Shown: positions 1 to 64,000 of the stretch, one piece after another
How the letters are laid out: the number at the start of each line of letters is the position of its first letter
How positions within the stretch are numbered: position 1 is the stretch's first letter
Assembly: GCA_963663765.2 (NCBI GenBank)
Contig: CAXXUA010000005.1
Coordinates: 736,001 to 800,000 of the forward strand
Source of the DNA: Candidatus Poribacteria bacterium
GTDB taxonomy: Bacteria > Poribacteria > WGA-4E > WGA-3G
Direction: 5' to 3'
DNA length: 64,000 nt
Position numbers and translations under genes: made by a program
Notes under the pieces: generated by a model
Databases searched by the model: none
The model's input: only the letters and a program-made list of their open reading frames with translations
What the model was told of the DNA's origin: nothing

Positions 1-1791
1 AGTCCTATGTTTTACATCACCACTTTCACTTGCTAATGTATTTCCATCGGAGTTAAACATTATGTTCCATTTAATTGGGTAATGTCCTAAAGGTTTTTTG
101 TATCCTGCAAGTGCATGCTTCTGCTCAGCTGTTTCTAAATTCCATAAACGGACGGTACAATCCACACCTGTGCTTGCTATCGTATTTTGATCTGGACTGA
201 ATATGACGGTTTGGACCTCATCAGTATGTCCAGTGAAGGTTTGTAAGTGTTCTCCTTTGCTCGTGTCCCACAAACGAATGTTCCCGTTCTGGCTCCCACT
301 CAAAAGCATTGTTCCATCGGCATTGAACGAGAGACTTGTGACACTTGCGGAATGTCCTGTTAGGGTTTTGATTTGTTTTTTTGAAGCAGAGTCCCAAAAC
401 CGTATTGTTTTGTCGCGACTGCCACTGGCTAAAATTTTCCCATCGGGACTAAATGCCACACTTTCAACAAAATCCGTATGTCCATCAAGTTTATCCGTAA
501 GTTTTCCAGTATGTGTATCCCATAAGTAGATAAGTTTGTCTCCCTTCTGATGTTTAGTGCTGCCATGTATCTTCATATCCCCACTTGTGCTTGCAAGCGT
601 TTTTCCATCTGGACTAAACGAGACGTTTTCAACAGACATTTTATTTTTCGGATCATCACTAATCAAGTTTTGATTTATAAGATCTTTTTTATGTTTTCCA
701 GTTTTTGTGTCCCATAAGCGGATGGTCTCGTCTTCACCTGTACTTGCAAGTGTTTCACTATCCAGACTAAACGAGATTCCTCTTACAATGTAAGCATATC
801 CTTTGAGTGTTTTTTTACGTTTCAATGTTTTTATGTCCCACAAGTGGATGATATGGTGCGAACTTGCGCTTGCGAGGGTTTTCCCATCTGGACTAAACGC
901 CACGATAGCAACATGTTCCGTGTGGTGAAATATTTTCTTAAGCTTTCCACTGTGGACATCCCATAAACGGACAGTTTCATCTGTACTTCCAGATGCAAGT
1001 ATATTTCCATTCTTGCTGAAAGAGATGCTATTGACAGTTTCCGTATGTCCATTAAGTGTATTCTTGAGTGTTCCCGTTTCTATATCCCATAAACGGACAG
1101 ATAGGTCTTTACCACAACTTGCGAGCATTTTACTGTCGTTACTGAACACTACACTTATTACATCTTCTGTATGTCCTGTGAGTTCTTGTTTTACTTTTCC
1201 AGTGTTAACATCTAATAGTCGGATGATATCATCCCCACTACCACTTACGAGTGTTTGTCCATCCGGACTGATAGTCATACATGTGAGAAAATTTGGATGC
1301 TCTACGGTTGTCCTAATTTTAGACCCTGTTTCTACATCCCACAAGTGAATCTCATAGAAATCTTGAATAGCGAGTGTTAACCCATCAGGACTAAGCATGA
1401 CATGTTGGAAACGACTCAGAGCATCTTTGAATGTTCGTTTGTGTGTTCTTGTTGTAATATCCCACAGTGTACCGTATCCATAACTCCCACTTGCAAGGAT
1501 TACGCCATCTGGACTAAACGAGATGCTACTAACAGAATCTACGCCATTCGTAAGTAAAGCAATCTCTTGCAAGGTATTCGCCTCATATAGCCAGATACCG
1601 ATTGAACCTGACACTGCTAACAAGTTGCCATCTGGTGAATACTTCATATCATTGATTGTGCCTTTACCGAGACGGATTTTTGCATCATCGGGTAGATGCC
1701 ATTGTGTGTAGTCTTGGGCAGGGGTAGACGGTATGAAAAGCAGGAAAAAAATAAGCAACAACCAAAAACTTGAAAACAACGTTTTTTTCAT
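1..1791 (-). CDS. Secreted WD40-repeat beta-propeller protein (runs off window start)
   Basis: Manual translation from ATG 1791 (AAGGAG RBS upstream): MKKTLFSSFWLLLIFFLLFIPSTPAQDYTQWHLPDDAKIRLGKG, then many GH...FSPDG..LASGS.D.TIRLWD repeats. Open to position 1, so absent from the ORF track. Confidence 0.9.
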   Translation of the reverse strand, partial: MKKTLFSSFWLLLIFFLLFIPSTPAQDYTQWHLPDDAKIRLGKGTINDMKYSPDGNLLAVSGSIGIWLYEANTLQEIALLTNGVDSVSSISFSPDGVILASGSYGYGTLWDITTRTHKRTFKDALSRFQHVMLSPDGLTLAIQDFYEIHLWDVETGSKIRTTVEHPNFLTCMTISPDGQTLVSGSGDDIIRLLDVNTGKVKQELTGHTEDVISVVFSNDSKMLASCGKDLSVRLWDIETGTLKNTLNGHTETVNSISFSKNGNILASGSTDETVRLWDVHSGKLKKIFHHTEHVAIVAFSPDGKTLASASSHHIIHLWDIKTLKRKKTLKGYAYIVRGISFSLDSETLASTGEDETIRLWDTKTGKHKKDLINQNLISDDPKNKMSVENVSFSPDGKTLASTSGDMKIHGSTKHQKGDKLIYLWDTHTGKLTDKLDGHTDFVESVAFSPDGKILASGSRDKTIRFWDSASKKQIKTLTGHSASVTSLSFNADGTMLLSGSQNGNIRLWDTSKGEHLQTFTGHTDEVQTVIFSPDQNTIASTGVDCTVRLWNLETAEQKHALAGYKKPLGHYPIKWNIMFNSDGNTLASESGDVKHRT

Positions 1792-1833
1792 CTGAAACTT
1801 CTCCTTATGGCATTCTACAATATTGTATTGGTA

Positions 1834-3789
1834 TTACTTTGCGTCATCTGTCTCGTTCATTATGGATGCGATGTCCCATAGCAGTACTGTGCCATCCGCA
1901 CTTGCACTTGCGAGGGTTTGTCCGTCAGGACTGAATTTTACACTGAAGACCCAGTGCTTATGTCCTCTGAGTGTTCTCTCGTGTTCGCCTGTTGAAACAT
2001 CCCATAGGCGTATAGTTACATCCCAACTCCCACTTGCTAACGTTTTTCCATCTGGACTGAACGACAAACTATTTACAATAGAGATATGCCCATTAAGTGT
2101 TTTTAAGTGTTCACCTGTGGCAGTATTCCACAATTTAACATCATTCTGGTCACTGCTTGCGAGTATCTTCCCATCTGGGCTGAATGCCACACTTGAAATA
2201 CCAGATGTATGTCCAGTGATGGTTTTCTTATGTTCACCGGTCACTACATCCCACAATCGGACGGTTTTGTCATCCCCGCCGCTCCCACTTGCAAGCGTCT
2301 GTCCATCCGGATTAAATGTAATTATCCTAACAGCATCTGTATGTCCCTTTATAGTTTTCTTATGTCTGCCTGTTGCTGCATCCCACAACCGGATTGTTCT
2401 ATCGTTACTTGAACTTGCAAGCGATTTCCCATCTGGACTAAACGTCACGCTTCTGATAGTGGAATAAGTATCTTTCCCAGAGACATGTCCCTTTATGACT
2501 TTCTTAAGCTTACCTGTGTTGGTGTCCCATAGTCGGATGGTTTCGTCCACACTTCCACTCGCGAGGGTATACTCTTTAGGATTGAACGTTATGCAATCAA
2601 CCGATCCTTTATGACCTGTAAGTGTTTTCTTGTATAGCACTTCAACAACATCCCAAAGTTGTACCTCTTTGGAGGCACCAATTGCGAGGATTTGTCCATC
2701 AAAACTAAAGGATACACATGAGATAGGTGCTATATGTCCAGTAATTGTTTTCTTGTGTTTTCCTGTCGTAATATCCCACAGGTGTAAGATATGGTCGTTG
2801 CTCCAACTTGCAAGCGTCTTTCCATCAGTACTGAAGGCTACATGCTCCACATCAGCCGTATGTTTATTAAATGTGTACTTGAGTTTACCTGCATCAATAT
2901 CCCACACACGGACGGTATCATCTCGACTTGCACTTGCCAACAAGCGTGCATCGCTACTAAACACCATGCTGTTGATACTTTTTTTATGTCCCTTAAAAGT
3001 TCTCTTATGTGTGCCAGACGCGACATTCCATAAACGGATGGTTGTATCCCAACTTCCACTCGCAAGTGTCTGTCCATCTGGACTGAATGATAGACTTTTG
3101 ACCCTTTTATTATGTCCAGTAAGAGACATCTTAACCTGTTTTGTGATTAGATCTGATAATTGAACGTCTTTATCATCTCCAGAGGCAAGCATCATATCAA
3201 TTCCATCGATCCATAACGTATTTTCCTGAGCTGTATATCCTCGTATTGTTTTTTTGTGTGTGCCAGTGGTAACATCCCACAAATTAGTACCATGTATACT
3301 CATGCTTGCAAGTATTTTCCCATCACGACTAAATAACACCTTAGAAATACTTGCTTTATGTCCTACAAAAGACTGTTTACGTTTACCCGTAGCAACATTC
3401 CATAAGTAGACGATTTTGTCTGCTCCTGCTCCAGCAAGCGTTTGCCCATCGGGACTGAATGAAATACTTGAGATACCGTAGTTATCCCCTTTTAGCAGCA
3501 TGTGTGTTTCATAGGTGGAAGTATTATAGAGCCAAATACCGGTAGTGGTAGCAACGGCTAAAACGGAACCATCATCAGAAAAAGCCATATCCATTACACT
3601 ACCTTTCCCGATACGAACTTTTGCCCCTGCAGGTAGATTCCATTGCGAGGTTTCACGAAGGATTGTCTCATGTTGTGAAGTTTCATGAAGGATCGTTTTA
3701 GGTTGAAATTGTGTTAAAACAATACCCAGAATTAGAATAGTAAAAACTGCTCCCAGAATTAAATAAATTGAACGCTTCTTCATTTTCAT
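1834..3789 (-). CDS. Secreted/membrane-anchored WD40-repeat protein
   Basis: About 14 WD40 repeats. Likely start MKMKKRSIY at 3789 after AAGGAG. N-terminal hydrophobic segment and WNLPAGAKVRIGKG motif. Confidence 0.92.
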   Translation of the reverse strand: MKMKKRSIYLILGAVFTILILGIVLTQFQPKTILHETSQHETILRETSQWNLPAGAKVRIGKGSVMDMAFSDDGSVLAVATTTGIWLYNTSTYETHMLLKGDNYGISSISFSPDGQTLAGAGADKIVYLWNVATGKRKQSFVGHKASISKVLFSRDGKILASMSIHGTNLWDVTTGTHKKTIRGYTAQENTLWIDGIDMMLASGDDKDVQLSDLITKQVKMSLTGHNKRVKSLSFSPDGQTLASGSWDTTIRLWNVASGTHKRTFKGHKKSINSMVFSSDARLLASASRDDTVRVWDIDAGKLKYTFNKHTADVEHVAFSTDGKTLASWSNDHILHLWDITTGKHKKTITGHIAPISCVSFSFDGQILAIGASKEVQLWDVVEVLYKKTLTGHKGSVDCITFNPKEYTLASGSVDETIRLWDTNTGKLKKVIKGHVSGKDTYSTIRSVTFSPDGKSLASSSNDRTIRLWDAATGRHKKTIKGHTDAVRIITFNPDGQTLASGSGGDDKTVRLWDVVTGEHKKTITGHTSGISSVAFSPDGKILASSDQNDVKLWNTATGEHLKTLNGHISIVNSLSFSPDGKTLASGSWDVTIRLWDVSTGEHERTLRGHKHWVFSVKFSPDGQTLASASADGTVLLWDIASIMNETDDAK

Positions 3790-3897
3790 CAAACAATCTC
3801 CTTGTGGCACTTGATATATAGTCGATTTTAGAATATCCTGAACACACGGACTGCGTGTGTTATAGCACAACCTGTATGAATATTAATAAGTACTTTG

Positions 3898-4073
3898 GGT
3901 AATTCTCCTAATCCAACCCTGGTAGGCGGGGAATACCTAAATGGCATTCATACCGTTGATTTCTTGATTTCTTGATTTCTTGATTTGGTGCTTGTAAGTG
4001 CGCTGTTGAGTTTTGACATACCGGCGCGCTTACAAAGCACGCCTACAGGGTTTGGTGAAAATTAGAATTACCG
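3898..4073. repeat. MITE-like element (GGTAATTCT..AGAATTACC ends) carrying a REP-A doublet and a 60-bp micro-element
   Basis: Short terminal IRs. Internal GTAGGC..GTGCTTGTAAG and inverted TTACAAAGCACGCCTAC; micro-element at 3928-3987. Confidence 0.6.
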
Positions 4074-4152
4074 AATTAGTAAATTAATCTTCATTTAGGT
4101 TGTGCAGAAATGGACAAATTTCTATATCTACAATGTACGTAAATTGAAAATG

Positions 4153-6537
4153 CTATTTCTTGTAATGCCTGTACTTTTCTGAGAAATCAAAAGTGTTAAT
4201 TATAGAAGGCATATCCCACACAAGCACAGTTCCGTCTTTACTCCCACTCACGAGAGTTTTTCCATCAGCACTGAAAGATAGGGTAGAAACATTTTTAGCA
4301 TGTCCGCTCAGTACTTTTTTACGTTCTCCAGTTACTAAATCCCACAACTGGACATTTTCCTGTCCAATACTGGCAAGCTCACTTGCTGCCTTACTTGCCA
4401 GTACCAAACCATTAGGATAGAAAAATACACGCCAATTGGTTTTCTTATATCCAGCGATTGCCTGCTTTTGCTGTCCTGTTTCAACATCCCACAGACGAAT
4501 TGAACCGTCCATACTTGTGCTTGCGAGAGTGAGTCCATCTGGACTGAAAGTTATGCTGGAGATAGCACCTGCATGTCCGTTGAATGTTCCTTTTCGTTTT
4601 GCTGTGACAACATCCCACAAGTAGATGGAACCATCCTGATTACCACTTGCAAGTGTGGCACTATCCGAACTGAAAGCAGTAATAGAGACATTAGAAGAAT
4701 TTCCAACGATAGACTTAACTGGGTTTGAAATAGTTTGCTTGTGTTTACCGGTGACAACATCCCATAAGCGTAAAGTTCTGTCTTGGCTCCCACTTACAAG
4801 TGTTTTTCCATCTGGACTAAACGCGACACAGTTAATCTTATTCGTATGGCCTTTGAGTATGCCTTTAAGCTTTCCTGTTGTGGTATTCCATAAATGGATG
4901 TTATGCTCATTACTCACATTTGTAAATGTGCGACCTGGTTTGTTCACGTTGGTCGTTTTGGTCCTTTCTTGATCAATACTCACATTTGCAAGTGTGCGAC
5001 CATCAGGACTGAAGGAAACACCAGAGATAGTTATCGGATTATAGACTGAAGCTTTTGCTTTCTGTTGTGTCATAAGGGTGTGTTTGTATTTACCTGTATT
5101 TGCATCCCACAGTTGTATGATACCTTCTGCATTCGCTGCCACGAGGGTATCACTGTCTGGACTAAATAAAATGTTACTTCCCCGTAGGTAAATAACCTTC
5201 TGAGCTTCTGTTACAAGAGATTGGTACTGTCCCGTGCTTGTATCGCATAGGAAAATTGTGTTGTTACGGTTAATGCTTGCAACTTTACTACCATCAGGAC
5301 TCAGCGAGATACTTGTGTGATCGGGTATTAAACCTGCGTAATCTCTATAATAATATCCTATAATACTTTTCTCGTGTTTGAGGTTAGTGAGATCCCACAA
5401 GTGAATGGTATGATCCATACCCGCAGTAGCGAGTGTCTTCCCATCAGTACTTAGGCAGATGTTTCTGAGATAATAGGTGTGGTCCGCGAATTGTTTGTGT
5501 TTACCTGTAGCAATATCCCATAGGCGAAGTGTGCCGCCTTGAGTAAAACCTATAACAGACCGTTTATCCGGACTGAACAGCAAGGTTTTTATCTTTTTTT
5601 CATAGTCGGTTTGCGTTACATCTGTATCTTGGCTGGAGAAAGTTTGCTTGAGCGAACCTGTCGTTGTATCCCACAAGCGAATCGTATTGTTGAGTTCCAC
5701 AGTTGCAAGTGTGCTACCATCCGGACTGAAAAAAAGTTCTTCAATTATTTCTGTCGGTTCAAGTGGTTCAGTTATCAAACCTTGATCGGCAAATGTCCTT
5801 TTACGTTCTCCTGTGGATATATCCCATAAATAGACTGTCTTGTCATCGCTGACACTTGTAAACGTGCTACCATCCGGACTGAATGAAAGTTTGGTGACAG
5901 ATGCTGTATGTCTTGTGAGTGTTTTCTTGTGTTCCCCAGTGTCAACATCCCAAAGGCAGATTGTGTGATCCTTACTGCCACTTGCAAGTGTTTGACCATC
6001 TGGACTAAACGACAAACTACGTAAATATTCCTTATGTTTTTTGAGGATGTGTTTGGACTCACCTGAACCCACATCCCATAGTTGAATATCTTTGTAATCT
6101 ATACATGCAAATGTCTGTCCATCTGGACTGAACAAAATGAAATCGCTACTAAAAAGACTATTTGTTGGGATTTTCTTAAATGTTCCCGCGTTTACATCCC
6201 ACAGTTTAATTCCTCCTCTACCCCTAGTACTTGCAAGCGTATTTCCATCCGGACTGAAAGAGAAGATCCTATTAGCGTAATATGGGTAATTACTATCACT
6301 AAATAGAGCGAGTTCTTTGAAAGTATTGGTATCATATATCCAAATACCGAAAGATGTAGCAACAGCGAGTCGAGTATCATCTGGCGAATACTTCATATTC
6401 TCTATTAAACCTTTTCCAAGTCGTAACTTAGCACCATCGGGCAAACTCCAACGCGTGTGATCTTGTGCAGAGATATTCCAGGCAAATGAAAAAGTTGTAA
6501 TAAGGATGGTTGAAAACAAAAATATTCTGTTTTTCAT
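4153..6537 (-). CDS. Secreted WD40-repeat protein
   Basis: Signal peptide ending ISA-QD, QDHTRWSLPDGAKLRLGKG motif, many WD40 repeats. Confidence 0.92.
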   Translation of the reverse strand: MKNRIFLFSTILITTFSFAWNISAQDHTRWSLPDGAKLRLGKGLIENMKYSPDDTRLAVATSFGIWIYDTNTFKELALFSDSNYPYYANRIFSFSPDGNTLASTRGRGGIKLWDVNAGTFKKIPTNSLFSSDFILFSPDGQTFACIDYKDIQLWDVGSGESKHILKKHKEYLRSLSFSPDGQTLASGSKDHTICLWDVDTGEHKKTLTRHTASVTKLSFSPDGSTFTSVSDDKTVYLWDISTGERKRTFADQGLITEPLEPTEIIEELFFSPDGSTLATVELNNTIRLWDTTTGSLKQTFSSQDTDVTQTDYEKKIKTLLFSPDKRSVIGFTQGGTLRLWDIATGKHKQFADHTYYLRNICLSTDGKTLATAGMDHTIHLWDLTNLKHEKSIIGYYYRDYAGLIPDHTSISLSPDGSKVASINRNNTIFLCDTSTGQYQSLVTEAQKVIYLRGSNILFSPDSDTLVAANAEGIIQLWDANTGKYKHTLMTQQKAKASVYNPITISGVSFSPDGRTLANVSIDQERTKTTNVNKPGRTFTNVSNEHNIHLWNTTTGKLKGILKGHTNKINCVAFSPDGKTLVSGSQDRTLRLWDVVTGKHKQTISNPVKSIVGNSSNVSITAFSSDSATLASGNQDGSIYLWDVVTAKRKGTFNGHAGAISSITFSPDGLTLASTSMDGSIRLWDVETGQQKQAIAGYKKTNWRVFFYPNGLVLASKAASELASIGQENVQLWDLVTGERKKVLSGHAKNVSTLSFSADGKTLVSGSKDGTVLVWDMPSIINTFDFSEKYRHYKK

Positions 6538-6801
6538 AGGAAGGGACTCCAGTTATACTAATTGGGATGTTATAACATTGTAGACACAATCTGTTGAGGA
6601 TGTAGTTAGTATATCATATAACAGTTTAATCTCAAGTTATTTTGTTCAATGAGGGTGTGGAATGTCTTTGGTATTTGTCTTTTCAGAATCGCGGATTACG
6701 CGGATTGCGCGGAATATTGAGTCTTCACTTACAAATCCCGTTTCAAACATTGTATGCAAACTCTTTAGGACTTACGCAGTAATGCTTGATTTTCCCATAC
6801 C

Positions 6802-7706
6802 CATAGGTGTCAACTTAGCGATTCATATTATTGTAGGAGGGAAACCTTGAAATCCCGATTTTCTCACTCAAGGTAGGCGTGCTTTGTAAGCACGCCACCC
6901 AACTGCCACCCACCTGCAGGCGTGCTTTGTAAGCGCGCCACTCAACTGCCACCCAACTGCACCCCAATTGCAGCCGTGCTTTGTAAGCGCGCCACCCAAG
7001 CGCGCCACCCAACTGCAGCCGTGCTTTGTAAGCGCGCCACCACCTGCCACCCAACTGCAGGCGTGCTTTGTAAGCGCGCCACCCAACTGCAGCCGTGCTT
7101 TGTAAGCGCGCCACCTAACTGCAGCCGTGCTTTGTAAGCGCGCCACCCAATTGCAGCCGTGCTTTGTAAGCACGCCACCTAACTGCAGCCGTGCTTTGTA
7201 AGCACGCCACCTAACTGCAGCCGTGCTTTGTAAGCACGCCACCCAACTGCACCCCAATTGCAGCCGTGCTTTGTAAGCGCGCCACCACCTGCCACCCAAC
7301 TGCAGCCGTGCTTTGTAAGCGCGCCACCCAACTGCAGCCGTGCTTTGTAAGCACGCCACCCAAGCGCGCCACCCAACTGCAGCCGTGCTTTGTAAGCGCG
7401 CCACCACCTGCCACCCAACTGCAGCCGTGCTTTGTAAGCGCGCCACCCGACTGCAGGCGTGCTTTGTAAGCGCGCCACCAATGATAGCAGTGCTTTGTAA
7501 GCGCGCCACCCAACTGCACCCCAATTGCAGCCGTGCTTTGTAAGCGCGCCACCAATGGTAGCAGTGCTTTGTAAGCGCGCCACCAATGGTAGCAGTGCTT
7601 TGTAAGCGCGCCACCCAACTGCACCCCAATTGCAGCCGTGCTTTGTAAGCGCGCCTACCGAGATGGGGTATTTAGCAGTTGACTTTTTCTTAAGTTGACA
7701 CCTATG
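6802..7706. mobile_element. MITE shell (TIR CATAGGTGTCAACTTA) containing an expanded REP-A array
   Basis: CATAGGTGTCAACTTA at 6802 and TAAGTTGACACCTATG ending 7706; 20-bp flanking repeats 15/20 identical. Confidence 0.7.
6872..7659. repeat. Tandem array of 21 REP-A palindromes (GGCGTGCTTTGTAAGCGCGCC core, ~32-bp basic unit)
   Basis: 21 copies of GTGCTTTGTAAGC counted. Array starts GGTAGGCGTGC and ends GCGCGCCTACC; linkers are re-used, not unique. Confidence 0.9.
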
Positions 7707-7726
7707 GGTTTTAATTTTCCCATACC

Positions 7727-7869
7727 CATAGGTGTCAACTTAAGGATTTTACCTCTTGTGGGAGGGGTTTTCAACCCCGATTTTTTAGTGCATTTCCGCT
7801 CAAATCGGGGTTGAAAACCCCTCCCACAAGAGAATATGCCAACACTTTTTTCTTAAGTTGACACCTATA
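7727..7869. mobile_element. MITE (TIR CATAGGTGTCAACTTAAG) carrying a REP-C doublet
   Basis: Inverted GTGGGAGGGGTTTTCAACCCCGA pair inside; perfect 20-bp direct repeat GGTTTTAATTTTCCCATACC at 7707-7726 and 7870-7889. Confidence 0.8.
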
Positions 7870-8082
7870 GGTTTTAATTTTCCCATACCCCAAACAGAGG
7901 TATTTGATACCTTCATATATTAAAGACACAGTATTAGATTGAAAAGGGTGCATAATAAGAAAATTTTTACTAAATTTACGACTTGTGTCAGTTAATTATA
8001 TTTATGTAATATTCTATTTTACTTGGTTTATCAATTTGCTGATTTCTCTTTACTTTAATCCATCCTTATGCTTTTCTTTATT

Positions 8083-9145
8083 AGACATTATAATGATTTA
8101 GTTGCAAAGTTTAGTTAACCTCTGTTATATTAATTACAATCTTATAAATGGAGAATTACAATCTTATAAATGGAGGTTATCACATGATCATTTTTGAAAA
8201 TATCAAAGACAAAGCTAATACGCTTCTATCCCTCACTGGATATACTTTAGAGGAGTTTACAGCACTATTGCCTCATTTCTCTAAGAGTTTTTTAGAGTAT
8301 ATGGAAACACATACACTTGATGGAAAACCGCGTAAAAATCGGAAATATAAACCCTACAAGAATAGTTGTTTTGCTTCCCTTGAAGATATGTTGCTATTTA
8401 TATTAATTTACCTTCATGAAGCTCCGAAGCAAGTTCTATTCGGCACGCTCTTTGGTATGTCTCAACCTCTTACCAATAAATGGATCCACTTGCTTTTGCC
8501 GATATTGAACACCGCATTAGCAGAACTTGGAGAGGTGCCATCTCGGGATACAGACCCCGCATCTCTGCGTGGTGCTTGTGAGGTATCAACTCAAAGTCAA
8601 GAAGGAGAACTTTTTTTCATGATGGTGTAGAGCGACCCATACTGCGTCCAAAAGACCCGCAAACTCAAAAGGCGTATTATAGCGGTAAAAAGAAATGCCA
8701 TACAGTAAAAAACAATCTGATAATCAATGAACACTGCAAAGTCGTTTTATTGACACCCTCTTTTGAAGGAAGACACCATGACAAACGGATAGCTGATATC
8801 GTAGGTTATTGTGTGCCACCGGGAAGCACATTGTATCAAGATACCGGTTTTCAAGGGTTCGACCTTCCTGATGTAAACATTGTTCAACCGAAGAAAAAAC
8901 CAAAAGGTAGAGAACTTACGGATGAAGAAAAAGAAAACAATCGGAAGATAGCATCCATACGCATACGTATTGAACATGTGATTAGTGGTATCAAAAGATA
9001 CCGCATCGTCAAAGATAAACTCAGAAATTGGAAGAAAGGGTTTAGTGATTCCGTAATGGAAACCTGTTGTGCCTTACACAATTTTCGACTAAATTTCAGA
9101 CCATGGCGATATGAAACTCCTGCGATTTAATTCATTATAATGTCT
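8083..9145 (+). mobile_element. IS5-like (ISL2-type, DDE_Tnp_4) insertion sequence, copy 1
   Basis: TIR AGACATTATAATGA / TCATTATAATGTCT with ATT on both flanks. Near-identical to 35054-36094 apart from a 22-bp duplication upstream of the ATG. Confidence 0.88.
8184..9130 (+). CDS. Transposase, two ORFs joined by -1 frameshift (HTH + DDE)
   Basis: ORF1 ends ELFFMMV*; the -1 frame reads FHDGVERPILRP..YSGKKKCHTVK..DTGFQG..RIRIEH; T7 run at 8611-8617. Confidence 0.85.
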
Positions 9146-9210
9146 ATTACAAATCCCATAAAAAAGGAAGCAAAGTTTATACCAATTCAAATAAATCTTG
9201 TCTCATTAAG

Positions 9211-10667
9211 CAATACCTTCGCCAAAAATTAGTTGAATAAAATGGGCTTTTGTCCTATAGTGTTTACACTGTAATAACAAAACAAAAGGACAAATTCCCA
9301 TGTTAGAAATTATAGCACTTTTCTCAATTCTTAATCCATGTATTTCAAAAACAACGATCCATCAGTTATGTCAAGTTGTATTCGCACTGCTTGCGATGAC
9401 AGGACGGGTCACCATGTTAAATATCTCTCGTTGGACATTAAAAGGAGGTAGTTACCGCACTATACAACGCTTTTTCAACACAGTTCTTCCTTGGACGACA
9501 ATGTGTTGGACTTTTTTTCGCACACACTTGCTTGATCATGAGAGTGTTTATATCTTAGCAGGCGATGAAGTTGTCAGAAGCAAAGATGGAAAATGCACCT
9601 ATGGTTTATCACGCTTTTTTTCCTCATTGCATGGGAAAAGCATACCCGGTTTATCGTTCTTAGCCGTGTCCTTAGTCAGTGTATCTCAGCGACGTTCCTA
9701 CCCCATGGCTATTGAGCAAATCGTTCGGTGTGAAAAAACTTCAAAGCCTGCTGCCGCTCCGACTAAACAGTCAGACATCACCAACAAGACAGCAAAATCT
9801 AAAGGTGGACGTCCAAAAGGGAGCCGAAACAAAAATAAAAGAGATGTCGTTCTCAGTGATACTTTGAAACAACTTCAAACGCTGCTCAAAAAAGTGCTAC
9901 AACTAATAAATAACTTGATACCCATCCGTTATTTTGTCCTGGATGGCTATTTTGGAAATAATAACGCTCTACAAATGGTAAATCAATGTGGTCTCCATCT
10001 TATTTCAAAACTACGCACCGATGCTGCGTTGCATTTTCCACCGACAACACCTTACAAGGGACGCGGACGGCGTGCGATCTATGGAGAACGTGTCAATCCA
10101 CATAAGATTGATGAAAAATACTCTATTTTTACACAGACAGCGGACAATCTGAGAACTGATGTGTATCAAATGGAACTACACCACAAAAAGTTCCCCGACC
10201 CATTGAATGTCGTTTGTATCAAAAAAACAAACCTAACCACTAAACAGCAAGCTTACGTCTTATTATTCAGTTGTGATTTAGAACTTGACGCAGAAAAAAT
10301 GATAGATTATTATTCGCTTCGTTTTCAAATTGAGTTCAACTTTCGTGATGCAAAACAGTATTGGGGTATGCAAGGTTTCATGAATGTAAACAAAACCCCA
10401 GTGAACAATGCAGCGAATATGTCAATGTTTATGATAAATGTAAGTGCAAAACTCTCGGAAAAATACAGATGTCAAAATCCCGTATATAGTGTATTAGATC
10501 TTAAATCGCACTACCGAGGTCTGAAATATATACACGAAATATTAAAAATACTTCCGCAAAAACCTGAACCTATTGTTATTCAGCAAATCACTGAACGCCT
10601 GAGTTCAATCGGTGCTATTCACAACACTCAAGCAAATCTTAATCCTGGATAATTGGCGAAGGTATTG
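9211..10667 (+). mobile_element. IS4/IS701-like DDE insertion sequence inserted in a MITE
   Basis: 15-bp TIR CAATACCTTCGCCAA / TTGGCGAAGGTATTG; 6-bp TSD ATTAAG (9205-9210, 10668-10673). Removing it restores the MITE sequence seen at 10912. Confidence 0.88.
9300..10652 (+). CDS. DDE transposase (IS4 superfamily)
   Basis: AGDE, VLDGYFG and YSLRFQIEFNFRDAK (YREK-type) motifs. Confidence 0.88.
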   Translation: MLEIIALFSILNPCISKTTIHQLCQVVFALLAMTGRVTMLNISRWTLKGGSYRTIQRFFNTVLPWTTMCWTFFRTHLLDHESVYILAGDEVVRSKDGKCTYGLSRFFSSLHGKSIPGLSFLAVSLVSVSQRRSYPMAIEQIVRCEKTSKPAAAPTKQSDITNKTAKSKGGRPKGSRNKNKRDVVLSDTLKQLQTLLKKVLQLINNLIPIRYFVLDGYFGNNNALQMVNQCGLHLISKLRTDAALHFPPTTPYKGRGRRAIYGERVNPHKIDEKYSIFTQTADNLRTDVYQMELHHKKFPDPLNVVCIKKTNLTTKQQAYVLLFSCDLELDAEKMIDYYSLRFQIEFNFRDAKQYWGMQGFMNVNKTPVNNAANMSMFMINVSAKLSEKYRCQNPVYSVLDLKSHYRGLKYIHEILKILPQKPEPIVIQQITERLSSIGAIHNTQANLNPG

Positions 10668-11337
10668 ATTAAGGAATTCTACTGGTTACTGGCAGGGGGT
10701 TACTCTCTTCGGTAGGAGCGACCTCCCGGTCGCGAACGGGAGGTCGCTCCTACCAGATTTCCGCTACTAATGAGACATTATCACATGAAAATGGTATTAT
10801 ATGCGATATCAACTCTCAAATCCTTCAATAATCTTTGAGACTGCGTAAGTCCTCCTCTTGATAGGATGCTTGAAGAATCGAATTCAGAAATTTGAGGACT
10901 GTTAAATGGCAATACCAATTCAAATAAATCTTGTCTCATTAAGGAATTCTACTGGTTACTGGCAGGGGGTTACTCTCTTCGGTAGGAGCGACCTCCCGGT
11001 CGCGAACGGGAGGTCGCTCCTACCAGATTTCCGCTGCTAATGAGACATTATCACATGAAAATGGTATTATATGCGATATCAACTCTCAAATCCTTCAATA
11101 ATCTTTGAGACTGCGTAAGTCCTGCTCTTGATAGGATGCTTGAAGAATCGAATTCAGAAATTTGAGGACTGTTAAATGGCAATACCAATTCAAATAAATC
11201 TTGTCTCATTAAGGAATTCTACTGGTTACTGGCAGGGGGTTACTCTCTTCGGTAGGAGCGACCTCCCGGTCGCGAACGGGAGGTCGCTCCTACCAGATTT
11301 CCGCTGCTAATGAGACATTATCACATGAAAATGGTAT
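10668..11337. repeat. 270-bp tandem units: IS630-type MITE with REP-B doublet plus IS701 end fragment
   Basis: Units start ATACCAATTCAAATAAATCTTGTCTCATTA at 10912 and 11182 and end TAATGAGACA..ATGGTAT. The spacer contains ~60 bp matching the end of the IS at 41135. Confidence 0.85.
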
Positions 11338-11399
11338 TATAATACTGTAGATTTGAATCTACAAGACTGTAAGTATATTATAGATAACAATATAAGGAC

Positions 11400-12767
11400 T
11401 CATATTATGTCTTCTTCGGGTTCATTTTCGTGCATGATTTCCTGTAACCCGATTGCGAAGCGGAATGCGATAAGACAGATGCCGAAGCAGATAGCAAACA
11501 ACCATTGATATCCGATTCTTGGTATGAGGAGTCCACCTATGACAGGCGCGAAACTTGCCGGTAAAAGGATAGTGTTCATGAACCCGATGTAACTTGGTCG
11601 GCTGCGTGGTGGAGCGATGTTTAGCATATACGCCATAAATCCAACCATTACACCGTTTGCTAAAATGCCCCCTACTGTGAAGATTAGCAGATAAACAGAT
11701 ACGTATAAAGAAGGTTGCAGCATTCCAGATATGGATGCAATGAAAGGTGGAACCGCCATGAGTCCCGCTGTGATAATCAACAACCAGCGCACACCATATT
11801 TTTCTCCGATGTATCCCCATATTGCGTTTGAAACGACTCCACTCAATTGGGAGCATACGATGAAGAACCCGATGGTGGCTTCTGGCACACCTAATTCATA
11901 GATTGCATACGGGACAAAAAAGGGGGATGCCATTCCAGAAAAATGTGCTCCGATTCGGAAGAAAATGAAGCGGCGATAATTCTTGTCTGTGCGTAAAAAA
12001 TGGGGTCCCTGCTTTAGATGTTTCCATATCGGTTGACGTTTCGTGTTGACAGGGTGGATGGGTTCCCTAATTCCTAAGAAGCTGATAAAGGAGAGGAATG
12101 CAGCAATCACCGAACAGATAAAGAGAACCGCATAATTAGAAGGAAATCCGAGTTCAGTTTCTGTTTGGAAGATGAATTTGATGACATCTAATGTGAGTGT
12201 TCTAAATATTAGTGTTATCCATCCGAGTATGCCAGTAAATTCGTCTTCTTTTCCGAGCATAGCGCGTACAAGGAAGCCGACCCAGATTCCGAAGAAACCA
12301 CCGAAGAGTTGTCTTAGACTAAAGAAACGTGCGCGTCTATTCGGTTCAATGGATTTTGAGACGATGTCCATGTAGGGTAGGGTTGATACACCCATAGCAG
12401 AGGAGGATAGGAAATAGAACCCCAAGAAACAGCATGCAAGAATGAACGGGTTTTGTGAGCCGATTTGCACGGTGCAAAGGAATATTGCAAGCCATGCGAA
12501 CACACGGATACTCATTCCGATCGCGTAATACGGCATTTTGCGTTGCCGATGTTCCAGTAGATTGGACACCAGCAGTTGTGGCCACATCCAACCTGCTGTC
12601 ATCATTGAACCTGTCAAACCCACTAAAAGATAAGATTCGGTGAGTTTATGCACAAAGGCGGAAAGCACTATTCCTGGATCTACAAAGGCGAGGTTGATTC
12701 GCATGAAAGTACCTTGCAGCAGCGCGAATCCGAAGTTACGTCGTTGATTGTTTCTTTTTTTGTGCAT
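11400..12767 (-). CDS. MFS transporter
   Basis: About 12 hydrophobic segments; WGYIGEKYGVR loop motif; APPRSRPSYIG. Confidence 0.8.
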   Translation of the reverse strand: MHKKRNNQRRNFGFALLQGTFMRINLAFVDPGIVLSAFVHKLTESYLLVGLTGSMMTAGWMWPQLLVSNLLEHRQRKMPYYAIGMSIRVFAWLAIFLCTVQIGSQNPFILACCFLGFYFLSSSAMGVSTLPYMDIVSKSIEPNRRARFFSLRQLFGGFFGIWVGFLVRAMLGKEDEFTGILGWITLIFRTLTLDVIKFIFQTETELGFPSNYAVLFICSVIAAFLSFISFLGIREPIHPVNTKRQPIWKHLKQGPHFLRTDKNYRRFIFFRIGAHFSGMASPFFVPYAIYELGVPEATIGFFIVCSQLSGVVSNAIWGYIGEKYGVRWLLIITAGLMAVPPFIASISGMLQPSLYVSVYLLIFTVGGILANGVMVGFMAYMLNIAPPRSRPSYIGFMNTILLPASFAPVIGGLLIPRIGYQWLFAICFGICLIAFRFAIGLQEIMHENEPEEDII

Positions 12768-12979
12768 TCTCTTTTGTGATCAGTGTGATAGGTAAATGAT
12801 TTTTGTGAAATGCGCGCGTTGTCTTTTGACAGAATTCCAGCGAATTGGTTGAGTTAAATATCTATCGGATAAATACAGTTCAAACTATTGTTTTTTCTTT
12901 ACAGAGAAGTGTGGGTATGGTAATTTGGTATAAATCTTATTTTACTATACACGCTTTGAAAGCGTATGAAGGAAAAAAT

Positions 12980-13933
12980 ATGGAACCTCTTCGAATTGGA
13001 TTTTTGGGTGCTGGTGGTTTCGCGAGACACACGATCTATCCTGCGTTGCACTTAGCACCAGTTGCATTACAAGCGGTTTGCGATGCAGATGAAAATCGTG
13101 CAAAAGCTGCCGCTGGGAAATTTGGTACGGGTAAATATTACTTGGATCGTCATGAGATGTTTGAAAAAGAGGATTTGGAAGCGGTAATAATCAGTATGGG
13201 ACCGGATCCAAGGCAACCGTTGGTGCTTGAAACGCTTGCGGCAGGCTATCATGTTTTTACACCGAAACCGCCTGCACCATCTCTTGAAGAAACGCTTGTT
13301 TTGGCAGAAGCAGCGGAAAAGCATGGCAAAACTTTGATGGTGAACTTCCAACGTCGTTTCAGTCTGGGTGTGCGCGAAGCAAGACGTATCATGCAGACCG
13401 AGTCTTTTGGTCAACTTACACAACTTTTCTGTTCGTTCTGTAGTGGTGCGTATGGGTCGGTGAAAGCGTATCTTCTTGATTTTGCTATCCATCATTTTGA
13501 TTTAGCACGGCACATTGCTGGCGCAAATGTCAATGAATTGTGTGTATTTCACAACGAGGTTGGCAATCAGGGTTCATTTGCTGTTGCTGTTGAATATACG
13601 AACGGTGCGGTTGGGACTTTGCAACTTTCAAGCCAACGTTTGTGGCAGCGTAATTATGACCACATTGAAATAACCGGGCAGCATGAATATATCGTATTAG
13701 AAGGTCTATGGGGTTTTGAACACTATACAGGTAGTGGAAATACCTTTAAGTCGAACTTTTCTGATGAACGTAATGGGGAGTTGACAGGCGATGGTATTAG
13801 TCTAACTGAGTTCGTGAATGCAATACGAGAGGACCGTCAACCTATATCGAGTATTCATGATTGCGTGGGTACGATGCGGTTCTATGATGCTGTTCTGCAG
13901 CGTAAGAAGGGTGTTATTTCACTTGCTGGTTAG
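12980..13933 (+). CDS. Gfo/Idh/MocA family oxidoreductase
   Basis: IGFLGAGGFA Rossmann motif, HVFTPKP, NFQRRF, DFAIHHFD; start MEPLRIG after GAAGG. Confidence 0.88.
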   Translation: MEPLRIGFLGAGGFARHTIYPALHLAPVALQAVCDADENRAKAAAGKFGTGKYYLDRHEMFEKEDLEAVIISMGPDPRQPLVLETLAAGYHVFTPKPPAPSLEETLVLAEAAEKHGKTLMVNFQRRFSLGVREARRIMQTESFGQLTQLFCSFCSGAYGSVKAYLLDFAIHHFDLARHIAGANVNELCVFHNEVGNQGSFAVAVEYTNGAVGTLQLSSQRLWQRNYDHIEITGQHEYIVLEGLWGFEHYTGSGNTFKSNFSDERNGELTGDGISLTEFVNAIREDRQPISSIHDCVGTMRFYDAVLQRKKGVISLAG

Positions 13934-13976
13934 CATAACTTTTTTCTTATAGTTGTGTGCTGTTAGGAAACCGCAC

Positions 13977-14265
13977 CATAGGCGTCAATTTAAAAAAAGT
14001 GTTTGCATTTTCTCTTGTGGGAGGGGTTTTCAACCCCGATATAACAGAAGATGAACATAAAATCCAAATCAACGTCAGAAGCGTGTTTGGCTTCTGTCGG
14101 GGTTGAAAACCCCTCCCACAATACGTGAAAATCCTAAAATTGACGCTTATGGTGCTGTTAGGAAACCGCACCCATAGGCGTCAATTTTAGGATTTTAACC
14201 TCTTTTGGGAGGGGTTTTCAATCTCTCCCAAAAGAAAAACGATAACATTTTTATTGACGTTTATG
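13977..14265. mobile_element. Two adjacent MITEs (TIR CATAGGCGTCAATTT) with REP-C cargo, embedded in REP-F hairpins
   Basis: First MITE 13977-14151 is flanked by the 20-bp direct repeat GTGCTGTTAGGAAACCGCAC (13957-13976, 14152-14171); second starts 14173. Confidence 0.75.
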
Positions 14266-14366
14266 GTGCGGTTTCCTAACAGCACCGGTCTTCTTATATA
14301 TGGTGAATTATTTCTATGGTGAATTATTTCTATGGTGAATTATTGAAATAATTATACGCTTCTTCT

Positions 14367-15096
14367 GTAGGAGCAACCTCCCGGTCGCGATCGTTCCCTG
14401 CGTTGGTAGGAGCGACATCCCGGTCGCGACCGTCACCTGCGTTGGTAGGAGCGACATCCCGGGCGCGACCGTCACCTGCGTTGGTAGGAGCGACATCCTG
14501 GTAGCGATCGTCCCCTGCGTTGGTAGGAGCGACATCCTGGTAGCGATCGTCCACTGCGTTGGTAGGAGCGACATCCTGGTAGCGATCGTCCACTGCGTTG
14601 GTAGGAGCAACATCCTAGTCTCGACCGTCACCTGCGTTGGTAGGAGCGACCTCCCGGGCGCGACCGTCACCTGCGTTGGTAGGAGCGACCTCCCGGGCGC
14701 GACCGTCACCTGCGTTGGTAGGAGCGACCTCCCGGGCGCGACCGTCACCTGCGTTGGTAGGACCAACATCCTGATCGTGATCGTCCCCTACGTTGGAAGG
14801 AGCGACCTCCCGGTCCCGACCGTCACCTGCGTTGGTAGAAGCAACATCCTGGTCGCGAGCGTCCCCTGCGTTGGTAGAAGCGACCTCCCGGTCGCGAGCG
14901 TCCCCTGCGTTGGTATGACCAACATCCCGGGCGCGACCGTCCCCTGCGTTGGTATGACCAACATCCTGGTCGTGATCGTCCCCTGAGTTGGTAGGAACGA
15001 CATCCTGGTCGCGATCGTCCCCTGCGTTGGTATGACCAACATCCCGGGCGCGACCGTCCCCTGCGTTGGTAGGAGCGACCTCCCGGTCGCGACCGT
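14367..15096. repeat. 19 x 39-bp tandem REP-B array (GTAGGAGCGACCTCCCGGTCGCGA core)
   Basis: Exact 39-bp period from GTAG at 14367 to 15069; units diverge by point changes. Confidence 0.92.
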
Positions 15097-15305
15097 ATGT
15101 AGACCATATTTCAATACAATCATGACCATAAGGTCCCTCCTATCAACGCGAGAGTGTAATTAATTCCATAATCTACCATAAATTACCGAAATTATTTATT
15201 GATCTTCTAATGGCATTCATACCGTTGATTTCTTAATTTGGTGATTCAGACAAAAACCGCGAACCAAACAAAAAACTAAATATACCTGCCTTACGATTTC
15301 AACTC

Positions 15306-15334
15306 TTGACACATTCCACGTGATGCTATAAAAT
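15306..15334 (+). promoter_or_regulatory. sigma70-type promoter of acs
   Basis: TTGACA-17 bp-TAAAAT. Confidence 0.6.
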
Positions 15335-15383
15335 AGAATCAAAAGAATGGAAGCACAGACACAGTTCATACAGGAGAGAATAG

Positions 15384-17327
15384 ATGGCTAACAACGTTTT
15401 TCCACCGGTGGAGACTGCCTATCCAATCGGTGAGGCTCACGTCAACAGCTTGGAAGCATACCAGAAACGATACGCTGAATCAATTCAAGACCCAGAATCA
15501 TTTTGGGAAAAAATTGCAGAACGGTTGACGTGGTATAAAAAATGGGATACAGTTCAGAATTATGACTTTGTGAAAGCACAAATTAAGTGGTTTGAAGGTG
15601 CTACGTTAAACGCCTGTTATAACTGCCTTGACAGACATGTAGAAGCAGGACATGGAGACACAACGGCTATTATTTGGGAAGGCAATGATCCTTCCGAAGA
15701 TAAGACTTTCAGTTTCAGCCAACTGCTTGCAGAAGTCAAAAAGTTTGCTAATGTCCTAAAATCGTTGGATGTTGAAAAAGGGGACCGCGTCTGCATATAC
15801 CTGCAAATGGTGCCAGAATTGGCAATTGCAATGTTGGCGTGTGCAAGGATTGGCGCAGTCCATTCCATTGTTTTCGGTGCGTTTTCTGCGGAATCATTGC
15901 GAGATCGAATCAACGACTCCACCTGCAAACTGCTGATAACACAAGATACAGCGTTGCGTGGCACACGTAGTGACATTCCAATGAAAGCAAACGCCGATGC
16001 AGCAGTAGAGAATTGTCCATCAATTGAGAAGGTCGTTGTCGTGAAGAGAACAGGTGATGAAGTAGAATTTGACACAACGCGCGATGTGTGGTGGCACGAA
16101 GCAATGGCTACTGCAGAGACCGAATGTGAACCAGAAGTCATGAACGCAGAAGACCCACTTTTCATCCTTTATACATCAGGTTCAACAGGAAAACCGAAAG
16201 GCGTTTTACACACTACTGGCGGTTATATGGTATACACATCCTATACCCACCAGCAGGTTTTTGACTACCATCAAGGCGATGTGTATTGGTGCACTGCCGA
16301 CATAGGATGGATTACTGGACATTCCTATATCATCTACGGACCTCTCGCGAATCGTGCAATTACCGTCATGTTTGAAGGTGTTCCGAATTATCCAGACTAC
16401 GGACGTTTTTGGCAAGTCGTAGAAAAACATAAGATAAACCTATTTTATACCGCGCCAACAGCACTGCGTGCATTAATGAAGGAGGGAAATACCTGGGTAG
16501 AAAAATATGATAGGTCTACGCTCAGATTACTTGGTACAGTCGGTGAACCTATAAAAGAACCTGAATGGCTATGGTATTATAATATCGTCGGTGAAAAACG
16601 GTGTCCAATTGTTGACACTTGGTGGCAGACAGAAACAGGTGGCATTCTGATTACACCCTTACCAGCTGCAACCCCACTAAAACCCGGTTCGGCAACGTTC
16701 CCGTTCTTTGGCATAGAACCTGTAATTTTAGACGAAGAAGGAAACGAAGTGGAAGGCAATCCTGCAACCGGTTATCTCTGCATCAAAACAGCTTGGCCCG
16801 GTATCATGCGGACAGTGTATGGTGACCATGAACGTTTTATAGATGTTTATTTTCGACGATTCCCTGGTTATTACATGACAGGTGATGGCGTGTTGCGTGA
16901 TGAAGATGGGTATTATTGGATAACGGGTCGTGTAGACGATGTGTTGAATGTCTCCGGACATAGATTAGGAACAGCCGAAGTTGAAGGGGCTATCGGGCAA
17001 CATCATGCCGTTGCGGAAGCCGCAGTTGTCGGATACCCACACGACATTAAAGGACAGGGTATCTATGCCTATGTTACGCTTATGACAGGTGAAACCGCAT
17101 CTGATGACGTAGCATCAGGTATCAAACTGGCAGTCCGTCAACATATCGGACCTATTGCTACACCAGACAAGATTCAGTTTACACCAGCGTTGCCGAAAAC
17201 ACGATCTGGAAAGATCATGCGCCGAATCCTACGCAAAATAGCCGAAGGTGACATATCTGATCTCGGTGATACGTCTACACTCGCTGATCCGACAGTCGTT
17301 GACGCATTGGTTGAAGGCAGACAGTAA
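15384..17327 (+). CDS. acs: Acetyl-CoA synthetase
   Basis: [37 protein letters not shown]; AGGAG RBS. Confidence 0.97.
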
Positions 17328-17335
17328 AATGTACC

Positions 17336-17485
17336 AGGACTTACGCACCCAACGGTAGGCGGGGAATGCCTAAATGGCATTCATACCGTTGATTTGGTGC
17401 TTTGTAAGCGCGCTATTGGGACTTGATGTGCCAGCACGCCTACCAGGGTGGGTTAGATAGAATCACCTAATTTATTTATTAACGA
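17336..17485. repeat. Chimeric MITE: IS701-type left end, REP-A, 36-bp micro-element
   Basis: CAGGACTTACGCACCCAACGGTAGGC followed by the micro-element at 17361-17396; right part resembles 34201-34245. Confidence 0.7.
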
Positions 17486-17570
17486 GTTGTGCTAAATAAC
17501 TTTATGTTAATCATTGTTTTACATAATCAGAACGTTTTGCAGGCAACCTTCATAGTTTGAAACGATCTTC

Positions 17571-17694
17571 AGTCCCGTAGGGACGATATGTTTATAGAAA
17601 AACGGCATAGTACATCCTCTTTAGTCCCGTAGGGACGATATGTTTATAGAAAAACGGCATAGTACATCCTCTTTAGTCCCGTAGGGACGATATG
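17571..17694. repeat. 52-bp tandem repeat with REP-D palindrome AGTCCCGTAGGGAC
   Basis: About 2.4 copies; same palindrome recurs at 34548-34700. Confidence 0.8.
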
Positions 17695-17914
17695 TGTGCA
17701 TTATAAACCTAATATATGTAAAAACTTGGAAAACAATGGGTTAACTAGCACAAGTCGTTTTATTAATCTCCATACAGTTTGTGCTACAATAACTTGTGAA
17801 AAGGACATTATACTAAGAATAAACGGTATCTGCAGGTCTATAATCCTATAGGTAGCAACTTGCGTTATTAAAGTAGAAATGGTATTAAATAAAGCGCATG
17901 AATGAGGAGTACGC

Positions 17915-18409
17915 GTGGCATCAGCAATAAGAATCGTAGATGCATTGAAAAAACAGAATATCACACATGCCGTTGGGGTACCAGACAACGGCAGCGCAAA
18001 GATTTACGAGTTATTATGCAAAGACAAGGAAATTGATGTAATCACAGTAACACGAGAAGGGGAAGCATTCGCAATCGCAGCCGGTTTATATATCGGTGGA
18101 AAGAAACCCGTTATCATCATTCAAAATACTGGTTTCTTAGAATCAGGTGATGCAATACGCGGCACAGTCATCAACATGAAAATACCTGTCGTTGTCCTCA
18201 TCGGGTATCGTGGTTATCACAACCGTGATGCTGATGGCAAGTGGGTTGACTCTGTTGCCACCTTCCTTGAACCGACACTCAAAGCATGGAACTTGCCCTA
18301 TCATAAGTTAGAAACAGACACTGATATTGAAAGCATTGATTGGGCATTCAATAAGTCTACAAAAACGTCCCTACCTGCTGCAGTACTCCTCATCGGACAT
18401 GCAAAATAA
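17915..18409 (+). CDS. Sulfopyruvate/phosphonopyruvate decarboxylase alpha-subunit-like (TPP N-terminal domain)
   Basis: GVPDN, TREGEAFAIAAG, QNTG, IGYRG motifs (ComD-like); GAGGAG RBS. Confidence 0.75.
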   Translation: MASAIRIVDALKKQNITHAVGVPDNGSAKIYELLCKDKEIDVITVTREGEAFAIAAGLYIGGKKPVIIIQNTGFLESGDAIRGTVINMKIPVVVLIGYRGYHNRDADGKWVDSVATFLEPTLKAWNLPYHKLETDTDIESIDWAFNKSTKTSLPAAVLLIGHAK

Positions 18410-18429
18410 AGAAAAAGGAAAGTATAAGT

Positions 18430-18580
18430 AATACCAATTCAAATAATACTGTCTCAATAAGGAATTCCACTTCTATTGCTGGTTGGATGTTCTTCTCATC
18501 GGTAGGAGCGACCTCTCGGTCGCGACCGGGAGGTCGCTCCTACCTGTGTAAGTGTGTAATTAATTCCATAATTTACCATA
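18430..18580. repeat. IS630-type MITE with REP-B doublet
   Basis: ATACCAATTCAAATAA..GTAGGAGCGACC..GGTCGCTCCTAC..ATTTACCATA. Confidence 0.7.
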
Positions 18581-18607
18581 AATAACCCTGTGACTGGAGC
18601 GAATTAA

Positions 18608-19810
18608 ATGTTAAGCGTTGAAGAAGCACGTCAACAGATGTTAGACACCATTCCCGTTCTACCGACAGAAAAACTTGAGATACTTGATTGCACGAATTAT
18701 GTACTCGCAGAAACACTGCATGCAACTGAGAATATCCCTCCGTTTGACAACTCAGCAATGGACGGTTTTGCAGTTCGTTCATCAGATGTAAAGAGTGCAT
18801 CCAAAGAGAATCCCGTTGTGCTTTCTGTCATTGAAACAATCGCAGCAGGATATGCACCTGATAAACATGTCAATTCTGGACAAACATCACGGATTATGAC
18901 AGGTGCGATGATGCCAGATGGCGCAGACGCGGTCGTGATGCAAGAAGTGACTGAACTCGTTGGTGATGAAGTCAAAATCTATGAAAGTGTTGAGGAAAAT
19001 GAAAATGTTCGCTTCACTGGCGAAAGCGTCCAACAAGGGGATTGCGTAATGTCTCCCAGTAAAGTTCTACGTCCACCTGAAATCTCAATGCTCGCTTCCC
19101 TCAATTGTGGAGAAGTAACTGTTCACCAAAGACCAAAAGTCGCCATTGTCTCCACAGGTGATGAACTTACACCACTTGGCCAACCTTTGACACCCGGTAA
19201 AATACGGGATAGCAATCGGTACGGTATCTATGCACAAGTGCAGAGTGCGGGTGGTATTCCAGTTGATATGGGAATCGCACCTGATGATGAAGCAGAAACT
19301 GAACGTATCTTCCGAGAATCCCTTACAAAAGCAGATGCGCTTATTACAAGTGGTGGTGTTTCAGTCGGAGAACATGATGTTGTGAAAAACGTCCTGACGA
19401 AATTGGGTGAAATGAACTTTTGGCGTGTCGCAATGAAACCAGGAAAACCACAAGTTTACGGCTTTATTGACAGAAAACCAATTTTTGGATTACCCGGCAA
19501 CCCTGTCTCTTCACTTGTAGTATTTGAGCTGTTTGTCCGTCCTGCGCTCCTGAAGATGGCTGGACATACTGACCTATTAAGACCCACCTTCACAGCGGTT
19601 CTCGCTACAGACGTTACGAACAGAGATGGACGCGTAAACTATATGCGCGCAATTCTCACAAAACAGGATGGACAATACATTGCCAAAACAACCGGTCCGC
19701 AAGGGTCTGGCATCCTCCATTCACTTGTATTGGCAAACGGTTTAATCACCATTCCTGCGGGTGTCACCTTACATGTTGGTGAAACTGTGGAAGCACAATT
19801 CTTGCACTAA
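18608..19810 (+). CDS. moeA: Molybdopterin molybdenumtransferase
   Basis: PPFDNSAMDGFAV, IMTGA, STGDEL, TSGGVSVG, MKPGKP, GLPGNPVS. Confidence 0.95.
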   Translation: MLSVEEARQQMLDTIPVLPTEKLEILDCTNYVLAETLHATENIPPFDNSAMDGFAVRSSDVKSASKENPVVLSVIETIAAGYAPDKHVNSGQTSRIMTGAMMPDGADAVVMQEVTELVGDEVKIYESVEENENVRFTGESVQQGDCVMSPSKVLRPPEISMLASLNCGEVTVHQRPKVAIVSTGDELTPLGQPLTPGKIRDSNRYGIYAQVQSAGGIPVDMGIAPDDEAETERIFRESLTKADALITSGGVSVGEHDVVKNVLTKLGEMNFWRVAMKPGKPQVYGFIDRKPIFGLPGNPVSSLVVFELFVRPALLKMAGHTDLLRPTFTAVLATDVTNRDGRVNYMRAILTKQDGQYIAKTTGPQGSGILHSLVLANGLITIPAGVTLHVGETVEAQFLH

Positions 19811-19821
19811 ACAGAATTATT

Positions 19822-20574
19822 ATGTCAGAAAAAACAGCACTAACAAGAAATTGGGGAGAGATGGCTTTTGCTGATTCAGACGGATCAGGCACTCCTTTGC
19901 TTTTCTTACACGGCACAGGTTGTGATTCAGCAGATTGGTCAGCTGTAACAGAAGGTTTCACTCAGAATCAACGGTATATTACGTTGGATTTTCGCGGACA
20001 TGGACAAAGCAGCACCCCTTTCAACTCATTTACATTATCCGATCTTGCTGATGATGTGGTGAAACTTCTTGCATATCTCAGCATATCAAAGGTAATACTT
20101 GCTGGACATAGCCTCGGCGGTATGGTCGCAATGGAAGTAGCAAGACGTTCCTGCAGTGTCAATGGACTTATTTTGCTTGAAGGATGGACAAGCTTGTCTA
20201 ATGTTCGCAGTGCATTTGATCAGGGACGCTTTTACGGTTCACTTTCCCAAACGGAGATTGATCAGATTCAACACAAATCACAGCAGACACGATCCCGTTT
20301 TGAACAAAGTGTCTGGCAGAGTTTTTGGTCAACTGTCAGAAACTTTGACGGCTACGCTTATCTTGAGCAGGCACAAATTCCTATCTATGAAGTATTTGGC
20401 GAAATGGGTAGGCATGAGTCAACAGAAAGGTTGTTACGCATACCCCCTAATCCCAATATCCAGTGGAAATGGGTGCAGAATGCTGGACATTATCTGCCGC
20501 ACGAATGTCCAGCAGAAGTTGCGGAAATTTGCTGTAGTGTTGTAGAGATATTATCGCAAGGTGATCTTCTCTGA
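19822..20574 (+). CDS. Alpha/beta hydrolase
   Basis: FLHG, DFRGHG, GHSLGG nucleophile elbow, AGHY. Confidence 0.88.
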   Translation: MSEKTALTRNWGEMAFADSDGSGTPLLFLHGTGCDSADWSAVTEGFTQNQRYITLDFRGHGQSSTPFNSFTLSDLADDVVKLLAYLSISKVILAGHSLGGMVAMEVARRSCSVNGLILLEGWTSLSNVRSAFDQGRFYGSLSQTEIDQIQHKSQQTRSRFEQSVWQSFWSTVRNFDGYAYLEQAQIPIYEVFGEMGRHESTERLLRIPPNPNIQWKWVQNAGHYLPHECPAEVAEICCSVVEILSQGDLL

Positions 20575-22047
20575 AAGTGTATAGAAAATAGGAAGAAACC
20601 CAATAAGGATTGTTGGTACAGCAAAGATCGTTAAGAGAGCAAATGATCCTTTTGTAAAGGAAAAATCCTCTGTTTCCTCAACAGATTCAAAGTACATAGC
20701 TTTGACAATGCGTGCGTAGTAGTAGAGGGAGACGACACTGTTTATTAGACCAACAAACGCAAGCCAATATAATTTGCCTTCAAGTACTGCAGCAAATAGT
20801 ACCCATTTTCCAAAGAAACCGGCAAAGGGTGGGATGCCTGTCAATGAGAATAGGAAAATCGCCATTGCACCGGCGACTAATGGTGCACGTGAAGAAAGCC
20901 CGCGAAAGCCATCAATCATTTCACTTCCCGACTCATTCGCAATTAGGACAACAACGTAAAACGCGCCCAAGTTCATAAAGAAATAGATCACAAGATAAAA
21001 GATGATAGCACCGATCCCTTTATCAACAAACGCGGTATTACCAGTCGTCAGCAGGACAGCCGCCATCAATAGGTAACCACCGTGTGCAATGCTTGAATAT
21101 GCCAATAATCGTTTGACGTTGCGTTGTGGTAGTGCAGCGAGATTTCCAACAGTCATTGTCAGTGCAGATACTATGGCTAATAGCAAACCCCAATCAATTG
21201 CTTGCATAACTTGCGTGTTCCCAAATCCTGTATAGAAAAACCTGAGGAAAAGTGCGAATCCTGCGGCTTTTGATGCAACAGATAGGAAAGCGGTTATAGG
21301 AATAGGCGCGCCTTCGTAGACATCTGGTGACCACATGTGGAAAGGCACTGAGGCGATTTTGTAACCGACACCCGCAAGAATAAAGGTAATTGCAATCAAG
21401 ACACCGAGCGCTGTTACGTTACCATTAGCAAGCACTTCCGGTAGTTTCTGACCGATTATTGCAAGGTCACCGGACCCTACCATTCCAAAAATCAAGGACA
21501 ATCCAAATAGCATCGTTCCGGATGCCACTGCACCATAAGTGATGTATTTGAATGCTGCCTCGCTTGAACGCGGACTGTGTGTCAAAAACCCAGCGAGGAT
21601 GTAAGACGTGAGACTGACTGTCTCCAACGAAATGAATATCATCAACAAGTTTGTGGATGATGCCATTAAAAACATACCGAAGGTGACAGCTAATAATAAA
21701 GCGTAGTATTCACCTTTCAATTTTGCATCAAGTTCTTCAGAACGAAGGGAGAAAAGAATCGTTGCTGCAGTAGCGAGTAGCAAGAGGATCTTGAAAAATA
21801 CAGCGAAACCATCCAACCGAATCATACCCAAAAACAGATTCCTTGGTTCGTTAGTATCAATAACTGAATTTGTGATGATGATTGCTACTAAAGTACATCC
21901 GAGTCCAACGAGTGAGAGATAAGCGGTCTTTTGACTTTCCTTGTTTTTTATGAGCAGATCAAGGATGATAACCGCAGCAGCGAAGACAACGAGGAGTATC
22001 TCTGGCGTGAAATAAGCAAGACTTTGTATATTTTCTATGTAATCCAC
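20551..22047 (-). CDS. nuoN: NADH-quinone oxidoreductase subunit N
   Basis: SSEAAFKY, KIASVPFHMWSPDVYEGAP, KRLLAYSSIAHGGY. Confidence 0.95.
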   Translation of the reverse strand: MDYIENIQSLAYFTPEILLVVFAAAVIILDLLIKNKESQKTAYLSLVGLGCTLVAIIITNSVIDTNEPRNLFLGMIRLDGFAVFFKILLLLATAATILFSLRSEELDAKLKGEYYALLLAVTFGMFLMASSTNLLMIFISLETVSLTSYILAGFLTHSPRSSEAAFKYITYGAVASGTMLFGLSLIFGMVGSGDLAIIGQKLPEVLANGNVTALGVLIAITFILAGVGYKIASVPFHMWSPDVYEGAPIPITAFLSVASKAAGFALFLRFFYTGFGNTQVMQAIDWGLLLAIVSALTMTVGNLAALPQRNVKRLLAYSSIAHGGYLLMAAVLLTTGNTAFVDKGIGAIIFYLVIYFFMNLGAFYVVVLIANESGSEMIDGFRGLSSRAPLVAGAMAIFLFSLTGIPPFAGFFGKWVLFAAVLEGKLYWLAFVGLINSVVSLYYYARIVKAMYFESVEETEDFSFTKGSFALLTIFAVPTILIGFLPIFYTLSEKITLR

Positions 22048-22056
22048 TCACTTCTC

Positions 22057-23583
22057 CTATAATCCAGCTTGGAATGTACCCATGAGTCTGGTAAGTTCAA
22101 CGACAGATTCTCTGAACATGTCAAGTGCAAAGTTGGGCCATACACCGAGAACAATGGTGAGTATTCCGAGGGGTACCAAAGTCAGGATTTCACGTTTATT
22201 TATTTCAGGCAGTTCTTCATATTTGGGATTGAGTTTCCCAAGGAAGACTCTTTGAAGTGTCCAGAGGAAGTATGCTGCCCCTACTACAATGCCAATTGTA
22301 GACAAGATAGTCAATAGTTGGAATTTTTCAAAAGCGCCGATAAGAGATAGCACTTCGCCGACAAAACCGCTTAGGCCGGGTAAGCCCAATGATGCCATAA
22401 ACGCGAGCGTTGTAATACCTGCATAAATAGGCATTCTACCTGCCAATCCACCGAAACCGTTGATTTCACGGTGATGTGCACGGTCGTAGAGGACACCGAC
22501 AAGTAGGAAGAGCATTGCACTGATGACACCGTGATTGAACATCTGTAGGATGGCACCGTTAACCCCCATCGTATTTCGAGCGGCAAGTCCTAAGATAACA
22601 AACCCCATGTGTCCAATACTGGAATATGCGACTAACTTCTTAAAATCAGTTTGTGCCAACGCGCAGAAGGATCCATAAACAATATTAACAAACCCAAGCA
22701 ATGCCAGACTATTCCCCCAGAAACCTACACCATTGGAGAAGAATGCCATCCCTTCAGGAAACATCGCCATGTTAATCCGCACCAGTCCGTAAGTTCCCAT
22801 CTTTAAAAGGACACCTGCAAGAATAACACTAATCGCAGTTGGAGCTTCAACGTGTGCATCCGGTAGCCATGTATGGAATGGGAAGATTGGTACTTTGACA
22901 GCAAACCCGATAAAGAAACCGAGGAAAACCCACATTTGGAAGGTTGGATCAGCCAGAGCATGTCCGGGTGTACTCGCCAACGTGATGAGTGTTGGAATGT
23001 CAAATGTCCGTTCTCCCGGAATACCACTGTTAAGGTACACAGCAATCAAGGCAACTAACATCAGTACGCTGCCAAATAGCGTATAGAGGAAGAATTTAAT
23101 TGCAGCGTATTCCCTACGCGGTCCGCCCCACACACCGATCAGGAAATACATCGGTAAAAGAGTGAGTTCAAAGAAAACAAAGAACAGGAACAGATCCATC
23201 GCAGCGAAAAAGCCTAACATCCCTGTTTCTAATAACAGGAACAATGCCATATATGCCTTAATGCCTTTTTCTATATTTCGCCAAGAGGCAAGGACACAGA
23301 TAGGACCTAACAGAGCAGTGAGAAGTACTAACGTTACGCTTAAACCGTCAAGAGCGACGTAATACTTGATATTGAATGTCCCAATCCAATTAAAAGGACC
23401 GAGTGCGTATTGATCCCCCGACAATGTACGATCATAGTCAATAAACATATATACTGCGATCAGGAGCGGAATTAGCGTAAAACCCAGCGTGACGCGTTTG
23501 ATAAGTTCCTCAGAGTCACGTGGTAAGAGTAAGACAACGATCATCCCAAGCAGGGGGACAAAAATCATTAGAGACAATAACAT
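22057..23583 (-). CDS. nuoM: NADH-quinone oxidoreductase subunit M
   Basis: AAIKFFLYT, KVPIFPFHTWLPDAHVEAP, LLKMG. Confidence 0.95.
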   Translation of the reverse strand: MLLSLMIFVPLLGMIVVLLLPRDSEELIKRVTLGFTLIPLLIAVYMFIDYDRTLSGDQYALGPFNWIGTFNIKYYVALDGLSVTLVLLTALLGPICVLASWRNIEKGIKAYMALFLLLETGMLGFFAAMDLFLFFVFFELTLLPMYFLIGVWGGPRREYAAIKFFLYTLFGSVLMLVALIAVYLNSGIPGERTFDIPTLITLASTPGHALADPTFQMWVFLGFFIGFAVKVPIFPFHTWLPDAHVEAPTAISVILAGVLLKMGTYGLVRINMAMFPEGMAFFSNGVGFWGNSLALLGFVNIVYGSFCALAQTDFKKLVAYSSIGHMGFVILGLAARNTMGVNGAILQMFNHGVISAMLFLLVGVLYDRAHHREINGFGGLAGRMPIYAGITTLAFMASLGLPGLSGFVGEVLSLIGAFEKFQLLTILSTIGIVVGAAYFLWTLQRVFLGKLNPKYEELPEINKREILTLVPLGILTIVLGVWPNFALDMFRESVVELTRLMGTFQAGL

Positions 23584-23633
23584 TTAGTGGGAATCCTCCT
23601 TATCCCATCAGGACAGTATTTCATGGGTTTCAA

Positions 23634-25844
23634 CTACAATGCCCGAAAAATCAAAATTATCAACACGATCCCTCCGAGAACAACGAAGAGATATGTTTGT
23701 ATTGCTCCTGTTTGTATTCTGCGGATTCTACCGCCAGCTGCCCACGTAACCTCTGCTACTCGGTTGACGATTCCATCAATAACACGATTGTCAAAGAAGC
23801 CGATAAATGCAGCGAATATTTGCCGTGTGATCGTTGAAACACCGTTGACGATACCGTCAACGACAGAAAGGTCAAATTTTGCAAGAAGTCGGGACTTCCA
23901 TACCGTCAGCGCGACTAAAACGCCATCGTAAAATTCGTCAAAATAGTATTTGTTCCAAAAAAGGTTGTAGACCGGACTGAACTTTGTTGCGACTGCTTCG
24001 GCAGAAAACCTTCGTCTATGATAGAACAACCAAGAAAGTAGTATGCCTAAACCTGCGACAATGATAGACAGAGCCATTGCAATATTATGTGCAACCTCAT
24101 GTATATGATGTGCATCATCAGCATGTTCTGAGTCTTTTCCGCTATCTTCTTCAGCTGCTTCTGCATCGGAAATACCGAAGAGTGAGATGGCAATTTTAGC
24201 GTCACCTGTTTTAGAGTCAGGTGAAACATAAGCATGTGTCGGTGCATGAAGATGGACTTGTTCTGGTGGTTTAAAATTGTCTTTGTTGAACCAGAAATGG
24301 TTGACGACAGGAAAACTCAAGGCTGCTAAAACGATAAGCGGCACTGTCATTGTCCACGGGGATTCGTGTGCCATATTGTGCATTTCTTGATTACGCGGTT
24401 CACCGAAAAAGGTCATGAATATCAGACGAAACATATAAAATGCTGTTATACATGCTGCCAGAAGTGCAATGCCGAATAGGATATAATGATGGATAGAGTT
24501 CCATTCCATTGCGCGTCCGAGCACACCCCCTAAAATCTTATCTTTACTCCAGAAACCTGAAAAGATAAAAGGCACACCAGAAATAGACAAAGTTGCGATG
24601 AGCATTGTAATAAAGGTAATTGGCATCTTGCGACGGAGTCCACCCATATTACGCATATCTTGGTCCGGTGGGATTTCAGAACCGTGTGCATGAACTAATC
24701 CGTGGTCATCGTGTTCATGTTCTGCATTGTCTTCGTGTTCGTTGTCATCATGATGTGCGTGCATTGCGTGGAAGGCGTGGATGACGCTTCCAGAACCGAG
24801 AAACAGTAGTGCCTTGAAAAATGCGTGTGTGGTAAGATGAAAAAGACCGGCAACATAACTACCAGCACCAATTGCCAGCATCATATACCCCAATTGGCTA
24901 ATCGTAGAATATGCCAAAACGCGCTTGATGTCAAACCGGACGATGGCTATGGTCGCGGCGACGATAGCGGTAATACCTCCAACATAAGCGATGACCAGAG
25001 AGGAGGTCGCTGTCAAAATAGGGAACATCCGCGCCGTTAGATACACGCCTGCGGCAACCATTGTTGCGGCGTGAATTAACGCACTGACAGGTGTAGGACC
25101 TTCCATCGCATCAGGTAGCCATGTGTGCAGTGGCATCTGTGCGGATTTACCTATAGCACCACAGAAGATGAGAATGCCAGCGATAGAAAGCCAGACCATA
25201 TCTCCAGTTGTTAATGATGCCGCAAGTGTAAAGATGCCGTCTTGTGCACCATCGTAAAGCGAAAACGTCCTGAATTTAGTAAAGAGCATCATCATGCCGA
25301 TAAACATACCGACATCACCGACACGTGTTGTCAGAAACGCTTTCTTACATGCATTTGCAGCGGTGTCCTTTTCAAACCAAAACCCGATGAGCAGATAGGA
25401 GCAGAGACCGACAAGTTCCCAACCGATATAGATACCGAGTAGGTTATCCGACACCACCAAGAACAACATTGAAAATGAGAAGAGTGAAAGATATGCAAAG
25501 AACCTTGGATACCTCGGATCCCCATGCATATAACCTATAGAGAAGATATGCACAAGACTACTGACCAGTGTAACCACAATCAGCATAATCACGGTAACAC
25601 TGTCGAGGTAAAATCCCATTGATAAAGTGATGTTCCCGAGTGAAAGCCATTTGACAGTATGCGGTTTTGGATCGGGTGCTATCTCATTCATTAAATAGAG
25701 GGAACAACCGAGAGCAACCAGCATTGCAGCGGTTGACAAAAGGTCTTGGCGTGGGAAACTCCGTTTTGCTAAACCCAGAAATGCAAAGATCGCAAAGGAT
25801 GCAAGTGGAGCAAGTAAGATGATACTAATTAAGGGAACAACCAT
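23634..25844 (-). CDS. nuoL: NADH-quinone oxidoreductase subunit L
   Basis: GKSAQMPLHTWLPDAMEGPTPVSALIHAATMV, HAFFKALLFL. Confidence 0.95.
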   Translation of the reverse strand: MVVPLISIILLAPLASFAIFAFLGLAKRSFPRQDLLSTAAMLVALGCSLYLMNEIAPDPKPHTVKWLSLGNITLSMGFYLDSVTVIMLIVVTLVSSLVHIFSIGYMHGDPRYPRFFAYLSLFSFSMLFLVVSDNLLGIYIGWELVGLCSYLLIGFWFEKDTAANACKKAFLTTRVGDVGMFIGMMMLFTKFRTFSLYDGAQDGIFTLAASLTTGDMVWLSIAGILIFCGAIGKSAQMPLHTWLPDAMEGPTPVSALIHAATMVAAGVYLTARMFPILTATSSLVIAYVGGITAIVAATIAIVRFDIKRVLAYSTISQLGYMMLAIGAGSYVAGLFHLTTHAFFKALLFLGSGSVIHAFHAMHAHHDDNEHEDNAEHEHDDHGLVHAHGSEIPPDQDMRNMGGLRRKMPITFITMLIATLSISGVPFIFSGFWSKDKILGGVLGRAMEWNSIHHYILFGIALLAACITAFYMFRLIFMTFFGEPRNQEMHNMAHESPWTMTVPLIVLAALSFPVVNHFWFNKDNFKPPEQVHLHAPTHAYVSPDSKTGDAKIAISLFGISDAEAAEEDSGKDSEHADDAHHIHEVAHNIAMALSIIVAGLGILLSWLFYHRRRFSAEAVATKFSPVYNLFWNKYYFDEFYDGVLVALTVWKSRLLAKFDLSVVDGIVNGVSTITRQIFAAFIGFFDNRVIDGIVNRVAEVTWAAGGRIRRIQTGAIQTYLFVVLGGIVLIILIFRAL

Positions 25845-25855
25845 ATTGTTTCGTT

Positions 25856-26185
25856 TTAACCTTTCAAGGTATCCACGTCATCTGGACGTATACTACCGAA
25901 TTCACGGTAAATAGCGAGAATAATTGCGAGAAAAACTGCTGCTTCTGCTGCTGCAAGGACAATACCAAAGATTGCTATAATTTGACCGTCAATGTTTTGA
26001 ATTATTTTCCCATCAACTTCTTTAATCGTAACAAAACGTGAAAACGCAGCGAAATTGAGATTACATGAATTGAGGATGAGTTCAATACCCATCAAAATGC
26101 TGATAGCGTTTCGCCGAGTCAGTACTGCGAAAATACCGAGTGTAAAGAGAATGGAACTGATGACCAAATAGTGTTGTAGACTCAT
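25856..26185 (-). CDS. nuoK: NADH-quinone oxidoreductase subunit K
   Basis: RRNAISILMGIELILN, AAAEAAV. Confidence 0.93.
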   Translation of the reverse strand: MSLQHYLVISSILFTLGIFAVLTRRNAISILMGIELILNSCNLNFAAFSRFVTIKEVDGKIIQNIDGQIIAIFGIVLAAAEAAVFLAIILAIYREFGSIRPDDVDTLKG

Positions 26186-26209
26186 GTTATCCTAAAGACT
26201 CAACGGGAA

Positions 26210-26728
26210 TTAGTCCCGAACCTCCTTGCGAGAAATAAGAGCAGCACCGATCAACGCCACTAACAGCAGAACGGAGACGACTTCAAACGGTAGTAAAAAC
26301 TTTTCTTGCAGAATCAGTTCTCCGATTCGTTCAGTTGTCGGCGCGAGTTGTATCCCGTCATCCGTTCGATTTTTCCAACCGGGTGTATTTGCGATAACTG
26401 TTAGCAGCAACATTAATAGTGCCAATGAAATACCGGCACCTAATAACAGTTGTCCGCGTTCTATGTGGATACGCATCTCTAACCTTCCGCTTGTCATCAT
26501 CACACCAAAAAGGATAAGCACAAGAATACCACCGACATAGACAATCACCTGTGTTGCAGCGAGGAAGTCTGCCTGTAGAAAGACATATAATCCTGCTACC
26601 CCAAACAGAGTAACCATCAGCGCAAACGCCGCGTGTACAATGTTTCGAACAGTGACGACTGCGAACGCCGAGGCAATTGTTATGAGTGCGAATCCATAAA
26701 AGATAAAGGTTTTAAGTGTAAAATCCAT
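26210..26728 (-). CDS. nuoJ: NADH-quinone oxidoreductase subunit J
   Basis: QVIVYVGGILVL, LLPFEVVSVLLLVALIGA. Confidence 0.93.
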   Translation of the reverse strand: MDFTLKTFIFYGFALITIASAFAVVTVRNIVHAAFALMVTLFGVAGLYVFLQADFLAATQVIVYVGGILVLILFGVMMTSGRLEMRIHIERGQLLLGAGISLALLMLLLTVIANTPGWKNRTDDGIQLAPTTERIGELILQEKFLLPFEVVSVLLLVALIGAALISRKEVRD

Positions 26729-26759
26729 ATCATGTAGTTCTCAGCGAATCAATCAAATA

Positions 26760-27335
26760 CTATTCTCCAGGAACTAACCTTAATTCTGATGGTTCACCTA
26801 CCAGATAGTAAGAGAATTGAAATCCTTGTGGAACGACGTATCCATCGTCAAGTTGAAATGGTGGAAGATCTAGAGCACCAATACCATCATCTGTAAAACG
26901 ATTGAGTGCATAATTTATCGTAGTGTTTAGTCTCATTATTTCCCGAGACCCGCTACCTTTTGCTTTGTCATATTTTATTTCCATAGAGGTGTTTTCAAAA
27001 TTGAGTATCGCTACATACATAGTGCTATAGGCGGCATCACCAGATAAAGCCCAATCTTCACGGTCTAACCCTACAACTAAATCCCCATGTGAAGGAGCGG
27101 GAGCCGCCTTAAGTCTCCACCAAATATTTTCCGCATCCTCACGAGTTTTCTCAATAGTGATGACTGGAATTTCATCTCGTGGTATTAAGCTGTTTACAAT
27201 TGGCGAGTTTTCTCCTTCTAAGCCGTTCTGAGGGTCAAGCACGTTGGCATTATTGTCTTCTGCGTCGCCACCGCAACCCAAAATAACTAATCCACTCAAC
27301 AAAAACAAGATTGAAAAAAATGTGTAAAATCTCAT
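26760..27335 (-). CDS. Hypothetical lipoprotein within nuo operon
   Basis: MRFYTFF..VILGC lipobox; acidic mature part. Confidence 0.7.
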   Translation of the reverse strand: MRFYTFFSILFLLSGLVILGCGGDAEDNNANVLDPQNGLEGENSPIVNSLIPRDEIPVITIEKTREDAENIWWRLKAAPAPSHGDLVVGLDREDWALSGDAAYSTMYVAILNFENTSMEIKYDKAKGSGSREIMRLNTTINYALNRFTDDGIGALDLPPFQLDDGYVVPQGFQFSYYLVGEPSELRLVPGE

Positions 27336-27447
27336 AGACGAATTCCTTTTTAAAATATAGAATAGCATTGCAATTGCTATCTTGCAAATTGTCGTAAAAC
27401 TTTCCTAATCTGCAGCCTCTGTGTTATCCGCTTCGTCTTTATCGTAC

Positions 27448-27569
27448 CAGGACTTACGCACCCAACGGTAGGCGTGCTTTGTAAGCGCGCCGGAAACCGA
27501 AAAAATGCTGAAAATTACACCATTTTCGTCATAATTCTTCATCAAATCATGAAATCTGCGTAAGTCCTG
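27448..27569. mobile_element. 122-bp IS701-type MITE inserted in nuoI 3' end
   Basis: TIR CAGGACTTACGCA / TGCGTAAGTCCTG; 5-bp TSD CGTAC (27443-27447, 27570-27574); REP-A inside. Confidence 0.92.
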
Positions 27570-28251
27570 CGTACATCTCTTGTTTGTCAAAATTGAAAAT
27601 TAAGTCTGTGCGGTCAAAACTTGAGTACTCAATACCTTCAAGTGAATCTTTCATAACAAGGCATTGTGTAGGACACACTTCCGTGCAAAGTCCGCAATAC
27701 ATACATAACGACATATCAATATCAAACTGGTCAAGATAGAAAACAACAGGGTTTCGGGTAATGACACTGGAGATTTCATCTGTAGTAACGGTCTGTGTCC
27801 TGCTTTCATCTTCTGATGCTTCCAAACGATCAACTACCTCTTGCGATCCTAAACGCGTGCTGATATTTGTAATCGTTACAGACTCTTCTGACATAATCTT
27901 TTTGTCGTCGCCTTCAATGATGCCGATGATTTCGCGTCCATCCTTGAGATGCACGACGTTCATGCTGTCCCAGAGTTGTTCACCTTTAGGCAGTTTTGTG
28001 CCGGTGATCGTAATACAATCCACAGGACAAATCATTTCACACTTTTTACACCCGATGCAATCCTCAATTCGATTGTAGAGTTGACCGCGATACCCTTTCG
28101 GAATCTCTCGGACGTTCTGTTTTTTCTCAAAATCGTGTTCGTAAGGATATTGGTGTGTCACATTGGGTTCAAAGAACTGGCGAATTGTAATCCGCATGCC
28201 AACGAGAACGGTGTAAACCCCTTTGTAAATGTTACGTATATATTTGTCCAT
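27547..28251 (-). CDS. nuoI: NADH-quinone oxidoreductase subunit I (internal insertion; MITE-altered C-terminus)
   Basis: CIGCKKCEMICP and CMYCGLCTEVCP 4Fe-4S motifs; VTHQYPYE. Confidence 0.92.
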   Translation of the reverse strand: MDKYIRNIYKGVYTVLVGMRITIRQFFEPNVTHQYPYEHDFEKKQNVREIPKGYRGQLYNRIEDCIGCKKCEMICPVDCITITGTKLPKGEQLWDSMNVVHLKDGREIIGIIEGDDKKIMSEESVTITNISTRLGSQEVVDRLEASEDESRTQTVTTDEISSVITRNPVVFYLDQFDIDMSLCMYCGLCTEVCPTQCLVMKDSLEGIEYSSFDRTDLIFNFDKQEMYAGLTQIS

Positions 28252-28301
28252 AACAAACGTTCCTTTGTAGGTCTATAGTTTCCTACCATTAAAGATGTTG
28301 A

Positions 28302-28604
28302 CTACCAACCGTAACCCATGTTAACCAATTGTTCAAGAAGTTTATAGATAAATACTGTACTAAAACTTCCACACATAAACATATTAAATTTGGGAAATAT
28401 ATTCGCTAAAATGAAAATTAAGGATCCTATTAAACTAAATCCACTAACAATTAATTGCATTATATTCTTTTCCCATCCAACTGAATCACCGACAAGACCG
28501 CCTATAATTCCAAAACATATTAATAACAACGCGATTACACCAAATACAACTCGTAATTTCACATCCGATTTCATAAGGTTCAAAACATTTTTTGCAGTGT
28601 TCAT
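28302..28604 (-). CDS. Small hypothetical membrane protein
   Basis: Three hydrophobic segments; GAGG RBS; AT-rich. Confidence 0.55.
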   Translation of the reverse strand: MNTAKNVLNLMKSDVKLRVVFGVIALLLICFGIIGGLVGDSVGWEKNIMQLIVSGFSLIGSLIFILANIFPKFNMFMCGSFSTVFIYKLLEQLVNMGYGW

Positions 28605-28650
28605 AATGTCCTCTGAATTAACTTAGCAATTTCTATCCACAAAAACCAAT

Positions 28651-28816
28651 CAGGACTTACGCACCCAACAGTAGGCGGGGAATGCCTAAACGGCATTCAT
28701 ACCGTTGATTTCTTGATTTGGTGCTTTGTAAGCGCGCCGGAAACCTAAAAAATGCTGAAAATTACATCGTTTTCGTCTTAATTCTTGATTGGATCATGAA
28801 AACTCCGTAAGTCCTG
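28651..28816. mobile_element. 166-bp IS701-type MITE with REP-A and 44-bp micro-element
   Basis: Same TIRs; 5-bp TSD CCAAT. Closely matches the 27448 MITE plus an insert at 28677-28720. Confidence 0.9.
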
Positions 28817-28899
28817 CCAATGTATTTATTGTAGATAATGTTTTTTTACTGAACTCGGTTGTGGTTCCGGTTTTTGTACCAGACATCTTCCTGAATAAA

Positions 28900-29436
28900 C
28901 TACAACCCGAAACCTAACTCCAAAATTACAAAAACAAGTAGTAGACCGCTCATTAAAAAACCCGATTTATGTAACTTCCGATCTCCTGCAAATAGCTCAC
29001 TAAACAATGCCCCAAACCAAATCCCGATGCACGCCAAACTTTGTCCTAAAATCAGTCCCCAAGTATCTAGCCAGTGAATATTAAAAACCAAAGCCATTGA
29101 ATTGTTTAGAGCCACAATTAATACGCCGGAGAGTAGTAGTGAAAAGCCTGATATTAAAACGGTTTTTTCACGTATGCTATCAAGTATTATTCTTTTACCA
29201 CATTCTTTACAACGTCTTCTGATAAACGCTAATACAACGAAACCAAGACATGCAAAACATATACCTAAAACCAGACCCAGAATAGGTAACCAACGAGAAG
29301 TAACAGCGTCTACTACAATTAAATCGTCAAAGACCACAATCGCAAATATGAGTAAAACAGTTGACGCTCTTTTTGCATAACTGACAATTCTTTCCTGTTT
29401 CATACTACTCAAAACTTTCGTACCAGTAGTCACCAT
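28900..29436 (-). CDS. Hypothetical membrane protein with CxxC
   Basis: About 5 TM segments, CKECG; AGGAGG RBS. Confidence 0.6.
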   Translation of the reverse strand: MVTTGTKVLSSMKQERIVSYAKRASTVLLIFAIVVFDDLIVVDAVTSRWLPILGLVLGICFACLGFVVLAFIRRRCKECGKRIILDSIREKTVLISGFSLLLSGVLIVALNNSMALVFNIHWLDTWGLILGQSLACIGIWFGALFSELFAGDRKLHKSGFLMSGLLLVFVILELGFGL

Positions 29437-29482
29437 ACACCTCCTATTACAGACACATAAACTATTATTAGTGCTGTTCTAT

Positions 29483-30709
29483 CTATACTGTGTTTGGTTG
29501 TGGTTCAGGTTTTCGTGCAAGATTCCTTCCAGCAAATGCATAAGCTCCGATGAGTCCCACATAGATAATTGCACAACTGATGCCAATACTCCACACATCA
29601 TCATGTTCAAAGATCAATCCCCAAACACCTGTACCTAAGATATTAAAGAATGAAATTGGGATAAAGTATTTCCAGCACAAGTTCATGAGTTGGTCAACGC
29701 GCAGACGTGGGAGTGTCCATCTCAACCACATCATCACGAAGACAAGTCCTAATGATTTGAGAACAAACCCTGGTAATCCTCCGAGGAAGTCATAACCCGG
29801 TAAGATTCCTTCATATCCACCGAGGAACAGTGTTACACCGATTGCACTTACCGCAAACATATTCGCATATTCAGCGATAAAAAAGAGGGCAAAACGCATA
29901 CCACTATATTCGGTGTGGAATCCAGCAACGATCTCCGACTCGGCTTCTGGTAAATCAAATGGCGTTCTGTTCACCTCAGCAATAGATGAGATAAAGAAAA
30001 TAAAGAATGCAATAAACGTGAAAGGTGACCGAAAAATGAGCCATGTGAAAATACCGCCATCTTGACTCCCGACAATTTCACTCATACTCAAACTTTGAAC
30101 AAGCATGACGACTGTCAAAATGGAGAGTCCAAGAGGGATTTCATAACTGACAATTTGTGCAGCAGAACGTAATGCACCTAACAGAGACCATTTGCTATTT
30201 GATGACCAACCTGCCATTATGACTCCCATAACAATCACAGATGAGATCGCCATAATGTAGAAAATACCGATATTAAAGTCGCTTACTAAGATGTTCTGAC
30301 CAAATGGTATTGCAGCGAAAACTGCAAAGGAACAAGCAAATATAATATAAGGAGCAAGTAAGAAAAGGACTTTATCGCCTTGTGGTGGGATAAAGTCCTC
30401 CTTGAATATGAGTTTTATGCCATCCGCTAAGGTTTGCAATGTTCCCCAAGGTCCAACACGCATGGGACCAGTTCGATTTTGAAAACGTGCAGCGACTTTC
30501 CGCTCTGCGAGCACTAACACCAATGGGAGTAATGGCACAAGAGCGACAAAAATACCTGCACATGCTATCATCACAAGAACTGAACCCAACTGCACAGGAA
30601 AATCAGGAAATATGGGAAGAATTACATTCTGTACAATATCTGTTGCCCAATTTGTTCCATCCTGCACGCTTATATTGTGAAAGAAACCATCCGAAAAAAT
30701 ATCTGGCAT
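29483..30709 (-). CDS. nuoH: NADH-quinone oxidoreductase subunit H
   Basis: ERKVAARFQNRTGP, AEVNRTPFDLPEAESE, TLPRLRVDQLM. Confidence 0.96.
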   Translation of the reverse strand: MPDIFSDGFFHNISVQDGTNWATDIVQNVILPIFPDFPVQLGSVLVMIACAGIFVALVPLLPLVLVLAERKVAARFQNRTGPMRVGPWGTLQTLADGIKLIFKEDFIPPQGDKVLFLLAPYIIFACSFAVFAAIPFGQNILVSDFNIGIFYIMAISSVIVMGVIMAGWSSNSKWSLLGALRSAAQIVSYEIPLGLSILTVVMLVQSLSMSEIVGSQDGGIFTWLIFRSPFTFIAFFIFFISSIAEVNRTPFDLPEAESEIVAGFHTEYSGMRFALFFIAEYANMFAVSAIGVTLFLGGYEGILPGYDFLGGLPGFVLKSLGLVFVMMWLRWTLPRLRVDQLMNLCWKYFIPISFFNILGTGVWGLIFEHDDVWSIGISCAIIYVGLIGAYAFAGRNLARKPEPQPNTV

Positions 30710-30753
30710 CTTACCTCCAATCCCATAGGTAACATCATCTGTGATAAGACAGT

Positions 30754-31959
30754 TTACCTATCCACTTCTCCCATAACAATATCAATACTTCCGATAATAG
30801 CAATAATATCTGCGACCATCAAACCACGACTTAATTCCTGCAAAGCACTCAACGCACTGAAACAGGGGGAACGTCCTTTGACGCGTACTGGCTTCGGCGT
30901 GCCATCACTGACGATGTAAAATCCGAGTTCACCGCGCGGTGCTTCACTGCGGAAATAGATTTCACCTTTTGGCGGACGCACAGCCTTCATTTCTGCCATA
31001 ACAGGACCGTCAGGTAGACCCTCTGCTAAAATCTGTCGGACAATCTTAACAGATTCTTTCATTTCATCCATGCGTATTTTGTAGCGACTCCAGCAGTCCC
31101 CGACAACAGCCCCTAATTCCGGAATATCTTTTGCAACAGGCACATCAAACTCAAATCGGTCATAGATAGAATAGGGTTCGTCCCGCCGTAAATCCCAATC
31201 AACACCTGAACCACGAAGGTTCGGACCGGTTGCACCGTAACTAATTGCCATCTCTTCGGACATCACAGCGACCCTCATTGTCCGTTCAGAGAAAATGCTG
31301 TTTGATGTCAGTAAGTCGTTGTAGTCGTCAATCTTCGGTTCAAAATAATCGAGAAAACTTTCTATTTCATCTAAATAATTTTGTTCATCAACGGATCCAG
31401 ATTCCAATGGGATGATTTCGGAGACACCACCGATACGTATATAATTATATGTGAGTCGTGCGCCACAAATTTTTTCAAATAGCAGAAGCAGTCGTTCACG
31501 ATCCCGAAAAGCATAGAGAAACGGTGTGAATGCTCCGATGTCCATGCCGTAAGTGCCGAAAGATAGGAGGTGACTCGCAATCCGATTTAATTCGCAGATA
31601 AGTACCCGCAAATATTCTGCGCGTTCTGGTATTTCAAAATCCTTTTTTTCATCTGCTTCAAGTAACTTCTCAACAGCGAGGCAAAACCCCCAATTTTGGT
31701 TCATCGCAGCAACATAATCCATTCTGTCAGTGAAGGGAATGATTTGAGGGTAAGAAAGGTTTTCGGAGTGTTTCTCAAAACAGCGATGCAGATACCCAAT
31801 ATGTGGAATGGCTTCCCGTACCACCTCACCATCCAGTCTCAATTCCAGACGCAACACCCCGTGTGTACTTGGATGCTGAGGTCCCATATTAACTATCATC
31901 TCATCCGTGAAAGGTTTGAGTTCAATGATCTTTGATTCGGTTTGTTGTGTGCTTTCCAT
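30754..31959 (-). CDS. nuoD: NADH-quinone oxidoreductase subunit D
   Basis: NMGPQHPSTHGVLRL, IGYLHR, DIVMGEVDR. Confidence 0.96.
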   Translation of the reverse strand: MESTQQTESKIIELKPFTDEMIVNMGPQHPSTHGVLRLELRLDGEVVREAIPHIGYLHRCFEKHSENLSYPQIIPFTDRMDYVAAMNQNWGFCLAVEKLLEADEKKDFEIPERAEYLRVLICELNRIASHLLSFGTYGMDIGAFTPFLYAFRDRERLLLLFEKICGARLTYNYIRIGGVSEIIPLESGSVDEQNYLDEIESFLDYFEPKIDDYNDLLTSNSIFSERTMRVAVMSEEMAISYGATGPNLRGSGVDWDLRRDEPYSIYDRFEFDVPVAKDIPELGAVVGDCWSRYKIRMDEMKESVKIVRQILAEGLPDGPVMAEMKAVRPPKGEIYFRSEAPRGELGFYIVSDGTPKPVRVKGRSPCFSALSALQELSRGLMVADIIAIIGSIDIVMGEVDR

Positions 31960-32016
31960 AATACGGATTCTACGGTTTGATTTTATCTAATATGTCTATT
32001 GATTTACACTTATTGC

Positions 32017-32502
32017 CTAATACGGCACACGCATACCCCGATAAAAATCAGGTTCCATATAATCTTTTCGCAGCGGGTATCCTTCCCAGTCATCAGGAAG
32101 TAAGATACGGCGGAGATCGGTATGTCCTTCAAAGAAAATACCGTATAGGTCATAAGCTTCGCGTTCGTGCCAATCTGCAGTTTTCCAAATATGTGAAACG
32201 GTCGGAAGCTGCGCTTCAGTTTTTGGCATGGAGGTCTTCAGAACCACATTATGCCGATGTCGTAAAGAATGGAGATGGTATACAACGGAGAATTCTTCAT
32301 CCTTGGTGCTCAAATCAAGACCACTCAAACACATCAATGAATTGAACGCCAACGAGTCAGTTTCTACAAGATATTTGCACACGTCTGCAATAGCTGCGGG
32401 GGTGATGAGAATGTTTGGGTCTCCAACAAGTTCAGTATCAAAACCGAGGACAGCGTCACCAAACTGATCGGTAAGGATTTTATATATTTCTTCTGGGTTC
32501 AC
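32017..32502 (-). CDS. nuoC: NADH-quinone oxidoreductase subunit C
   Basis: ADWHEREAYDLYGI, LRRILLPDDWEGYPLRKDY. Confidence 0.95.
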   Translation of the reverse strand: MNPEEIYKILTDQFGDAVLGFDTELVGDPNILITPAAIADVCKYLVETDSLAFNSLMCLSGLDLSTKDEEFSVVYHLHSLRHRHNVVLKTSMPKTEAQLPTVSHIWKTADWHEREAYDLYGIFFEGHTDLRRILLPDDWEGYPLRKDYMEPDFYRGMRVPY

Positions 32503-32540
32503 GTATTATTCTTCTCCAAATCAAATGAAATAGCACTGTT

Positions 32541-33170
32541 TTATGCAGTTTGTACTTCGTTCTCGTCTTCAGATGTCGGCACGTCAGACTCTACATTAAT
32601 ATCTTCTGTCCCCTTATCCATATCTTCAGTTTTTTCAAGTTCGTACCATTCTGTTTTGGTGAATAGTCTTTTTAGGAAAGGCACATTTGTGCGTTTTGCA
32701 ATGGTCTGCGTTTTGATTTTCTCTTGTAGTTTCAGTAGTCCTTCAATAAGTGCCTCTGGACGTGGAGGACAACCGGGAACATATACATCAACAGGGATAA
32801 TCCTATCTACACCTTTAAGAACGTGATATCCGTGTTGCCAGTATGGACCGCCACTTGTTGCGCAGCTGCCCATTGAGATGACATACTTCGGTTCAGGCAT
32901 CTGTTCATATAGACGTTTGATTCGAGTAGCCATTTTCAGTGTCACTGTACCAGAAATCACCATTAAATCAGATTGTCGGGGTGTTGCGCGAGGCACACCT
33001 GCTCCAAATCTGTCCAAATCGTAGTTTGAAGCAGCAGCTGCCATGAACTCAATGGCACAACAAGCCAAACCGAAGGTCATCGGCCAGAGTGCAGAGGAAC
33101 GCGCCCAGTTCGCAACAGCATCAACTGAAGTCACGATTATGTTCTTGTCTAATTTCTCATCAATTATCAT
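32541..33170 (-). CDS. nuoB: NADH-quinone oxidoreductase subunit B
   Basis: [26 protein letters not shown]. Confidence 0.96.
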
Positions 33171-33570
33171 AACTTTCCTCCCGCTGTATAGATTGGACTT
33201 CTAACTGCGTGGATCTGATCCACTCAAGGTCACCTTTTGCCCAGACATAAGCAAGACCGACTAACAGGATAGCGATAAAAACAAGCATTTCCACAAACGC
33301 AAAGAGGCCTAACTTTCGGAACACAACTGCCCACGGAAGAAGGAATACGACTTCCACGTCAAAGATTAAGAAGATGAGCGCGATAACGTAAAAACGGGTG
33401 TTGAACTTAATCCGTGTGTCGCCAATCGGATCTTCCCCGCATTCGTAGGGGATATATTTTTCACCTGAAAACAACTTTGTATGTAATAGGCGAGAAATAG
33501 TAAGGTTTAGGACAACAAACAGACAACCGACAACTAAGAAAATCAGAACATTTGCAAAATTAAAGAGCAT
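33160..33570 (-). CDS. nuoA: NADH-quinone oxidoreductase subunit A
   Basis: [21 protein letters not shown]. Confidence 0.95.
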
Positions 33571-33821
33571 GTAAACTTGCCTTTATTTAGGAAGTAAGGT
33601 TTTGTCAGTCTTATTGTTATTTGAGTAGCATTTTATTGATAAAGTATATCTTAAATTTGTAGAAATTTGCAAGGAAAAAATATGCAAGTCACGCATTTCC
33701 GTTATCTGAACAAAGTGTGGTCATCTTGAAACAATAAAACATGAATGTGATTTACTTAAGGATTTATTGCTAAATTTTGTTGGAATTGGTATAAGGGTGT
33801 GTAAAATTTTTCTCCATAGCC

Positions 33822-34192
33822 GAGCTTTGTAAGCGCGCACCGAACGGTAGGCGTGCTTTGTAAGCGCGCCCCACAACTGCAGGCGTGCTTTGTAAGCGCG
33901 CCCCACAACTGCAGGCGTGCTTTGTAAGCGCGCCCCACAACTGCAGGCGTGCTTTGTAAGCGCGCCCCGTTGATTTGGTGCTTTGTAAGCGCACCCCCGA
34001 TGGTAGGCGGGGAATGCCTAAATGGCATTCATACCGTTGATTTGGTGCTTTGTAAGCGCGCTCCCCAACTGCAGGCGTGCTTTGTAAGCGCGCCCCCCAA
34101 CTGCAGGCGTGCTTTGTAAGCGCACCCCCCAACTGCAGGCGTGCTTTGTAAGCGCACCCCCCAACTGCAGGCGTGCTTTGTAAGCGCACCCC
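33822..34192. repeat. Second REP-A tandem array (~11 units) with micro-element
   Basis: GCAGGCGTGCTTTGTAAGCGCGCC units with ~31-32-bp period; micro-element 34009-34044. Confidence 0.88.
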
Positions 34193-34500
34193 GATGTTAT
34201 GCGTGGGTTAGATAGAATTACAAATTCATTTATTAATCTTCATTTAGTTTCTGTCCGCATCTGCACAAACTAAATGTTTGATGCTCAAAATGTCCAAATA
34301 ATTTTATGTTTTACTATAATCGGGGTTGAAAACCCCTCCCACAAGAGGTCAAAATCCTTAAATTGACGCTTATGGGTTTCGCATACGCTCTACCCGGGGA
34401 ATGCCAATAAGGCATTCATACCGTTGATTTGGACCTACGATATAAACTTTAAGTAACACCCATTAAATGATAATTCTTAAAACTGAATAACCCTGTCCGT

Positions 34501-34994
34501 GGGGTGTGTAAAGATTTTGCACAGAGGTACAAACATTTGTTCTCTTTAGTCCCGTAGGGACGCAATGTTTATAGAAAGACGTTATCACCCCTCTCTTGAG
34601 TTCCGTAGGAACGACATAAAAGGTTAAACATATCGTCCCTACGGGAATAAAAAAGACGTGAGGATATGTATTTCTATAAACATTGCGTCCCTACGGGACT
34701 GAAGCGTATGGTTGATATTAACAATATTTCCTTATATTGACACCTAATGAAGTTTGACAATCAATCGGTAGTTGAATACGTAGGGGTTGGGTTCCCCAAC
34801 CCGTTTGGTTTTTAAGTTTGCGTAGATCGGGCGTGGCAACCACGCCCCTACGAATACACAAAATACACAACTTGAACGTCAAAACTCATTAGGGCTCTGT
34901 GCCCCGCATTCTCTCATTTAATCAGTTGGGGCGGGCACAGAGTCCCGCCCTACAATGAAGAATGAGTAGTTTGTGCAAAAATTTTACACACCCC
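34501..34994. mobile_element. ~495-bp MITE-like shell with several REP doublets
   Basis: TIR GGGGTGTGTAAAGATTTTGCAC / GTGCAAAAATTTTACACACCCC; REP-D and REP-E palindromes inside; no TSD seen. Confidence 0.6.
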
Positions 34995-35053
34995 ATAAAA
35001 GTATTCCACTTGCTAAAATTGTGAGAGTATGTTAATATCTCTACACATTCATT

Positions 35054-36094
35054 AGACATTATAATGATTTAGTTGCAAAGTTTAGTTAACCTCTGTTATA
35101 TTAATTACAATCTTATAAATGGAGGTTATAACATGATCATTTTTGAAAATATCAAAGACAAAGCTAATACGCTTCTATCCCTCACTGGATATACTTTAGA
35201 GGAGTTTACAGCACTATTGCCTCATTTCTCTAAGAGTTTTTTAGAGTATATGGAAACACATACACTTGATGGAAAACCGCGTAAAAATCGGAAATATAAA
35301 CCCTACAAGAATAGTTGTTTTGCTTCCCTTGAAGATATGTTGCTATTTATATTAATTTACCTTCATGAAGCTCCGAAGCAAGTTCTATTCGGCACGCTCT
35401 TTGGTATGTCTCAACCTCTTACCAATAAATGGATCCACTTGCTTTTGCCGATATTGAACACCGCATTAGCAGAACTTGGAGAGGTGCCATCTCGGGAAAC
35501 AGACCCCGCATCTCTGCGTGGTGCTTGTGAGGTATCAACTCAAAGTCAAGAAGGAGAACTTTTTTTCATGATGGTGTAGAGCGACCCATACTGCGTCCAA
35601 AAGACCCGCAAACTCAAAAGGCGTATTATAGCGGTAAAAAGAAATGCCATACAGTAAAAAACAATCTGATAATCAATGAACACTGCAAAGTCGTTTTATT
35701 GACACCTTCTTTTGAAGGAAGACACCATGACAAACGGATAGCTGATATCGTAGGTTATTGTGTGCCACCGGGAAGCACATTGTATCAAGATACCGGTTTT
35801 CAAGGGTTCGACCTTCCTGATGTAAACATTGTTCAACCGAAGAAAAAACCAAAAGGTAGAGAACTTACGGATGAAGAAAAAGAAAACAATCGGAAGATAG
35901 CATCCATACGCATACGTATTGAACATGTGATTAGTGGTATCAAAAGATACCGCATCGTCAAAGATAAACTCAGAAATTGGAAGAAAGGGTTTAGTGATTC
36001 AGTAATGGAAACCTGTTGTGCCTTACACAATTTTCGACTAAATTTCAGACCCTGGCGATATGAAACTCCTGCGATTTAATTCATTATAATGTCT
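35054..36094 (+). mobile_element. IS5-like (ISL2-type) insertion sequence, copy 2
   Basis: Same TIRs and ATT flanks as 8083-9145. Confidence 0.88.
35133..36079 (+). CDS. Transposase, -1 frameshift
   Basis: Same two-ORF structure; T7 run at 35560-35566. Confidence 0.85.
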
Positions 36095-36162
36095 ATTATT
36101 TGATTTTTGATACATCATAAACTTGAAGGTAGAGTGACAGTATCTAAATATCTACATATTTC

Positions 36163-36191
36163 TTGACATTCCTTGATATTTATGTGATACT
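36163..36191 (+). promoter_or_regulatory. Putative promoter for a leaderless tnpA transcript
   Basis: TTGACA-17 bp-(TGn)GATACT, 6 nt before ATG 36198; no SD. Confidence 0.5.
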
Positions 36192-36197
36192 ATATAC

Positions 36198-36785
36198 ATG
36201 ACTTATGTATCAGCGCGCAAAGCAAGTGAGCTGCTGGATTATACACCTGACCATTTACGGAGGTTGGCAAATGAAGGAAAGATTGATATTATCCGCACAG
36301 GAGGCGGACACAGACGCTATGATGTTGACGGATACATCAAAAGCAAATCCAAATCAATTGCAACTGTTTGCTACTGCAGAGTATCTAGCACAAAGCAAAG
36401 AGAAGACCTTGAACGACAAGTTGAATATATGCGAAGTATCTACCCCGAAGCAGAAGTTATCCGAGACATCGGAAGCGGAATCAACTTCAAAAGAAAAGGG
36501 CTTAGAACCTTATTGGAACGGCTTATGCAAGGTGATAAGCTCAAAGTTGTTATTGCCCATTGGGATAGACTCGCCCGCTTCGGTATCGACCTTATACAAT
36601 ACCTCATTGAACAAAACGGTGGCGAACTCGTGGTTCTCGATCAAACAGAACACAGTCCGCAAGAAGAACTCACGTCGGATCTTCTCGCAATCCTGCACGT
36701 CTTCAGTTGCAGAATGCACGGACTCCGAAGTTACCGTGACAAAATCAAAGAAGATAAGAGTTTATCCGACAACAGAACAACGTGA
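36198..36785 (+). CDS. tnpA: IS607 serine transposase TnpA
   Basis: MerR-like HTH (RTGGGHRRY), YCRVSS catalytic Ser, DIGSGINFKRKGL, DRLARFG. Confidence 0.95.
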   Translation: MTYVSARKASELLDYTPDHLRRLANEGKIDIIRTGGGHRRYDVDGYIKSKSKSIATVCYCRVSSTKQREDLERQVEYMRSIYPEAEVIRDIGSGINFKRKGLRTLLERLMQGDKLKVVIAHWDRLARFGIDLIQYLIEQNGGELVVLDQTEHSPQEELTSDLLAILHVFSCRMHGLRSYRDKIKEDKSLSDNRTT

Positions 36786-37854
36786 AACACTGCGTCAGTG
36801 GTTTGGCACAGCACGTTTTACTTATAATAAAACAATTGCTTTGTTGAACGAAACAGACACAAAAGCGAATTGGAAAGCGATAAAAACAGGTATTCTTCAC
36901 GATCTTCCTGATTGGAGCAAAGAAACACCGTATCAAGTGAAATCTGTTGCTATCCGTGACGCTTGTATTGCTGTCCGAGAAGCAAAGCGAAAATGCAAGA
37001 AAACAGGTCAATATCAGTCTGTTTTTTTCAAATCCAAACGTCATCCATCAGATAGTATTTTCATACCAAAGTCTGCTATAAAACCTCGCGGTGTTTATCA
37101 CACAGTGCTTGGTGATCTCAAAATGTCAGAGATGTTACCTGATAATATCTGTGACTCACGCCTCGTGAAAGAGAATGATAAATACTATCTCTGTGTTTCC
37201 TATACTGTGACAACTCCGAAGCGAAAACCAAACGGAAGTGTTGTTGCTTTAGACCCTGGCGTGAGAACATTCCTCACATATTTCCATGAGCGTGGTTTCG
37301 GATGGCTTGGACACCATGCTATCAATCGGATTCAAAGACTTTGTTCATACCTTGATAATCTTTTATCCCGTGCAATAAAAGCGACACAACAATCACGCAA
37401 GAATATGAGACGTGCTGCAAATCGCATCAGAAAACGTATCAGATATCTTGTTGACGAGTTGCATCATAAAATAGCACGTTTCCTTGTGGATACCTTTGAT
37501 ATTATCCTACTCCCTACTTTTGAGACTTCAGATATGGTAATGCGTGGAAACCGCAAACTACACAAGAAGTCTGCCCGACAAATGTTGACACTGTCGCACT
37601 ACAGATTCAAACATTTTCTAAAGCACAAAGCGAAAGAGACTGGATGTCTCGTCATTGATGTCTGTGAAGCATACACATCAAAAACAGTGTCGTGGAATGG
37701 TGAGATTAGAAAATCACTCGGTGGACGAAAGATAATAAAAGATAGCATGGGACTCAAGATGGACAGAGACTTGAATGGCGCACGCGGGATATTTTTGCGT
37801 GCTTTGGTAGATGAACCCTGGTTGCTTTCTATAAGCAACTTGCAAACCGTATAA
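36205..37854 (+). CDS. tnpB: RNA-guided nuclease TnpB, pro-Fanzor/Fanzor2-like clade; start uncertain (36205 ATG or 36736 GTG)
   Basis: KIRVYPT..WFGTARFTYN, ALDPGVRTF, ILLPTFE, EAYTSKT, DRDLNGARGI. Confidence 0.9.
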   Translation: MYQRAKQVSCWIIHLTIYGGWQMKERLILSAQEADTDAMMLTDTSKANPNQLQLFATAEYLAQSKEKTLNDKLNICEVSTPKQKLSETSEAESTSKEKGLEPYWNGLCKVISSKLLLPIGIDSPASVSTLYNTSLNKTVANSWFSIKQNTVRKKNSRRIFSQSCTSSVAECTDSEVTVTKSKKIRVYPTTEQRETLRQWFGTARFTYNKTIALLNETDTKANWKAIKTGILHDLPDWSKETPYQVKSVAIRDACIAVREAKRKCKKTGQYQSVFFKSKRHPSDSIFIPKSAIKPRGVYHTVLGDLKMSEMLPDNICDSRLVKENDKYYLCVSYTVTTPKRKPNGSVVALDPGVRTFLTYFHERGFGWLGHHAINRIQRLCSYLDNLLSRAIKATQQSRKNMRRAANRIRKRIRYLVDELHHKIARFLVDTFDIILLPTFETSDMVMRGNRKLHKKSARQMLTLSHYRFKHFLKHKAKETGCLVIDVCEAYTSKTVSWNGEIRKSLGGRKIIKDSMGLKMDRDLNGARGIFLRALVDEPWLLSISNLQTV

Positions 37855-37912
37855 GATGTGAAATGCACAGCATTGCACGGAAATATACAGGTTAATATCA
37901 TCGGAGATGAAT

Positions 37913-38335
37913 ATGGCAGTATTTTTACATACACGGGTTCGCGTAAGCGATCTTGATAAATCTATTAATTGGTATTGTGATCATTTGGGGTTCAAAGTTC
38001 GTAGCAGGAGTGACAAATCCCCCGCAGGCAACCAAATTGTGCATCTGGAACTTCCGGGCAACGCACACACACTGGAATTAACCTATTCCCCTGATTTCGA
38101 TCTTCAGGTGCAGGAAGACCTAATGCATTTTGCTATCGGTGTTCCCGATCTCGTAGAATTTTGCGACGGTTTGGATAAAGCAGGTTTGGAAATTTGGCCA
38201 GATGAGTGGCGTAAACAGTTCACATCCGGTGGCATGAAGATGGCGTTCATCACGGATCCAGATGGCTACGAAGTAGAACTATTGGAACGTAAAGACGCTG
38301 CAGGTGATCAACTGGATGTCCTCAAAGAATCCTAA
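37913..38335 (+). CDS. VOC/glyoxalase family protein
   Basis: FLHTRVRVSDLDKS, LELTY, HFAIGV, FITDPDGYEVEL. Confidence 0.9.
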   Translation: MAVFLHTRVRVSDLDKSINWYCDHLGFKVRSRSDKSPAGNQIVHLELPGNAHTLELTYSPDFDLQVQEDLMHFAIGVPDLVEFCDGLDKAGLEIWPDEWRKQFTSGGMKMAFITDPDGYEVELLERKDAAGDQLDVLKES

Positions 38336-39147
38336 GTATAGGGCCAGAACTGATTCCATGCTGTCATCCAACCTTTTGCGTGACTTTCTACGGTGACCGG
38401 ACCTGTTATTTCAATACCCGGTCTCCCTTTGAAGTCCGCGAGTTTATCTACAGTGGACACTTCAATCTTAATTGTTGTCGGTTTGGAAGGAATGTACGGA
38501 GGAACCCTCGTTAAATCTGAGAGTGCTTCTTTGGTTGCATTTTCAATCAGTTTGCGAGCTCGCACGGGTGGGATTTGTCTTGCACTGTACTTACTGAGTC
38601 CCTTTTTGACAGCAAGTGTTGGCAATTCGTCACCGAGTAGTTCTTTTGCTTCTCTACACACAGCAGTGTCCCCAGTAACAAGTGCGATCGGAACTCCGTA
38701 ATGTCCATTGAGCGCAGCGTTGACACCTGTTTCTCCAACAAGATCATCGTTGAACCAAAGGTTTCTATATTGAACTGTAGAAATTGTATGACACAGTACG
38801 CCGTCAGGTGTGTTGTTACGGGCATGCATTCCGATAAGCAAACACGCGTCACATCCATCTTTCCACATATCCTCAAATCGTCCCCAACCGTGGTGTGCGA
38901 CCCATTCACAATCGGGATGGATTTTTTCTGGTATAAGCGAATTAAATGTCCAACCTCTCCCCGCGCCATGGCAATCAACGACAACAATCTCTGTAGCACC
39001 CGCGGCTTTTGCACCGCGCACAGCAGCGTTTATCTCTTCTGTGTAGAGAAGTCTACCCTCTTCAAACATCGCAGCACCGCCATCAACTTGATCCCACACG
39101 ACGATGCCGCTTACGCCTTCCATATCCGACATAATCAATACTCGCAC
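38332..39147 (-). CDS. M55 family D-aminopeptidase (DppA-like)
   Basis: SDMEGVSG, DCHG, GMHA, LCHT, VTGD motifs. Confidence 0.9.
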   Translation of the reverse strand: MRVLIMSDMEGVSGIVVWDQVDGGAAMFEEGRLLYTEEINAAVRGAKAAGATEIVVVDCHGAGRGWTFNSLIPEKIHPDCEWVAHHGWGRFEDMWKDGCDACLLIGMHARNNTPDGVLCHTISTVQYRNLWFNDDLVGETGVNAALNGHYGVPIALVTGDTAVCREAKELLGDELPTLAVKKGLSKYSARQIPPVRARKLIENATKEALSDLTRVPPYIPSKPTTIKIEVSTVDKLADFKGRPGIEITGPVTVESHAKGWMTAWNQFWPYT

Positions 39148-39401
39148 TACTGTTTTTTCTCCTTGCTACATAAGTTGATGTATTTGAGTTTGAGTATAAA
39201 TCAATCACAGTTTGAATGCAAGTTCAATATTGGATTTAGGTGTATAAAGTTGTTGTACATATTTCACGCAAATTCCGTTCTTAACAAGTATATTGGAAAT
39301 TTATTGGATATATATTGGTTCCAAGACCAAATAACATACAAAAAATTGTTACCATCCCTTATAATATTACTAAAAAACACATTACAACAAACATAAAAAT
39401 A

Positions 39402-39812
39402 TTATGTTTTCGACAAAAACCCTTTCAGATTAAGACAAAAGTGTTGGCATTCTCTTGTGGGAGGGGTTTTCAACCCCGAATTATCTTCCTCTTTATATAT
39501 AGCAAGTTCTAATTTTGAATCAATGCTCGTTTGGGTTCGCAGCAACTGATCTAAATTTTGTTGTATCTGAAGATAGTTGGCGCGGGCATGGTTAACCTTT
39601 TGAAATTCTATGGTTCTCTCTAAGCTTGCGATAACTTCTCGTAGAATCTCGGGTGTTTCACTCAGTTCAGTTTCTAATTGTTTGAGTTTTTCTTTCATCT
39701 CCGCAAGTTGCTGTTCAACATCGGAAGAGTCTTCATTCGCGTATGTAAAAAAAGCCAGATTGCTAAAACACAAAATTGTAATAATGAATAACAGATATCT
39801 AATCGTTTTCAT
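39402..39812 (-). CDS. Secreted coiled-coil hypothetical protein; C-terminus read into a REP-C remnant
   Basis: Signal peptide and heptads; last ~25 codons (SGLKTPPTRECQHF..) come mostly from the repeat at 39428-39479. Confidence 0.6.
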   Translation of the reverse strand: MKTIRYLLFIITILCFSNLAFFTYANEDSSDVEQQLAEMKEKLKQLETELSETPEILREVIASLERTIEFQKVNHARANYLQIQQNLDQLLRTQTSIDSKLELAIYKEEDNSGLKTPPTRECQHFCLNLKGFLSKT

Positions 39813-40524
39813 TGTCAACCTCCTCTAAACTCTGCATATATTGCTTGATCTCTATAGCGTCAGGACTTTCGTCAATCTCTTTAATCTGTCGACTCCATTC
39901 TTCCCATGAAATTTCACCGGATTTAAGTGCTGCATTAAGTTCGTCCTTCTGCCTATTTATCTCAAAACTTTTTTGTCCTTTAGCGTATATCTTCTGTGAT
40001 AGCTCTACTGCTTGAGTATACAGGTTTAAAGCTTCAGCATAACCTGGACTCACCTCTTCTGCTTTTTTATCGAGTTCAACAAGTTTCTCCTGCACTTTTG
40101 CCATATCTTCAGGTGTTAAATTTACTCGTTTGATTGCATAACGCTTATCATATACATGATAAATGTAATAATCTTTATCAGTTATGTCAACATCATCACC
40201 TTCAAGAAACAACGGTTTATTAGATGGTTCATCTGATACAACCGTTTGCGCTAGTGGAATTTTGGCCCAATGGTCGCCGTGTCGTACCCATTCAAATCCC
40301 GGTTCATCTTGGGGCTTTTCTTTGTTTGAGGAAAAACCCACAACTTGTGGTGTTTCTTTCTCTGGATCCACCTCAACTTCTTCGTCTTGTTGCAGGCTTT
40401 TACGAAACGCTCCAAAATCATTCATCTGATCCCTAAACTTCACGTTATCAAAGTGCATGTAAATCATAAATACTATAAAGATAACGATGAGGAACCCCAG
40501 TCCCCAAAACATTTTCTTTTCCAT
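39799..40524 (-). CDS. Membrane-anchored hypothetical protein with HGDHW motif
   Basis: N-terminal TM (FWGLGFLIV), PGFEWVRHGDHW; AGGAG RBS. Confidence 0.7.
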   Translation of the reverse strand: MEKKMFWGLGFLIVIFIVFMIYMHFDNVKFRDQMNDFGAFRKSLQQDEEVEVDPEKETPQVVGFSSNKEKPQDEPGFEWVRHGDHWAKIPLAQTVVSDEPSNKPLFLEGDDVDITDKDYYIYHVYDKRYAIKRVNLTPEDMAKVQEKLVELDKKAEEVSPGYAEALNLYTQAVELSQKIYAKGQKSFEINRQKDELNAALKSGEISWEEWSRQIKEIDESPDAIEIKQYMQSLEEVDNEND

Positions 40525-40555
40525 TTCTATCTCCTTATTGTAAAAAGTTATCCTA

Positions 40556-40765
40556 CTATTTCGCTGTGTCCAGCGGGCAGGGGTTTAAAATTAAATTCGG
40601 ACAAATCGGTTTCAGTTCTTCAGGGGTACACTCATCGCAAATCCGATCCGTTTGATCGCAAATATTTTCAGTGACATCTGTGGTACCAAACAAGATAAAA
40701 CCACTTGCAAGCATCAACGTAAAAACAGTAATTATTGTAAGAAAGACTTTATAGTTCTGTTTCAC
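40556..40765 (-). CDS. Small exported Cys-rich peptide (69 aa)
   Basis: GTG start after GAGG; hydrophobic leader, then 5 Cys. Confidence 0.55.
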   Translation of the reverse strand: MKQNYKVFLTIITVFTLMLASGFILFGTTDVTENICDQTDRICDECTPEELKPICPNLILNPCPLDTAK

Positions 40766-41134
40766 ATTACACCTCACTATTATATCATAAATCAGCAATT
40801 TTAAAAATTCCAATATGACTTATTCCACAAAACAACGTACTTCCCCCTTGCAACAGCAAAAGTCCGCGAAAAAAACACTGTCTTGACGAAGTGCGCGCGA
40901 ACATAGTAACCAAGAAAACCTGTAGGTTTTCTAACGTTATCCTGCAGTATGTTTTTGACACAACCAACAAATGCAATAAAATAATTAATGGATATGAAGT
41001 GCAGGGGGGGCAAGTTAAGATGAAATTTTCTGTGTATAGTGAATTGATAATTTGCATAGATGGTAAACGACTTACAGATTTGTTTCTCATTAGATTAATA
41101 AAAAGTGTAATGAAAATGACAGAACATAATTCCT

Positions 41135-42225
41135 CAGGACTTACGCAGTCTCAAAGATTATTGATGGATTTGAGAGTTGATATCGCATATAATCATCCAA
41201 TAAACTTTGTTTAAGTTCATAAATTGTTTTGCCAAGTTTACGCGCAACACGTTTCAAACAGACCCATATTTGAAAACAACAGGCAATATGATTTCTTTGG
41301 GCACGCAACTTGCGACATTGACATTTGCCAATACCCGTGACTTGTTTGATCTCACGATGGAGTTGTTCAATCTTCCAACGCATACGACATTCTTGGTGTG
41401 CCGCATCCGCATCCGATTGAGATAAATCGTTTGTCACAATATATTCCGTGCGCCCGGTAGAGGAGGCTATCCGGAACAACTTGACTTGATACCCTTTTGG
41501 AAACTTCTTGATGTGCACGCTTTTCCCTTGCCGGATTTCTGTCCGGGTCCAAGATAGGTCTTGGACTTGTTGGTGCGGTTGCTCGCCATCCGTATCGTTT
41601 ACAAGACGATTTCGTTTCAGGGGCACGTAGTAAATCTTAGAAAGTTTTTCAATCGCTTTCATAACTTGCATGGAGGCATACCAAGTATCCATTAGCACCG
41701 TCCGAAACGGTATCTGTTTTTTAGAGTAAGCGTTGTGCAACATTTCCAGTAAATGGTCTATTTTGGTTTTACCATCATGATCTATGTCATAAATACGGTA
41801 ATCAATAATCCAATACTCTTCTGTCTTTGGATTGACATAGATACACGTCACAATACCAATGCCTTTAACGACTTTTTTGTCGCTACCACTCCACTGAGAA
41901 CGGAGGACCTCAATCTCTTTCGCATAGAGTTTAGGTAGCACAACATCGTCAAAAACAATGTAGCCATCATCATCAAACTCAATGTCGTTTTTGACCGAGT
42001 TCCAAAGTTCATTCGCGGGGATGTTTTCACCGCTCAGAAACCGATTGATTTGATCGTGGCTCCACTTATCAGTATGGTCTGCCATATAGGTTTGTGTAAA
42101 GTTTGTAAAACTTGATAACAAAAATTGACAATAATCTGAATATAAACTTTGTTTCTTTTCGGAAAGTGTAAATGTAATCATAATGGAATAGTATAGCACA
42201 AATCTATTATAGTGCGTAAGTCCTG
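41135..42225 (-). mobile_element. IS701-family insertion sequence (likely autonomous partner of local MITEs)
   Basis: 13-bp TIR CAGGACTTACGCA; 5-bp TSD TTCCT (41130-41134, 42226-42230). Confidence 0.9.
41141..42181 (-). CDS. IS701-family transposase
   Basis: SHDQINRFL, FDDVVL, LMDTWY, RWKIEQLHREIKQ, CQCRK..AQRNH; start inside the TIR-bounded region. Confidence 0.88.
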   Translation of the reverse strand: MITFTLSEKKQSLYSDYCQFLLSSFTNFTQTYMADHTDKWSHDQINRFLSGENIPANELWNSVKNDIEFDDDGYIVFDDVVLPKLYAKEIEVLRSQWSGSDKKVVKGIGIVTCIYVNPKTEEYWIIDYRIYDIDHDGKTKIDHLLEMLHNAYSKKQIPFRTVLMDTWYASMQVMKAIEKLSKIYYVPLKRNRLVNDTDGEQPHQQVQDLSWTRTEIRQGKSVHIKKFPKGYQVKLFRIASSTGRTEYIVTNDLSQSDADAAHQECRMRWKIEQLHREIKQVTGIGKCQCRKLRAQRNHIACCFQIWVCLKRVARKLGKTIYELKQSLLDDYMRYQLSNPSIIFETA

Positions 42226-42255
42226 TTCCTAAAATGTAGTATACTATAATTCTCA

Positions 42256-42375
42256 CAGGGTTATTCAGTTTTCCTAATTTTTGGATTTTTCCAAAAAGAA
42301 CCCCGCGGTAGGAGCGACCTCCCGGTCGCGATTTTCTCAGAAAACGACTAAAAGGCCTAAAACTATATAACCCTG
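42256..42375. mobile_element. 120-bp ISAs1-type MITE with single REP-B
   Basis: TIR CAGGGTTAT..AGTTT / AAACT..ATAACCCTG; 10-bp TSD ATAATTCTCA. Confidence 0.8.
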
Positions 42376-42465
42376 ATAATTCTCAAACAATGTCAAGTAT
42401 TTTTTTGAAAATTTTCGTTTCGCAATATTTGGATGTGATTATAACGTTGATAGAAAGTAAGGATA

Positions 42466-43857
42466 TTGATGAATAAGTCCCGAAGTGATCTGACACAAGG
42501 AAGTTTGCTACGCCATCTCATAAAACTTGCAGTGCCGATAACGTGTGGATACATCTTACAAGATGCGTTTAACATTGTTGATATGATTTTTGTTGGTAGA
42601 TTAGGTCCTGCTGCCATTGCAGCAGTTGGTTATAGCGGCAATTTGCTTAGATTAGTAGGTATTTTCTCACTTGGCATCTCAACGGGTGCGGGTATAATGG
42701 TCGCACAGTACCTTGGTGCAAGAAATCATGCACAAGCAAGCTATGTATCTATGCAGGCGATTCTACTCGCCTTTTTCTTTTCCGTTGGTATCGGTATTGT
42801 TGGGTATCCATTGGCAGAATTTGGTTTACGTGCAATAAGAACAACGGAACCGGATGTACTACAACTCGGAACAACTTACATGCATATCATCCTTGTCGGT
42901 ATCAGCACGATGTTTCTGTCAATGACACTCGGTTCTATCTTTCGTGCGGGTGGTGATGCTGTTACCCCCATGATTGTGCTGATTTTTTCTACGTTGATAA
43001 ACATCGGACTTGATCCACTTCTGATTTTCGGTCTATGGCATTTTCCGAAATTAGGCGTTGCAGGTTCAGCTTATGCAACGCTTATCGGTAGGGGTGTCGG
43101 TGTGGTCATTTTGCTTGTCCTCTGTTTCAGTGGACGCGCACCGATCTCTTTACGTAATATTCGGTTCCGCACAGATCTTGTTGAAATGCTTGACATTTTA
43201 AGGTTAGGGATTTATAGTTCTATGCAGGGATTCTGGAGACATTTTACCCGACTCGGTTTTTTGTGGGTAATAAATCCTTATGGCAAATTTGCTGGTGCTG
43301 CGTATATAATATGTATGCGGCTTCGCATACTGGTAATGAACCCCGGTTTTGGCATTGCCAACGCTGTAGCACCTGTTGTAGGTCAGAATGTAGGTGCAGA
43401 TCAGATAGAACGTGCCGAAGAAACAGCAAAGATGGGAAATATCATCGGGACAACACTCATGGTTTGCATTGGAGCACTATTCCTAATTTACCCCAATATA
43501 TTTCTTAGAATTTTTTCCGATGATTTAGAAGTCATCGGGATCGGATCAGATTTTCTTCAATGGTTGTCACCCACATTTGGATTCATAGCGTTCTCTTTAG
43601 TATTGGGTAAAGCACTAAACGGCGCAGGAGATACCTTTTCACCGATGATGATTACACTTGCTGCCCAATTAGGAGTTGGTTTGGTGCTGGTCATTCTATT
43701 ATCACATTATATCGGTCTAAAAGGTGTTTGGATCGGGATTGCACTCTCAAACGTGGTTCAAGGGGGTGCAATGTGGTTCTGGTATAGAACCGGAAGATGG
43801 AAAACAAAAAAGGTTATAAACAACGGTGGTAGGAATCCTACCAGAAAGGTGGTCTGA
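42466..43857 (+). CDS. MATE family efflux transporter
   Basis: DLTQGS, VDMIFVGRLG, RAGGDAVTPM, NIGLDPLLIFG, GVAGSAYAT. Confidence 0.93.
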   Translation: MMNKSRSDLTQGSLLRHLIKLAVPITCGYILQDAFNIVDMIFVGRLGPAAIAAVGYSGNLLRLVGIFSLGISTGAGIMVAQYLGARNHAQASYVSMQAILLAFFFSVGIGIVGYPLAEFGLRAIRTTEPDVLQLGTTYMHIILVGISTMFLSMTLGSIFRAGGDAVTPMIVLIFSTLINIGLDPLLIFGLWHFPKLGVAGSAYATLIGRGVGVVILLVLCFSGRAPISLRNIRFRTDLVEMLDILRLGIYSSMQGFWRHFTRLGFLWVINPYGKFAGAAYIICMRLRILVMNPGFGIANAVAPVVGQNVGADQIERAEETAKMGNIIGTTLMVCIGALFLIYPNIFLRIFSDDLEVIGIGSDFLQWLSPTFGFIAFSLVLGKALNGAGDTFSPMMITLAAQLGVGLVLVILLSHYIGLKGVWIGIALSNVVQGGAMWFWYRTGRWKTKKVINNGGRNPTRKVV

Positions 43858-43859
43858 AG

Positions 43860-44696
43860 ATGACAGACAAAGGTTACGATAACCCTCAACTGATAATTAC
43901 TGCGGAAACGTTGAAAGAGAGTCTTAATGATAAAACGTTTTGTATTGTGGATACACGTCCAACACACGAATATACACGCGGACATATTCCAGGTGCATTA
44001 CATCTCGACCTATTCGGGTTGAGTCTTATCAATACGAGCCAAGAAACGTATGATACATTTATGTGGATGATCGCTTATCTATTTCAACAACGCGGTATCG
44101 ATCACGCAAAAACGATTATTTGGTATGAAGATATTTCAGGGACCCGTGCCTCTCGAGGTTTATGGTTCTGTGAGTATTTAGGACATACGAATACGCAGGT
44201 ATTAGATGGAGGGTACAAAACGTGGTTAGCAGCTGACGGACCTGTCAGTACTGAAGGCGTTGAACCACCTGAAGTTCCAGAGTTTCCGATTGAAGCACAA
44301 AACGATTTACACATGTGTGTTAACAGTATACATGCTTCGTTGAACCAGACAGACTTTATCCCATTAGATACTCGGACAGATGATGAACACTACGGCAGAG
44401 TGGCGCGCGCAGAACGCGCAGGGGCAATTCCAGGTTCTATACATATAGAATGGATCAACAATCTTGACGATAGTGGTGCTTTCAAACCTGCTGCTGAACT
44501 CCGTCAAATGTATGAAGCTGCAGGAATCACACCGGAAAAGCAGGTCATGTGCTACTGACAAGGCGGATACCGCTCTTCCCAAACCTATTTAGCGTTGAGG
44601 CTCATCGGTTATCCGAAAGTCAGCAACTATATTGGGTCATGGAAAGAGTGGGGAGACCGGCTGGATCTGCCGGTTGAAATTCCTGAGGAAAAGTAA
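43860..44696 (+). CDS. Two-domain rhodanese/sulfurtransferase, probable selenoprotein (Sec at TGA 44556-44558)
   Basis: GHIPGA, LDGG, GAIPGS motifs. Read-through gives [23 protein letters not shown], completing the fold. Confidence 0.85.
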
Positions 44697-44886
44697 TAAC
44701 AATTCAAATAAATCTTGTCTCATTAAGGAATTATAATGTTTACTGGCACGGGGTTACTCTCTTCGGTAGGAGCGACCCGGGGAATGCTATATAGCATTCA
44801 TACCGTTGATTTGCCGGTCGCGACCGGGAGGTCGCTCCTACCAGATTTCCGCTGCTAATGAGACATTATCAAACGGAAATGGTATT
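44695..44886. repeat. IS630-type MITE with REP-B doublet interrupted by 35-bp micro-element
   Basis: Same unit as 10912; insert at 44779-44813. Confidence 0.8.
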
Positions 44887-44934
44887 ACTAAGAATTCTTA
44901 AAACTGAACAACCCTTGTTCTTTTTCAAAATGCG

Positions 44935-44965
44935 TTGACTTTTGCCCGCGTTTGTAGTATAAAAT
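44935..44965 (+). promoter_or_regulatory. Putative sigma70 promoter
   Basis: TTGACT-17 bp-TATAAA(AT) upstream of GGAGG RBS. Confidence 0.5.
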
Positions 44966-44992
44966 TAGCATCGCTTTTTGGGAGGTATACTT

Positions 44993-45961
44993 GTGAGACT
45001 CGTAACATTCAAACATCCCTCGTTTAACAAAAATACTGCTGCTCCAGACAGACCACATATCGGTGTCTGGATTGACGATGCTCATATTCTTGTACTCTAT
45101 TTAGGTACTCAAAACATGATCGAGTTTTTTGATCATGATTGTATTGAAAGAGCTCCGAATCGTATTGAGTCTATGCAAAATCTATTTAACCAGGGCAGCG
45201 ATATGTCGGAGATCATTTTTCCTGCTACTGAGGTTGAACTGCTTGCACCATTTCCACAACCAACGAGTCTACGTGATTTCGGAGTGTTCAAAACGCACAT
45301 GGACGCAGCAGCACGTATCACGGGTAAAGAAATATCACCTGAATGGTTCAAACTTCCCAACTACTATCGCGGCAGCACAAGTCCAGCATCTATTGCCGGG
45401 CACAACGCCGTAGTGACGTGGCCCAACTACACAGAAAAACTCGACTTTGAACTGGAATGGGGTGTCTACATCAGCAAAACTGGAAAAAACATCTCAATTG
45501 AGGAAGCACCAAATTATATCGCAGGATATACGATTTACAACGACATAAGTGCTCGAGATATCCAATTCCGGCACATGACCTTGGCACTGGGACCCGCTAA
45601 GGGCAAGGATTTTGACAACAGCAACATTATGGGACCCTGTCTTGTTACTCCTGATGAAATCGGAGATCCTTATAACCTGAATATGATCGCACGGGTAAAC
45701 GGTGAAGTATGGGCTGAAGGCAATACCTCAGATATGTACTACACCTTTCCTGAGATGATCTCCTTTGTCTCACAATCAGAGACCCTTTTTCCGGGTGATT
45801 TTTTAGGCTCTGGCACCGTTGGTAAGGGATGCGGTTGGGAACTTGATAGATGGATCCAACCGGGAGACATCATAGAACTGGAAGTCGAAAATATCGGTGT
45901 GTTAAGAAATACAATTGGTGAACCAGAACAGAATCCCGCAGCGTGGAAGGAAAAAGTATAA
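44993..45961 (+). CDS. Fumarylacetoacetate hydrolase family protein
   Basis: LDFELE, NDISARD, KGKDFD, GPCLVTPDE, GSGTVG. Confidence 0.9.
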   Translation: MRLVTFKHPSFNKNTAAPDRPHIGVWIDDAHILVLYLGTQNMIEFFDHDCIERAPNRIESMQNLFNQGSDMSEIIFPATEVELLAPFPQPTSLRDFGVFKTHMDAAARITGKEISPEWFKLPNYYRGSTSPASIAGHNAVVTWPNYTEKLDFELEWGVYISKTGKNISIEEAPNYIAGYTIYNDISARDIQFRHMTLALGPAKGKDFDNSNIMGPCLVTPDEIGDPYNLNMIARVNGEVWAEGNTSDMYYTFPEMISFVSQSETLFPGDFLGSGTVGKGCGWELDRWIQPGDIIELEVENIGVLRNTIGEPEQNPAAWKEKV

Positions 45962-45963
45962 CT

Positions 45964-46713
45964 GTGCGACTGAAAGATAAGGTGGCGATTATCACAGGGG
46001 CTGCTTCGGGTATCGGCAAAGCCACTGCAAAACTCTTTGCTGAACACGGCGCGAAGGTCGTTGTCGCTGATATTGATAAAGAGGGTGGAAACCAAACCGT
46101 CGCTAACATCAAAGACTGTGGAGACGAAGCAATCTTCATTCATACCGATGTGACAATAAAGTCGCACACTGAACAGATGGTCGCACAAACCGAAAATACT
46201 TACGGCAAGCTTGATATTCTGTTCAACAATGCTGGTATTGCAATGCGATTGCCTGTTGCTGAACTGCCAGAAGCAGACTGGCATCGCTGCATAGATGTGA
46301 ATCTCACAGGTGTGTTTCTGTGTGCAAAGGCTGCTATCCCTGCTATGCAAAGGAACAGCGGAGGTTCCATCATCAATATGTCCTCCATCTACGGGATTGT
46401 CGGTGCGGATGTCCGAGCTGCGTATGTCGCATCCAAAGGCGCAGTCACAAACCTAACACGCGGCATGGCATTGGATTACGCACAAGACAATATCCGAGTC
46501 AACTGCATCTGTCCAGGGTTCGTGGAAACACCTTTAGTCGCAGGTGTCATCAAAACACCAGAAGAATATCAGCAACTTGCGGATAAGCATCCAATGCGCA
46601 GACTCGGACAACCCGAAGAAATCGCTTACGGCACGCTATACCTTGCATCCGATGAATCCGCATTCGTTACGGGCATCGCCTTACCCATTGATGGAGGCTA
46701 TACCGCAGGATAG
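45964..46713 (+). CDS. Short-chain dehydrogenase/reductase
   Basis: TGAASGIG, NNAG, YVASK, IDGG. Confidence 0.93.
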   Translation: MRLKDKVAIITGAASGIGKATAKLFAEHGAKVVVADIDKEGGNQTVANIKDCGDEAIFIHTDVTIKSHTEQMVAQTENTYGKLDILFNNAGIAMRLPVAELPEADWHRCIDVNLTGVFLCAKAAIPAMQRNSGGSIINMSSIYGIVGADVRAAYVASKGAVTNLTRGMALDYAQDNIRVNCICPGFVETPLVAGVIKTPEEYQQLADKHPMRRLGQPEEIAYGTLYLASDESAFVTGIALPIDGGYTAG

Positions 46714-46729
46714 ATAATCAGGTAAATTC

Positions 46730-49408
46730 ATGCGAAGATTCTCCATCTACATTTTTCTCATATTACTAATCAATAGTGCCTATCTATTCAGTTTCGGTGA
46801 ACCAACCCTCTTTTATATACTAAATGTCCTATTTCACATTACACTCGGAATATTCCTCATAATTCCATTCAGTGTCTATCTCTGTAAAAAAATCAAAAGC
46901 ATTACACTAATTGAACGAGTTAGCATTCTCAATATAATTGTCGGAATCCTTAGCGGTGCCTATTTGATGATAGTCGGAGCTACCACTCCATATCGTTGGC
47001 TGCTCATTACACATATTATCAGTATTAGTATAGGCAGCATTCTTTTATGCGTTCATTTGGTGAAGCATAGTAACCTTCTTTCACCAATTCTAAAGAAAGT
47101 TACTGTTGGTGTTTTAGTCGCAGTCCTGTTTTTCCCGATAGGGGCGAAACTCTCACAGCACCTTTTCCCAAATAAAAACTACCTCGTCAAAAACCCAGAA
47201 CTACCACCTGCCAGCATGTATGACGAAGGGGGAGGAACTACAGGTCACTTTTTTCCCGCATCCGTTGAAACGGACACAGGAGACCTGATACCAACCGACT
47301 TCTTCCTTACCTCTGAAACTTGCGCAACAAATGGATGCCACCCTGATATCTATCAGCAATGGAATGAATCTGCACATCATTTTTCTTCATTCAATAACCA
47401 GTGGTACAGAAAATCTATCATCTATATGCAGGAAGTAAACGGAATTCAACCCTCAAAATGGTGCGGCGGATGCCACGATCCTGCTATTTTGCTCAACGGT
47501 ATCATGGATAAACCTATCCGAGAAAATCTGCATACGCCTGCAGCACACGCAGGACTTGCTTGTACTGCATGTCACTCAATTGAAAGGGTTAAGGATACGA
47601 TGGGAAACAGCGGATATGTTATAAAATATCCGCCACTCCATGAACTCGCGTCAAGTAACAATGCAATTATCAGAGGTCTACATAACTATCTCATCAGATT
47701 AGATCCTGAGCCACATAAGAAAAGTTTCCTAAAACCTTTCCATCGCAACAACACTGCCGAATTTTGTTCTACTTGTCATAAGGCACATCTGGATTTCCCA
47801 GTCAATAACTATCGATGGGTGCGTGGATTCAACGACTACGACCAATGGCAGAAAAGTGGTGTCTCTCATCAAGGCGCACTCTCATTTTACTATCCTGAAA
47901 AAGCACAGAAATGTGTTGATTGCCACATGCCACTCGTAGACTCTACAGATGCTGGTAATATCAACGGCAAGGTTCACAGTCATCGCTTTCCAGCTGCAAA
48001 CACTGCCCTTCCCTATGTAAATCAGCATGCAGAGCAGCTACAAGCAGTGATAGACTTTCTACAAAATGATGTGGTAACCTTAGATCTGTTTGCCAATGGA
48101 AAACCAATTCCAAAAAACGGAACTGAAGTAGCACGCGATGAAAGTCCACTGATTGAAGTTGTTGTTCGTACACGTGGTGTCGGTCATCAATTCCCCGCTG
48201 GTACTATTGATGCCTTTGATATCTGGCTTGAGGTGAAAGCCACCGATGAAAACGGAAAAATTGTGTTTTGGAACGGGAGAATCGATGCACCCGATGGAAA
48301 CGGACCTGTTGATCCGAGCGCGCATTTTTATCGTAGTTATATGTTAGACGCACACGGAAACCTTATCAACAAACGAAATGTGTGGGCAATGCGAACTGTG
48401 TTATATTCACGCACCATACCCCCCGGTGCCGCCGATACCGTCCGATACAGATTAGAAATCCCACATGACTGTGGTGAGACACTCTCTTTGGAAGTGAAAC
48501 TGAACTACCGAAAATTCAACTGGTGGCATACACAGTGGGCTTATGCGGGAGTTCGTGACCCAGAAGATAAGGATTTTCAGGTGGACAAGGGTTATGATGA
48601 TGGTAAATGGATTTGGAAAGGTGATACATCAGATGTCGCAGGAAAAATCAAAGCTATTCCTAACCTTCCAATTACCGTGATGGCAGATGTAAAAGCAACC
48701 ATACATGTCATACAGAAATCACAAAACCCACCTTCTCAACAAACAATTGTTCTTGCAAACGCTCGTGAACGGTGGAACGACTACGGAATCGGACTGCTCC
48801 TGCAAGGTGACCTCAGGAAAGCCAAAACAGCATTCCAACAAGTCACCAAAATTGAACCGAATTACCTTGATGGATGGGTGAATATCGCACGATGCCACAT
48901 CAAAGAAGGTGATATGAAAGGTGCAGAAGCAATGCTCAATAAAGCGTTTGAGATACAGAAAACACTACCACTCAAAAACCCACACCGTGCAAAGGTTCAC
49001 TACTTTTACGCTCTCATTCAAGAATCCTATGGTAACTATGACACAGCGATTCAACATCTCCAACAAGCTGCATCCCAATTCCCGCGCGATACACGTGTCC
49101 GAAACGTATTAGGTCGTATGCACTTCTTAAAACGCGATTATGAAACCGCTTTGACTCATTTTCAGAAGACGCTTGCGGTTGACCCAGAAGATTTAGATGC
49201 ACACTATAATATGATGCGTTGCTATCGGGCACTCAAGAACCCATCTATGGCAGCGAAGGCACATAAACTATATATGCGATTTAAGGCAGATGAATCTGCT
49301 GATCAGATTACCGGTATTCCCCGACGCGCAGACCCCAATGCCAACCGGGAACGACAACCCATCCATGAACACACAAATAGTTACACAACATATAATAAAA
49401 CTGATTGA
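46730..49408 (+). CDS. Membrane-anchored multiheme c-type cytochrome with C-terminal TPR repeats
   Basis: About 5 N-terminal TMs; CGGCH, CTACH, CSTCH, CVDCH plus atypical CATNGCH; TPR-like helices. Confidence 0.85.
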   Translation: MRRFSIYIFLILLINSAYLFSFGEPTLFYILNVLFHITLGIFLIIPFSVYLCKKIKSITLIERVSILNIIVGILSGAYLMIVGATTPYRWLLITHIISISIGSILLCVHLVKHSNLLSPILKKVTVGVLVAVLFFPIGAKLSQHLFPNKNYLVKNPELPPASMYDEGGGTTGHFFPASVETDTGDLIPTDFFLTSETCATNGCHPDIYQQWNESAHHFSSFNNQWYRKSIIYMQEVNGIQPSKWCGGCHDPAILLNGIMDKPIRENLHTPAAHAGLACTACHSIERVKDTMGNSGYVIKYPPLHELASSNNAIIRGLHNYLIRLDPEPHKKSFLKPFHRNNTAEFCSTCHKAHLDFPVNNYRWVRGFNDYDQWQKSGVSHQGALSFYYPEKAQKCVDCHMPLVDSTDAGNINGKVHSHRFPAANTALPYVNQHAEQLQAVIDFLQNDVVTLDLFANGKPIPKNGTEVARDESPLIEVVVRTRGVGHQFPAGTIDAFDIWLEVKATDENGKIVFWNGRIDAPDGNGPVDPSAHFYRSYMLDAHGNLINKRNVWAMRTVLYSRTIPPGAADTVRYRLEIPHDCGETLSLEVKLNYRKFNWWHTQWAYAGVRDPEDKDFQVDKGYDDGKWIWKGDTSDVAGKIKAIPNLPITVMADVKATIHVIQKSQNPPSQQTIVLANARERWNDYGIGLLLQGDLRKAKTAFQQVTKIEPNYLDGWVNIARCHIKEGDMKGAEAMLNKAFEIQKTLPLKNPHRAKVHYFYALIQESYGNYDTAIQHLQQAASQFPRDTRVRNVLGRMHFLKRDYETALTHFQKTLAVDPEDLDAHYNMMRCYRALKNPSMAAKAHKLYMRFKADESADQITGIPRRADPNANRERQPIHEHTNSYTTYNKTD

Positions 49409-49498
49409 ACCTTAAATTGAAATTGAAAGAATATGTGGAAGCATAAAAAAATAAGCAGATAACTCCAAGATTGTTTGCATATACCATAATATTTGGTA

Positions 49499-50003
49499 TT
49501 AGTTTTCTTCTTCTGGAGGCCACATATCTATCCCAATATAACCTGCATCATCATCAACGCCATCAGGGTCTACTCGTCCAGATGCAAAACCACCTGCATC
49601 AATTGGGGCAAGAAACCAAACTCTAGTATTTGAAAATAATACTTCACTGTCTAATCCTTCATATCTACCACTGTGTGGACCGTCTTTTCCTGTTGTTTAA
49701 AGACCAAGCACCTTTATTTATTTGATTGTTTGAATTAAGTTCGGTAGTCTCGAATTTAGCAACTTGTACTACATCTGTATACCGTATACATAACCTATTT
49801 CTACCTGTGCTCTTGTTAAGATATAAGAATACTGTGGCAGTTTCTACCAAATTCGATTGCAAATGTACTTTCCAGCCTGTACCATCCGGATTCATATCTT
49901 GCTCAATAATTTCCCGTCGGTCAGCATTCACATAGGTCACTGTTGCGATCACTAAAATTACAGTAAGTAATAGCATCATTCTTACATAATTACGATTAAA
50001 CAT
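49499..50003 (-). pseudogene. Secreted hypothetical protein, frameshifted near 49695
   Basis: Signal peptide from ATG 50003. The frame stops at 49665 but an adjacent frame continues TGKDGPHSGRYEG..WPPEEEN* to 49499. Confidence 0.55.
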
Positions 50004-50016
50004 ATTATCTCCTTGT

Positions 50017-50772
50017 TTATTGTTTGGGAAGGTCAAGATACTCATAAGGATCAATGCCTTCCTTTTCACCATCTAACACACGTACTCCGGGGGGAACAAT
50101 ACCTTTACGCATTTGCTCAAGAGACAAACTCATCCCCTTGGCGCGTATAAAATATCGGGTAATACTGCCGTCGTCGTTTTCTTTTTCTCCATACCAAACG
50201 TAGACGGTTTTGGGATAGTTAAAATATATAATTCCGTTGGAACTACCTATACCAATCCAATCACGGTGTAGTCCTTCTTTCCATGCTTTTATAGCTACAC
50301 GGGACAACAATTCTGCCATTTCAGGTAGACCGATATTCGGCCAATTTGTATCTTTCCATATCGGTTTGTAAGGCTGTTTTATAGAATTAAGCATTCCTTC
50401 TGGAACTTCCGGATAAGGACCGAAACCAAAAGGTGACACTTCAAGTGCGTCTGCAGTTTCCTCATGCATTACAGTTTGTTGTTCCTGTCCTGCATCGGAT
50501 ATGATGTCTGTCTCTAAGACATCTGAAGACTCAACTATCGGATTATCTTCATGTGGCGTTGTGCTTTCCATAGGAGATATCTCTGACATCGATTCGGTGT
50601 CAGGAAATGTGTCCACTTGTTGAGGGGTTTCACGTTGATTTTGCAGTTTCATTATTCCACGCTTAAACCTTGTTGAATCTATTTCCACAAACACAATAAA
50701 CACAATGCATGCAATAATTATCAGTAAGCACGTTCTCATAAACCATTTATTAGTCAAAATGTCACTAAACAT
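50017..50772 (-). CDS. Membrane-anchored hypothetical protein (SPxGFGPxPxVP family)
   Basis: NKWF-TM, SPFGFGPYPEVP, ELLSRV, GIDPYEYL; paralog of 51407-52087. Confidence 0.75.
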   Translation of the reverse strand: MFSDILTNKWFMRTCLLIIIACIVFIVFVEIDSTRFKRGIMKLQNQRETPQQVDTFPDTESMSEISPMESTTPHEDNPIVESSDVLETDIISDAGQEQQTVMHEETADALEVSPFGFGPYPEVPEGMLNSIKQPYKPIWKDTNWPNIGLPEMAELLSRVAIKAWKEGLHRDWIGIGSSNGIIYFNYPKTVYVWYGEKENDDGSITRYFIRAKGMSLSLEQMRKGIVPPGVRVLDGEKEGIDPYEYLDLPKQ

Positions 50773-50847
50773 CTAATTATTACCTCCTAATTTTTCTATT
50801 TCACCTTTGTGTTACTTGCTTATTGAAATTGACACTCTAAATTGTTC

Positions 50848-51414
50848 TTACCTAAGTTGCTTCTCTAATCCCGCGGATGGAAAGTAGAGTTCAGTATATG
50901 GAAGAAATGAATCTGCAACTTTTGTTATAGGGAATACGCTACACTTCTTTTGGGCAACAACTAAGGACCCTGCGATACATTTATTAATAGCCATTTTAAT
51001 GTTTTTGATGCTATTATTCATATTTTTTGAACTGACAGAATAAGAAAACTTTCCATCAAATTGAAAACTTTGATGGTTTTTGGGTAATTTTGCTTTACCG
51101 TTTGTGATTACGAGAGCATACGAATCCTTGACTTTATAGTTATTAGCAATATTCGAAATGGTAGTCAACGATTCCCATTTATGTTGTTGAGGAATATTAG
51201 AACGTTGTATAGCAATTGTACGAGTCCAAGATTTTATAGGGGCATTTGCATCACTTGCATATCTGACAAAAACACTATCTCCAACATCAGTTGTTTTGAT
51301 TTCTTCATAGTGATAGTCTCCAACGACACCTTTCGTGTCTGTTATTTCACTACCTGACAACACGCTTGAAAACAGGATTGTCATAACAATCATAATAATT
51401 ATTTGCCTACTCAT
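50848..51414 (-). CDS. Secreted hypothetical protein
   Basis: Signal peptide; start overlaps the upstream gene's stop. Confidence 0.65.
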   Translation of the reverse strand: MSRQIIIMIVMTILFSSVLSGSEITDTKGVVGDYHYEEIKTTDVGDSVFVRYASDANAPIKSWTRTIAIQRSNIPQQHKWESLTTISNIANNYKVKDSYALVITNGKAKLPKNHQSFQFDGKFSYSVSSKNMNNSIKNIKMAINKCIAGSLVVAQKKCSVFPITKVADSFLPYTELYFPSAGLEKQLR

Positions 51415-52087
51415 TTACTTTCTCCTTATCAAAATTTAAAAATTGATACGGCTCAATACCAGCATCATCAAAACTAATTACTTTTAGATTCTTCTCTTTA
51501 ATGACATCTTCCACGTATTTAGACATATTAAAGGAAGGTGAACGCCACTGTTTCTCTGACGGTTCGTAATCGGAATCCCATAGAATTTCTTGAATGTATG
51601 TATCTATTACTTCTCCATCCTTTCCACACCTTGTTTTCTTATGTAAATACACAGCATCTTGAAAAATAGGATAAATTTTACCGTGCAAAAAACCTGCACC
51701 GACCGCGTATTTTCCTTGTTCCTTCCATATTTTTAACTTAACACGTGCTATCAATTCAAAATTAGGGTTATCAGTGTAATAACGCCACCGAAATTTCTTA
51801 TCGGGATAATCATCTGGTACTGCTGGAAGCGGTCCGAAACCGTTCGGTGACAATGACTCCGCTGCTGTTTTTGAGTCGTCCTTTGATTGTTTTTTATCAT
51901 TAACTGTATTCTTTGAAGAGTCTTTTTGTTTTCCCGATGTAGGTACTGGGTTTTCAACAAGCGAACTATCTGAGAGTTCTGACTTGCTGTCTGAATTGTG
52001 ATGATACTTTAAGACACCGACTAAAACGAAGAACATCAGGAGAACTACCGAACTGATAAACCATTTATTACTCATGAGGTTACGCAT
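51407..52087 (-). CDS. Membrane-anchored hypothetical protein (SPxGFGPxPxVP family)
   Basis: NKWF-TM, SPNGFGPLPAVP, ELIARV, GIEPYQFL. Confidence 0.75.
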   Translation of the reverse strand: MRNLMSNKWFISSVVLLMFFVLVGVLKYHHNSDSKSELSDSSLVENPVPTSGKQKDSSKNTVNDKKQSKDDSKTAAESLSPNGFGPLPAVPDDYPDKKFRWRYYTDNPNFELIARVKLKIWKEQGKYAVGAGFLHGKIYPIFQDAVYLHKKTRCGKDGEVIDTYIQEILWDSDYEPSEKQWRSPSFNMSKYVEDVIKEKNLKVISFDDAGIEPYQFLNFDKEKVNE

Positions 52088-52591
52088 CGCCTAAAACCTC
52101 CGATTGTTGTTTGAACCTACAAGGAACAGGACTAATATAATAACCACCAATACCAAGAATATTCTGTTTTTTGGAATAGGTGCATATAAGTGATTTACCT
52201 TCAATTATATGTACATAAAAAAAAATGCAAGTTTTTTTTCAAATTTTATCATAATATCATAAATTTACACGCAATTCACTTTATTGTTTCTACAGCGTAT
52301 CTCAAGAATACAATTTTGTCCAAAATCACCGAATCGCGTGTGAGGTAAATCGGGGTTACAAACCCCTCCTACGATTTATGAGATAGGTTGTAGAACTTAC
52401 ACATTCTTGACGATTTTTTCAATAATTATATCAAAAATGGTATAATTTCATAAGATTAAACCCCATCTTTAATTGGGTGTTTTTCAGACAAACCATGTTT
52501 TTCTGTTTCAACTGACAGGATTTTTTCTTGCAATACATCAAATATTTTGCAATAATACTTATAGGAATTAAAAAGTTGGAAGGAGTACGAA

Positions 52592-53353
52592 ATGATCAGT
52601 TGTGACTATCATATTCATACACAACTTTCCGGATGTGCTGACAACGAATTAAGTGTAAAGAAGATTATTCAATTTCAACAAGACCTTGGTATAGAAGCAA
52701 TTGGAATTACCGATCACGACTACAGTTACAAGTCTAAAGTAAAGACAATTCAAGCTGCACAACAAGCAATAAAGGAAGCTGACCCAGCAATTAAAGTGCA
52801 CTTTGGCGTGGAATCACAGATGTTGGAATATCAGGTCACCTCAATTACCATCCGTCTGGCATCATATTTTGATTATGTCCTGATGGCTCCAAATCACTAT
52901 CATCTCCGCGGCGTTGCACAACCGAGAAGTTTCCGAGACCCACGTAGAGTTGCACTTCATGAAATCTATATGTTTGAGGCGGCGGTTGCATGTCCTATGA
53001 CCGATGCAGTTGTTCATCCTTTCCTCCTATCCCCACGTATTTTCCAGTTTTCAACAGAAGAACTCTCTGCTTTCGGACAAGAAATGATGCGCAATATTGA
53101 ACAGAAGCGGTTAATCTACCAACTTGATCTCGCTTCTCAACGCGGACTCGGTATAGAAATCAGTCCCAAAATGGTTCGTTACAATCAACTGCATCTGGTG
53201 GAATTTTACAAACTCTGTTTGGAAAGAGATGTGAAATTGCTTATTGGAAGTGATGCACATAACCTAAAGCAGTTGGAAGAACTATCACTGCTGGCACCGA
53301 TTTTGGAAGAATTAGGTGTTACTGAAGAACATCTTTGGAATCCAAAAGAATAG
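52592..53353 (+). CDS. PHP-domain phosphoesterase
   Basis: DYHIHT, ITDH, GVE, HP, GSDAH. Confidence 0.88.
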   Translation: MISCDYHIHTQLSGCADNELSVKKIIQFQQDLGIEAIGITDHDYSYKSKVKTIQAAQQAIKEADPAIKVHFGVESQMLEYQVTSITIRLASYFDYVLMAPNHYHLRGVAQPRSFRDPRRVALHEIYMFEAAVACPMTDAVVHPFLLSPRIFQFSTEELSAFGQEMMRNIEQKRLIYQLDLASQRGLGIEISPKMVRYNQLHLVEFYKLCLERDVKLLIGSDAHNLKQLEELSLLAPILEELGVTEEHLWNPKE

Positions 53354-53382
53354 CAATATGTAAACAGAACAGATACCTAAGT

Positions 53383-54033
53383 TTATTTTATTTTTTCCAA
53401 AGTACAGTGGATGTGTCCTGTTCGCACCCAACCTTCTGGACGTAGTTCCATCCTACCATAACGTGTTAACTGAAGTATATCCTTCATTCCAGTTTCATCT
53501 TGTGAAAAGGTGACACTGACCCCTGGTATTAGAGCACGGGAAAATGGCACATCGCTCTTCTCAGGTTTCGCTGCTTCACCCCATAGAAAACGTTCCATCG
53601 TTTCACCTTCACGACGTGTGAACTTTAGGACAGGATATAGTTTTTCACCGTAGAGTAAGCTATCGATTTTGTAATCACCTTCTACAGCCAAAGTGCCGTT
53701 TCTGCCTTTGTACCCATAGCGAGCATACTCTCTAAAGAACTCAAGTGTCAGATGTTGTCGGGTAGATGCAGCAAGCGAGACTTGGATGGCTAACTTCGAC
53801 GCAATGTCATCACCTTCCTCATAAGTGAGACTTACCAACTTCCATTTGCCAATCAATTGATCTTGAACGGCAAATTCATGCGTCCGTTTGTCTTGCTGTT
53901 GACGGATTTCCCCGTAAGACTTAAGCAAATTCTCACGCTCGGTTTGGGTCTTTTGGGTTGTATGCACAGTCTCGCTTATACTACAACTATAAAAAATAAG
54001 GAACACTGCACACAGAATTGTTATCTGTTTCAT
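53383..54033 (-). CDS. Hypothetical lipoprotein
   Basis: FYSC lipobox-like; LIGKWKL lipocalin-like start. Confidence 0.65.
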   Translation of the reverse strand: MKQITILCAVFLIFYSCSISETVHTTQKTQTERENLLKSYGEIRQQQDKRTHEFAVQDQLIGKWKLVSLTYEEGDDIASKLAIQVSLAASTRQHLTLEFFREYARYGYKGRNGTLAVEGDYKIDSLLYGEKLYPVLKFTRREGETMERFLWGEAAKPEKSDVPFSRALIPGVSVTFSQDETGMKDILQLTRYGRMELRPEGWVRTGHIHCTLEKIK

Positions 54034-54038
54034 AATCT

Positions 54039-54791
54039 TTACTCTTCTATGGTGATAGAGACGGTGTTGGATTCCAGTGTGGCTTTGCCCCGAAACGATG
54101 GCAGCGGCAGATAAATGTCCTGCAACTCGTCTTTGTATTTCTCTCTAAGGACATCAATCTGGTCTTGCGTATAACCGATCGCTTCCTTTTTTGCCTCTGG
54201 GGAATATTGTGGGTTCCTGTTATTCTGAATTCTCATAATGTCCTTCTGCAATTCTATTATTTGAGGGTGTTGATCTTCTAAAAACTCATTGTATACCTCT
54301 AACACAATATCAAGTTTTACTGTGTAGTTACCCGCTTGAAGTTCATAATGTGATAGCAAATTCTTTAATGAAACTTTTTGCGATAATTCAGCTTTCATGT
54401 CAAACCCTTGAACGCATCTGATAGATTTAGCATCCTTGTAGAGCGTTTTGAGAGTGTTTGAAATGGGAATCGGTCTTTTCATCTTCACAACAACACCGTT
54501 GCTGTCAGTCAATGTGATTTGCTTAAATGCACTTGGGGCTGTGACGCTTGAAATCGGCACAAGCAGATCATATTTACCATTTTGAATTTTTAGTTCAAGC
54601 GGAATTGAATCTTGCGTTGTATATGTTGTTTTTGGTGTGGAAAGCTCAAGAACCGCAAGAAAACTTTCAGTTTCCTTTTCAGATGAAGATTTACCATCCT
54701 CCATAGGATTTTGTGTTGTTGTCTGCTGACCACCCAGACATCCAAACAAGCATGCAATAAGTAAGATATTTAGCATTATCAATGATTTCAT
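54039..54791 (-). CDS. Hypothetical lipoprotein
   Basis: LFGC lipobox; AGGAGG RBS. Confidence 0.7.
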   Translation of the reverse strand: MKSLIMLNILLIACLFGCLGGQQTTTQNPMEDGKSSSEKETESFLAVLELSTPKTTYTTQDSIPLELKIQNGKYDLLVPISSVTAPSAFKQITLTDSNGVVVKMKRPIPISNTLKTLYKDAKSIRCVQGFDMKAELSQKVSLKNLLSHYELQAGNYTVKLDIVLEVYNEFLEDQHPQIIELQKDIMRIQNNRNPQYSPEAKKEAIGYTQDQIDVLREKYKDELQDIYLPLPSFRGKATLESNTVSITIEE

Positions 54792-54817
54792 AAAATGTTC
54801 CTCCTAAAAAGTTCAGT

Positions 54818-55906
54818 TTACAATGATTTGAGCGATTTGCCTAATCCTGGCAGCTTAGACACTTCAATAAAACCTTCTGTTATTTGTTCAGGCGGATCAA
54901 CAAGCGTATTACGCCAATCAACTTCACCCCAGGCAAATTCAAGAATACCAAAGTTCGGTGCACTTGCCATACACTGCACACTCGCCGCTGTTGCAACAGG
55001 ACCGCTGGGATTGTGGGGTGTTATCTTTACATTCGTTGTTTCAGCGAGTGTTGAAATCTTCTTCAATCCCAACAACCCACCCACATGTTTTACATCAGGT
55101 AAAATGTAGTCAACGCGCCCGTGTCTTAGCAATTTGTCAAAATCTGTCAACGTGCGTAGTCGTTCACCCGTTGCGATCGGCATGGAGGTAGATTGACTTA
55201 CATGTGCAACTGCATTCAGATCACTCAAAGGCACTGGGTCCTCTATCCAAAATAGGTTCAAATCATCTAATGCTTTTGCGGTTTGTATGATAAGACCCGC
55301 ATTAAACCGACTGTGACAATCTACTAACAGATCGATATCTGGACCGATTGCTGTGCGGATAGTACGAATACGATCTATACCTTCTCGTATTGCAGGTGTA
55401 AGCGTGCCATTAGTGATATTAGATGCCGAAACACCATCAAATGGTGAGCATTTTATTGCAGTGAACCCTTCAGACACTGCTTGCTCAGCATGTTGAGCAA
55501 AACCGAAAGGACTACGGTCTGTCGTTGCACGATTGATGTTTGCATATAACCGAATCCGATGACGACACGTGCCACCCAACAATTGATAACTCGGAACATC
55601 TAACGCTTTCCCCGCTAAATCCCACATCGCCTGTTCAATGCCGCTAACCGCTGTAAGATAGGCGTGCCCCTCATTCTCGCGAAAAAAACGGCTATGAAAT
55701 GATTCTAAATCAAACACATTAAAACCGACAAGTGACGGTTCTAAGGTTGCAATGAAATCCCTAACCTGCTCATCGTTTCTACCGTGGGATGCCTCACCTA
55801 TACCGATGGTGCCATCTTCAACGTGAAGTTTTACAAAAAGCCAATTGCCACGGTGATTTACATGAATGATTTCTGTTTCGATGGACTTGATTTTTAGGCT
55901 GTTCAT
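54818..55906 (-). CDS. Enolase-superfamily dehydratase (galactonate dehydratase-like)
   Basis: GIEQAMWDLAGK, LVDCH, WIEDP, ATGE, PHNPSGP. Confidence 0.88.
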   Translation of the reverse strand: MNSLKIKSIETEIIHVNHRGNWLFVKLHVEDGTIGIGEASHGRNDEQVRDFIATLEPSLVGFNVFDLESFHSRFFRENEGHAYLTAVSGIEQAMWDLAGKALDVPSYQLLGGTCRHRIRLYANINRATTDRSPFGFAQHAEQAVSEGFTAIKCSPFDGVSASNITNGTLTPAIREGIDRIRTIRTAIGPDIDLLVDCHSRFNAGLIIQTAKALDDLNLFWIEDPVPLSDLNAVAHVSQSTSMPIATGERLRTLTDFDKLLRHGRVDYILPDVKHVGGLLGLKKISTLAETTNVKITPHNPSGPVATAASVQCMASAPNFGILEFAWGEVDWRNTLVDPPEQITEGFIEVSKLPGLGKSLKSL

Positions 55907-55915
55907 TTGTCAGAC

Positions 55916-56563
55916 TTATGATGTCGCTGCCCATCTCACCGCTTGCGTCAAGAATTTTTGCATACCGATACGTTCAAATGTTCCCGGTCCGTGTCCTAAC
56001 GTGGTATAGAAAACCCTACCCGCACCGTAATCTTTTACCCATGCCATCGGATGTGCTTTCCCAAACCACTCAGCAGTTGCTAATACATGGATTTGCGGCT
56101 CAAAAGCAGAAATGTATATTTCATCTTCTACATCAAAGTCAGAAACACCTTGCGTTGTTGGGTGTTCAGTGTCCTCAATACGTACTGTGAAAGTTGACCC
56201 TGGCGGGTGCCAGTTCGCATGCCCACCAATGAGGTCCACAGCACGTCCACCTATCCACCACGCAGTGCCGTGAATGCCAACTAACCCTTTCCCACCAGAA
56301 ACAAACTGAAACAGCCCATCTTCCTGGTCATGGGTTAAATCGGGGACACGTTTGGATGTACCATCCTTTTGGCGTTCTGAACGTGTAAAGCCAGTACCAA
56401 AAACACACGCATCGTAGTTATCTAAAGAAGAGGACGCTAAAACATCTTTGTCGTCAGTTATCGTCGCAGAAATTTCTGCATCGGCATCAAGAAAACCGTG
56501 AATCACACTTGCACTTGCATTGAAACGATGATTTTCACCAGATAGCACGAGAATTTTTGACAT
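55916..56563 (-). CDS. ThuA-like domain protein
   Basis: GKGLVGIHG, DEIY, GRVFYTTLGH. Confidence 0.85.
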   Translation of the reverse strand: MSKILVLSGENHRFNASASVIHGFLDADAEISATITDDKDVLASSSLDNYDACVFGTGFTRSERQKDGTSKRVPDLTHDQEDGLFQFVSGGKGLVGIHGTAWWIGGRAVDLIGGHANWHPPGSTFTVRIEDTEHPTTQGVSDFDVEDEIYISAFEPQIHVLATAEWFGKAHPMAWVKDYGAGRVFYTTLGHGPGTFERIGMQKFLTQAVRWAATS

Positions 56564-56715
56564 AATTGTCTCCTATAAAACTGCAATCGCAGCTGCAGCG
56601 ATGTATTGGTTGCTTGAAACATCTTATGTGCTAAAGTGTAAAGGAAATATAAAATTATGTCAAGGTGTGTAAAGTTTTGCTTCAGAGGCATTCAATTGTA
56701 GAAATTTTCTTAATT

Positions 56716-58477
56716 ATGGTAAATTATGGAATTAATTACACACATGCACAGGTAGGAGCGACCTCCTGGTCGCGACCGTATGGGGACCATGTATCAAAAC
56801 AGTCGCGATCGGGAGGTCGCTCCTACCAAAGAAAAGAATAGGATAATTATACCATTTCAAATAAAGCTTGTCTCATTAAGGAATTCTACTGTTTACTGGC
56901 AGGGGATTACTCTCTTCGGTAGGAGCGACCTCCCGGTCGCGACAGTATGGGGACCATGTATCAAATTACTGGCAGGGGGTTACTCTCTTCGGTAGGAGCG
57001 ACCTCCCGGTCGCGACCGTATCGGGACCATGTATCAAAACAGTCACGACCGGGAGGTCGATCCTACCAAAGAAAAGAATAGGATAATTATACCATTTCAA
57101 ATAAAGCTTGTCTCATTAAGCAATTCTAATGTTTACTGGCAGGGGGTTACTCTCTTCGGTAGGAGCGACCTCCCGGTCGCGACCGTATCGGGACCATGTA
57201 TCAAAACAGTCACGACCGGGAGGTCGATCCTACCAAAGAAAAGAATAGGATGCTTATACCATTTCAAATAAATCTTGTCTCATTAAGCAATTCTAATGTT
57301 TACTGGCAGGGGGTTACTCTCTTCGGTAGGAGCGACCTCCCGGTCGCGACCGTATGGGGACCATGTATCAAAACAGTCACGACCGGGAGGTCGATCCTAC
57401 CAAAGAAAAGAATAGGATAATTATACCATTTCAAATAAAGCTTGTCTCATTAAGCAATTCTAATGTTTACTGGCAGGGGATTACTCTCTTCGGTAGGAGC
57501 GACCTCCCGGTCGCGACAGTATGAGGACCATGTATCAAAACAGTCCCGACCAGGAGGTCGCTCCTACCAAAGAAAAGAATAGGATAATTATACCAGTTCA
57601 AATAAAGCTTGTCTCATTAAGGAATTCTAATGTTTACTGGCAGGGGGTTACTCTCTTCGGTAGGAGCGACCTCCCGGTCCCGACCGTATGAGAACCATGT
57701 ATCAAAACAGTCCCGACCAGGAGGTCGATCCTACCAAAGAAAAGAATAGGATAATTATACCATTTCAAATAAAGCTTGTCTCATTAAGCAATTCTAATGT
57801 TTACTGGCAGGGGGTTACTCTCTTCGGTAGGAGCGACCTCCCGGTCGCGACAGTATGAGGACCATGTATCAAAACAGTCACGACCAGGAGGTCGATCCTA
57901 CCAAAGAAAAGAATAGGATAATTATACCATTTTCATGTGATAATGTCTCATTAGCAGCGGAAATCTGGTAGGAGCGACCTACCGGTCGCGACCGTATGAG
58001 GACCATGTATCAAAACAGTCACGACCAGGAGGTCGATCCTACCAAAGAAAAGAATAGGATAATTATACCATTTCAAATAAATCTTGTCTCATTAAGCAAT
58101 TCTAATGTTTACTGGCAGGGGATTACTCTCTTCGGTAGGAGCGACCTACCGGTCGCGACAGTATGGGGACCATGTATCAAATTACTGGCAGGGGGTTACT
58201 CTCTTCGGTAGGAGCGACCTCCCGGTCGCGACAGTATGAGGACCATGTATCAAAACAGTCACGACCGGGAGGTCGATCCTACCAAAGAAAAGAATAGGAT
58301 GCTTATACCATTTCAAATAAATCTTGTCTCATTAAGCAATTCTAATGTTTACTGGCAGGGGATTACTCTCTTCGGTAGGAGCGACCTCCCGGTCGCGACA
58401 GTGAGGTCCCTCCTACCAGATTTCCGCTGCTCCAGATTTCCGCTGCTAATGAGACATTATCAGATGAAAATGGTATA
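56716..58477. repeat. Long tandem array (~167-bp unit, ~9-10 copies) of IS630-type MITE ends and REP-B doublets
   Basis: Repeating TACCATTTCAAATAAA..GTCTCATTAAG..GTAGGAGCGACCTCCCGGTCGCGA..GGTCGATCCTAC; one inverted MITE end near 57925. Confidence 0.9.
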
Positions 58478-58559
58478 AGATGTTCGTTACCACAATTGTA
58501 CCTCCTTCGTTAATATATTTCTGGTCAATTTAACAGATTGAGTAAAGTATTTTTTGCAT

Positions 58560-58696
58560 TATAGTAGATTTTAGAATTATTTTTATACTTTCAGGTGTAG
58601 GAGGGAACTCCGATTCCCGACTATCAAGACGTTCAGTCGCGATTCGGAGATCGCTCCTACAGAACAAGTGTAAACTTAATTGTATATTTCACTATA
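58560..58696. mobile_element. IS630-type MITE with REP-G doublet
   Basis: TATAGT..ACTATA imperfect TIR; GTAGGAGGGAACTCCGATTCCCGA and TCGCGATTCGGAGATCGCTCCTAC. Confidence 0.65.
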
Positions 58697-59014
58697 ACTG
58701 ATTTTTCTTTTGTAGTTTGGACAGAGTTTGTGAAACCCATAAACCTACGGTATAAAACCTGAAAATCCTGGTTCAAACAGAATCTCGGATAACACGAATT
58801 TCGCGGATAAGATATAAATCGGAAGATAATTACCATAGAATAAACGTTCTCTAAGGAATACGATCTGATGTATAGGTCTTATCCGCGAAATCCGTGTAAT
58901 CTGTAATTCCGCACCCAAGCTTGTGTCACCGCAATTCAGACACAAAGGATGGCAGACTTTGCACCCCCTCAATTCATGCGAAAAACCTTCCACACTTTAC
59001 ACTTAATAAATTCC

Positions 59015-59043
59015 TTGACTTTTCCTAAAAGTTTTGGTATCCT
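59015..59043 (+). promoter_or_regulatory. Putative sigma70 promoter
   Basis: TTGACT-17 bp-(TGn)TATCCT. Confidence 0.45.
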
Positions 59044-59139
59044 TAACAGTATATGATATTCTTAAATGTGTTAAACAATAATATATGGAGTTCTGTATAA
59101 ATAACGCAGACAAAACATTTTGAATGAGGAATAGATTGT

Positions 59140-59916
59140 ATGTTTGATTGGATAAGAAACCGTAGATTTTCAGGTGTTTTAACTGTGTGCGTTCTTTTGA
59201 TAATTACACTGATGTCAAACAGAATATGTTCCGCACAAGACCTCGTTTTACACCTTTCGTTTGAAGAATTGAGAAACGATGTTGCAGAAGATCTCTCAAA
59301 ATTTGGTAATGATGCTACCTTCCATGGAGATGTTGAAATAGTTGATGGTGAGTTTGGAAAAGCAATTCAGTTTGATGGTGCATCTTGGGGTGAAATTCCT
59401 GACGATGATAGTTTAGATATGGTTGATGGTATAACGATTGAAATGTGGGCAAAACTCAACCCCGCAGGTGCTGAACAAACAGGTGTGGAAAAAGGTACAA
59501 CTTGGAAAGCGGGTTTGTATACGCTTGCACCGTACTACCGACAAGGGTCAATCCTCCAATTCTTTGATTTACCAGAACATTGTGACGACGAAAACATCGG
59601 TGGGAATATACAAGACGAAGATTGGCATTTTATTGCAGGCACATGGGATGGAACTACAATCAAATTGTATATTGATGGTGAACTCAACAAAGAATTGGAA
59701 TGTGAAGGAACACTTACTGGTAATGATGACCCACTTTTTATTGGGGCACGCGGAGGAAGCGAACGTTTTGTCAACGGTGCACTTGATGAAATTAAAATGT
59801 ACAACTATCCGCTAACAGAAGAGGAACTCAAAATAGATATGGATAACCCTCATGCAATGAGTGTTGACCCTCAAGACAAATTAACAACAACATGGGCAAA
59901 TATCAAAAAGAAATAA
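59140..59916 (+). CDS. Secreted LamG/concanavalin-A-like domain protein
   Basis: GEFGKAIQFDG, WHFIAGTWDG..LYIDG, FVNGALDEIKMYN; C-terminal VDPQDKLTTTWANIKKK. Confidence 0.88.
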   Translation: MFDWIRNRRFSGVLTVCVLLIITLMSNRICSAQDLVLHLSFEELRNDVAEDLSKFGNDATFHGDVEIVDGEFGKAIQFDGASWGEIPDDDSLDMVDGITIEMWAKLNPAGAEQTGVEKGTTWKAGLYTLAPYYRQGSILQFFDLPEHCDDENIGGNIQDEDWHFIAGTWDGTTIKLYIDGELNKELECEGTLTGNDDPLFIGARGGSERFVNGALDEIKMYNYPLTEEELKIDMDNPHAMSVDPQDKLTTTWANIKKK

Positions 59917-59935
59917 TTTATACTCAAAAGGATTA

Positions 59936-60619
59936 TTGATGAAAACGACGGTATACTTACTATCACTATTTACTGTTTTACTAACCATCATAAGTTGCAC
60001 ACCGCAATTAAGTGATCAGCCTACAGAAAAGGAACCTGTCACAACAAAGACACAGGAACCTGTTATAAATACAGAGAAGGAACCTGTCGAAAAAAAGGAA
60101 CAGGAATCTGTTACAAAAACAGAGAAGGAGACTGTTGAAATAAAGGAACAGGTCGCAGTTATTACAACTGAAAAGGGAACAATCGTGATCGAATTCTATA
60201 CCGAGTCTGCCCCTAAGGCAGTTGAAAACTTCAAAAAACTGATCAACAACAAGTTTTACGATGGATTGATATTTCATCGTATAGAGAATTACCCCGGTTT
60301 GAATATTGTTCAGGGAGGTTGTCCTAATGGAGATGGATTTGGTGGTCCTGGTTGGACGATTGTAGATGAATATACAAATCCGAACCAGCGGAAACACATC
60401 AGAGGCACAATCGCTATGGCGCGATCACAATTACCGAATTCTTCTGGAAGCCAGTTTTACATCTGTCTGAAGCCGCAACCTCATCTTGATGGACAATATA
60501 CCACTTTCGGGGGTGTCATAAAAGGAATGGAGGTCGTTGACACATTAGTTGTTGGCGATACCATGACAACAATCCGATTGGAGGCAAAGTCAAATTATGT
60601 TAAGGCAACAGAGAACTAA
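59936..60619 (+). CDS. Cyclophilin-type peptidyl-prolyl isomerase, lipoprotein
   Basis: IISC lipobox; FYDGLIFHR, QGGCP, AMAR, GSQFYI, HLDGQYTTFG. Confidence 0.92.
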   Translation: MMKTTVYLLSLFTVLLTIISCTPQLSDQPTEKEPVTTKTQEPVINTEKEPVEKKEQESVTKTEKETVEIKEQVAVITTEKGTIVIEFYTESAPKAVENFKKLINNKFYDGLIFHRIENYPGLNIVQGGCPNGDGFGGPGWTIVDEYTNPNQRKHIRGTIAMARSQLPNSSGSQFYICLKPQPHLDGQYTTFGGVIKGMEVVDTLVVGDTMTTIRLEAKSNYVKATEN

Positions 60620-61274
60620 CCTATTTTCCATCACACTCGTATTATTCGTTTGTTTGTCCATGATCTTTCTGTTCAGTTGTTCTCCGCAAGAAGAAAAGGA
60701 AGCGGATACCGCTACTGATCAAACTGATACCACAGCTGAATCCGATACTGAACAAACAGTCATTACAGAAGCACCTGAAACTGAGGAAACTGAATCCGAA
60801 GCCACACCTCAGATAGAAGCTGCTAACGCAATCGCAGTCATTGAAACAGACAAAGGCAACATTGAGTTTGAGTTCTTTGCAACAGACGCACCGAACGCAT
60901 CAAAGAACTTTATCAAGAACGCAAGCATGGGATATTATAAAACTTCTTCCTTTCATACTGTGGAAGATCTTCATGTACAAGCGGGTTCTGATTTTATTGA
61001 TGAAACACTTCCATTTGAAAAAAGCGAACAAGCACTTGAAAAAGGCATTGTCGTACAAGTGGCGAACGAAGATGGGGGAAGTGTCTCAGACGGTGAAGAA
61101 TTTCTAATCTGTAAAGATGTCGTTGAACTTGATGATGACTATACTGTCCTTGGAAAAGTTATCAGCGGATTAGAGATATTAGACAGTATTGAAAAAGATG
61201 ATAAGATTGTGAACATCACAATACGTGAACGTGAAACAGAGAACGAAACAGAGAGCGATGAAGAAAGTAAGTAA
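60597..61274 (+). CDS. Degenerate cyclophilin-like acidic lipoprotein
   Basis: IETDKGNI..APNASKNF..YTVLGKVISG framework, with catalytic motifs altered. Confidence 0.7.
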   Translation: MLRQQRTNLFSITLVLFVCLSMIFLFSCSPQEEKEADTATDQTDTTAESDTEQTVITEAPETEETESEATPQIEAANAIAVIETDKGNIEFEFFATDAPNASKNFIKNASMGYYKTSSFHTVEDLHVQAGSDFIDETLPFEKSEQALEKGIVVQVANEDGGSVSDGEEFLICKDVVELDDDYTVLGKVISGLEILDSIEKDDKIVNITIRERETENETESDEESK

Positions 61275-61334
61275 TTAATGAGACGGTCAAGTATCTATTG
61301 ACCGTCCACTCTTGAATACTGAAAGGAAAATCGA

Positions 61335-61703
61335 ATGGCGTTAACAGTTATACGGACGGCACGACCAAGTCCCGTTTGGCAAGAGAGTTATGTACGCGTA
61401 GAAAAAGGGCAACGTATCATTATTGATGCTGATGGTGCATGGTCGCCAGACTTGCAAAATCGAACGGGTTGGTGTGGTGCTGATGGTGTACCGAAAACAC
61501 CCGGCGGTGGCAACTATCTCCTTCCCGGAACTAATATCGGTGCCTTAATCGCAAAAATTGGAAGTGCCGTTTTCGCTGTCGGGTCACGTTATGATAATCC
61601 TGCCCCCGCAGATGGTGTTATTTTCCTCGCCATGAATGAAAACCCGAACAATAACAACCAAGCGGGAAGTCTGCTTGCACAAATTATCGTCTTAGACGAA
61701 TAA
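61335..61703 (+). CDS. LecA/PA-IL-like lectin
   Basis: 122 aa; G.W, G.DG, GALIAKIG, LAMNE..NN.GS pattern parallels PA-IL. Confidence 0.6.
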   Translation: MALTVIRTARPSPVWQESYVRVEKGQRIIIDADGAWSPDLQNRTGWCGADGVPKTPGGGNYLLPGTNIGALIAKIGSAVFAVGSRYDNPAPADGVIFLAMNENPNNNNQAGSLLAQIIVLDE

Positions 61704-61790
61704 TTATACTCTTGAAACACACAAAATAATATCTATAAACAAACTGAAGTATCATTCATCGGAACCCTTGCGTCAAATCAGGAGAGATAC

Positions 61791-62183
61791 ATGGAAGAAA
61801 ATACAAATGAGGAAGAAATCCAACTCCCACCGGTTGATTTTATAACTTTTGTTACTGACCTAATCACTACCGCGCATCTCTATCTTCAGGGATTTCGGAA
61901 CCCAGAAACTGAAGAAGTGATTGTCAATCTTGAATATGCAAAACGAATGATTGATACCTTAGAGATGCTTGAACAAAAAACAAAAGGAAACTTGTCCGCC
62001 CCGGAAACCAATTTTTTAACTAACTCTCTTTACGAACTTAGAATGGGATATGTTCGTGTTGTCAATAGCCAGAAAAATGCTTTTGATCAGGATACATCAA
62101 CTGACAAGGAAGCAGCGCAAGAAGACAGAACTCCTCCTGAAGCAGAAGAAACACTAAACGAAGAAGTAAACAGTAATACCTGA
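61791..62183 (+). CDS. DUF1844 family protein
   Basis: DFITFV..AKRMIDTLEMLEQKTKGNL..LYELRMGYV. Confidence 0.8.
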   Translation: MEENTNEEEIQLPPVDFITFVTDLITTAHLYLQGFRNPETEEVIVNLEYAKRMIDTLEMLEQKTKGNLSAPETNFLTNSLYELRMGYVRVVNSQKNAFDQDTSTDKEAAQEDRTPPEAEETLNEEVNSNT

Positions 62184-62252
62184 TTATAGGTTCTGTCAGG
62201 TTATGGACAACTATTTTTGAGTTTGACATAGGCGGAGTCGCAGCGGAGGATA

Positions 62253-63266
62253 ATGAATTATCAACGCAAGATTATCATAGCCTTCAGTTTGTTGTTTGGT
62301 CTCATTATCATTGGTACTGTTGGATATTCCATACTTGAAAAGAACAATCCTGATTGGAATTTATTTGTTTCAGTTTGGATGACCGTTATTACATTAACGA
62401 CTACTGGGTATGATGCCATGGGGATGGGTTATCCTAGCCGCGCCTTCACCCTATTTCTACTTATCGGTGGTTTTGGGATGTTTGCATATTGTGTTACAAT
62501 CGCGACTGCTTTTCTCGTTGAGGGACAATTACAGAGTTTTTTTAAACATAGAAAAATGCTACGAACTGTTGTTAAATTATCCAATCACTATATAATCTGC
62601 GGACTCGGTGATACCGGGGTGCATGTTCTTGATGAAATGCTTGAGCATGAAGTTAATTTTGTTGGTATTGAAATGGATGAGGAACGTTTAGAGCACCTCG
62701 CTGAAACGCGTAATTTTCTATATATACACGGGGATGCGACAGACGACGACATCCTCATCCGTTCAGGTGTGGAACGTGCGAAAGGACTTGTTACATGTCT
62801 TAGTCGTGACCAGGATAATCTGTTTGTAGTTATTTCTGCCAAAAACCTGAATCCCACATTACGTATTGTCTCCAAGGCAGTGGAATACAATTCTCCCGAC
62901 AAACTGATGACCGCTGGAGCAGATGAAGTCGTCTTACCCGATCATATCGGTGGTATCCGACTAGCATCAGGTATCCTTGAACCGCATCTAATTGATTTCA
63001 TCACCAAAATGCAGGAAAGTCGACAAATCACAAGATTTGCTGAATCTATTGTCCAGGCCGATTCAAAACTTGATGGGGTTTCTCTTCGGGATTCACATAT
63101 TCTCGAAGAAACGGGTTTAGTGGTTATCGCACTGCGCAGTAAAGATGGAACATATATATACAATCCATCGGGAGATTGGAAAATTGAAGCAGGAGACGGT
63201 CTCTTTATTATCGCCGACCCAAAACAATTGCAAACTCTTAACAAATTAACTGGCGACCCACACTAA
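62253..63266 (+). CDS. 2-TM potassium-channel-like protein with RCK (TrkA-N/C) domains
   Basis: Pore helix TVITLTTTGY; IICGLGDTG; GDATDD; C-terminal TrkA-C. Confidence 0.88.
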   Translation: MNYQRKIIIAFSLLFGLIIIGTVGYSILEKNNPDWNLFVSVWMTVITLTTTGYDAMGMGYPSRAFTLFLLIGGFGMFAYCVTIATAFLVEGQLQSFFKHRKMLRTVVKLSNHYIICGLGDTGVHVLDEMLEHEVNFVGIEMDEERLEHLAETRNFLYIHGDATDDDILIRSGVERAKGLVTCLSRDQDNLFVVISAKNLNPTLRIVSKAVEYNSPDKLMTAGADEVVLPDHIGGIRLASGILEPHLIDFITKMQESRQITRFAESIVQADSKLDGVSLRDSHILEETGLVVIALRSKDGTYIYNPSGDWKIEAGDGLFIIADPKQLQTLNKLTGDPH

Positions 63267-63302
63267 CATGATCTTGCATCTAAGATAAAGAAGGAAATCT
63301 GT

Positions 63303-64000
63303 ATGCTCGCAACTGTCCTCAGCAGTGCTGTACTGGGAATTGATGCTTATATTGTCAAAGTAGAAGTAGATGTCTCGGACGGTCTACCCGCATTTAACAC
63401 TGTTGGTTTACCAGACAGTGCTATTAAAGAGAGCAAAGATCGAGTTACAGCAGCAATAAAAAATTCTGACTTTTACTTCCCACCGAGTCGTATTACTGCT
63501 AACTTAGCACCTGCGGATATCCGTAAAACTGGTTCCGCATTTGACCTCCCCATCGCTATCGGTGTTATGGCTGCTACGAATCAAATAGATTTTACCAATC
63601 TTGAAAATACGATGATCCTGGGTGAACTCGCACTTGATGGTACTATCCGGAGCATACAAGGTGGCCTGCCAATTGCAATTGCAGCAAAAAAACACGGTGT
63701 GGAAAACCTTATTCTCCCAGCAGAAAATGCTAAGGAAGCAGCAATCGTTGACGCGTTGAGAGTATTCCCCGTTAAATCTCTATCGGATGCAGTCGCCTTC
63801 CTGAATTCTGCAAAAGAAATTGATCCCGAAACACATACACTCAGCACAGACCTAGAAACAGAGGAGACTCAACCCTATGTCGATTTAATTGATGTCAAAG
63901 GACAAGAGCATGTAAAACGTGCTGTTGAAGTTGCAGCAGCGGGAGGACATAACCTGATAATGATTGGTCCGCCCGGTTCCGGTAAAACGATGATCGCAAA
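63303..64000 (+). CDS. comM: YifB/ComM Mg-chelatase-like AAA+ ATPase (runs off window end)
   Basis: [58 protein letters not shown]. Confidence 0.92.

Follow-up and report, generated by a model that had tools for sequence, protein, structure and literature searches.

A short non-autonomous hairpin module inserted in REP-type palindromes of a poribacterial sponge symbiont

Structure and copy number of the module

The genome of a Poribacteria sponge symbiont (a MAG of 6.35 Mb, 97.8% complete) carries 642 copies of a hairpin module, grouped in 518 blocks. This module behaves as a tiny non-autonomous insert of REP-type palindromes, entering them without target duplication, as was proposed in a first-pass annotation of the window (the whole 64,000-nt stretch of this genome that was analysed), and in one orientation relative to the target. 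It is non-coding, measures 35-80 nt overall, and is composed of (i) a hairpin with a 7-bp stem, GGGG-GAATGCC-N4/5-GGCATTC-ATACC, and (ii) a tail of 1-6 TTGATTT octamers.

Both in the window and genome-wide the loop is variable and the stem conserved. Double stem changes that preserve Watson-Crick pairing greatly outnumber those breaking it (141 vs 12); whole-stem variants GAATGCT/AGCATTC and GAATACC/GGTATTC occur in 22 and 17 copies, respectively, and a relative carries the variant GAACGCC/GGCGTTC, with T.G intermediates. This covariation supports a module that would fold as a single strand, for which a DNA fold of -7.0 kcal/mol (z = -3.5) was calculated. The foot of the hairpin reads GGGG on the written strand and GTAT on the opposite strand, and the GTAG tetranucleotide is absent from it.

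A single tail unit is present in 265 of the 416 single-module blocks, and two units in 67 of the 88 two-module blocks. Modules nest in themselves between hairpin and tail, giving the order H1-H2-T2-T1, and the hairpins stacked in this way bear different loops. Head-to-tail arrays are also present, e.g., seven perfect 35-nt repeats in the relative G093. The fixed length of 36 bp initially assigned to the element was therefore abandoned: copies in the window measure 35-60 nt, because the tail consists of one to four (TTGATTT+N) units, and blocks of the genome contain 1-7 hairpins. Symmetric doublet forms number only three or four among 604 tail-bearing matches (e.g., C4:107367 and C5:581182); a block consists of one asymmetric hairpin or of hairpins stacked in direct orientation, and not of an inverted REP pair moving as a unit, which characterizes REPINs.

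Most blocks (470/518) lie outside crude ORFs. The module points with or against the flanking genes without bias (152 vs 146), which counts against an RNA-level role, and no Rfam family was matched within the window. The intergenic location, a stem and flanks conserved exactly between two genera, and a duplex layout (an inverted repeat plus direct TTGATTT repeats) resembling a protein-binding arrangement could indicate a host-selected functional site (for binding of a nucleoid or replication protein, or as structural DNA), conserved for its function whatever spreads it. We consider this very doubtful, as the compensatory stem changes better fit a folded strand than a pair of duplex half-sites, the copy number varies from 0 to 361 among close relatives, as is typical of selfish repeats, and neither a positional rule relative to genes nor, in the window, an Rfam family was found.

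Module copies in the window

All six copies reported earlier were confirmed in the window: a 36-mer search (up to 3 mismatches; 0 matches expected in 100 shuffles) gave five matches, at 3928, 17361, 28677, 34009 and 34396, all on the + strand, and a loop variant is located at 44779. The two partial copies placed near 15207 and 33967 were also found, as a right half and a tail-only remnant, respectively. The following features were distinguished:

3928..3987, + strand: copy whose tail has four units; host, an inverted REP-A pair, entered in its left arm after GGTAGGC; one stem mismatch (GAATACC/GGCATTC)
15212..15240, + strand: only the right half of a copy, GGCATTCATACC and tail, with the end of a different small repeat (...TTATTTATTGATCTTC) before it
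17361..17396, + strand: copy of canonical form with a single tail unit and the loop TAAAT; host, a MITE-like element, entered in its REP-A head between GGTAGGC and GTGCTTTGTAAGC
27448..27569, + strand: empty copy of the 28651-28816 MITE, with ends CAGGACTTACGCA / TGCGTAAGTCCTG
28677..28720, + strand: copy that fills the MITE 28651-28816, with two tail units and the loop TAAAC
33969..33977, + strand: tail-only remnant GTTGATTTG preceding a REP-A body, hairpin and host head missing (read directly)
34009..34044, + strand: canonical copy; host, a tandem REP-A array (about 33890-34200), one unit of which contains it
34396..34431, + strand: copy in a host of another kind, between CTCTACCC and GACCTACG, with the loop AATAA
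44779..44813, + strand: copy with the 6-bp stem variant GAATGC/GCATTC and loop TATATA; host, a GGTAGGAGCGACC...GGTCGCTCCTACC palindrome, entered in its loop

The right half at 15212..15240 is probably a copy that was truncated, or whose loop was hit by the neighbouring small repeat. Comparison of the filled site at 28677 with the empty MITE confirmed the clean insertion described previously: the target GTAGGC↓GTGC is unoccupied between 27473 and 27474 (the arrow marks the insertion point), and the only ambiguity is that of 1 nt (G). The empty MITE itself is missing from one contig of run X7, in which 27442 joins 27570. Exact empty copies of the host of 34396..34431 occur elsewhere in the genome, and one Logan contig skips 36 nt (34395 to 34432; 20-nt side), most likely representing an empty paralogue. 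Logan contigs, which break at module repeats, showed neither a circle junction nor an excision.

Insertion sites and host repeats

Empty-site matches were identified for 372 of the 483 tailed blocks. They were full-length for 336 blocks, of which 153 were exact and 106 had one mismatch, and at least 207 of these 259 pairs admit the boundary GGGG..TTGATTTG. The lack of a target site duplication noted in the window thus extends to the whole genome: nothing beyond the 1-nt G ambiguity is duplicated at the boundaries, and the module differs from a classical MITE, which has TIRs and TSD. The usual insertion step is C↓G. Junctions can lose or replace 0-2 target bases, in a manner varying between hosts, and a single cut-site rule covering all hosts was sought from the junctions and none was derived. 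The four bases 5' of the insert are mostly AGGC (219), ACCC (194), ATAC (60) or TTTG (37). Insertion always after C was true of the window (6/6) and not of the genome, in which this last C, the only common base, precedes 561 of the 642 modules.

The association with REP heads is strong. Almost half of the blocks (249/518) lie directly 3' of a GTAGGC-like head; GTAGG or CCTAC is found at a distance of up to 15 nt in 250/518 blocks vs 8% of random intergenic points, and in 218/518 a host GTAGG is located up to 14 nt upstream on the same strand. The left junction GTAGG-C↓GGGG recurs in four REP families, even where native bases have been replaced.

The three or more insertion events postulated earlier proved a considerable underestimate, since both filled and empty examples come from at least eight sequence-unrelated host contexts. 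Four loop subfamilies share one REP-A site (TAAAT 79, ATACG 29, AATA 14 and TAAAC 12 copies). When state changes were counted on a tree of 217 host MITEs and compared with label shuffles, the filled state was scattered (55 changes vs 60.7 +/- 3.0), and a second site of the same MITE (A2) was clustered (18 changes vs 32.8 +/- 1.5), which indicates that the tree has power. The loop subfamilies at one REP-A site and the scattered filled state imply many insertion events.

A passive origin, in which the module no longer transposes itself and a few old insertions were multiplied with host MITEs or REP arrays and then shuffled by homologous recombination, gene conversion, slippage and deletion, would agree with the clustering of site A2 and with the host-specific loops at some sites (AAAA in 34/38 at A2; TTAAT in 41/58 in host B). 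Moreover, the orientation of the module simply tracks the host, tails and tandem arrays resemble slippage products, copies persist in genomes lacking Y1 genes, and about 15-20 blocks have a left flank from one host family and a right flank from another (the 14 blocks matching 'D left / E right' under a one-mismatch pattern are E/E). Nevertheless, this origin is quite unlikely. The unrelated contexts, together with block 182, whose host is a unique hairpin, require separate insertions, four loop subfamilies occupy one REP-A site, and filled copies are spread almost at random over the MITE tree. The regular H1-H2-T2-T1 nesting is unlike the output of slippage, because stacked hairpins bear different loops, and relatives use other hosts.

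Orientation

Modules are distributed over both strands of the genome (339 + and 303 -), and the exclusive use of the + strand was confirmed for the window only. The orientation is fixed relative to the target: none of the 518 blocks is inverted relative to the REP-A head, which gives no support to the initial suggestion that the module keeps its chromosomal direction even in an inverted host REP. The local + bias of the modules parallels that of the host REP-A, which is itself strand-polarised by region; between 600 and 800 kb of contig C5, empty REP-A heads number 38 on the + and 3 on the - strand, and filled heads 4 and 0, respectively. Modules are oriented against the cumulative GC skew on contigs C5, C4, C3 and C6, and along it on C15 and C13.

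Distribution among genomes

The module was detected in 38/39 genomes of genus g1 and 53/65 of genus g6 (together 91/104 other genomes), and in 1/71 from the rest of the phylum. Matching public records listed include at least 79 Poribacteria MAGs and one 'uncultured bacterium' MAG; viral contigs gave 0 matches. No description of such repeats in Poribacteria was found in the accessible parts of the literature, where the papers listed for Poribacteria palindromic repeats concern CRISPR or general genomics. Coding DNA shares at most 89% identity with the nearest species representatives, and intergenic repeats do not align. The 22 fixed bases of the module are identical across the two genera, and the loops differ by lineage.

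The distribution is independent of REP-A. The relative G093 (one contig, 92% complete) contains 91 exact copies and no REP-A, and uses another host, the loop of REP-B; G097 (four contigs) and G087 contain 65 and 67 copies, respectively. No Y1_Tnp or RAYT-protein matches were found in these three near-complete genomes. The module-dense region of G093 contains large genes, with modules on both strands, and after its ORFs were mapped, an integron attC identity of the module was dropped; a partner of GTTGATT for integron R''/R' pairing is present only in rare symmetric forms of the module. The only tyrosine-recombinase match of G093 adjoins this region.

These data bear on the possibility that an enzyme other than RAYT moves the module, i.e., an unrecognised host protein encoded in single copy, or a nuclease or recombinase of a type other than Y1 that both carrier genera have conserved, with the closeness to REP heads reflecting a preference for hairpins or for C↓G. 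Bases fixed across two genera, with lineage-specific loops, suggest a conserved recognition partner, and the sharp, REP-A-independent distribution, the 65-91 exact copies in genomes without a Y1 match and the lack of any RAYT flanked by the module point in the same direction. However, such a mover appears rather unlikely, given that it leaves the strong association with GTAGG heads unexplained and that no candidate enzyme emerged from the searches described below.

Candidate enzymes and the mechanism of spread

Of the two RAYTs encoded by the genome under study (G000), one is intact and has inverted arrays of a GTAGG-headed REP on its flanks. The other adjoins a REP-A array, is disrupted by a frameshift or stop and is cut by a contig end; among the six Y1 loci of this genome, only this contig-end RAYT has a module copy nearby. 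Across the genus, a module was found near 1/29 IS200-type and 1/20 RAYT-type loci, and module arrays flank none of them. At the single RAYT-type locus two copies lie ~1.3 kb away, in an arrangement different from a REPtron, whose cognate RAYT is flanked by the repeat.

A long parent element with module ends enclosing a transposase, the search for which was suggested earlier, was not found. Orphan halves of the module enclose no coding element, and most of them are extended variants or copies interrupted by small repeats; the 33 genes bracketed by the module include no recurrent gene and no recurrent transposase. The module motif is absent from three IS605-type copies and from locus L094. Two resident elements were rejected as parents: a 27-copy solo TnpB element, which ends with different hairpins, and a 5-copy IS607-like element, whose ends are likewise unrelated to the module.

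IS110-family elements target REPs without duplication, and an IS110-type enzyme was among those initially suggested. An IS110/IS1111 (bridge-RNA) recombinase, or an RNA intermediate with reverse transcription, is an extremely improbable mover: neither PF01548 (DEDD_Tnp_IS110) nor RVT_1 (reverse transcriptase) gave any match in this 97.8% complete genome, while control genomes were positive (six in the case of PF01548), so that this reading is close to refuted for the genome. The IS91/Y2 family also gave no match in the genome, and the control genomes were equally silent.

The explanation that we tentatively favour, with a confidence somewhat below even, is that the module is a part of a BIME-like mosaic of REP palindromes, spread by RAYT-type (TnpA_REP-like, HUH/Y1) single-strand cleavage and strand transfer. 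According to the accessible parts of two studies, RAYT acts on ssDNA only, requires a GTAG-REP in cis, cleaves many nearby sites set by one dinucleotide and transfers strands (PMC3333891); the dinucleotide is specified by the GTAG guide and differs among RAYTs, and the activity has been demonstrated in vitro only (PMC8266576). Excision and re-insertion at alternative sites explain BIME mosaics and tandem arrays in the model of the former authors (PMC3333891). By analogy, a Y1 enzyme bound to a neighbouring GTAGG-headed REP would cut nearby ssDNA with only dinucleotide specificity and then transfer strands; the module would therefore be excised, perhaps as a small circle closed by joining TTGATTTG to GGGG, and re-inserted at any site that can be cut thanks to a REP in cis. 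Its tail length would then drift through octamer slippage. It may thus hitch-hike on the REP/RAYT system, or be a hyperparasite of that system, devoid of its own transposase.

An HUH/Y1 (RAYT) mover, which was already put forward in the first-pass annotation, seems to fit the anatomy of the module and published RAYT biochemistry. Several observations count against it: (i) a physical link between a Y1 gene and the module is absent from loci of the genus, (ii) G093, G097 and G087 carry their copies without a Y1 match (these may be relics, yet the copies are exact), and G093 also does so without REP-A, (iii) RAYT substrates are defined by a GTAG foot, which the module hairpin does not have, (iv) the C↓G step is internal to the stem of REP-A, which is not a position known from E. 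coli, (v) the junctions, varying by 0-2 nt between hosts, are not reducible to one rule, and (vi) one of the two RAYTs of this genome is damaged.

Comparison with known systems and significance

The closest parallels, as far as the accessible parts of the sources describe them, are the REP/BIME and RAYT systems of E. coli, Stenotrophomonas and Marinomonas (PMC3333891, PMC8266576). Shared features are short extragenic hairpins in hundreds of copies, a mosaic and tandem layout, strand or orientation specificity, no target duplication, variable junctions, single-dinucleotide cleavage specificity and a GTAG-headed REP nearby, and RAYT genes with GTAGG-headed REPs are present in this genome. Unlike REP/BIME, the module has no GTAG foot of its own, flanks no RAYT, sits inside other REPs and itself with an octamer-repeat tail, has an apparent cut at C↓G rather than C↓T or C↓A, and persists in genomes without a detectable Y1 gene. 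In the portions of PMC3116915 available, REPINs are likewise a non-autonomous, RAYT-associated, vertically persistent and clade-confined repeat population, but they are inverted REP doublets mobilised by RAYTs, whereas the module is a single asymmetric hairpin. IS200/IS605 elements and their miniature derivatives, as outlined in part of PMC3333891, share with the module the lack of duplication and perhaps also single-strand hairpin recognition and oriented insertion 3' of a short target. In contrast to them, the module has one hairpin and only a C↓G step as target, and none of the resident IS605-type, solo-TnpB and IS607-type elements has related ends. REP palindromes also serve as landing sites of REP-targeting insertion sequences (IS1397), which in the limited source material are full-length elements with transposase genes, unlike the 35-80 nt non-coding module.

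Small dispersed repeats (SDRs) of Nostoc were reportedly found by Elhai and colleagues in 2008 to nest in themselves and to adjoin tandem heptamers. The accessible parts of the sources describe SDR1-8 as very small repeats (SDRs of 21-27 nt), clade-restricted and precisely inserted in other repeats; SDR5 sits between the 3rd and 4th bases of HIP1 (PMC5861425, PMC4390886, PMC13756078). Poribacteria are not cyanobacteria and the sequences are unrelated; in this material the resemblance is one of behaviour only.

The module repeats break short-read assemblies of sponge symbionts, and the lineage-specific loops could serve as strain markers. The in vivo spread of REPs and BIME mosaics is still unsettled, and this genome preserves, for one very small module, several hundred sites in filled and empty form, together with nested self-insertions and variants of the junctions. 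This natural archive allows one to read cut sites, the rules of targeting and the sequence of events. It is unlikely that the module is a Y1-independent hyperparasite, a ~35-nt hairpin spliced into C↓G steps of hairpin-forming DNA by a clade-specific host activity. If true, this would account for its thriving in complete Poribacteria genomes without a Y1 gene, and few known mobile DNAs would be smaller than the module, whose size would be of the order of that of the small dispersed repeats of cyanobacteria (21-27 nt), with which it might also share a mechanism. A Y1-independent module would then suggest a new way to move very short DNA and a link to these unexplained repeats.

Structure and distribution of the module

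The repeat is composed of a hairpin with a 7-bp stem and a tail of TTGATTT octamers (a module); one or more stacked modules form a block. The genome-wide search proposed in the first-pass annotation, allowing two mismatches per arm, revealed 642 modules in the source genome (6.35 Mb, 15 contigs, 41% G+C). They are arranged in 518 blocks, of which 416 contain a single hairpin, 88 contain two and 14 contain 3-7. The window corresponds to C5:736001-800000 of this genome. Each module has the layout GGGG-GAATGCC-(4 or 5 nt)-GGCATTC-ATACC, then GTTGATTT(CTTGATTT)n, usually followed by G. In the window, the previously noted 36-mer was recovered at 3928, 17361, 28677, 34009 and 34396, always on the plus strand and with at most three mismatches (0 in 100 shuffles), and the sixth copy was found at 44779, with a shorter stem and the loop TATATA. 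The length is not fixed at 36 bp: copies in the window are 35-60 nt long, as their 3' part is built of 1-4 TTGATTT-plus-one-base octamers. Two reported partial copies both exist, but are of different kinds:

15212-15240: right half of a module, with the end of another small repeat just before it
33969-33977: tail only

This other small repeat (window 15140-15240; C5:805602 and C2:89842 of the same genome), with the ends ...TTATTAATCTTCAT and ATGAAGATTAAT..., lies within the module hairpin loop or abuts the right half, which gives rise to "orphan" module halves.

The module stem is under structural constraint. At least 6 of the 7 pairs are kept in 478 of 614 tail-anchored instances, and double stem changes preserved Watson-Crick pairing 141 times and broke it 12 times (these are numbers of copies, not of independent events). 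Complete alternative stems occur among the modules of the source genome, and those of a relative carry the stem GAACGCC/GGCGTTC, plus T.G intermediates. Folded as DNA, the hairpin reaches -7.0 kcal/mol (z = -3.5). Sister hairpins with the same GTTGATTTG tail were also distinguished (CAAATGC-CATACGC-GCATTTG and CGAATGCC-ATAGG-CGCATTCG); such related hairpins are either hosts for the module or lodged inside it, and the shared tail and mutual nesting therefore make the module one member of a small superfamily of nested hairpins. In extended variants (e.g., C15:51486, C3:147216 and C2:108722) the two module arms enclose a second hairpin, GCGAATGC-GCGTAT-GGCATTCGC or GAAGCATGC...GGCATGCTC.

With one genome taken per species, a scan for the exact pattern matched at least 90 stretches; among the 80 matches listed, all but one were Candidatus Poribacteria MAGs, the exception being titled "uncultured bacterium". 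The exact hairpin pattern was present in 93 of 176 Poribacteria genomes, the highest copy number (361 exact) being that of the source genome, and a reversed-pattern control gave 0 in all Poribacteria genomes searched.

Genomes containing the exact hairpin pattern
Other genomes of the window's genus: 38 of 39
Second genus of the same family: 53 of 65
Remaining genera of the family: 0 of 7
Other Poribacteria families: 1 of 64

The 22 fixed bases are identical across lineages, while the loop sequences are lineage-specific. The viral contigs searched contained 0 copies, and an Rfam search of the window gave no family match. In a single-contig relative (G093, 4.8 Mb), 106 modules are found on both strands within 160 kb (C1:4320001-4480000, loci L201-L208), amid ordinary large genes; the sole Phage_integrase-family match of that genome (4467905-4468369) is located just beyond the last copy of this region. 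In the source genome, modules bracket several paralogous putative lipoprotein genes (C4:1160421-1165376, C6:34213-47413, C6:372848 and C7:105525), whose products have N-termini like MKRSLVILSIFLAMMLVACGGD.

Insertion sites

For every tailed block, 18 nt from each side were joined and the genome was searched for the resulting junction. An empty-site counterpart was found for 372 of 483 tailed blocks, with a full 36-nt match for 336 (153 exact, 106 with one mismatch). In at least 207 of the 259 exact or one-mismatch blocks the inserted segment is GGGG...TTGATTTG, and such inserts show no duplication and a one-base G ambiguity. The clean insertion previously described in the window was reproduced: the filled MITE at 28651 carries the insert between GTAGGC and GTGC, which are adjacent in the empty MITE at 27448. 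Both filled and empty copies were identified for the following sites, including the main host repeat, REP-A (GTAGGCGTGCTTTGTAAGCGCGC).

Host sites with filled and empty copies (slash, insertion point)
REP-A head: GGTAGGC/GTGC
Second site in the same repeat as the REP-A head: TTTGTAAGC/GCGC
Loop of another hairpin: CCATAC/GCGC
Host G: CTCTACCC/GACC
Host E: GAGACCC/CGCT
Host F: AATCC/TGAAAATCC
Two GTAGG-headed palindromes: 1-2 native bases replaced

The host of block 182 is a unique, non-repeated hairpin, and in G093 the module most often occupies the loop of a different REP (GGGAACTCC/GATTCCC) and the site directly after GTAGGC. The preceding C that had been considered universal is found for most modules (561 of 642) but not for all. 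A GTAGG head occurs within 15 nt of 48% of modules vs 8% of random intergenic points, and 470 of the 518 blocks are intergenic.

The empty MITE (27448-27569, 122 bp) is missing from a run X7 contig, which joins 27442 to 27570 and is otherwise ~98% identical; the presence of this host MITE therefore varies between close strains. In REP-A MITEs (window 17340-17425), the host bases CAACGGTA just upstream of the insertion point complement TACCGTTG of the module, which allows the filled site to form an extended hairpin with imperfect pairing (-18.1 kcal/mol, z = -3.7). Such complementarity was not seen in hosts other than REP-A MITEs, and may reflect chance or shared REP-head ancestry.

Orientation

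Modules are inserted in one orientation with respect to the target, none of the 518 blocks being inverted relative to the REP-A head and 249 lying directly after a GTAGGC-like head. The claim that the element always occupies the plus strand does not extend beyond the window (339 plus and 303 minus modules genome-wide) and is a local artefact due to the polarity of the host: the all-plus pattern is inherited from strongly strand-polarised REP-A. This repeat has ~1527 empty heads genome-wide, many in tandem arrays with a period of roughly 33-43 nt (e.g., window 33890-34200 and 27470-27495), and is nearly missing from some congeners (0-13 matches in five genomes). Its polarity is kept over hundreds of kb, with, e.g., 38 plus and 3 minus heads in C5 600-800 kb, 149 plus and 7 minus in C5 1.4-1.6 Mb, and 6 plus and 78 minus in C4 0-200 kb. 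An orientation check against cumulative GC skew gave opposite directions on four large contigs and the same direction on two; a link of polarity to replichores is possible. The directions of neighbouring genes relative to the blocks show no bias (152 vs 146).

Nesting and number of insertion events

The number of tail units tracks that of hairpins: one unit in 265 of 416 one-hairpin blocks and two in 67 of 88 two-hairpin blocks. Such n hairpins with n tail units are the pattern expected when a whole element enters another between its hairpin and tail. The loops of stacked hairpins usually differ, and simple slippage therefore does not explain the stacks; head-to-tail module arrays are also present.

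For the REP-A copies, a single shared ancestral insertion had been raised as a concern; four loop subfamilies occupy that type of site. A FastTree phylogeny of 217 host MITEs was built with inserts removed prior to alignment (~122 columns, a weak tree). The filled state of the first site (73 copies) required 55 changes vs 60.7 +/- 3.0 for shuffled labels, and that of the second site (35 copies) 18 vs 32.8 +/- 1.5. Since the tree resolves the clustering of the second site, the scatter of the first suggests that gains, losses or conversions were numerous. In ~15-20 blocks, the left flank derives from one host family and the right flank from another. Passive spread of the module via recombination is considered improbable.

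Candidate enzymes and mode of spread

No reverse transcriptase was detected in the source genome, nor any IS110-type transposase, an enzyme suggested in the first-pass annotation; the control was positive in both searches. The Y2/IS91 search gave no hit, but neither did its control. The following candidates were distinguished:

Three copies plus a fourth TnpA: IS605-type element (TnpA + TnpB)
27 copies, e.g., C5:293047-294243 (locus L146): solo TnpB (OrfB_IS605 + Cas12f1-like TNB), with its own end hairpins
Five copies (>99% identity), one at window 36124-37905: IS607-like element (serine recombinase + TnpB)
C4:620161-623487 (locus L095): intact RAYT-type Y1 gene, bracketed by inverted GTAGGAGGGAACTCCGATTCCC arrays
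C10:23646-25277 (locus L096): RAYT-type Y1 gene with HUH motif, directly after a REP-A array

No other coding repeat of the genome comes near the solo TnpB element in abundance. The IS607-like element has the ends GGTAGAGTGACAG... and ...AATATCATCGG, and no module-like ends were found on the IS605-type, solo TnpB or IS607-like elements of this genome. Mobilisation by an enzyme other than a RAYT is regarded as unlikely.

According to published work, RAYT acts on single-stranded DNA only, requires a GTAG-headed REP in cis, cleaves at numerous positions nearby for which a C/T dinucleotide is the sole requirement, and performs strand transfer, and the authors' model derives BIME variants and tandem arrays from excision and re-insertion at alternative sites (PMC3333891); the GTAG guide determines the cleavage dinucleotide, which varies among systems or can be altered (PMC8266576). 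These properties fit insertion of the module without duplication, its minimal C/G target, variable junctions, dependence on REP neighbourhoods and stacking, and a RAYT-type enzyme might mobilise it. The RAYT gene of L096 contains a stop or frameshift that interrupts it, and is truncated where the contig ends. In the genus, 29 IS200-type and 20 RAYT-type loci were covered, and no Y1 gene among them is flanked by the module. Searches of three near-complete relatives, in which 65-91 exact copies are present, gave neither a Y1 nor a RAYT-protein match; one of these genomes is a single contig and also without REP-A. The hairpin of the module itself lacks a GTAG foot. RAYT-mediated spread is therefore given slightly less than an even chance.

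By behaviour, the closest known system is a BIME component, and the module also resembles cyanobacterial small dispersed repeats as these are characterised in papers citing their original description. Two defining features of REPs, the GTAG foot and a cognate REPtron, are lacking, and the module is therefore classed not as a REP member but as a variant. No description of such repeats was found among the listed titles and abstracts on palindromic repeats of Poribacteria. The module is a real, abundant and clade-restricted micro-element, and provides unusually clear evidence that it was inserted repeatedly, without duplication and in a set orientation, both into palindromic repeats and into copies of itself.

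Follow-up and report, generated by a model that had tools for sequence, protein, structure and literature searches.

The insertion sequence described here probably encodes a TnpB nuclease that is longer than the annotated one, with a conserved N-terminal extension overprinted on the transposase gene tnpA in the +1 frame and belonging to the nuclease itself; we give this reading a probability of roughly three in four. The element lies on the plus strand of the window, that is, the whole stretch of 64 kb that was analysed. Its tnpA gene (36198..36785, +; 195 aa, assigned as a serine-recombinase transposase from the ORF and Pfam) and the long tnpB gene (36271..37854, +; 527 aa, i.e. a 155-aa extension and a 372-aa TnpB core) share 515 nt (36271..36785, +), in which tnpA is read in frame 0 and the extension in frame +1. 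Both frames are open over this stretch, stop codons are depleted from the second, the overlap is conserved across phyla, both frames are under purifying selection and the nuclease retains its catalytic residues. TnpBs of the pro-Fanzor type have been proposed as the bacterial ancestors of the eukaryotic RNA-guided nucleases. Since related elements in many bacteria retain the overlap, the usual drawings of the bacterial relatives of eukaryotic Fanzor nucleases probably make these proteins too short.

The element is an IS607-family insertion sequence of ~1.78 kb that spans 36130..37904 (+), its bounds being those of similarity across close copies. Among 8 close copies located at other genomic sites, similarity begins right after a flanking GG (36128-36129) and stops at ...ATCATCGG (37904). 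The right end reads ...CGG in all 8 copies and in 19/19 aligned loci, and the left flank is GG in seven of the eight (exception, L010). IS607 elements lack terminal inverted repeats and target duplications, and an end in GG with an adjoining GG at the target is among their hallmarks. No second copy is found within the 64-kb window; mobility is nevertheless visible in the three closest relatives (L001-L003), which are three copies with differing flanks on one Poribacteria chromosome, and other Poribacteria chromosomes also carry several. The surrounding genes are bacterial (glyoxalase, M55 peptidase) and the nearest copies reside in Poribacteria genomes, so the element is not encoded by a eukaryote or a virus. 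TnpA carries a Resolvase domain (1.5e-19, aa 57-179) and matches to MerR, MerR_1 and HTH_17 at aa 5-43. As in the window, tnpB lies downstream of tnpA on the same strand in 79 of the 80 best loci out of 526 relatives, and the adjacent TnpA of these 79 is 47-96% identical in amino acids to that of the window.

The ORF list confirms an observation of the first-pass annotation, namely that the tnpB frame is open from ATG 36205, 7 nt past the tnpA ATG and in the +1 frame. This ORF (36205..37854, +; 549 aa) overlaps tnpA by 581 nt and places 177 codons ahead of GTG 36736 (36736..36738, +), which is located in the first core strand and is where annotations usually set the start of a short TnpB (372 aa). 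As the likely start of tnpB, however, ATG 36205 gives way to ATG 36271, which relatives share and which leaves 155 extra codons and the 515-nt overlap. In most loci the +1 frame carries stops at tnpA-relative nt 1-70, and it is open from nt 4 only in the window and in L001-L003; these stops cluster before the shared ATG and cease there. The shared ATG is found at tnpA-relative +67 to +76 in most loci, and some lineages start at +121 to +202. The 22 codons from ATG 36205 (36205..36270, +), which contain stops in most loci, are not conserved and are probably untranslated.

The nuclease most likely initiates inside tnpA, at ATG 36271, behind a Shine-Dalgarno-like GGAGG read from the sequence 7 nt upstream (36259..36263, +). 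Motifs of the AGGA/GAGG type precede the shared tnpB ATG in many loci; this conservation is not independent evidence, as the motif sits in conserved Arg/Lys codons of tnpA. We infer from the sequence comparison that ATG 36271 is the initiation codon of the long tnpB and that the long form would be the active nuclease. Upstream of both genes, a promoter-like site (36163..36191, +; TTGACA, 17 nt, GATACT, with TG upstream) was obtained as a pattern match of 10/12 in a consensus scan, and its hexamers are mostly retained in close copies. Because it ends 6 nt before the tnpA ATG, the tnpA message may be nearly leaderless, so that the putative expression logic of the element would combine a near-leaderless tnpA with an SD-led tnpB.

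The openness of the +1 frame goes well beyond chance. The +1 frame of the window tnpA holds a single stop, the TGA within ATGACT, which lies upstream of 36205. Shuffling synonymous codons gave ~7.5 stops on average and never fewer than 2, none of 20,000 shuffles being as low as observed; shuffling codon order gave no stop-free sequence in 20,000. The naive chance estimate of 2e-4 in the first-pass annotation was right in placing the open frame beyond chance, and the figure itself was too mild, since 0/20,000 shuffles reached the observed stop count. A test for stop depletion in homologous elements had also been proposed there, and the depletion is pronounced: across 27 lineage representatives, drawn from clusters below 85% nucleotide identity, the dual-coding frame contains 0 stops against 127.2 expected, and 167 of 54,000 shuffles were stop-free, the expectation being 3-7 stops per locus. 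In two canonical IS607 elements that served as controls, the +1 frame contains 20 and 24 stops, in line with chance (shuffle means 18.4 and 22.5). Moreover, no stop interrupts the frame over at least the 133 codons ahead of the TnpB core in 77/80 loci from Poribacteria and many Cyanobacteria, these being the best 80 of 526 relatives in a ranking by the whole 549-aa query that favours long forms. In the same best 80, tnpB is +1 to tnpA in 79/79 loci with an adjacent tnpA.

The long frame also persists where tnpA does not. It is intact in seven loci with a shortened tnpA (L013, L015, L027, L028, L046, L050, L051), and pCC7120alpha of Nostoc PCC 7120 has an intact long frame of 553 aa beside a tnpA with an in-frame stop. 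No locus with an intact tnpA and a broken extension was found among the best 80 of 526 relatives. Of the 150 nearest cluster representatives at 50% identity, 97 were recognised by an extension-only HMM as carrying the extension; the representatives had themselves been collected with a profile that included it. The extension-only profiles of two subfamilies match each other (hhalign probability 99.9%, E 4e-35). Relatives with predicted lengths of 524-533 aa span 89-96% of the 549-aa query at identities down to 53%, and short predicted forms (358-386 aa) make up 10 of the top 120 matches. Some relatives reach ~600-700 aa. They were considered as in-frame TnpA-TnpB fusions, a possibility that was rejected on finding the Resolvase domain in 0/14 of those scanned; they consist of the same extension with Lys/Glu-rich inserts. 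When residues 1-200 of one long relative (P0257) served as query, only P0257 itself was matched.

The extension is under purifying selection, which is strongest where AlphaFold predicts structure. Its dN/dS is 0.41 (CI 0.32-0.52; modified Nei-Gojobori, 233 within-cluster pairs), a value from a home-made, OLGenie-like estimator applied to phylogenetically non-independent pairs, with CIs from codon bootstrap only. Mock frames treated alike gave 0.89 (0.76-1.01) for the +1 frame of the core and 1.45 for the +2 frame of the overlap. Selection on the extension (0.41-0.52) is far weaker than on the core (0.11); tnpA has a dN/dS of 0.17. The lowered synonymous rate of tnpA for which the first-pass annotation had proposed a test is also observed, at 0.39 in the overlap against a core dS of 0.78, and third positions differ by 0.198 in the overlapping tnpA against 0.340 in the core. 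The signal is uneven along the extension: the foldable part (residues 80-143) has a tnpA-synonymous rate of 0.252 and an extension dN/dS of 0.36, and the disordered head (residues 1-79) has 0.667 and 0.52. Being shared by two frames, the dual-coding stretch shows the highest DNA conservation within the element when phyla are compared. The dual-coding region suggested from the single sequence is thus strongly supported by stop depletion, by purifying selection with its controls and by the survival of the long frame beside broken tnpA genes.

These data have to be set against other explanations. It is unlikely, but worth weighing, that the extension is translated and that its value is regulatory: the overlap would tie nuclease output to the transcription or translation of tnpA, or the ribosomes on the two frames would limit each other, long and short isoforms might both exist, and the amino acid sequence would matter little beyond the openness of the frame. 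The head of the extension, whose tnpA-synonymous rate of 0.667 is near the core dS of 0.78, agrees with such a role, as do the start that varies by lineage from +67 to +202, the promoter-like site that leaves tnpA almost no leader while tnpB has an internal SD-like motif, and an AlphaFold model of a relative (P0136) that is poor across the extension. The 65-residue module speaks against it, with its dN/dS of 0.36 and a threefold drop in the tnpA-synonymous rate, and so do the invariant Trp, Pro and Leu residues of the extension. Furthermore, the long frame is retained where tnpA is dead, and such loci leave no transposase to which the nuclease could be coupled.

Far less probable is that only the short TnpB from GTG 36736 is made and that the +1 frame stays open as a side effect of the sequence constraints on tnpA or of codon-pair bias. 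Points in its favour are that Pfam has no family for the extension, that short forms appear in some database annotations, and that the conserved motifs of the extension sit opposite conserved motifs of TnpA. However, shuffles that preserve the TnpA protein and its codon usage still expect 3-7 stops per locus, canonical IS607 tnpA genes are free of such depletion, the mock frames give no selection signal, and the long frame outlasts the decay of tnpA. Slightly less credible still is a programmed ribosomal frameshift from tnpA that would fuse the N-terminus of TnpA to TnpB, as in the orfAB of IS1/IS3-type elements. Other IS families often produce frameshift fusions, which lends this explanation some plausibility, and the constant +1 register of tnpB in all 79 loci with an adjacent tnpA among the best 80 of 526 would suit it. 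On the other hand, the stop-free stretch begins at an in-frame ATG that the loci share and that has an SD-like motif, and the absence of a Resolvase domain from the 14 scanned relatives of ~600 aa also argues against it. A long nuclease with an overprinted and conserved extension therefore remains the reading that we prefer.

Under that reading, the nuclease gene would be ~465 nt longer at its 5' end than in the textbook IS607 layout, its first 155 codons would be read in the +1 frame of tnpA, and 515 nt would encode two proteins. Of the two frames, that of the extension has to be the younger one, given that TnpA is a member of the ancient serine-recombinase family. On this reading it arose by overprinting, probably when the short +1 overlap present in ordinary IS607 elements grew in the upstream direction. 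In the canonical IS607 elements of Peptoclostridium (L083) and Bacillus wiedmannii (L084), tnpA likewise precedes tnpB on the same strand, tnpB is again read in the +1 frame of tnpA, and the ends and targets are also G-rich or GG. They differ in the overlap, which measures 23 and 38 nt in them and 515 nt in the window element, and their TnpB aligns to the window TnpB only from residue ~156 onward. The use of one DNA stretch in two frames is known from viral overprinted genes and from the two-frame transposase genes of IS1 and IS3. The younger frame resembles those of such systems in being compositionally odd and largely disordered. Here, unlike in those systems, it constitutes the N-terminal domain of a separately initiated second enzyme and extends over 88% of the older gene; in contrast to IS1/IS3, no frameshift fusion is indicated.

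The extension appears to be built in two parts. Residues 1-79 (36271..36507, +) are Ser/Thr/Lys/Glu-rich and predicted to be disordered (AlphaFold pLDDT ~28), and residues 80-143 (36508..36699, +) are predicted to form a helix-helix-hairpin module (pLDDT 56-74) with helices at 85-93 and 103-109 and strands at 110-116 and 124-130 in model numbering. The module carries the motifs PYW..C..ISS.LLLP and KTV..SWFS, with invariant W, L, P, S and W. A second AlphaFold model (P0136, from the zinc-finger subfamily, 35 sequences) placed nearly the whole extension below pLDDT 50; its SWFS strand alone reached ~62. The models thus point to a possible structural role, in which the head of ~80 residues would be disordered and weakly constrained and the next ~65 residues would fold against the TnpB core. 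In the 549-aa ORF, Pfam recognises HTH_OrfB_IS605 (PF12323, aa 179-216), which begins in the region of GTG 36736, OrfB_IS605 (PF01385) and Cas12f1-like_TNB (PF07282), and no Pfam family is found in aa 1-177. A search of the ESM Atlas with extension residues 1-156 returned best scores of 0.84 and 0.83, both for short clusters; in the top clusters ~60% of members have HTH_OrfB_IS605 and one cluster is mostly Nucleocytoviricota. These matches are a lead only, as they score below 0.9, the tool's level of meaning.

The TnpB core has the WED/REC/RuvC make-up and a complete, rearranged RuvC triad. The Asp-Pro-Gly of RuvC-I (37252..37260, +; D350, P351 and G352 in 549-aa numbering, as for all residues here) is invariant and aligns to the IDPG of the mimivirus Fanzor2 L79. 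The canonical position of the RuvC-II Glu is occupied by an invariant Pro (P437, in ILLPTFE; 37513..37515, +), which aligns to the Gly of ICIGKL in L79, and the shifted Glu (E488, in CEAYTSKT; 37666..37668, +), also invariant, aligns to the Glu of VNEYLTTKTC. The RuvC-III Asp is the second D of MDRDLNGARG (D522; 37768..37770, +) and aligns to D501 of L79. All three features by which the first-pass annotation had recognised this core, the DPG, the Pro of ILLPTFE and the shifted Glu, are therefore present in the motifs named. Across 29 sequences D350 and E488 never vary, and at least 90% of these sequences retain D522. According to Schargel et al. 2024 (PMC11832414), the RuvC triad of L79 is D324/E467/D501 and Glu467 is catalytic. 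Among the Foldseek matches, structures of TnpB and Cas12f score 1e-15 or lower. Because the core retains the triad of Asp (DPG), shifted Glu and Asp, the protein is predicted to act as other IS607 TnpBs do: directed by an RNA from the element's right end, TnpB would cut the emptied donor site beside a G-rich motif, and the element would in this way be kept in place. The right end (37855..37904, +), delimited by conservation, together with the 3' part of tnpB is the presumed scaffold of this guide RNA (omega/reRNA), from which it follows that the guide would start at 37905. RNAalifold predicts 13 pairs for the right-end RNA over 19 loci, 5 of them with compensatory changes, and a scan of 35500-38500 against Rfam gave no guide-RNA family at E <= 1 and two weak, chance-level matches.

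Comparison with published pro-Fanzor proteins gives a mixed picture. As described in the main text of Yoon et al. 2023 (PMC10711439), the pro-Fanzor search pattern calls for a Glu six residues before the first CxxC and 120-160 residues after the DPG. In the window protein the shifted Glu lies 135 residues past the DPG and is followed by AYTSKT; the CxxC..CxxC zinc finger is absent from this protein and from the 120 closest relatives (0/120), VSWN and KDSMG replacing the cysteines, and its pattern is found in 51/150 more distant representatives. The pro-Fanzor label of the first-pass annotation can thus be kept for the DPG and the shifted Glu, but not for the zinc-finger cysteines that the pattern in PMC10711439 requires. 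The window protein resembles the pro-Fanzor or 'TnpB2' proteins of Cyanobacteriota in that main text by its IS607 element, serine-recombinase TnpA, DPG, shifted Glu and many cyanobacterial relatives. It is unlike them in that its clade is without CxxC..CxxC and its nearest relatives are Poribacteria. Judged by its sequence, it would work like a pro-Fanzor, yet it is not captured by the literal pattern given there. The main text of PMC10711439 mentions neither an N-terminal extension nor an overlap with tnpA, and the overprinted 155-aa extension is to that extent outside the published pro-Fanzor description. No description of the overlap between tnpA and the long tnpB was found in the literature searched, although supplementary gene maps or length tables might show it.

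The closest solved structure is that of a viral Fanzor. No solved structure matches better than the mimivirus Fanzor2 L79 (PDB 9b0l), whether by sequence (2.4e-25, or 3.5e-33 when a profile is used) or by fold (Foldseek 6e-23, 477 columns vs 394 for TnpB 8h1j). In the Foldseek comparison, TMq was 0.57-0.68 for giant-virus proteins 511-527 aa in length, whose alignments ran to 522-552 columns, and 0.54-0.58 for shorter viral proteins of 401-416 aa. According to PMC11832414, the N-terminal domain of mimivirus Fanzor2 consists of a disordered NLS followed by RuvC-R and a thumb, and the paper calls the RuvC-R/thumb module unique. Both this Fanzor2, from Acanthamoeba polyphaga mimivirus, and the window protein have the rearranged triad and are extended at the N-terminus, ahead of the first core strand. 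The layout of the extension would accordingly be that of the Fanzor2 N-terminal domain, a disordered head and then a structured part, with ~130 aa in mimivirus and 155 aa here. In contrast to the window protein, the mimivirus Fanzor2 is viral/eukaryotic, has an NLS and keeps its zinc finger.

Sequence profiles do not extend this likeness to the extension itself. With extension-only profiles, the Fanzor2 N-terminal domain was not detected at E <= 10 among all PDB sequences, and profiles of 33 extensions (A3) and of 8 zinc-finger long-form N-termini (A5) found nothing below E 0.1 in the whole PDB. The SWF of the extension aligns with the SWY of the Fanzor2 RuvC-R segment, only inside the full-length profile alignment. 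The likeness of the extension to Fanzor N-termini, which the first-pass annotation had named as a check, thus finds no backing from sequence profiles, and only architecture, Foldseek alignment lengths and the short SWF/SWY match point to it. A tentative and somewhat doubtful possibility is that Fanzor2 owes its N-terminal domain, and the eukaryotic Fanzor lineage thereby a part of itself, to de novo birth in an alternative frame within a bacterial IS607 tnpA, and that this domain became stand-alone only later. Equally tentatively, the RuvC-R/thumb of Fanzor2 might then correspond to the PYW/SWFS extension of Poribacteria and Cyanobacteria, and the disordered head might have been raw material for the NLS. 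Among longer proteins, the A5 profile gave 12 matches, of which the one with a named source is from a Geitlerinema cyanobacterium.

These considerations matter beyond the present element. If the true product has the 155-residue extension, biochemistry and genome editing with the short ORF may test a truncated enzyme. If the de novo origin is true, the N-terminal domain of Fanzor2 is no eukaryotic novelty, and its origin becomes an example, open to testing, of overprinting that gave rise to a functional domain. For bacteria, a dual-coding region that takes up 88% of a gene and is conserved in at least two phyla is unusually long and widespread, and such an overlap couples the evolution of the transposase to that of the nuclease. 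Annotation pipelines call either the long or the short form of TnpB and sometimes omit tnpA; in Nostoc PCC 7120 and Trichormus, RefSeq annotates the short form only.

The IS607-family element is 1.78 kb long and occurs as one copy in the window. Comparison with other copies placed its left end directly after the flanking GG at 36128-36129 and its right end at ...ATCATCGG 37904; the left flanks are G-rich and read ...AGG in most copies. The ORF listing gives, both on the forward strand, tnpA (36198..36785, 195 aa), with a Pfam Resolvase domain (1.5e-19) and a MerR-type HTH, and a TnpB-frame ORF of 549 aa (36205..37854), with three TnpB Pfam domains from residue 179 on and no family match in a Pfam scan for residues 1-177. 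In full agreement with the first-pass annotation, this ORF lies in the +1 frame and opens 7 nt past the tnpA ATG. The DPG (37252-37260), the Pro in place of the canonical Glu (37513-37515) and the shifted Glu (37666-37668) that this annotation also reported are all present on the same strand and invariant in relatives, and the RuvC triad of the long TnpB is intact.

When the 549-aa ORF served as a protein query, many of the matches were predicted proteins of 524-533 aa, at 89-96% query coverage and down to 53% identity; of the 120 matches listed, 10 were short forms (358-386 aa). Public annotation contains long forms without comment, for example a 538-aa Moorena protein. A scan of species-representative genomes yielded 526 relatives; the analysis continued with the best 80, and the use of the full-length query for this ranking favours long forms. 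These best 80 of 526 lie in MAGs of Poribacteria (up to 94% identity), in numerous cyanobacterial genera and in a single Latescibacteria MAG. Upstream of the core, i.e. the usual TnpB part, 77 of the best 80 of 526 loci have 133 or more codons of open TnpB frame; the other three are L007, L066 and L017, a Poribacteria copy split by an insertion of ~440 bp just past the tnpA stop (4621-5063), which interrupts the long tnpB. Wherever a tnpA lay adjacent (79 loci), the TnpB frame was +1 to it, with TnpA identity to the window down to 47%.

The tnpA start could be placed in 67 sequences, leaving out L017 and 13 loci where no start codon stood at the expected position. In these 67, the +1 stops are concentrated in tnpA nt 1-70 with none beyond, except that they reach nt 142 in one Poribacteria subclade. 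A common ATG follows the stop cluster, at +67 to +76 in most sequences; in the window it is 36271, with GGAGG at 36259-36263. The frame is open back to 36205 only in the window and in three of the related loci (L001-L003). The long tnpB frame of the first-pass annotation stands, with its likely start corrected from 36205 to 36271, the ATG common to relatives; judged from this comparison, the product is likely to have 527 aa, the extension accounting for 155 codons, and the overlap measures 515 nt.

The open +1 frame of the window's tnpA exceeds chance. It contains only one stop, the TGA within ATGACT, upstream of 36205, and shuffling synonymous codons within tnpA, with protein and codon usage retained, gave a mean of ~7.5 stops and a minimum of 2 in 20,000 trials. 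Two ordinary IS607 elements from plasmids, with tnpA/tnpB overlaps of 23 and 38 nt only, served as negative controls; they had 20 and 24 +1 stops, as predicted by shuffle means of 18.4 and 22.5. The proposed depletion of stops in homologues was also borne out. Between the extension start and the tnpA stop, 27 representatives (clusters <85% nucleotide identity; 6 of 33 dropped, with a tnpA ORF <185 aa) had 0 stops, against 127.2 expected by shuffles. Stop-free shuffles numbered 167 of 54,000, and since the chance of a stop-free frame is only ~0.3% per locus, the ranking bias is insufficient to explain the open frames.

To examine selection on the extension frame, 65 sequences were aligned by codon, L007 and L066 having been removed from the 67 for their broken frames; the 233 pairs compared came from eight clusters (identity >=75%) that used 57 of the 65. 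Within the overlap, the difference at third positions of tnpA, which correspond to second positions in the extension, is 0.198, vs 0.340 at third positions of the non-overlapping core. A modified Nei-Gojobori count, in which each site was sorted by its effect in both frames, put dN/dS at 0.41 (bootstrap CI 0.32-0.52) in the extension and at 0.17 in tnpA; since the estimator is home-made and the pairs are non-independent, these selection figures are indicative. Sites synonymous in tnpA and changing the extension evolve at 0.39 vs a core dS of 0.78, which is the reduced tnpA synonymous rate anticipated for the overlap. The evidence for selection is the contrast with mock-frame controls: dN/dS was 0.89 (0.76-1.01) for the +1 frame in the core and 1.45 for the +2 frame in the overlap, and with tnpA first positions only it was 0.46 (0.32-0.65) for the real frame vs 0.86 for the mock. 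Eight of eight clusters agreed. Constraint is weak over extension residues 1-78 (tnpA-synonymous rate 0.667, dN/dS 0.52) and strong over the next 64 (0.252 and 0.36). Both frames are open, conserved and under selection.

Moreover, the extension is kept where tnpA decays. In seven loci (L013, L015, L027, L028, L046, L050 and L051) tnpA is truncated and the long frame intact. On the Nostoc PCC 7120 plasmid pCC7120alpha (L081, 2383-4207), a 34%-identical relative has an in-frame stop in tnpA and an intact 553-aa ORF with the extension motifs, of which RefSeq annotates only a 391-aa 'transposase'. No locus among those examined had the reverse state, in which tnpA is intact and the extension broken. 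With stop depletion, purifying selection relative to mock frames and survival where tnpA is broken, the dual-coding reading of the overlap is well supported.

We found no description of such a long tnpA/tnpB overlap in full-text literature on IS607/TnpB overlap, overprinting, pro-Fanzor and ISArma1, a search with supplements and subscription journals outside its scope, so that an earlier description is possible. The relevant passages of Yoon et al. (preprint and NAR), Schargel et al., Bao and Jurka, Gilbert and Cordaux, Altae-Tran et al., Jiang et al., a six-species TnpB survey, the IStron paper and a 2026 review mention, in general terms, 'two overlapping ORFs' or partial overlaps only. Gilbert and Cordaux matched eukaryotic copies to cyanobacterial ISArma1 over ~590 aa in all and noted an Acanthamoeba copy with a 100-aa N-terminal insertion relative to ISArma1 ORFB.

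Concerning expression, a promoter-like site (TTGACA 36163, GATACT 36186-36191) stops 6 nt short of tnpA, whose ATG has no preceding Shine-Dalgarno motif (36163-36200); a leaderless tnpA is therefore possible. A message made from this single promoter-like site would have its 5' end at the tnpA ATG or just ahead of it; TnpA translation would then be leaderless, and the nuclease would be started at a separate, SD-led ATG located 73 nt further along. By analogy with characterised IS607 TnpBs, as covered in a review (PMC13565253), the long TnpB would be guided by the right-end RNA to cut the emptied donor site, so that the element is restored. The extension would be the younger frame of the pair, given that the serine-recombinase fold is ancient. 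In ordinary IS607 elements tnpB likewise lies in the +1 frame, its start a few codons within tnpA; upstream growth from such a short overlap is therefore the most likely origin of the overprint.

The first-pass annotation had also suggested that the extension may be the source of Fanzor N-terminal domains; its similarity to them did not emerge, as extension-only profiles gave no matches against the PDB. By sequence and by fold, the best solved relative is the mimivirus Fanzor2 (9b0l), in which Schargel et al. (PMC11832414) place a disordered NLS at residues 1-53 and an N-terminal domain at 53-130, the same layout as in the extension. AlphaFold (108 sequences) gave pLDDT ~28 for residues 1-80, 56-74 for residues 81-144, modelled as two helices and a hairpin with PYW..LLLP and KTV..SWFS, and mostly >80 for the core; a second model (zinc-finger subfamily, 35 sequences) recovered only the SWFS strand, at pLDDT ~62. 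Foldseek aligned 477 columns to 9b0l vs 394 to TnpB 8h1j. Its alignments to giant-virus proteins 511-527 aa long spanned 522-552 columns (TMq 0.57-0.68); for viral proteins of 401-416 aa, TMq was 0.54-0.58. A full-length profile of zinc-finger long forms matched the mimivirus protein at 6e-65, and it aligned SWF confidently with NSWY in the RuvC-R segment of that protein. Because these Foldseek and profile hints favour it and extension-only profiles are null, a common origin of the extension and the Fanzor2 N-terminal domain is plausible but unproven.

Searched with a profile, 1.84 billion cluster representatives yielded 10,608 matches at E <= 0.001. Among the 150 best representatives, an extension-only HMM detected the extension in 97; 51 carry the published pro-Fanzor pattern with zinc finger (Yoon et al., PMC10711439), 35 of them with the extension. 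Extension-only alignments of the window clade and the zinc-finger forms matched at an hhalign probability of 99.9% (E 4e-35). The CxxC..CxxC cysteines were found in none of the 120 closest relatives listed for the window clade, and after the shifted Glu (37669-37770) the window has VSWN and KDSMG at the expected place; the clade has lost the TnpB zinc-finger cysteines. Six relatives of 600-706 aa (P0236, P0245, P0257, P0269, P0243 and P0132) combine the extension motifs, zinc fingers and, between extension and core, Lys/Glu-rich inserts that look like nuclear localisation signals; they lack a Resolvase domain.

The right end of the element is conserved, with a few covarying pairs. Around the tnpB stop (37810-37904), a hairpin (GTTGCT...AGCAAC in the window) has its pairing kept by differing sequences elsewhere (alignment A6), and in the same alignment cyanobacterial right ends have a direct repeat, GTTAGCAA, present twice; these are probably the guide-RNA scaffold and TnpA-binding repeats. 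The element has a split DDE_Tnp_4 transposase remnant on one side and a glyoxalase gene on the other. The remnant consists of two adjoining ORFs at 35073-36079 (168 aa, HTH_Tnp_4; 126 aa, C-terminal part of DDE_Tnp_4) that look like a split IS5/Harbinger-type transposase gene, stopping 50 nt short of the IS607 left end. Further upstream, at 33824-34192, a 32-nt unit forms a tandem array of 11.6 copies with 78% matches, also seen as self-matches. In another Poribacteria genome (L032), an element of another subfamily (~3835-5700; TnpA 61% and long TnpB 53% identical) lies directly upstream of the orthologues of the window's glyoxalase and M55-peptidase genes (90% and 86% aa identity, respectively). 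This flank (5700-6936) corresponds to 37907-39147 of the window and puts the L032 site within ~10 nt of the window insertion point; repeated targeting, replacement and old shared ancestry are candidate readings of this coincidence.
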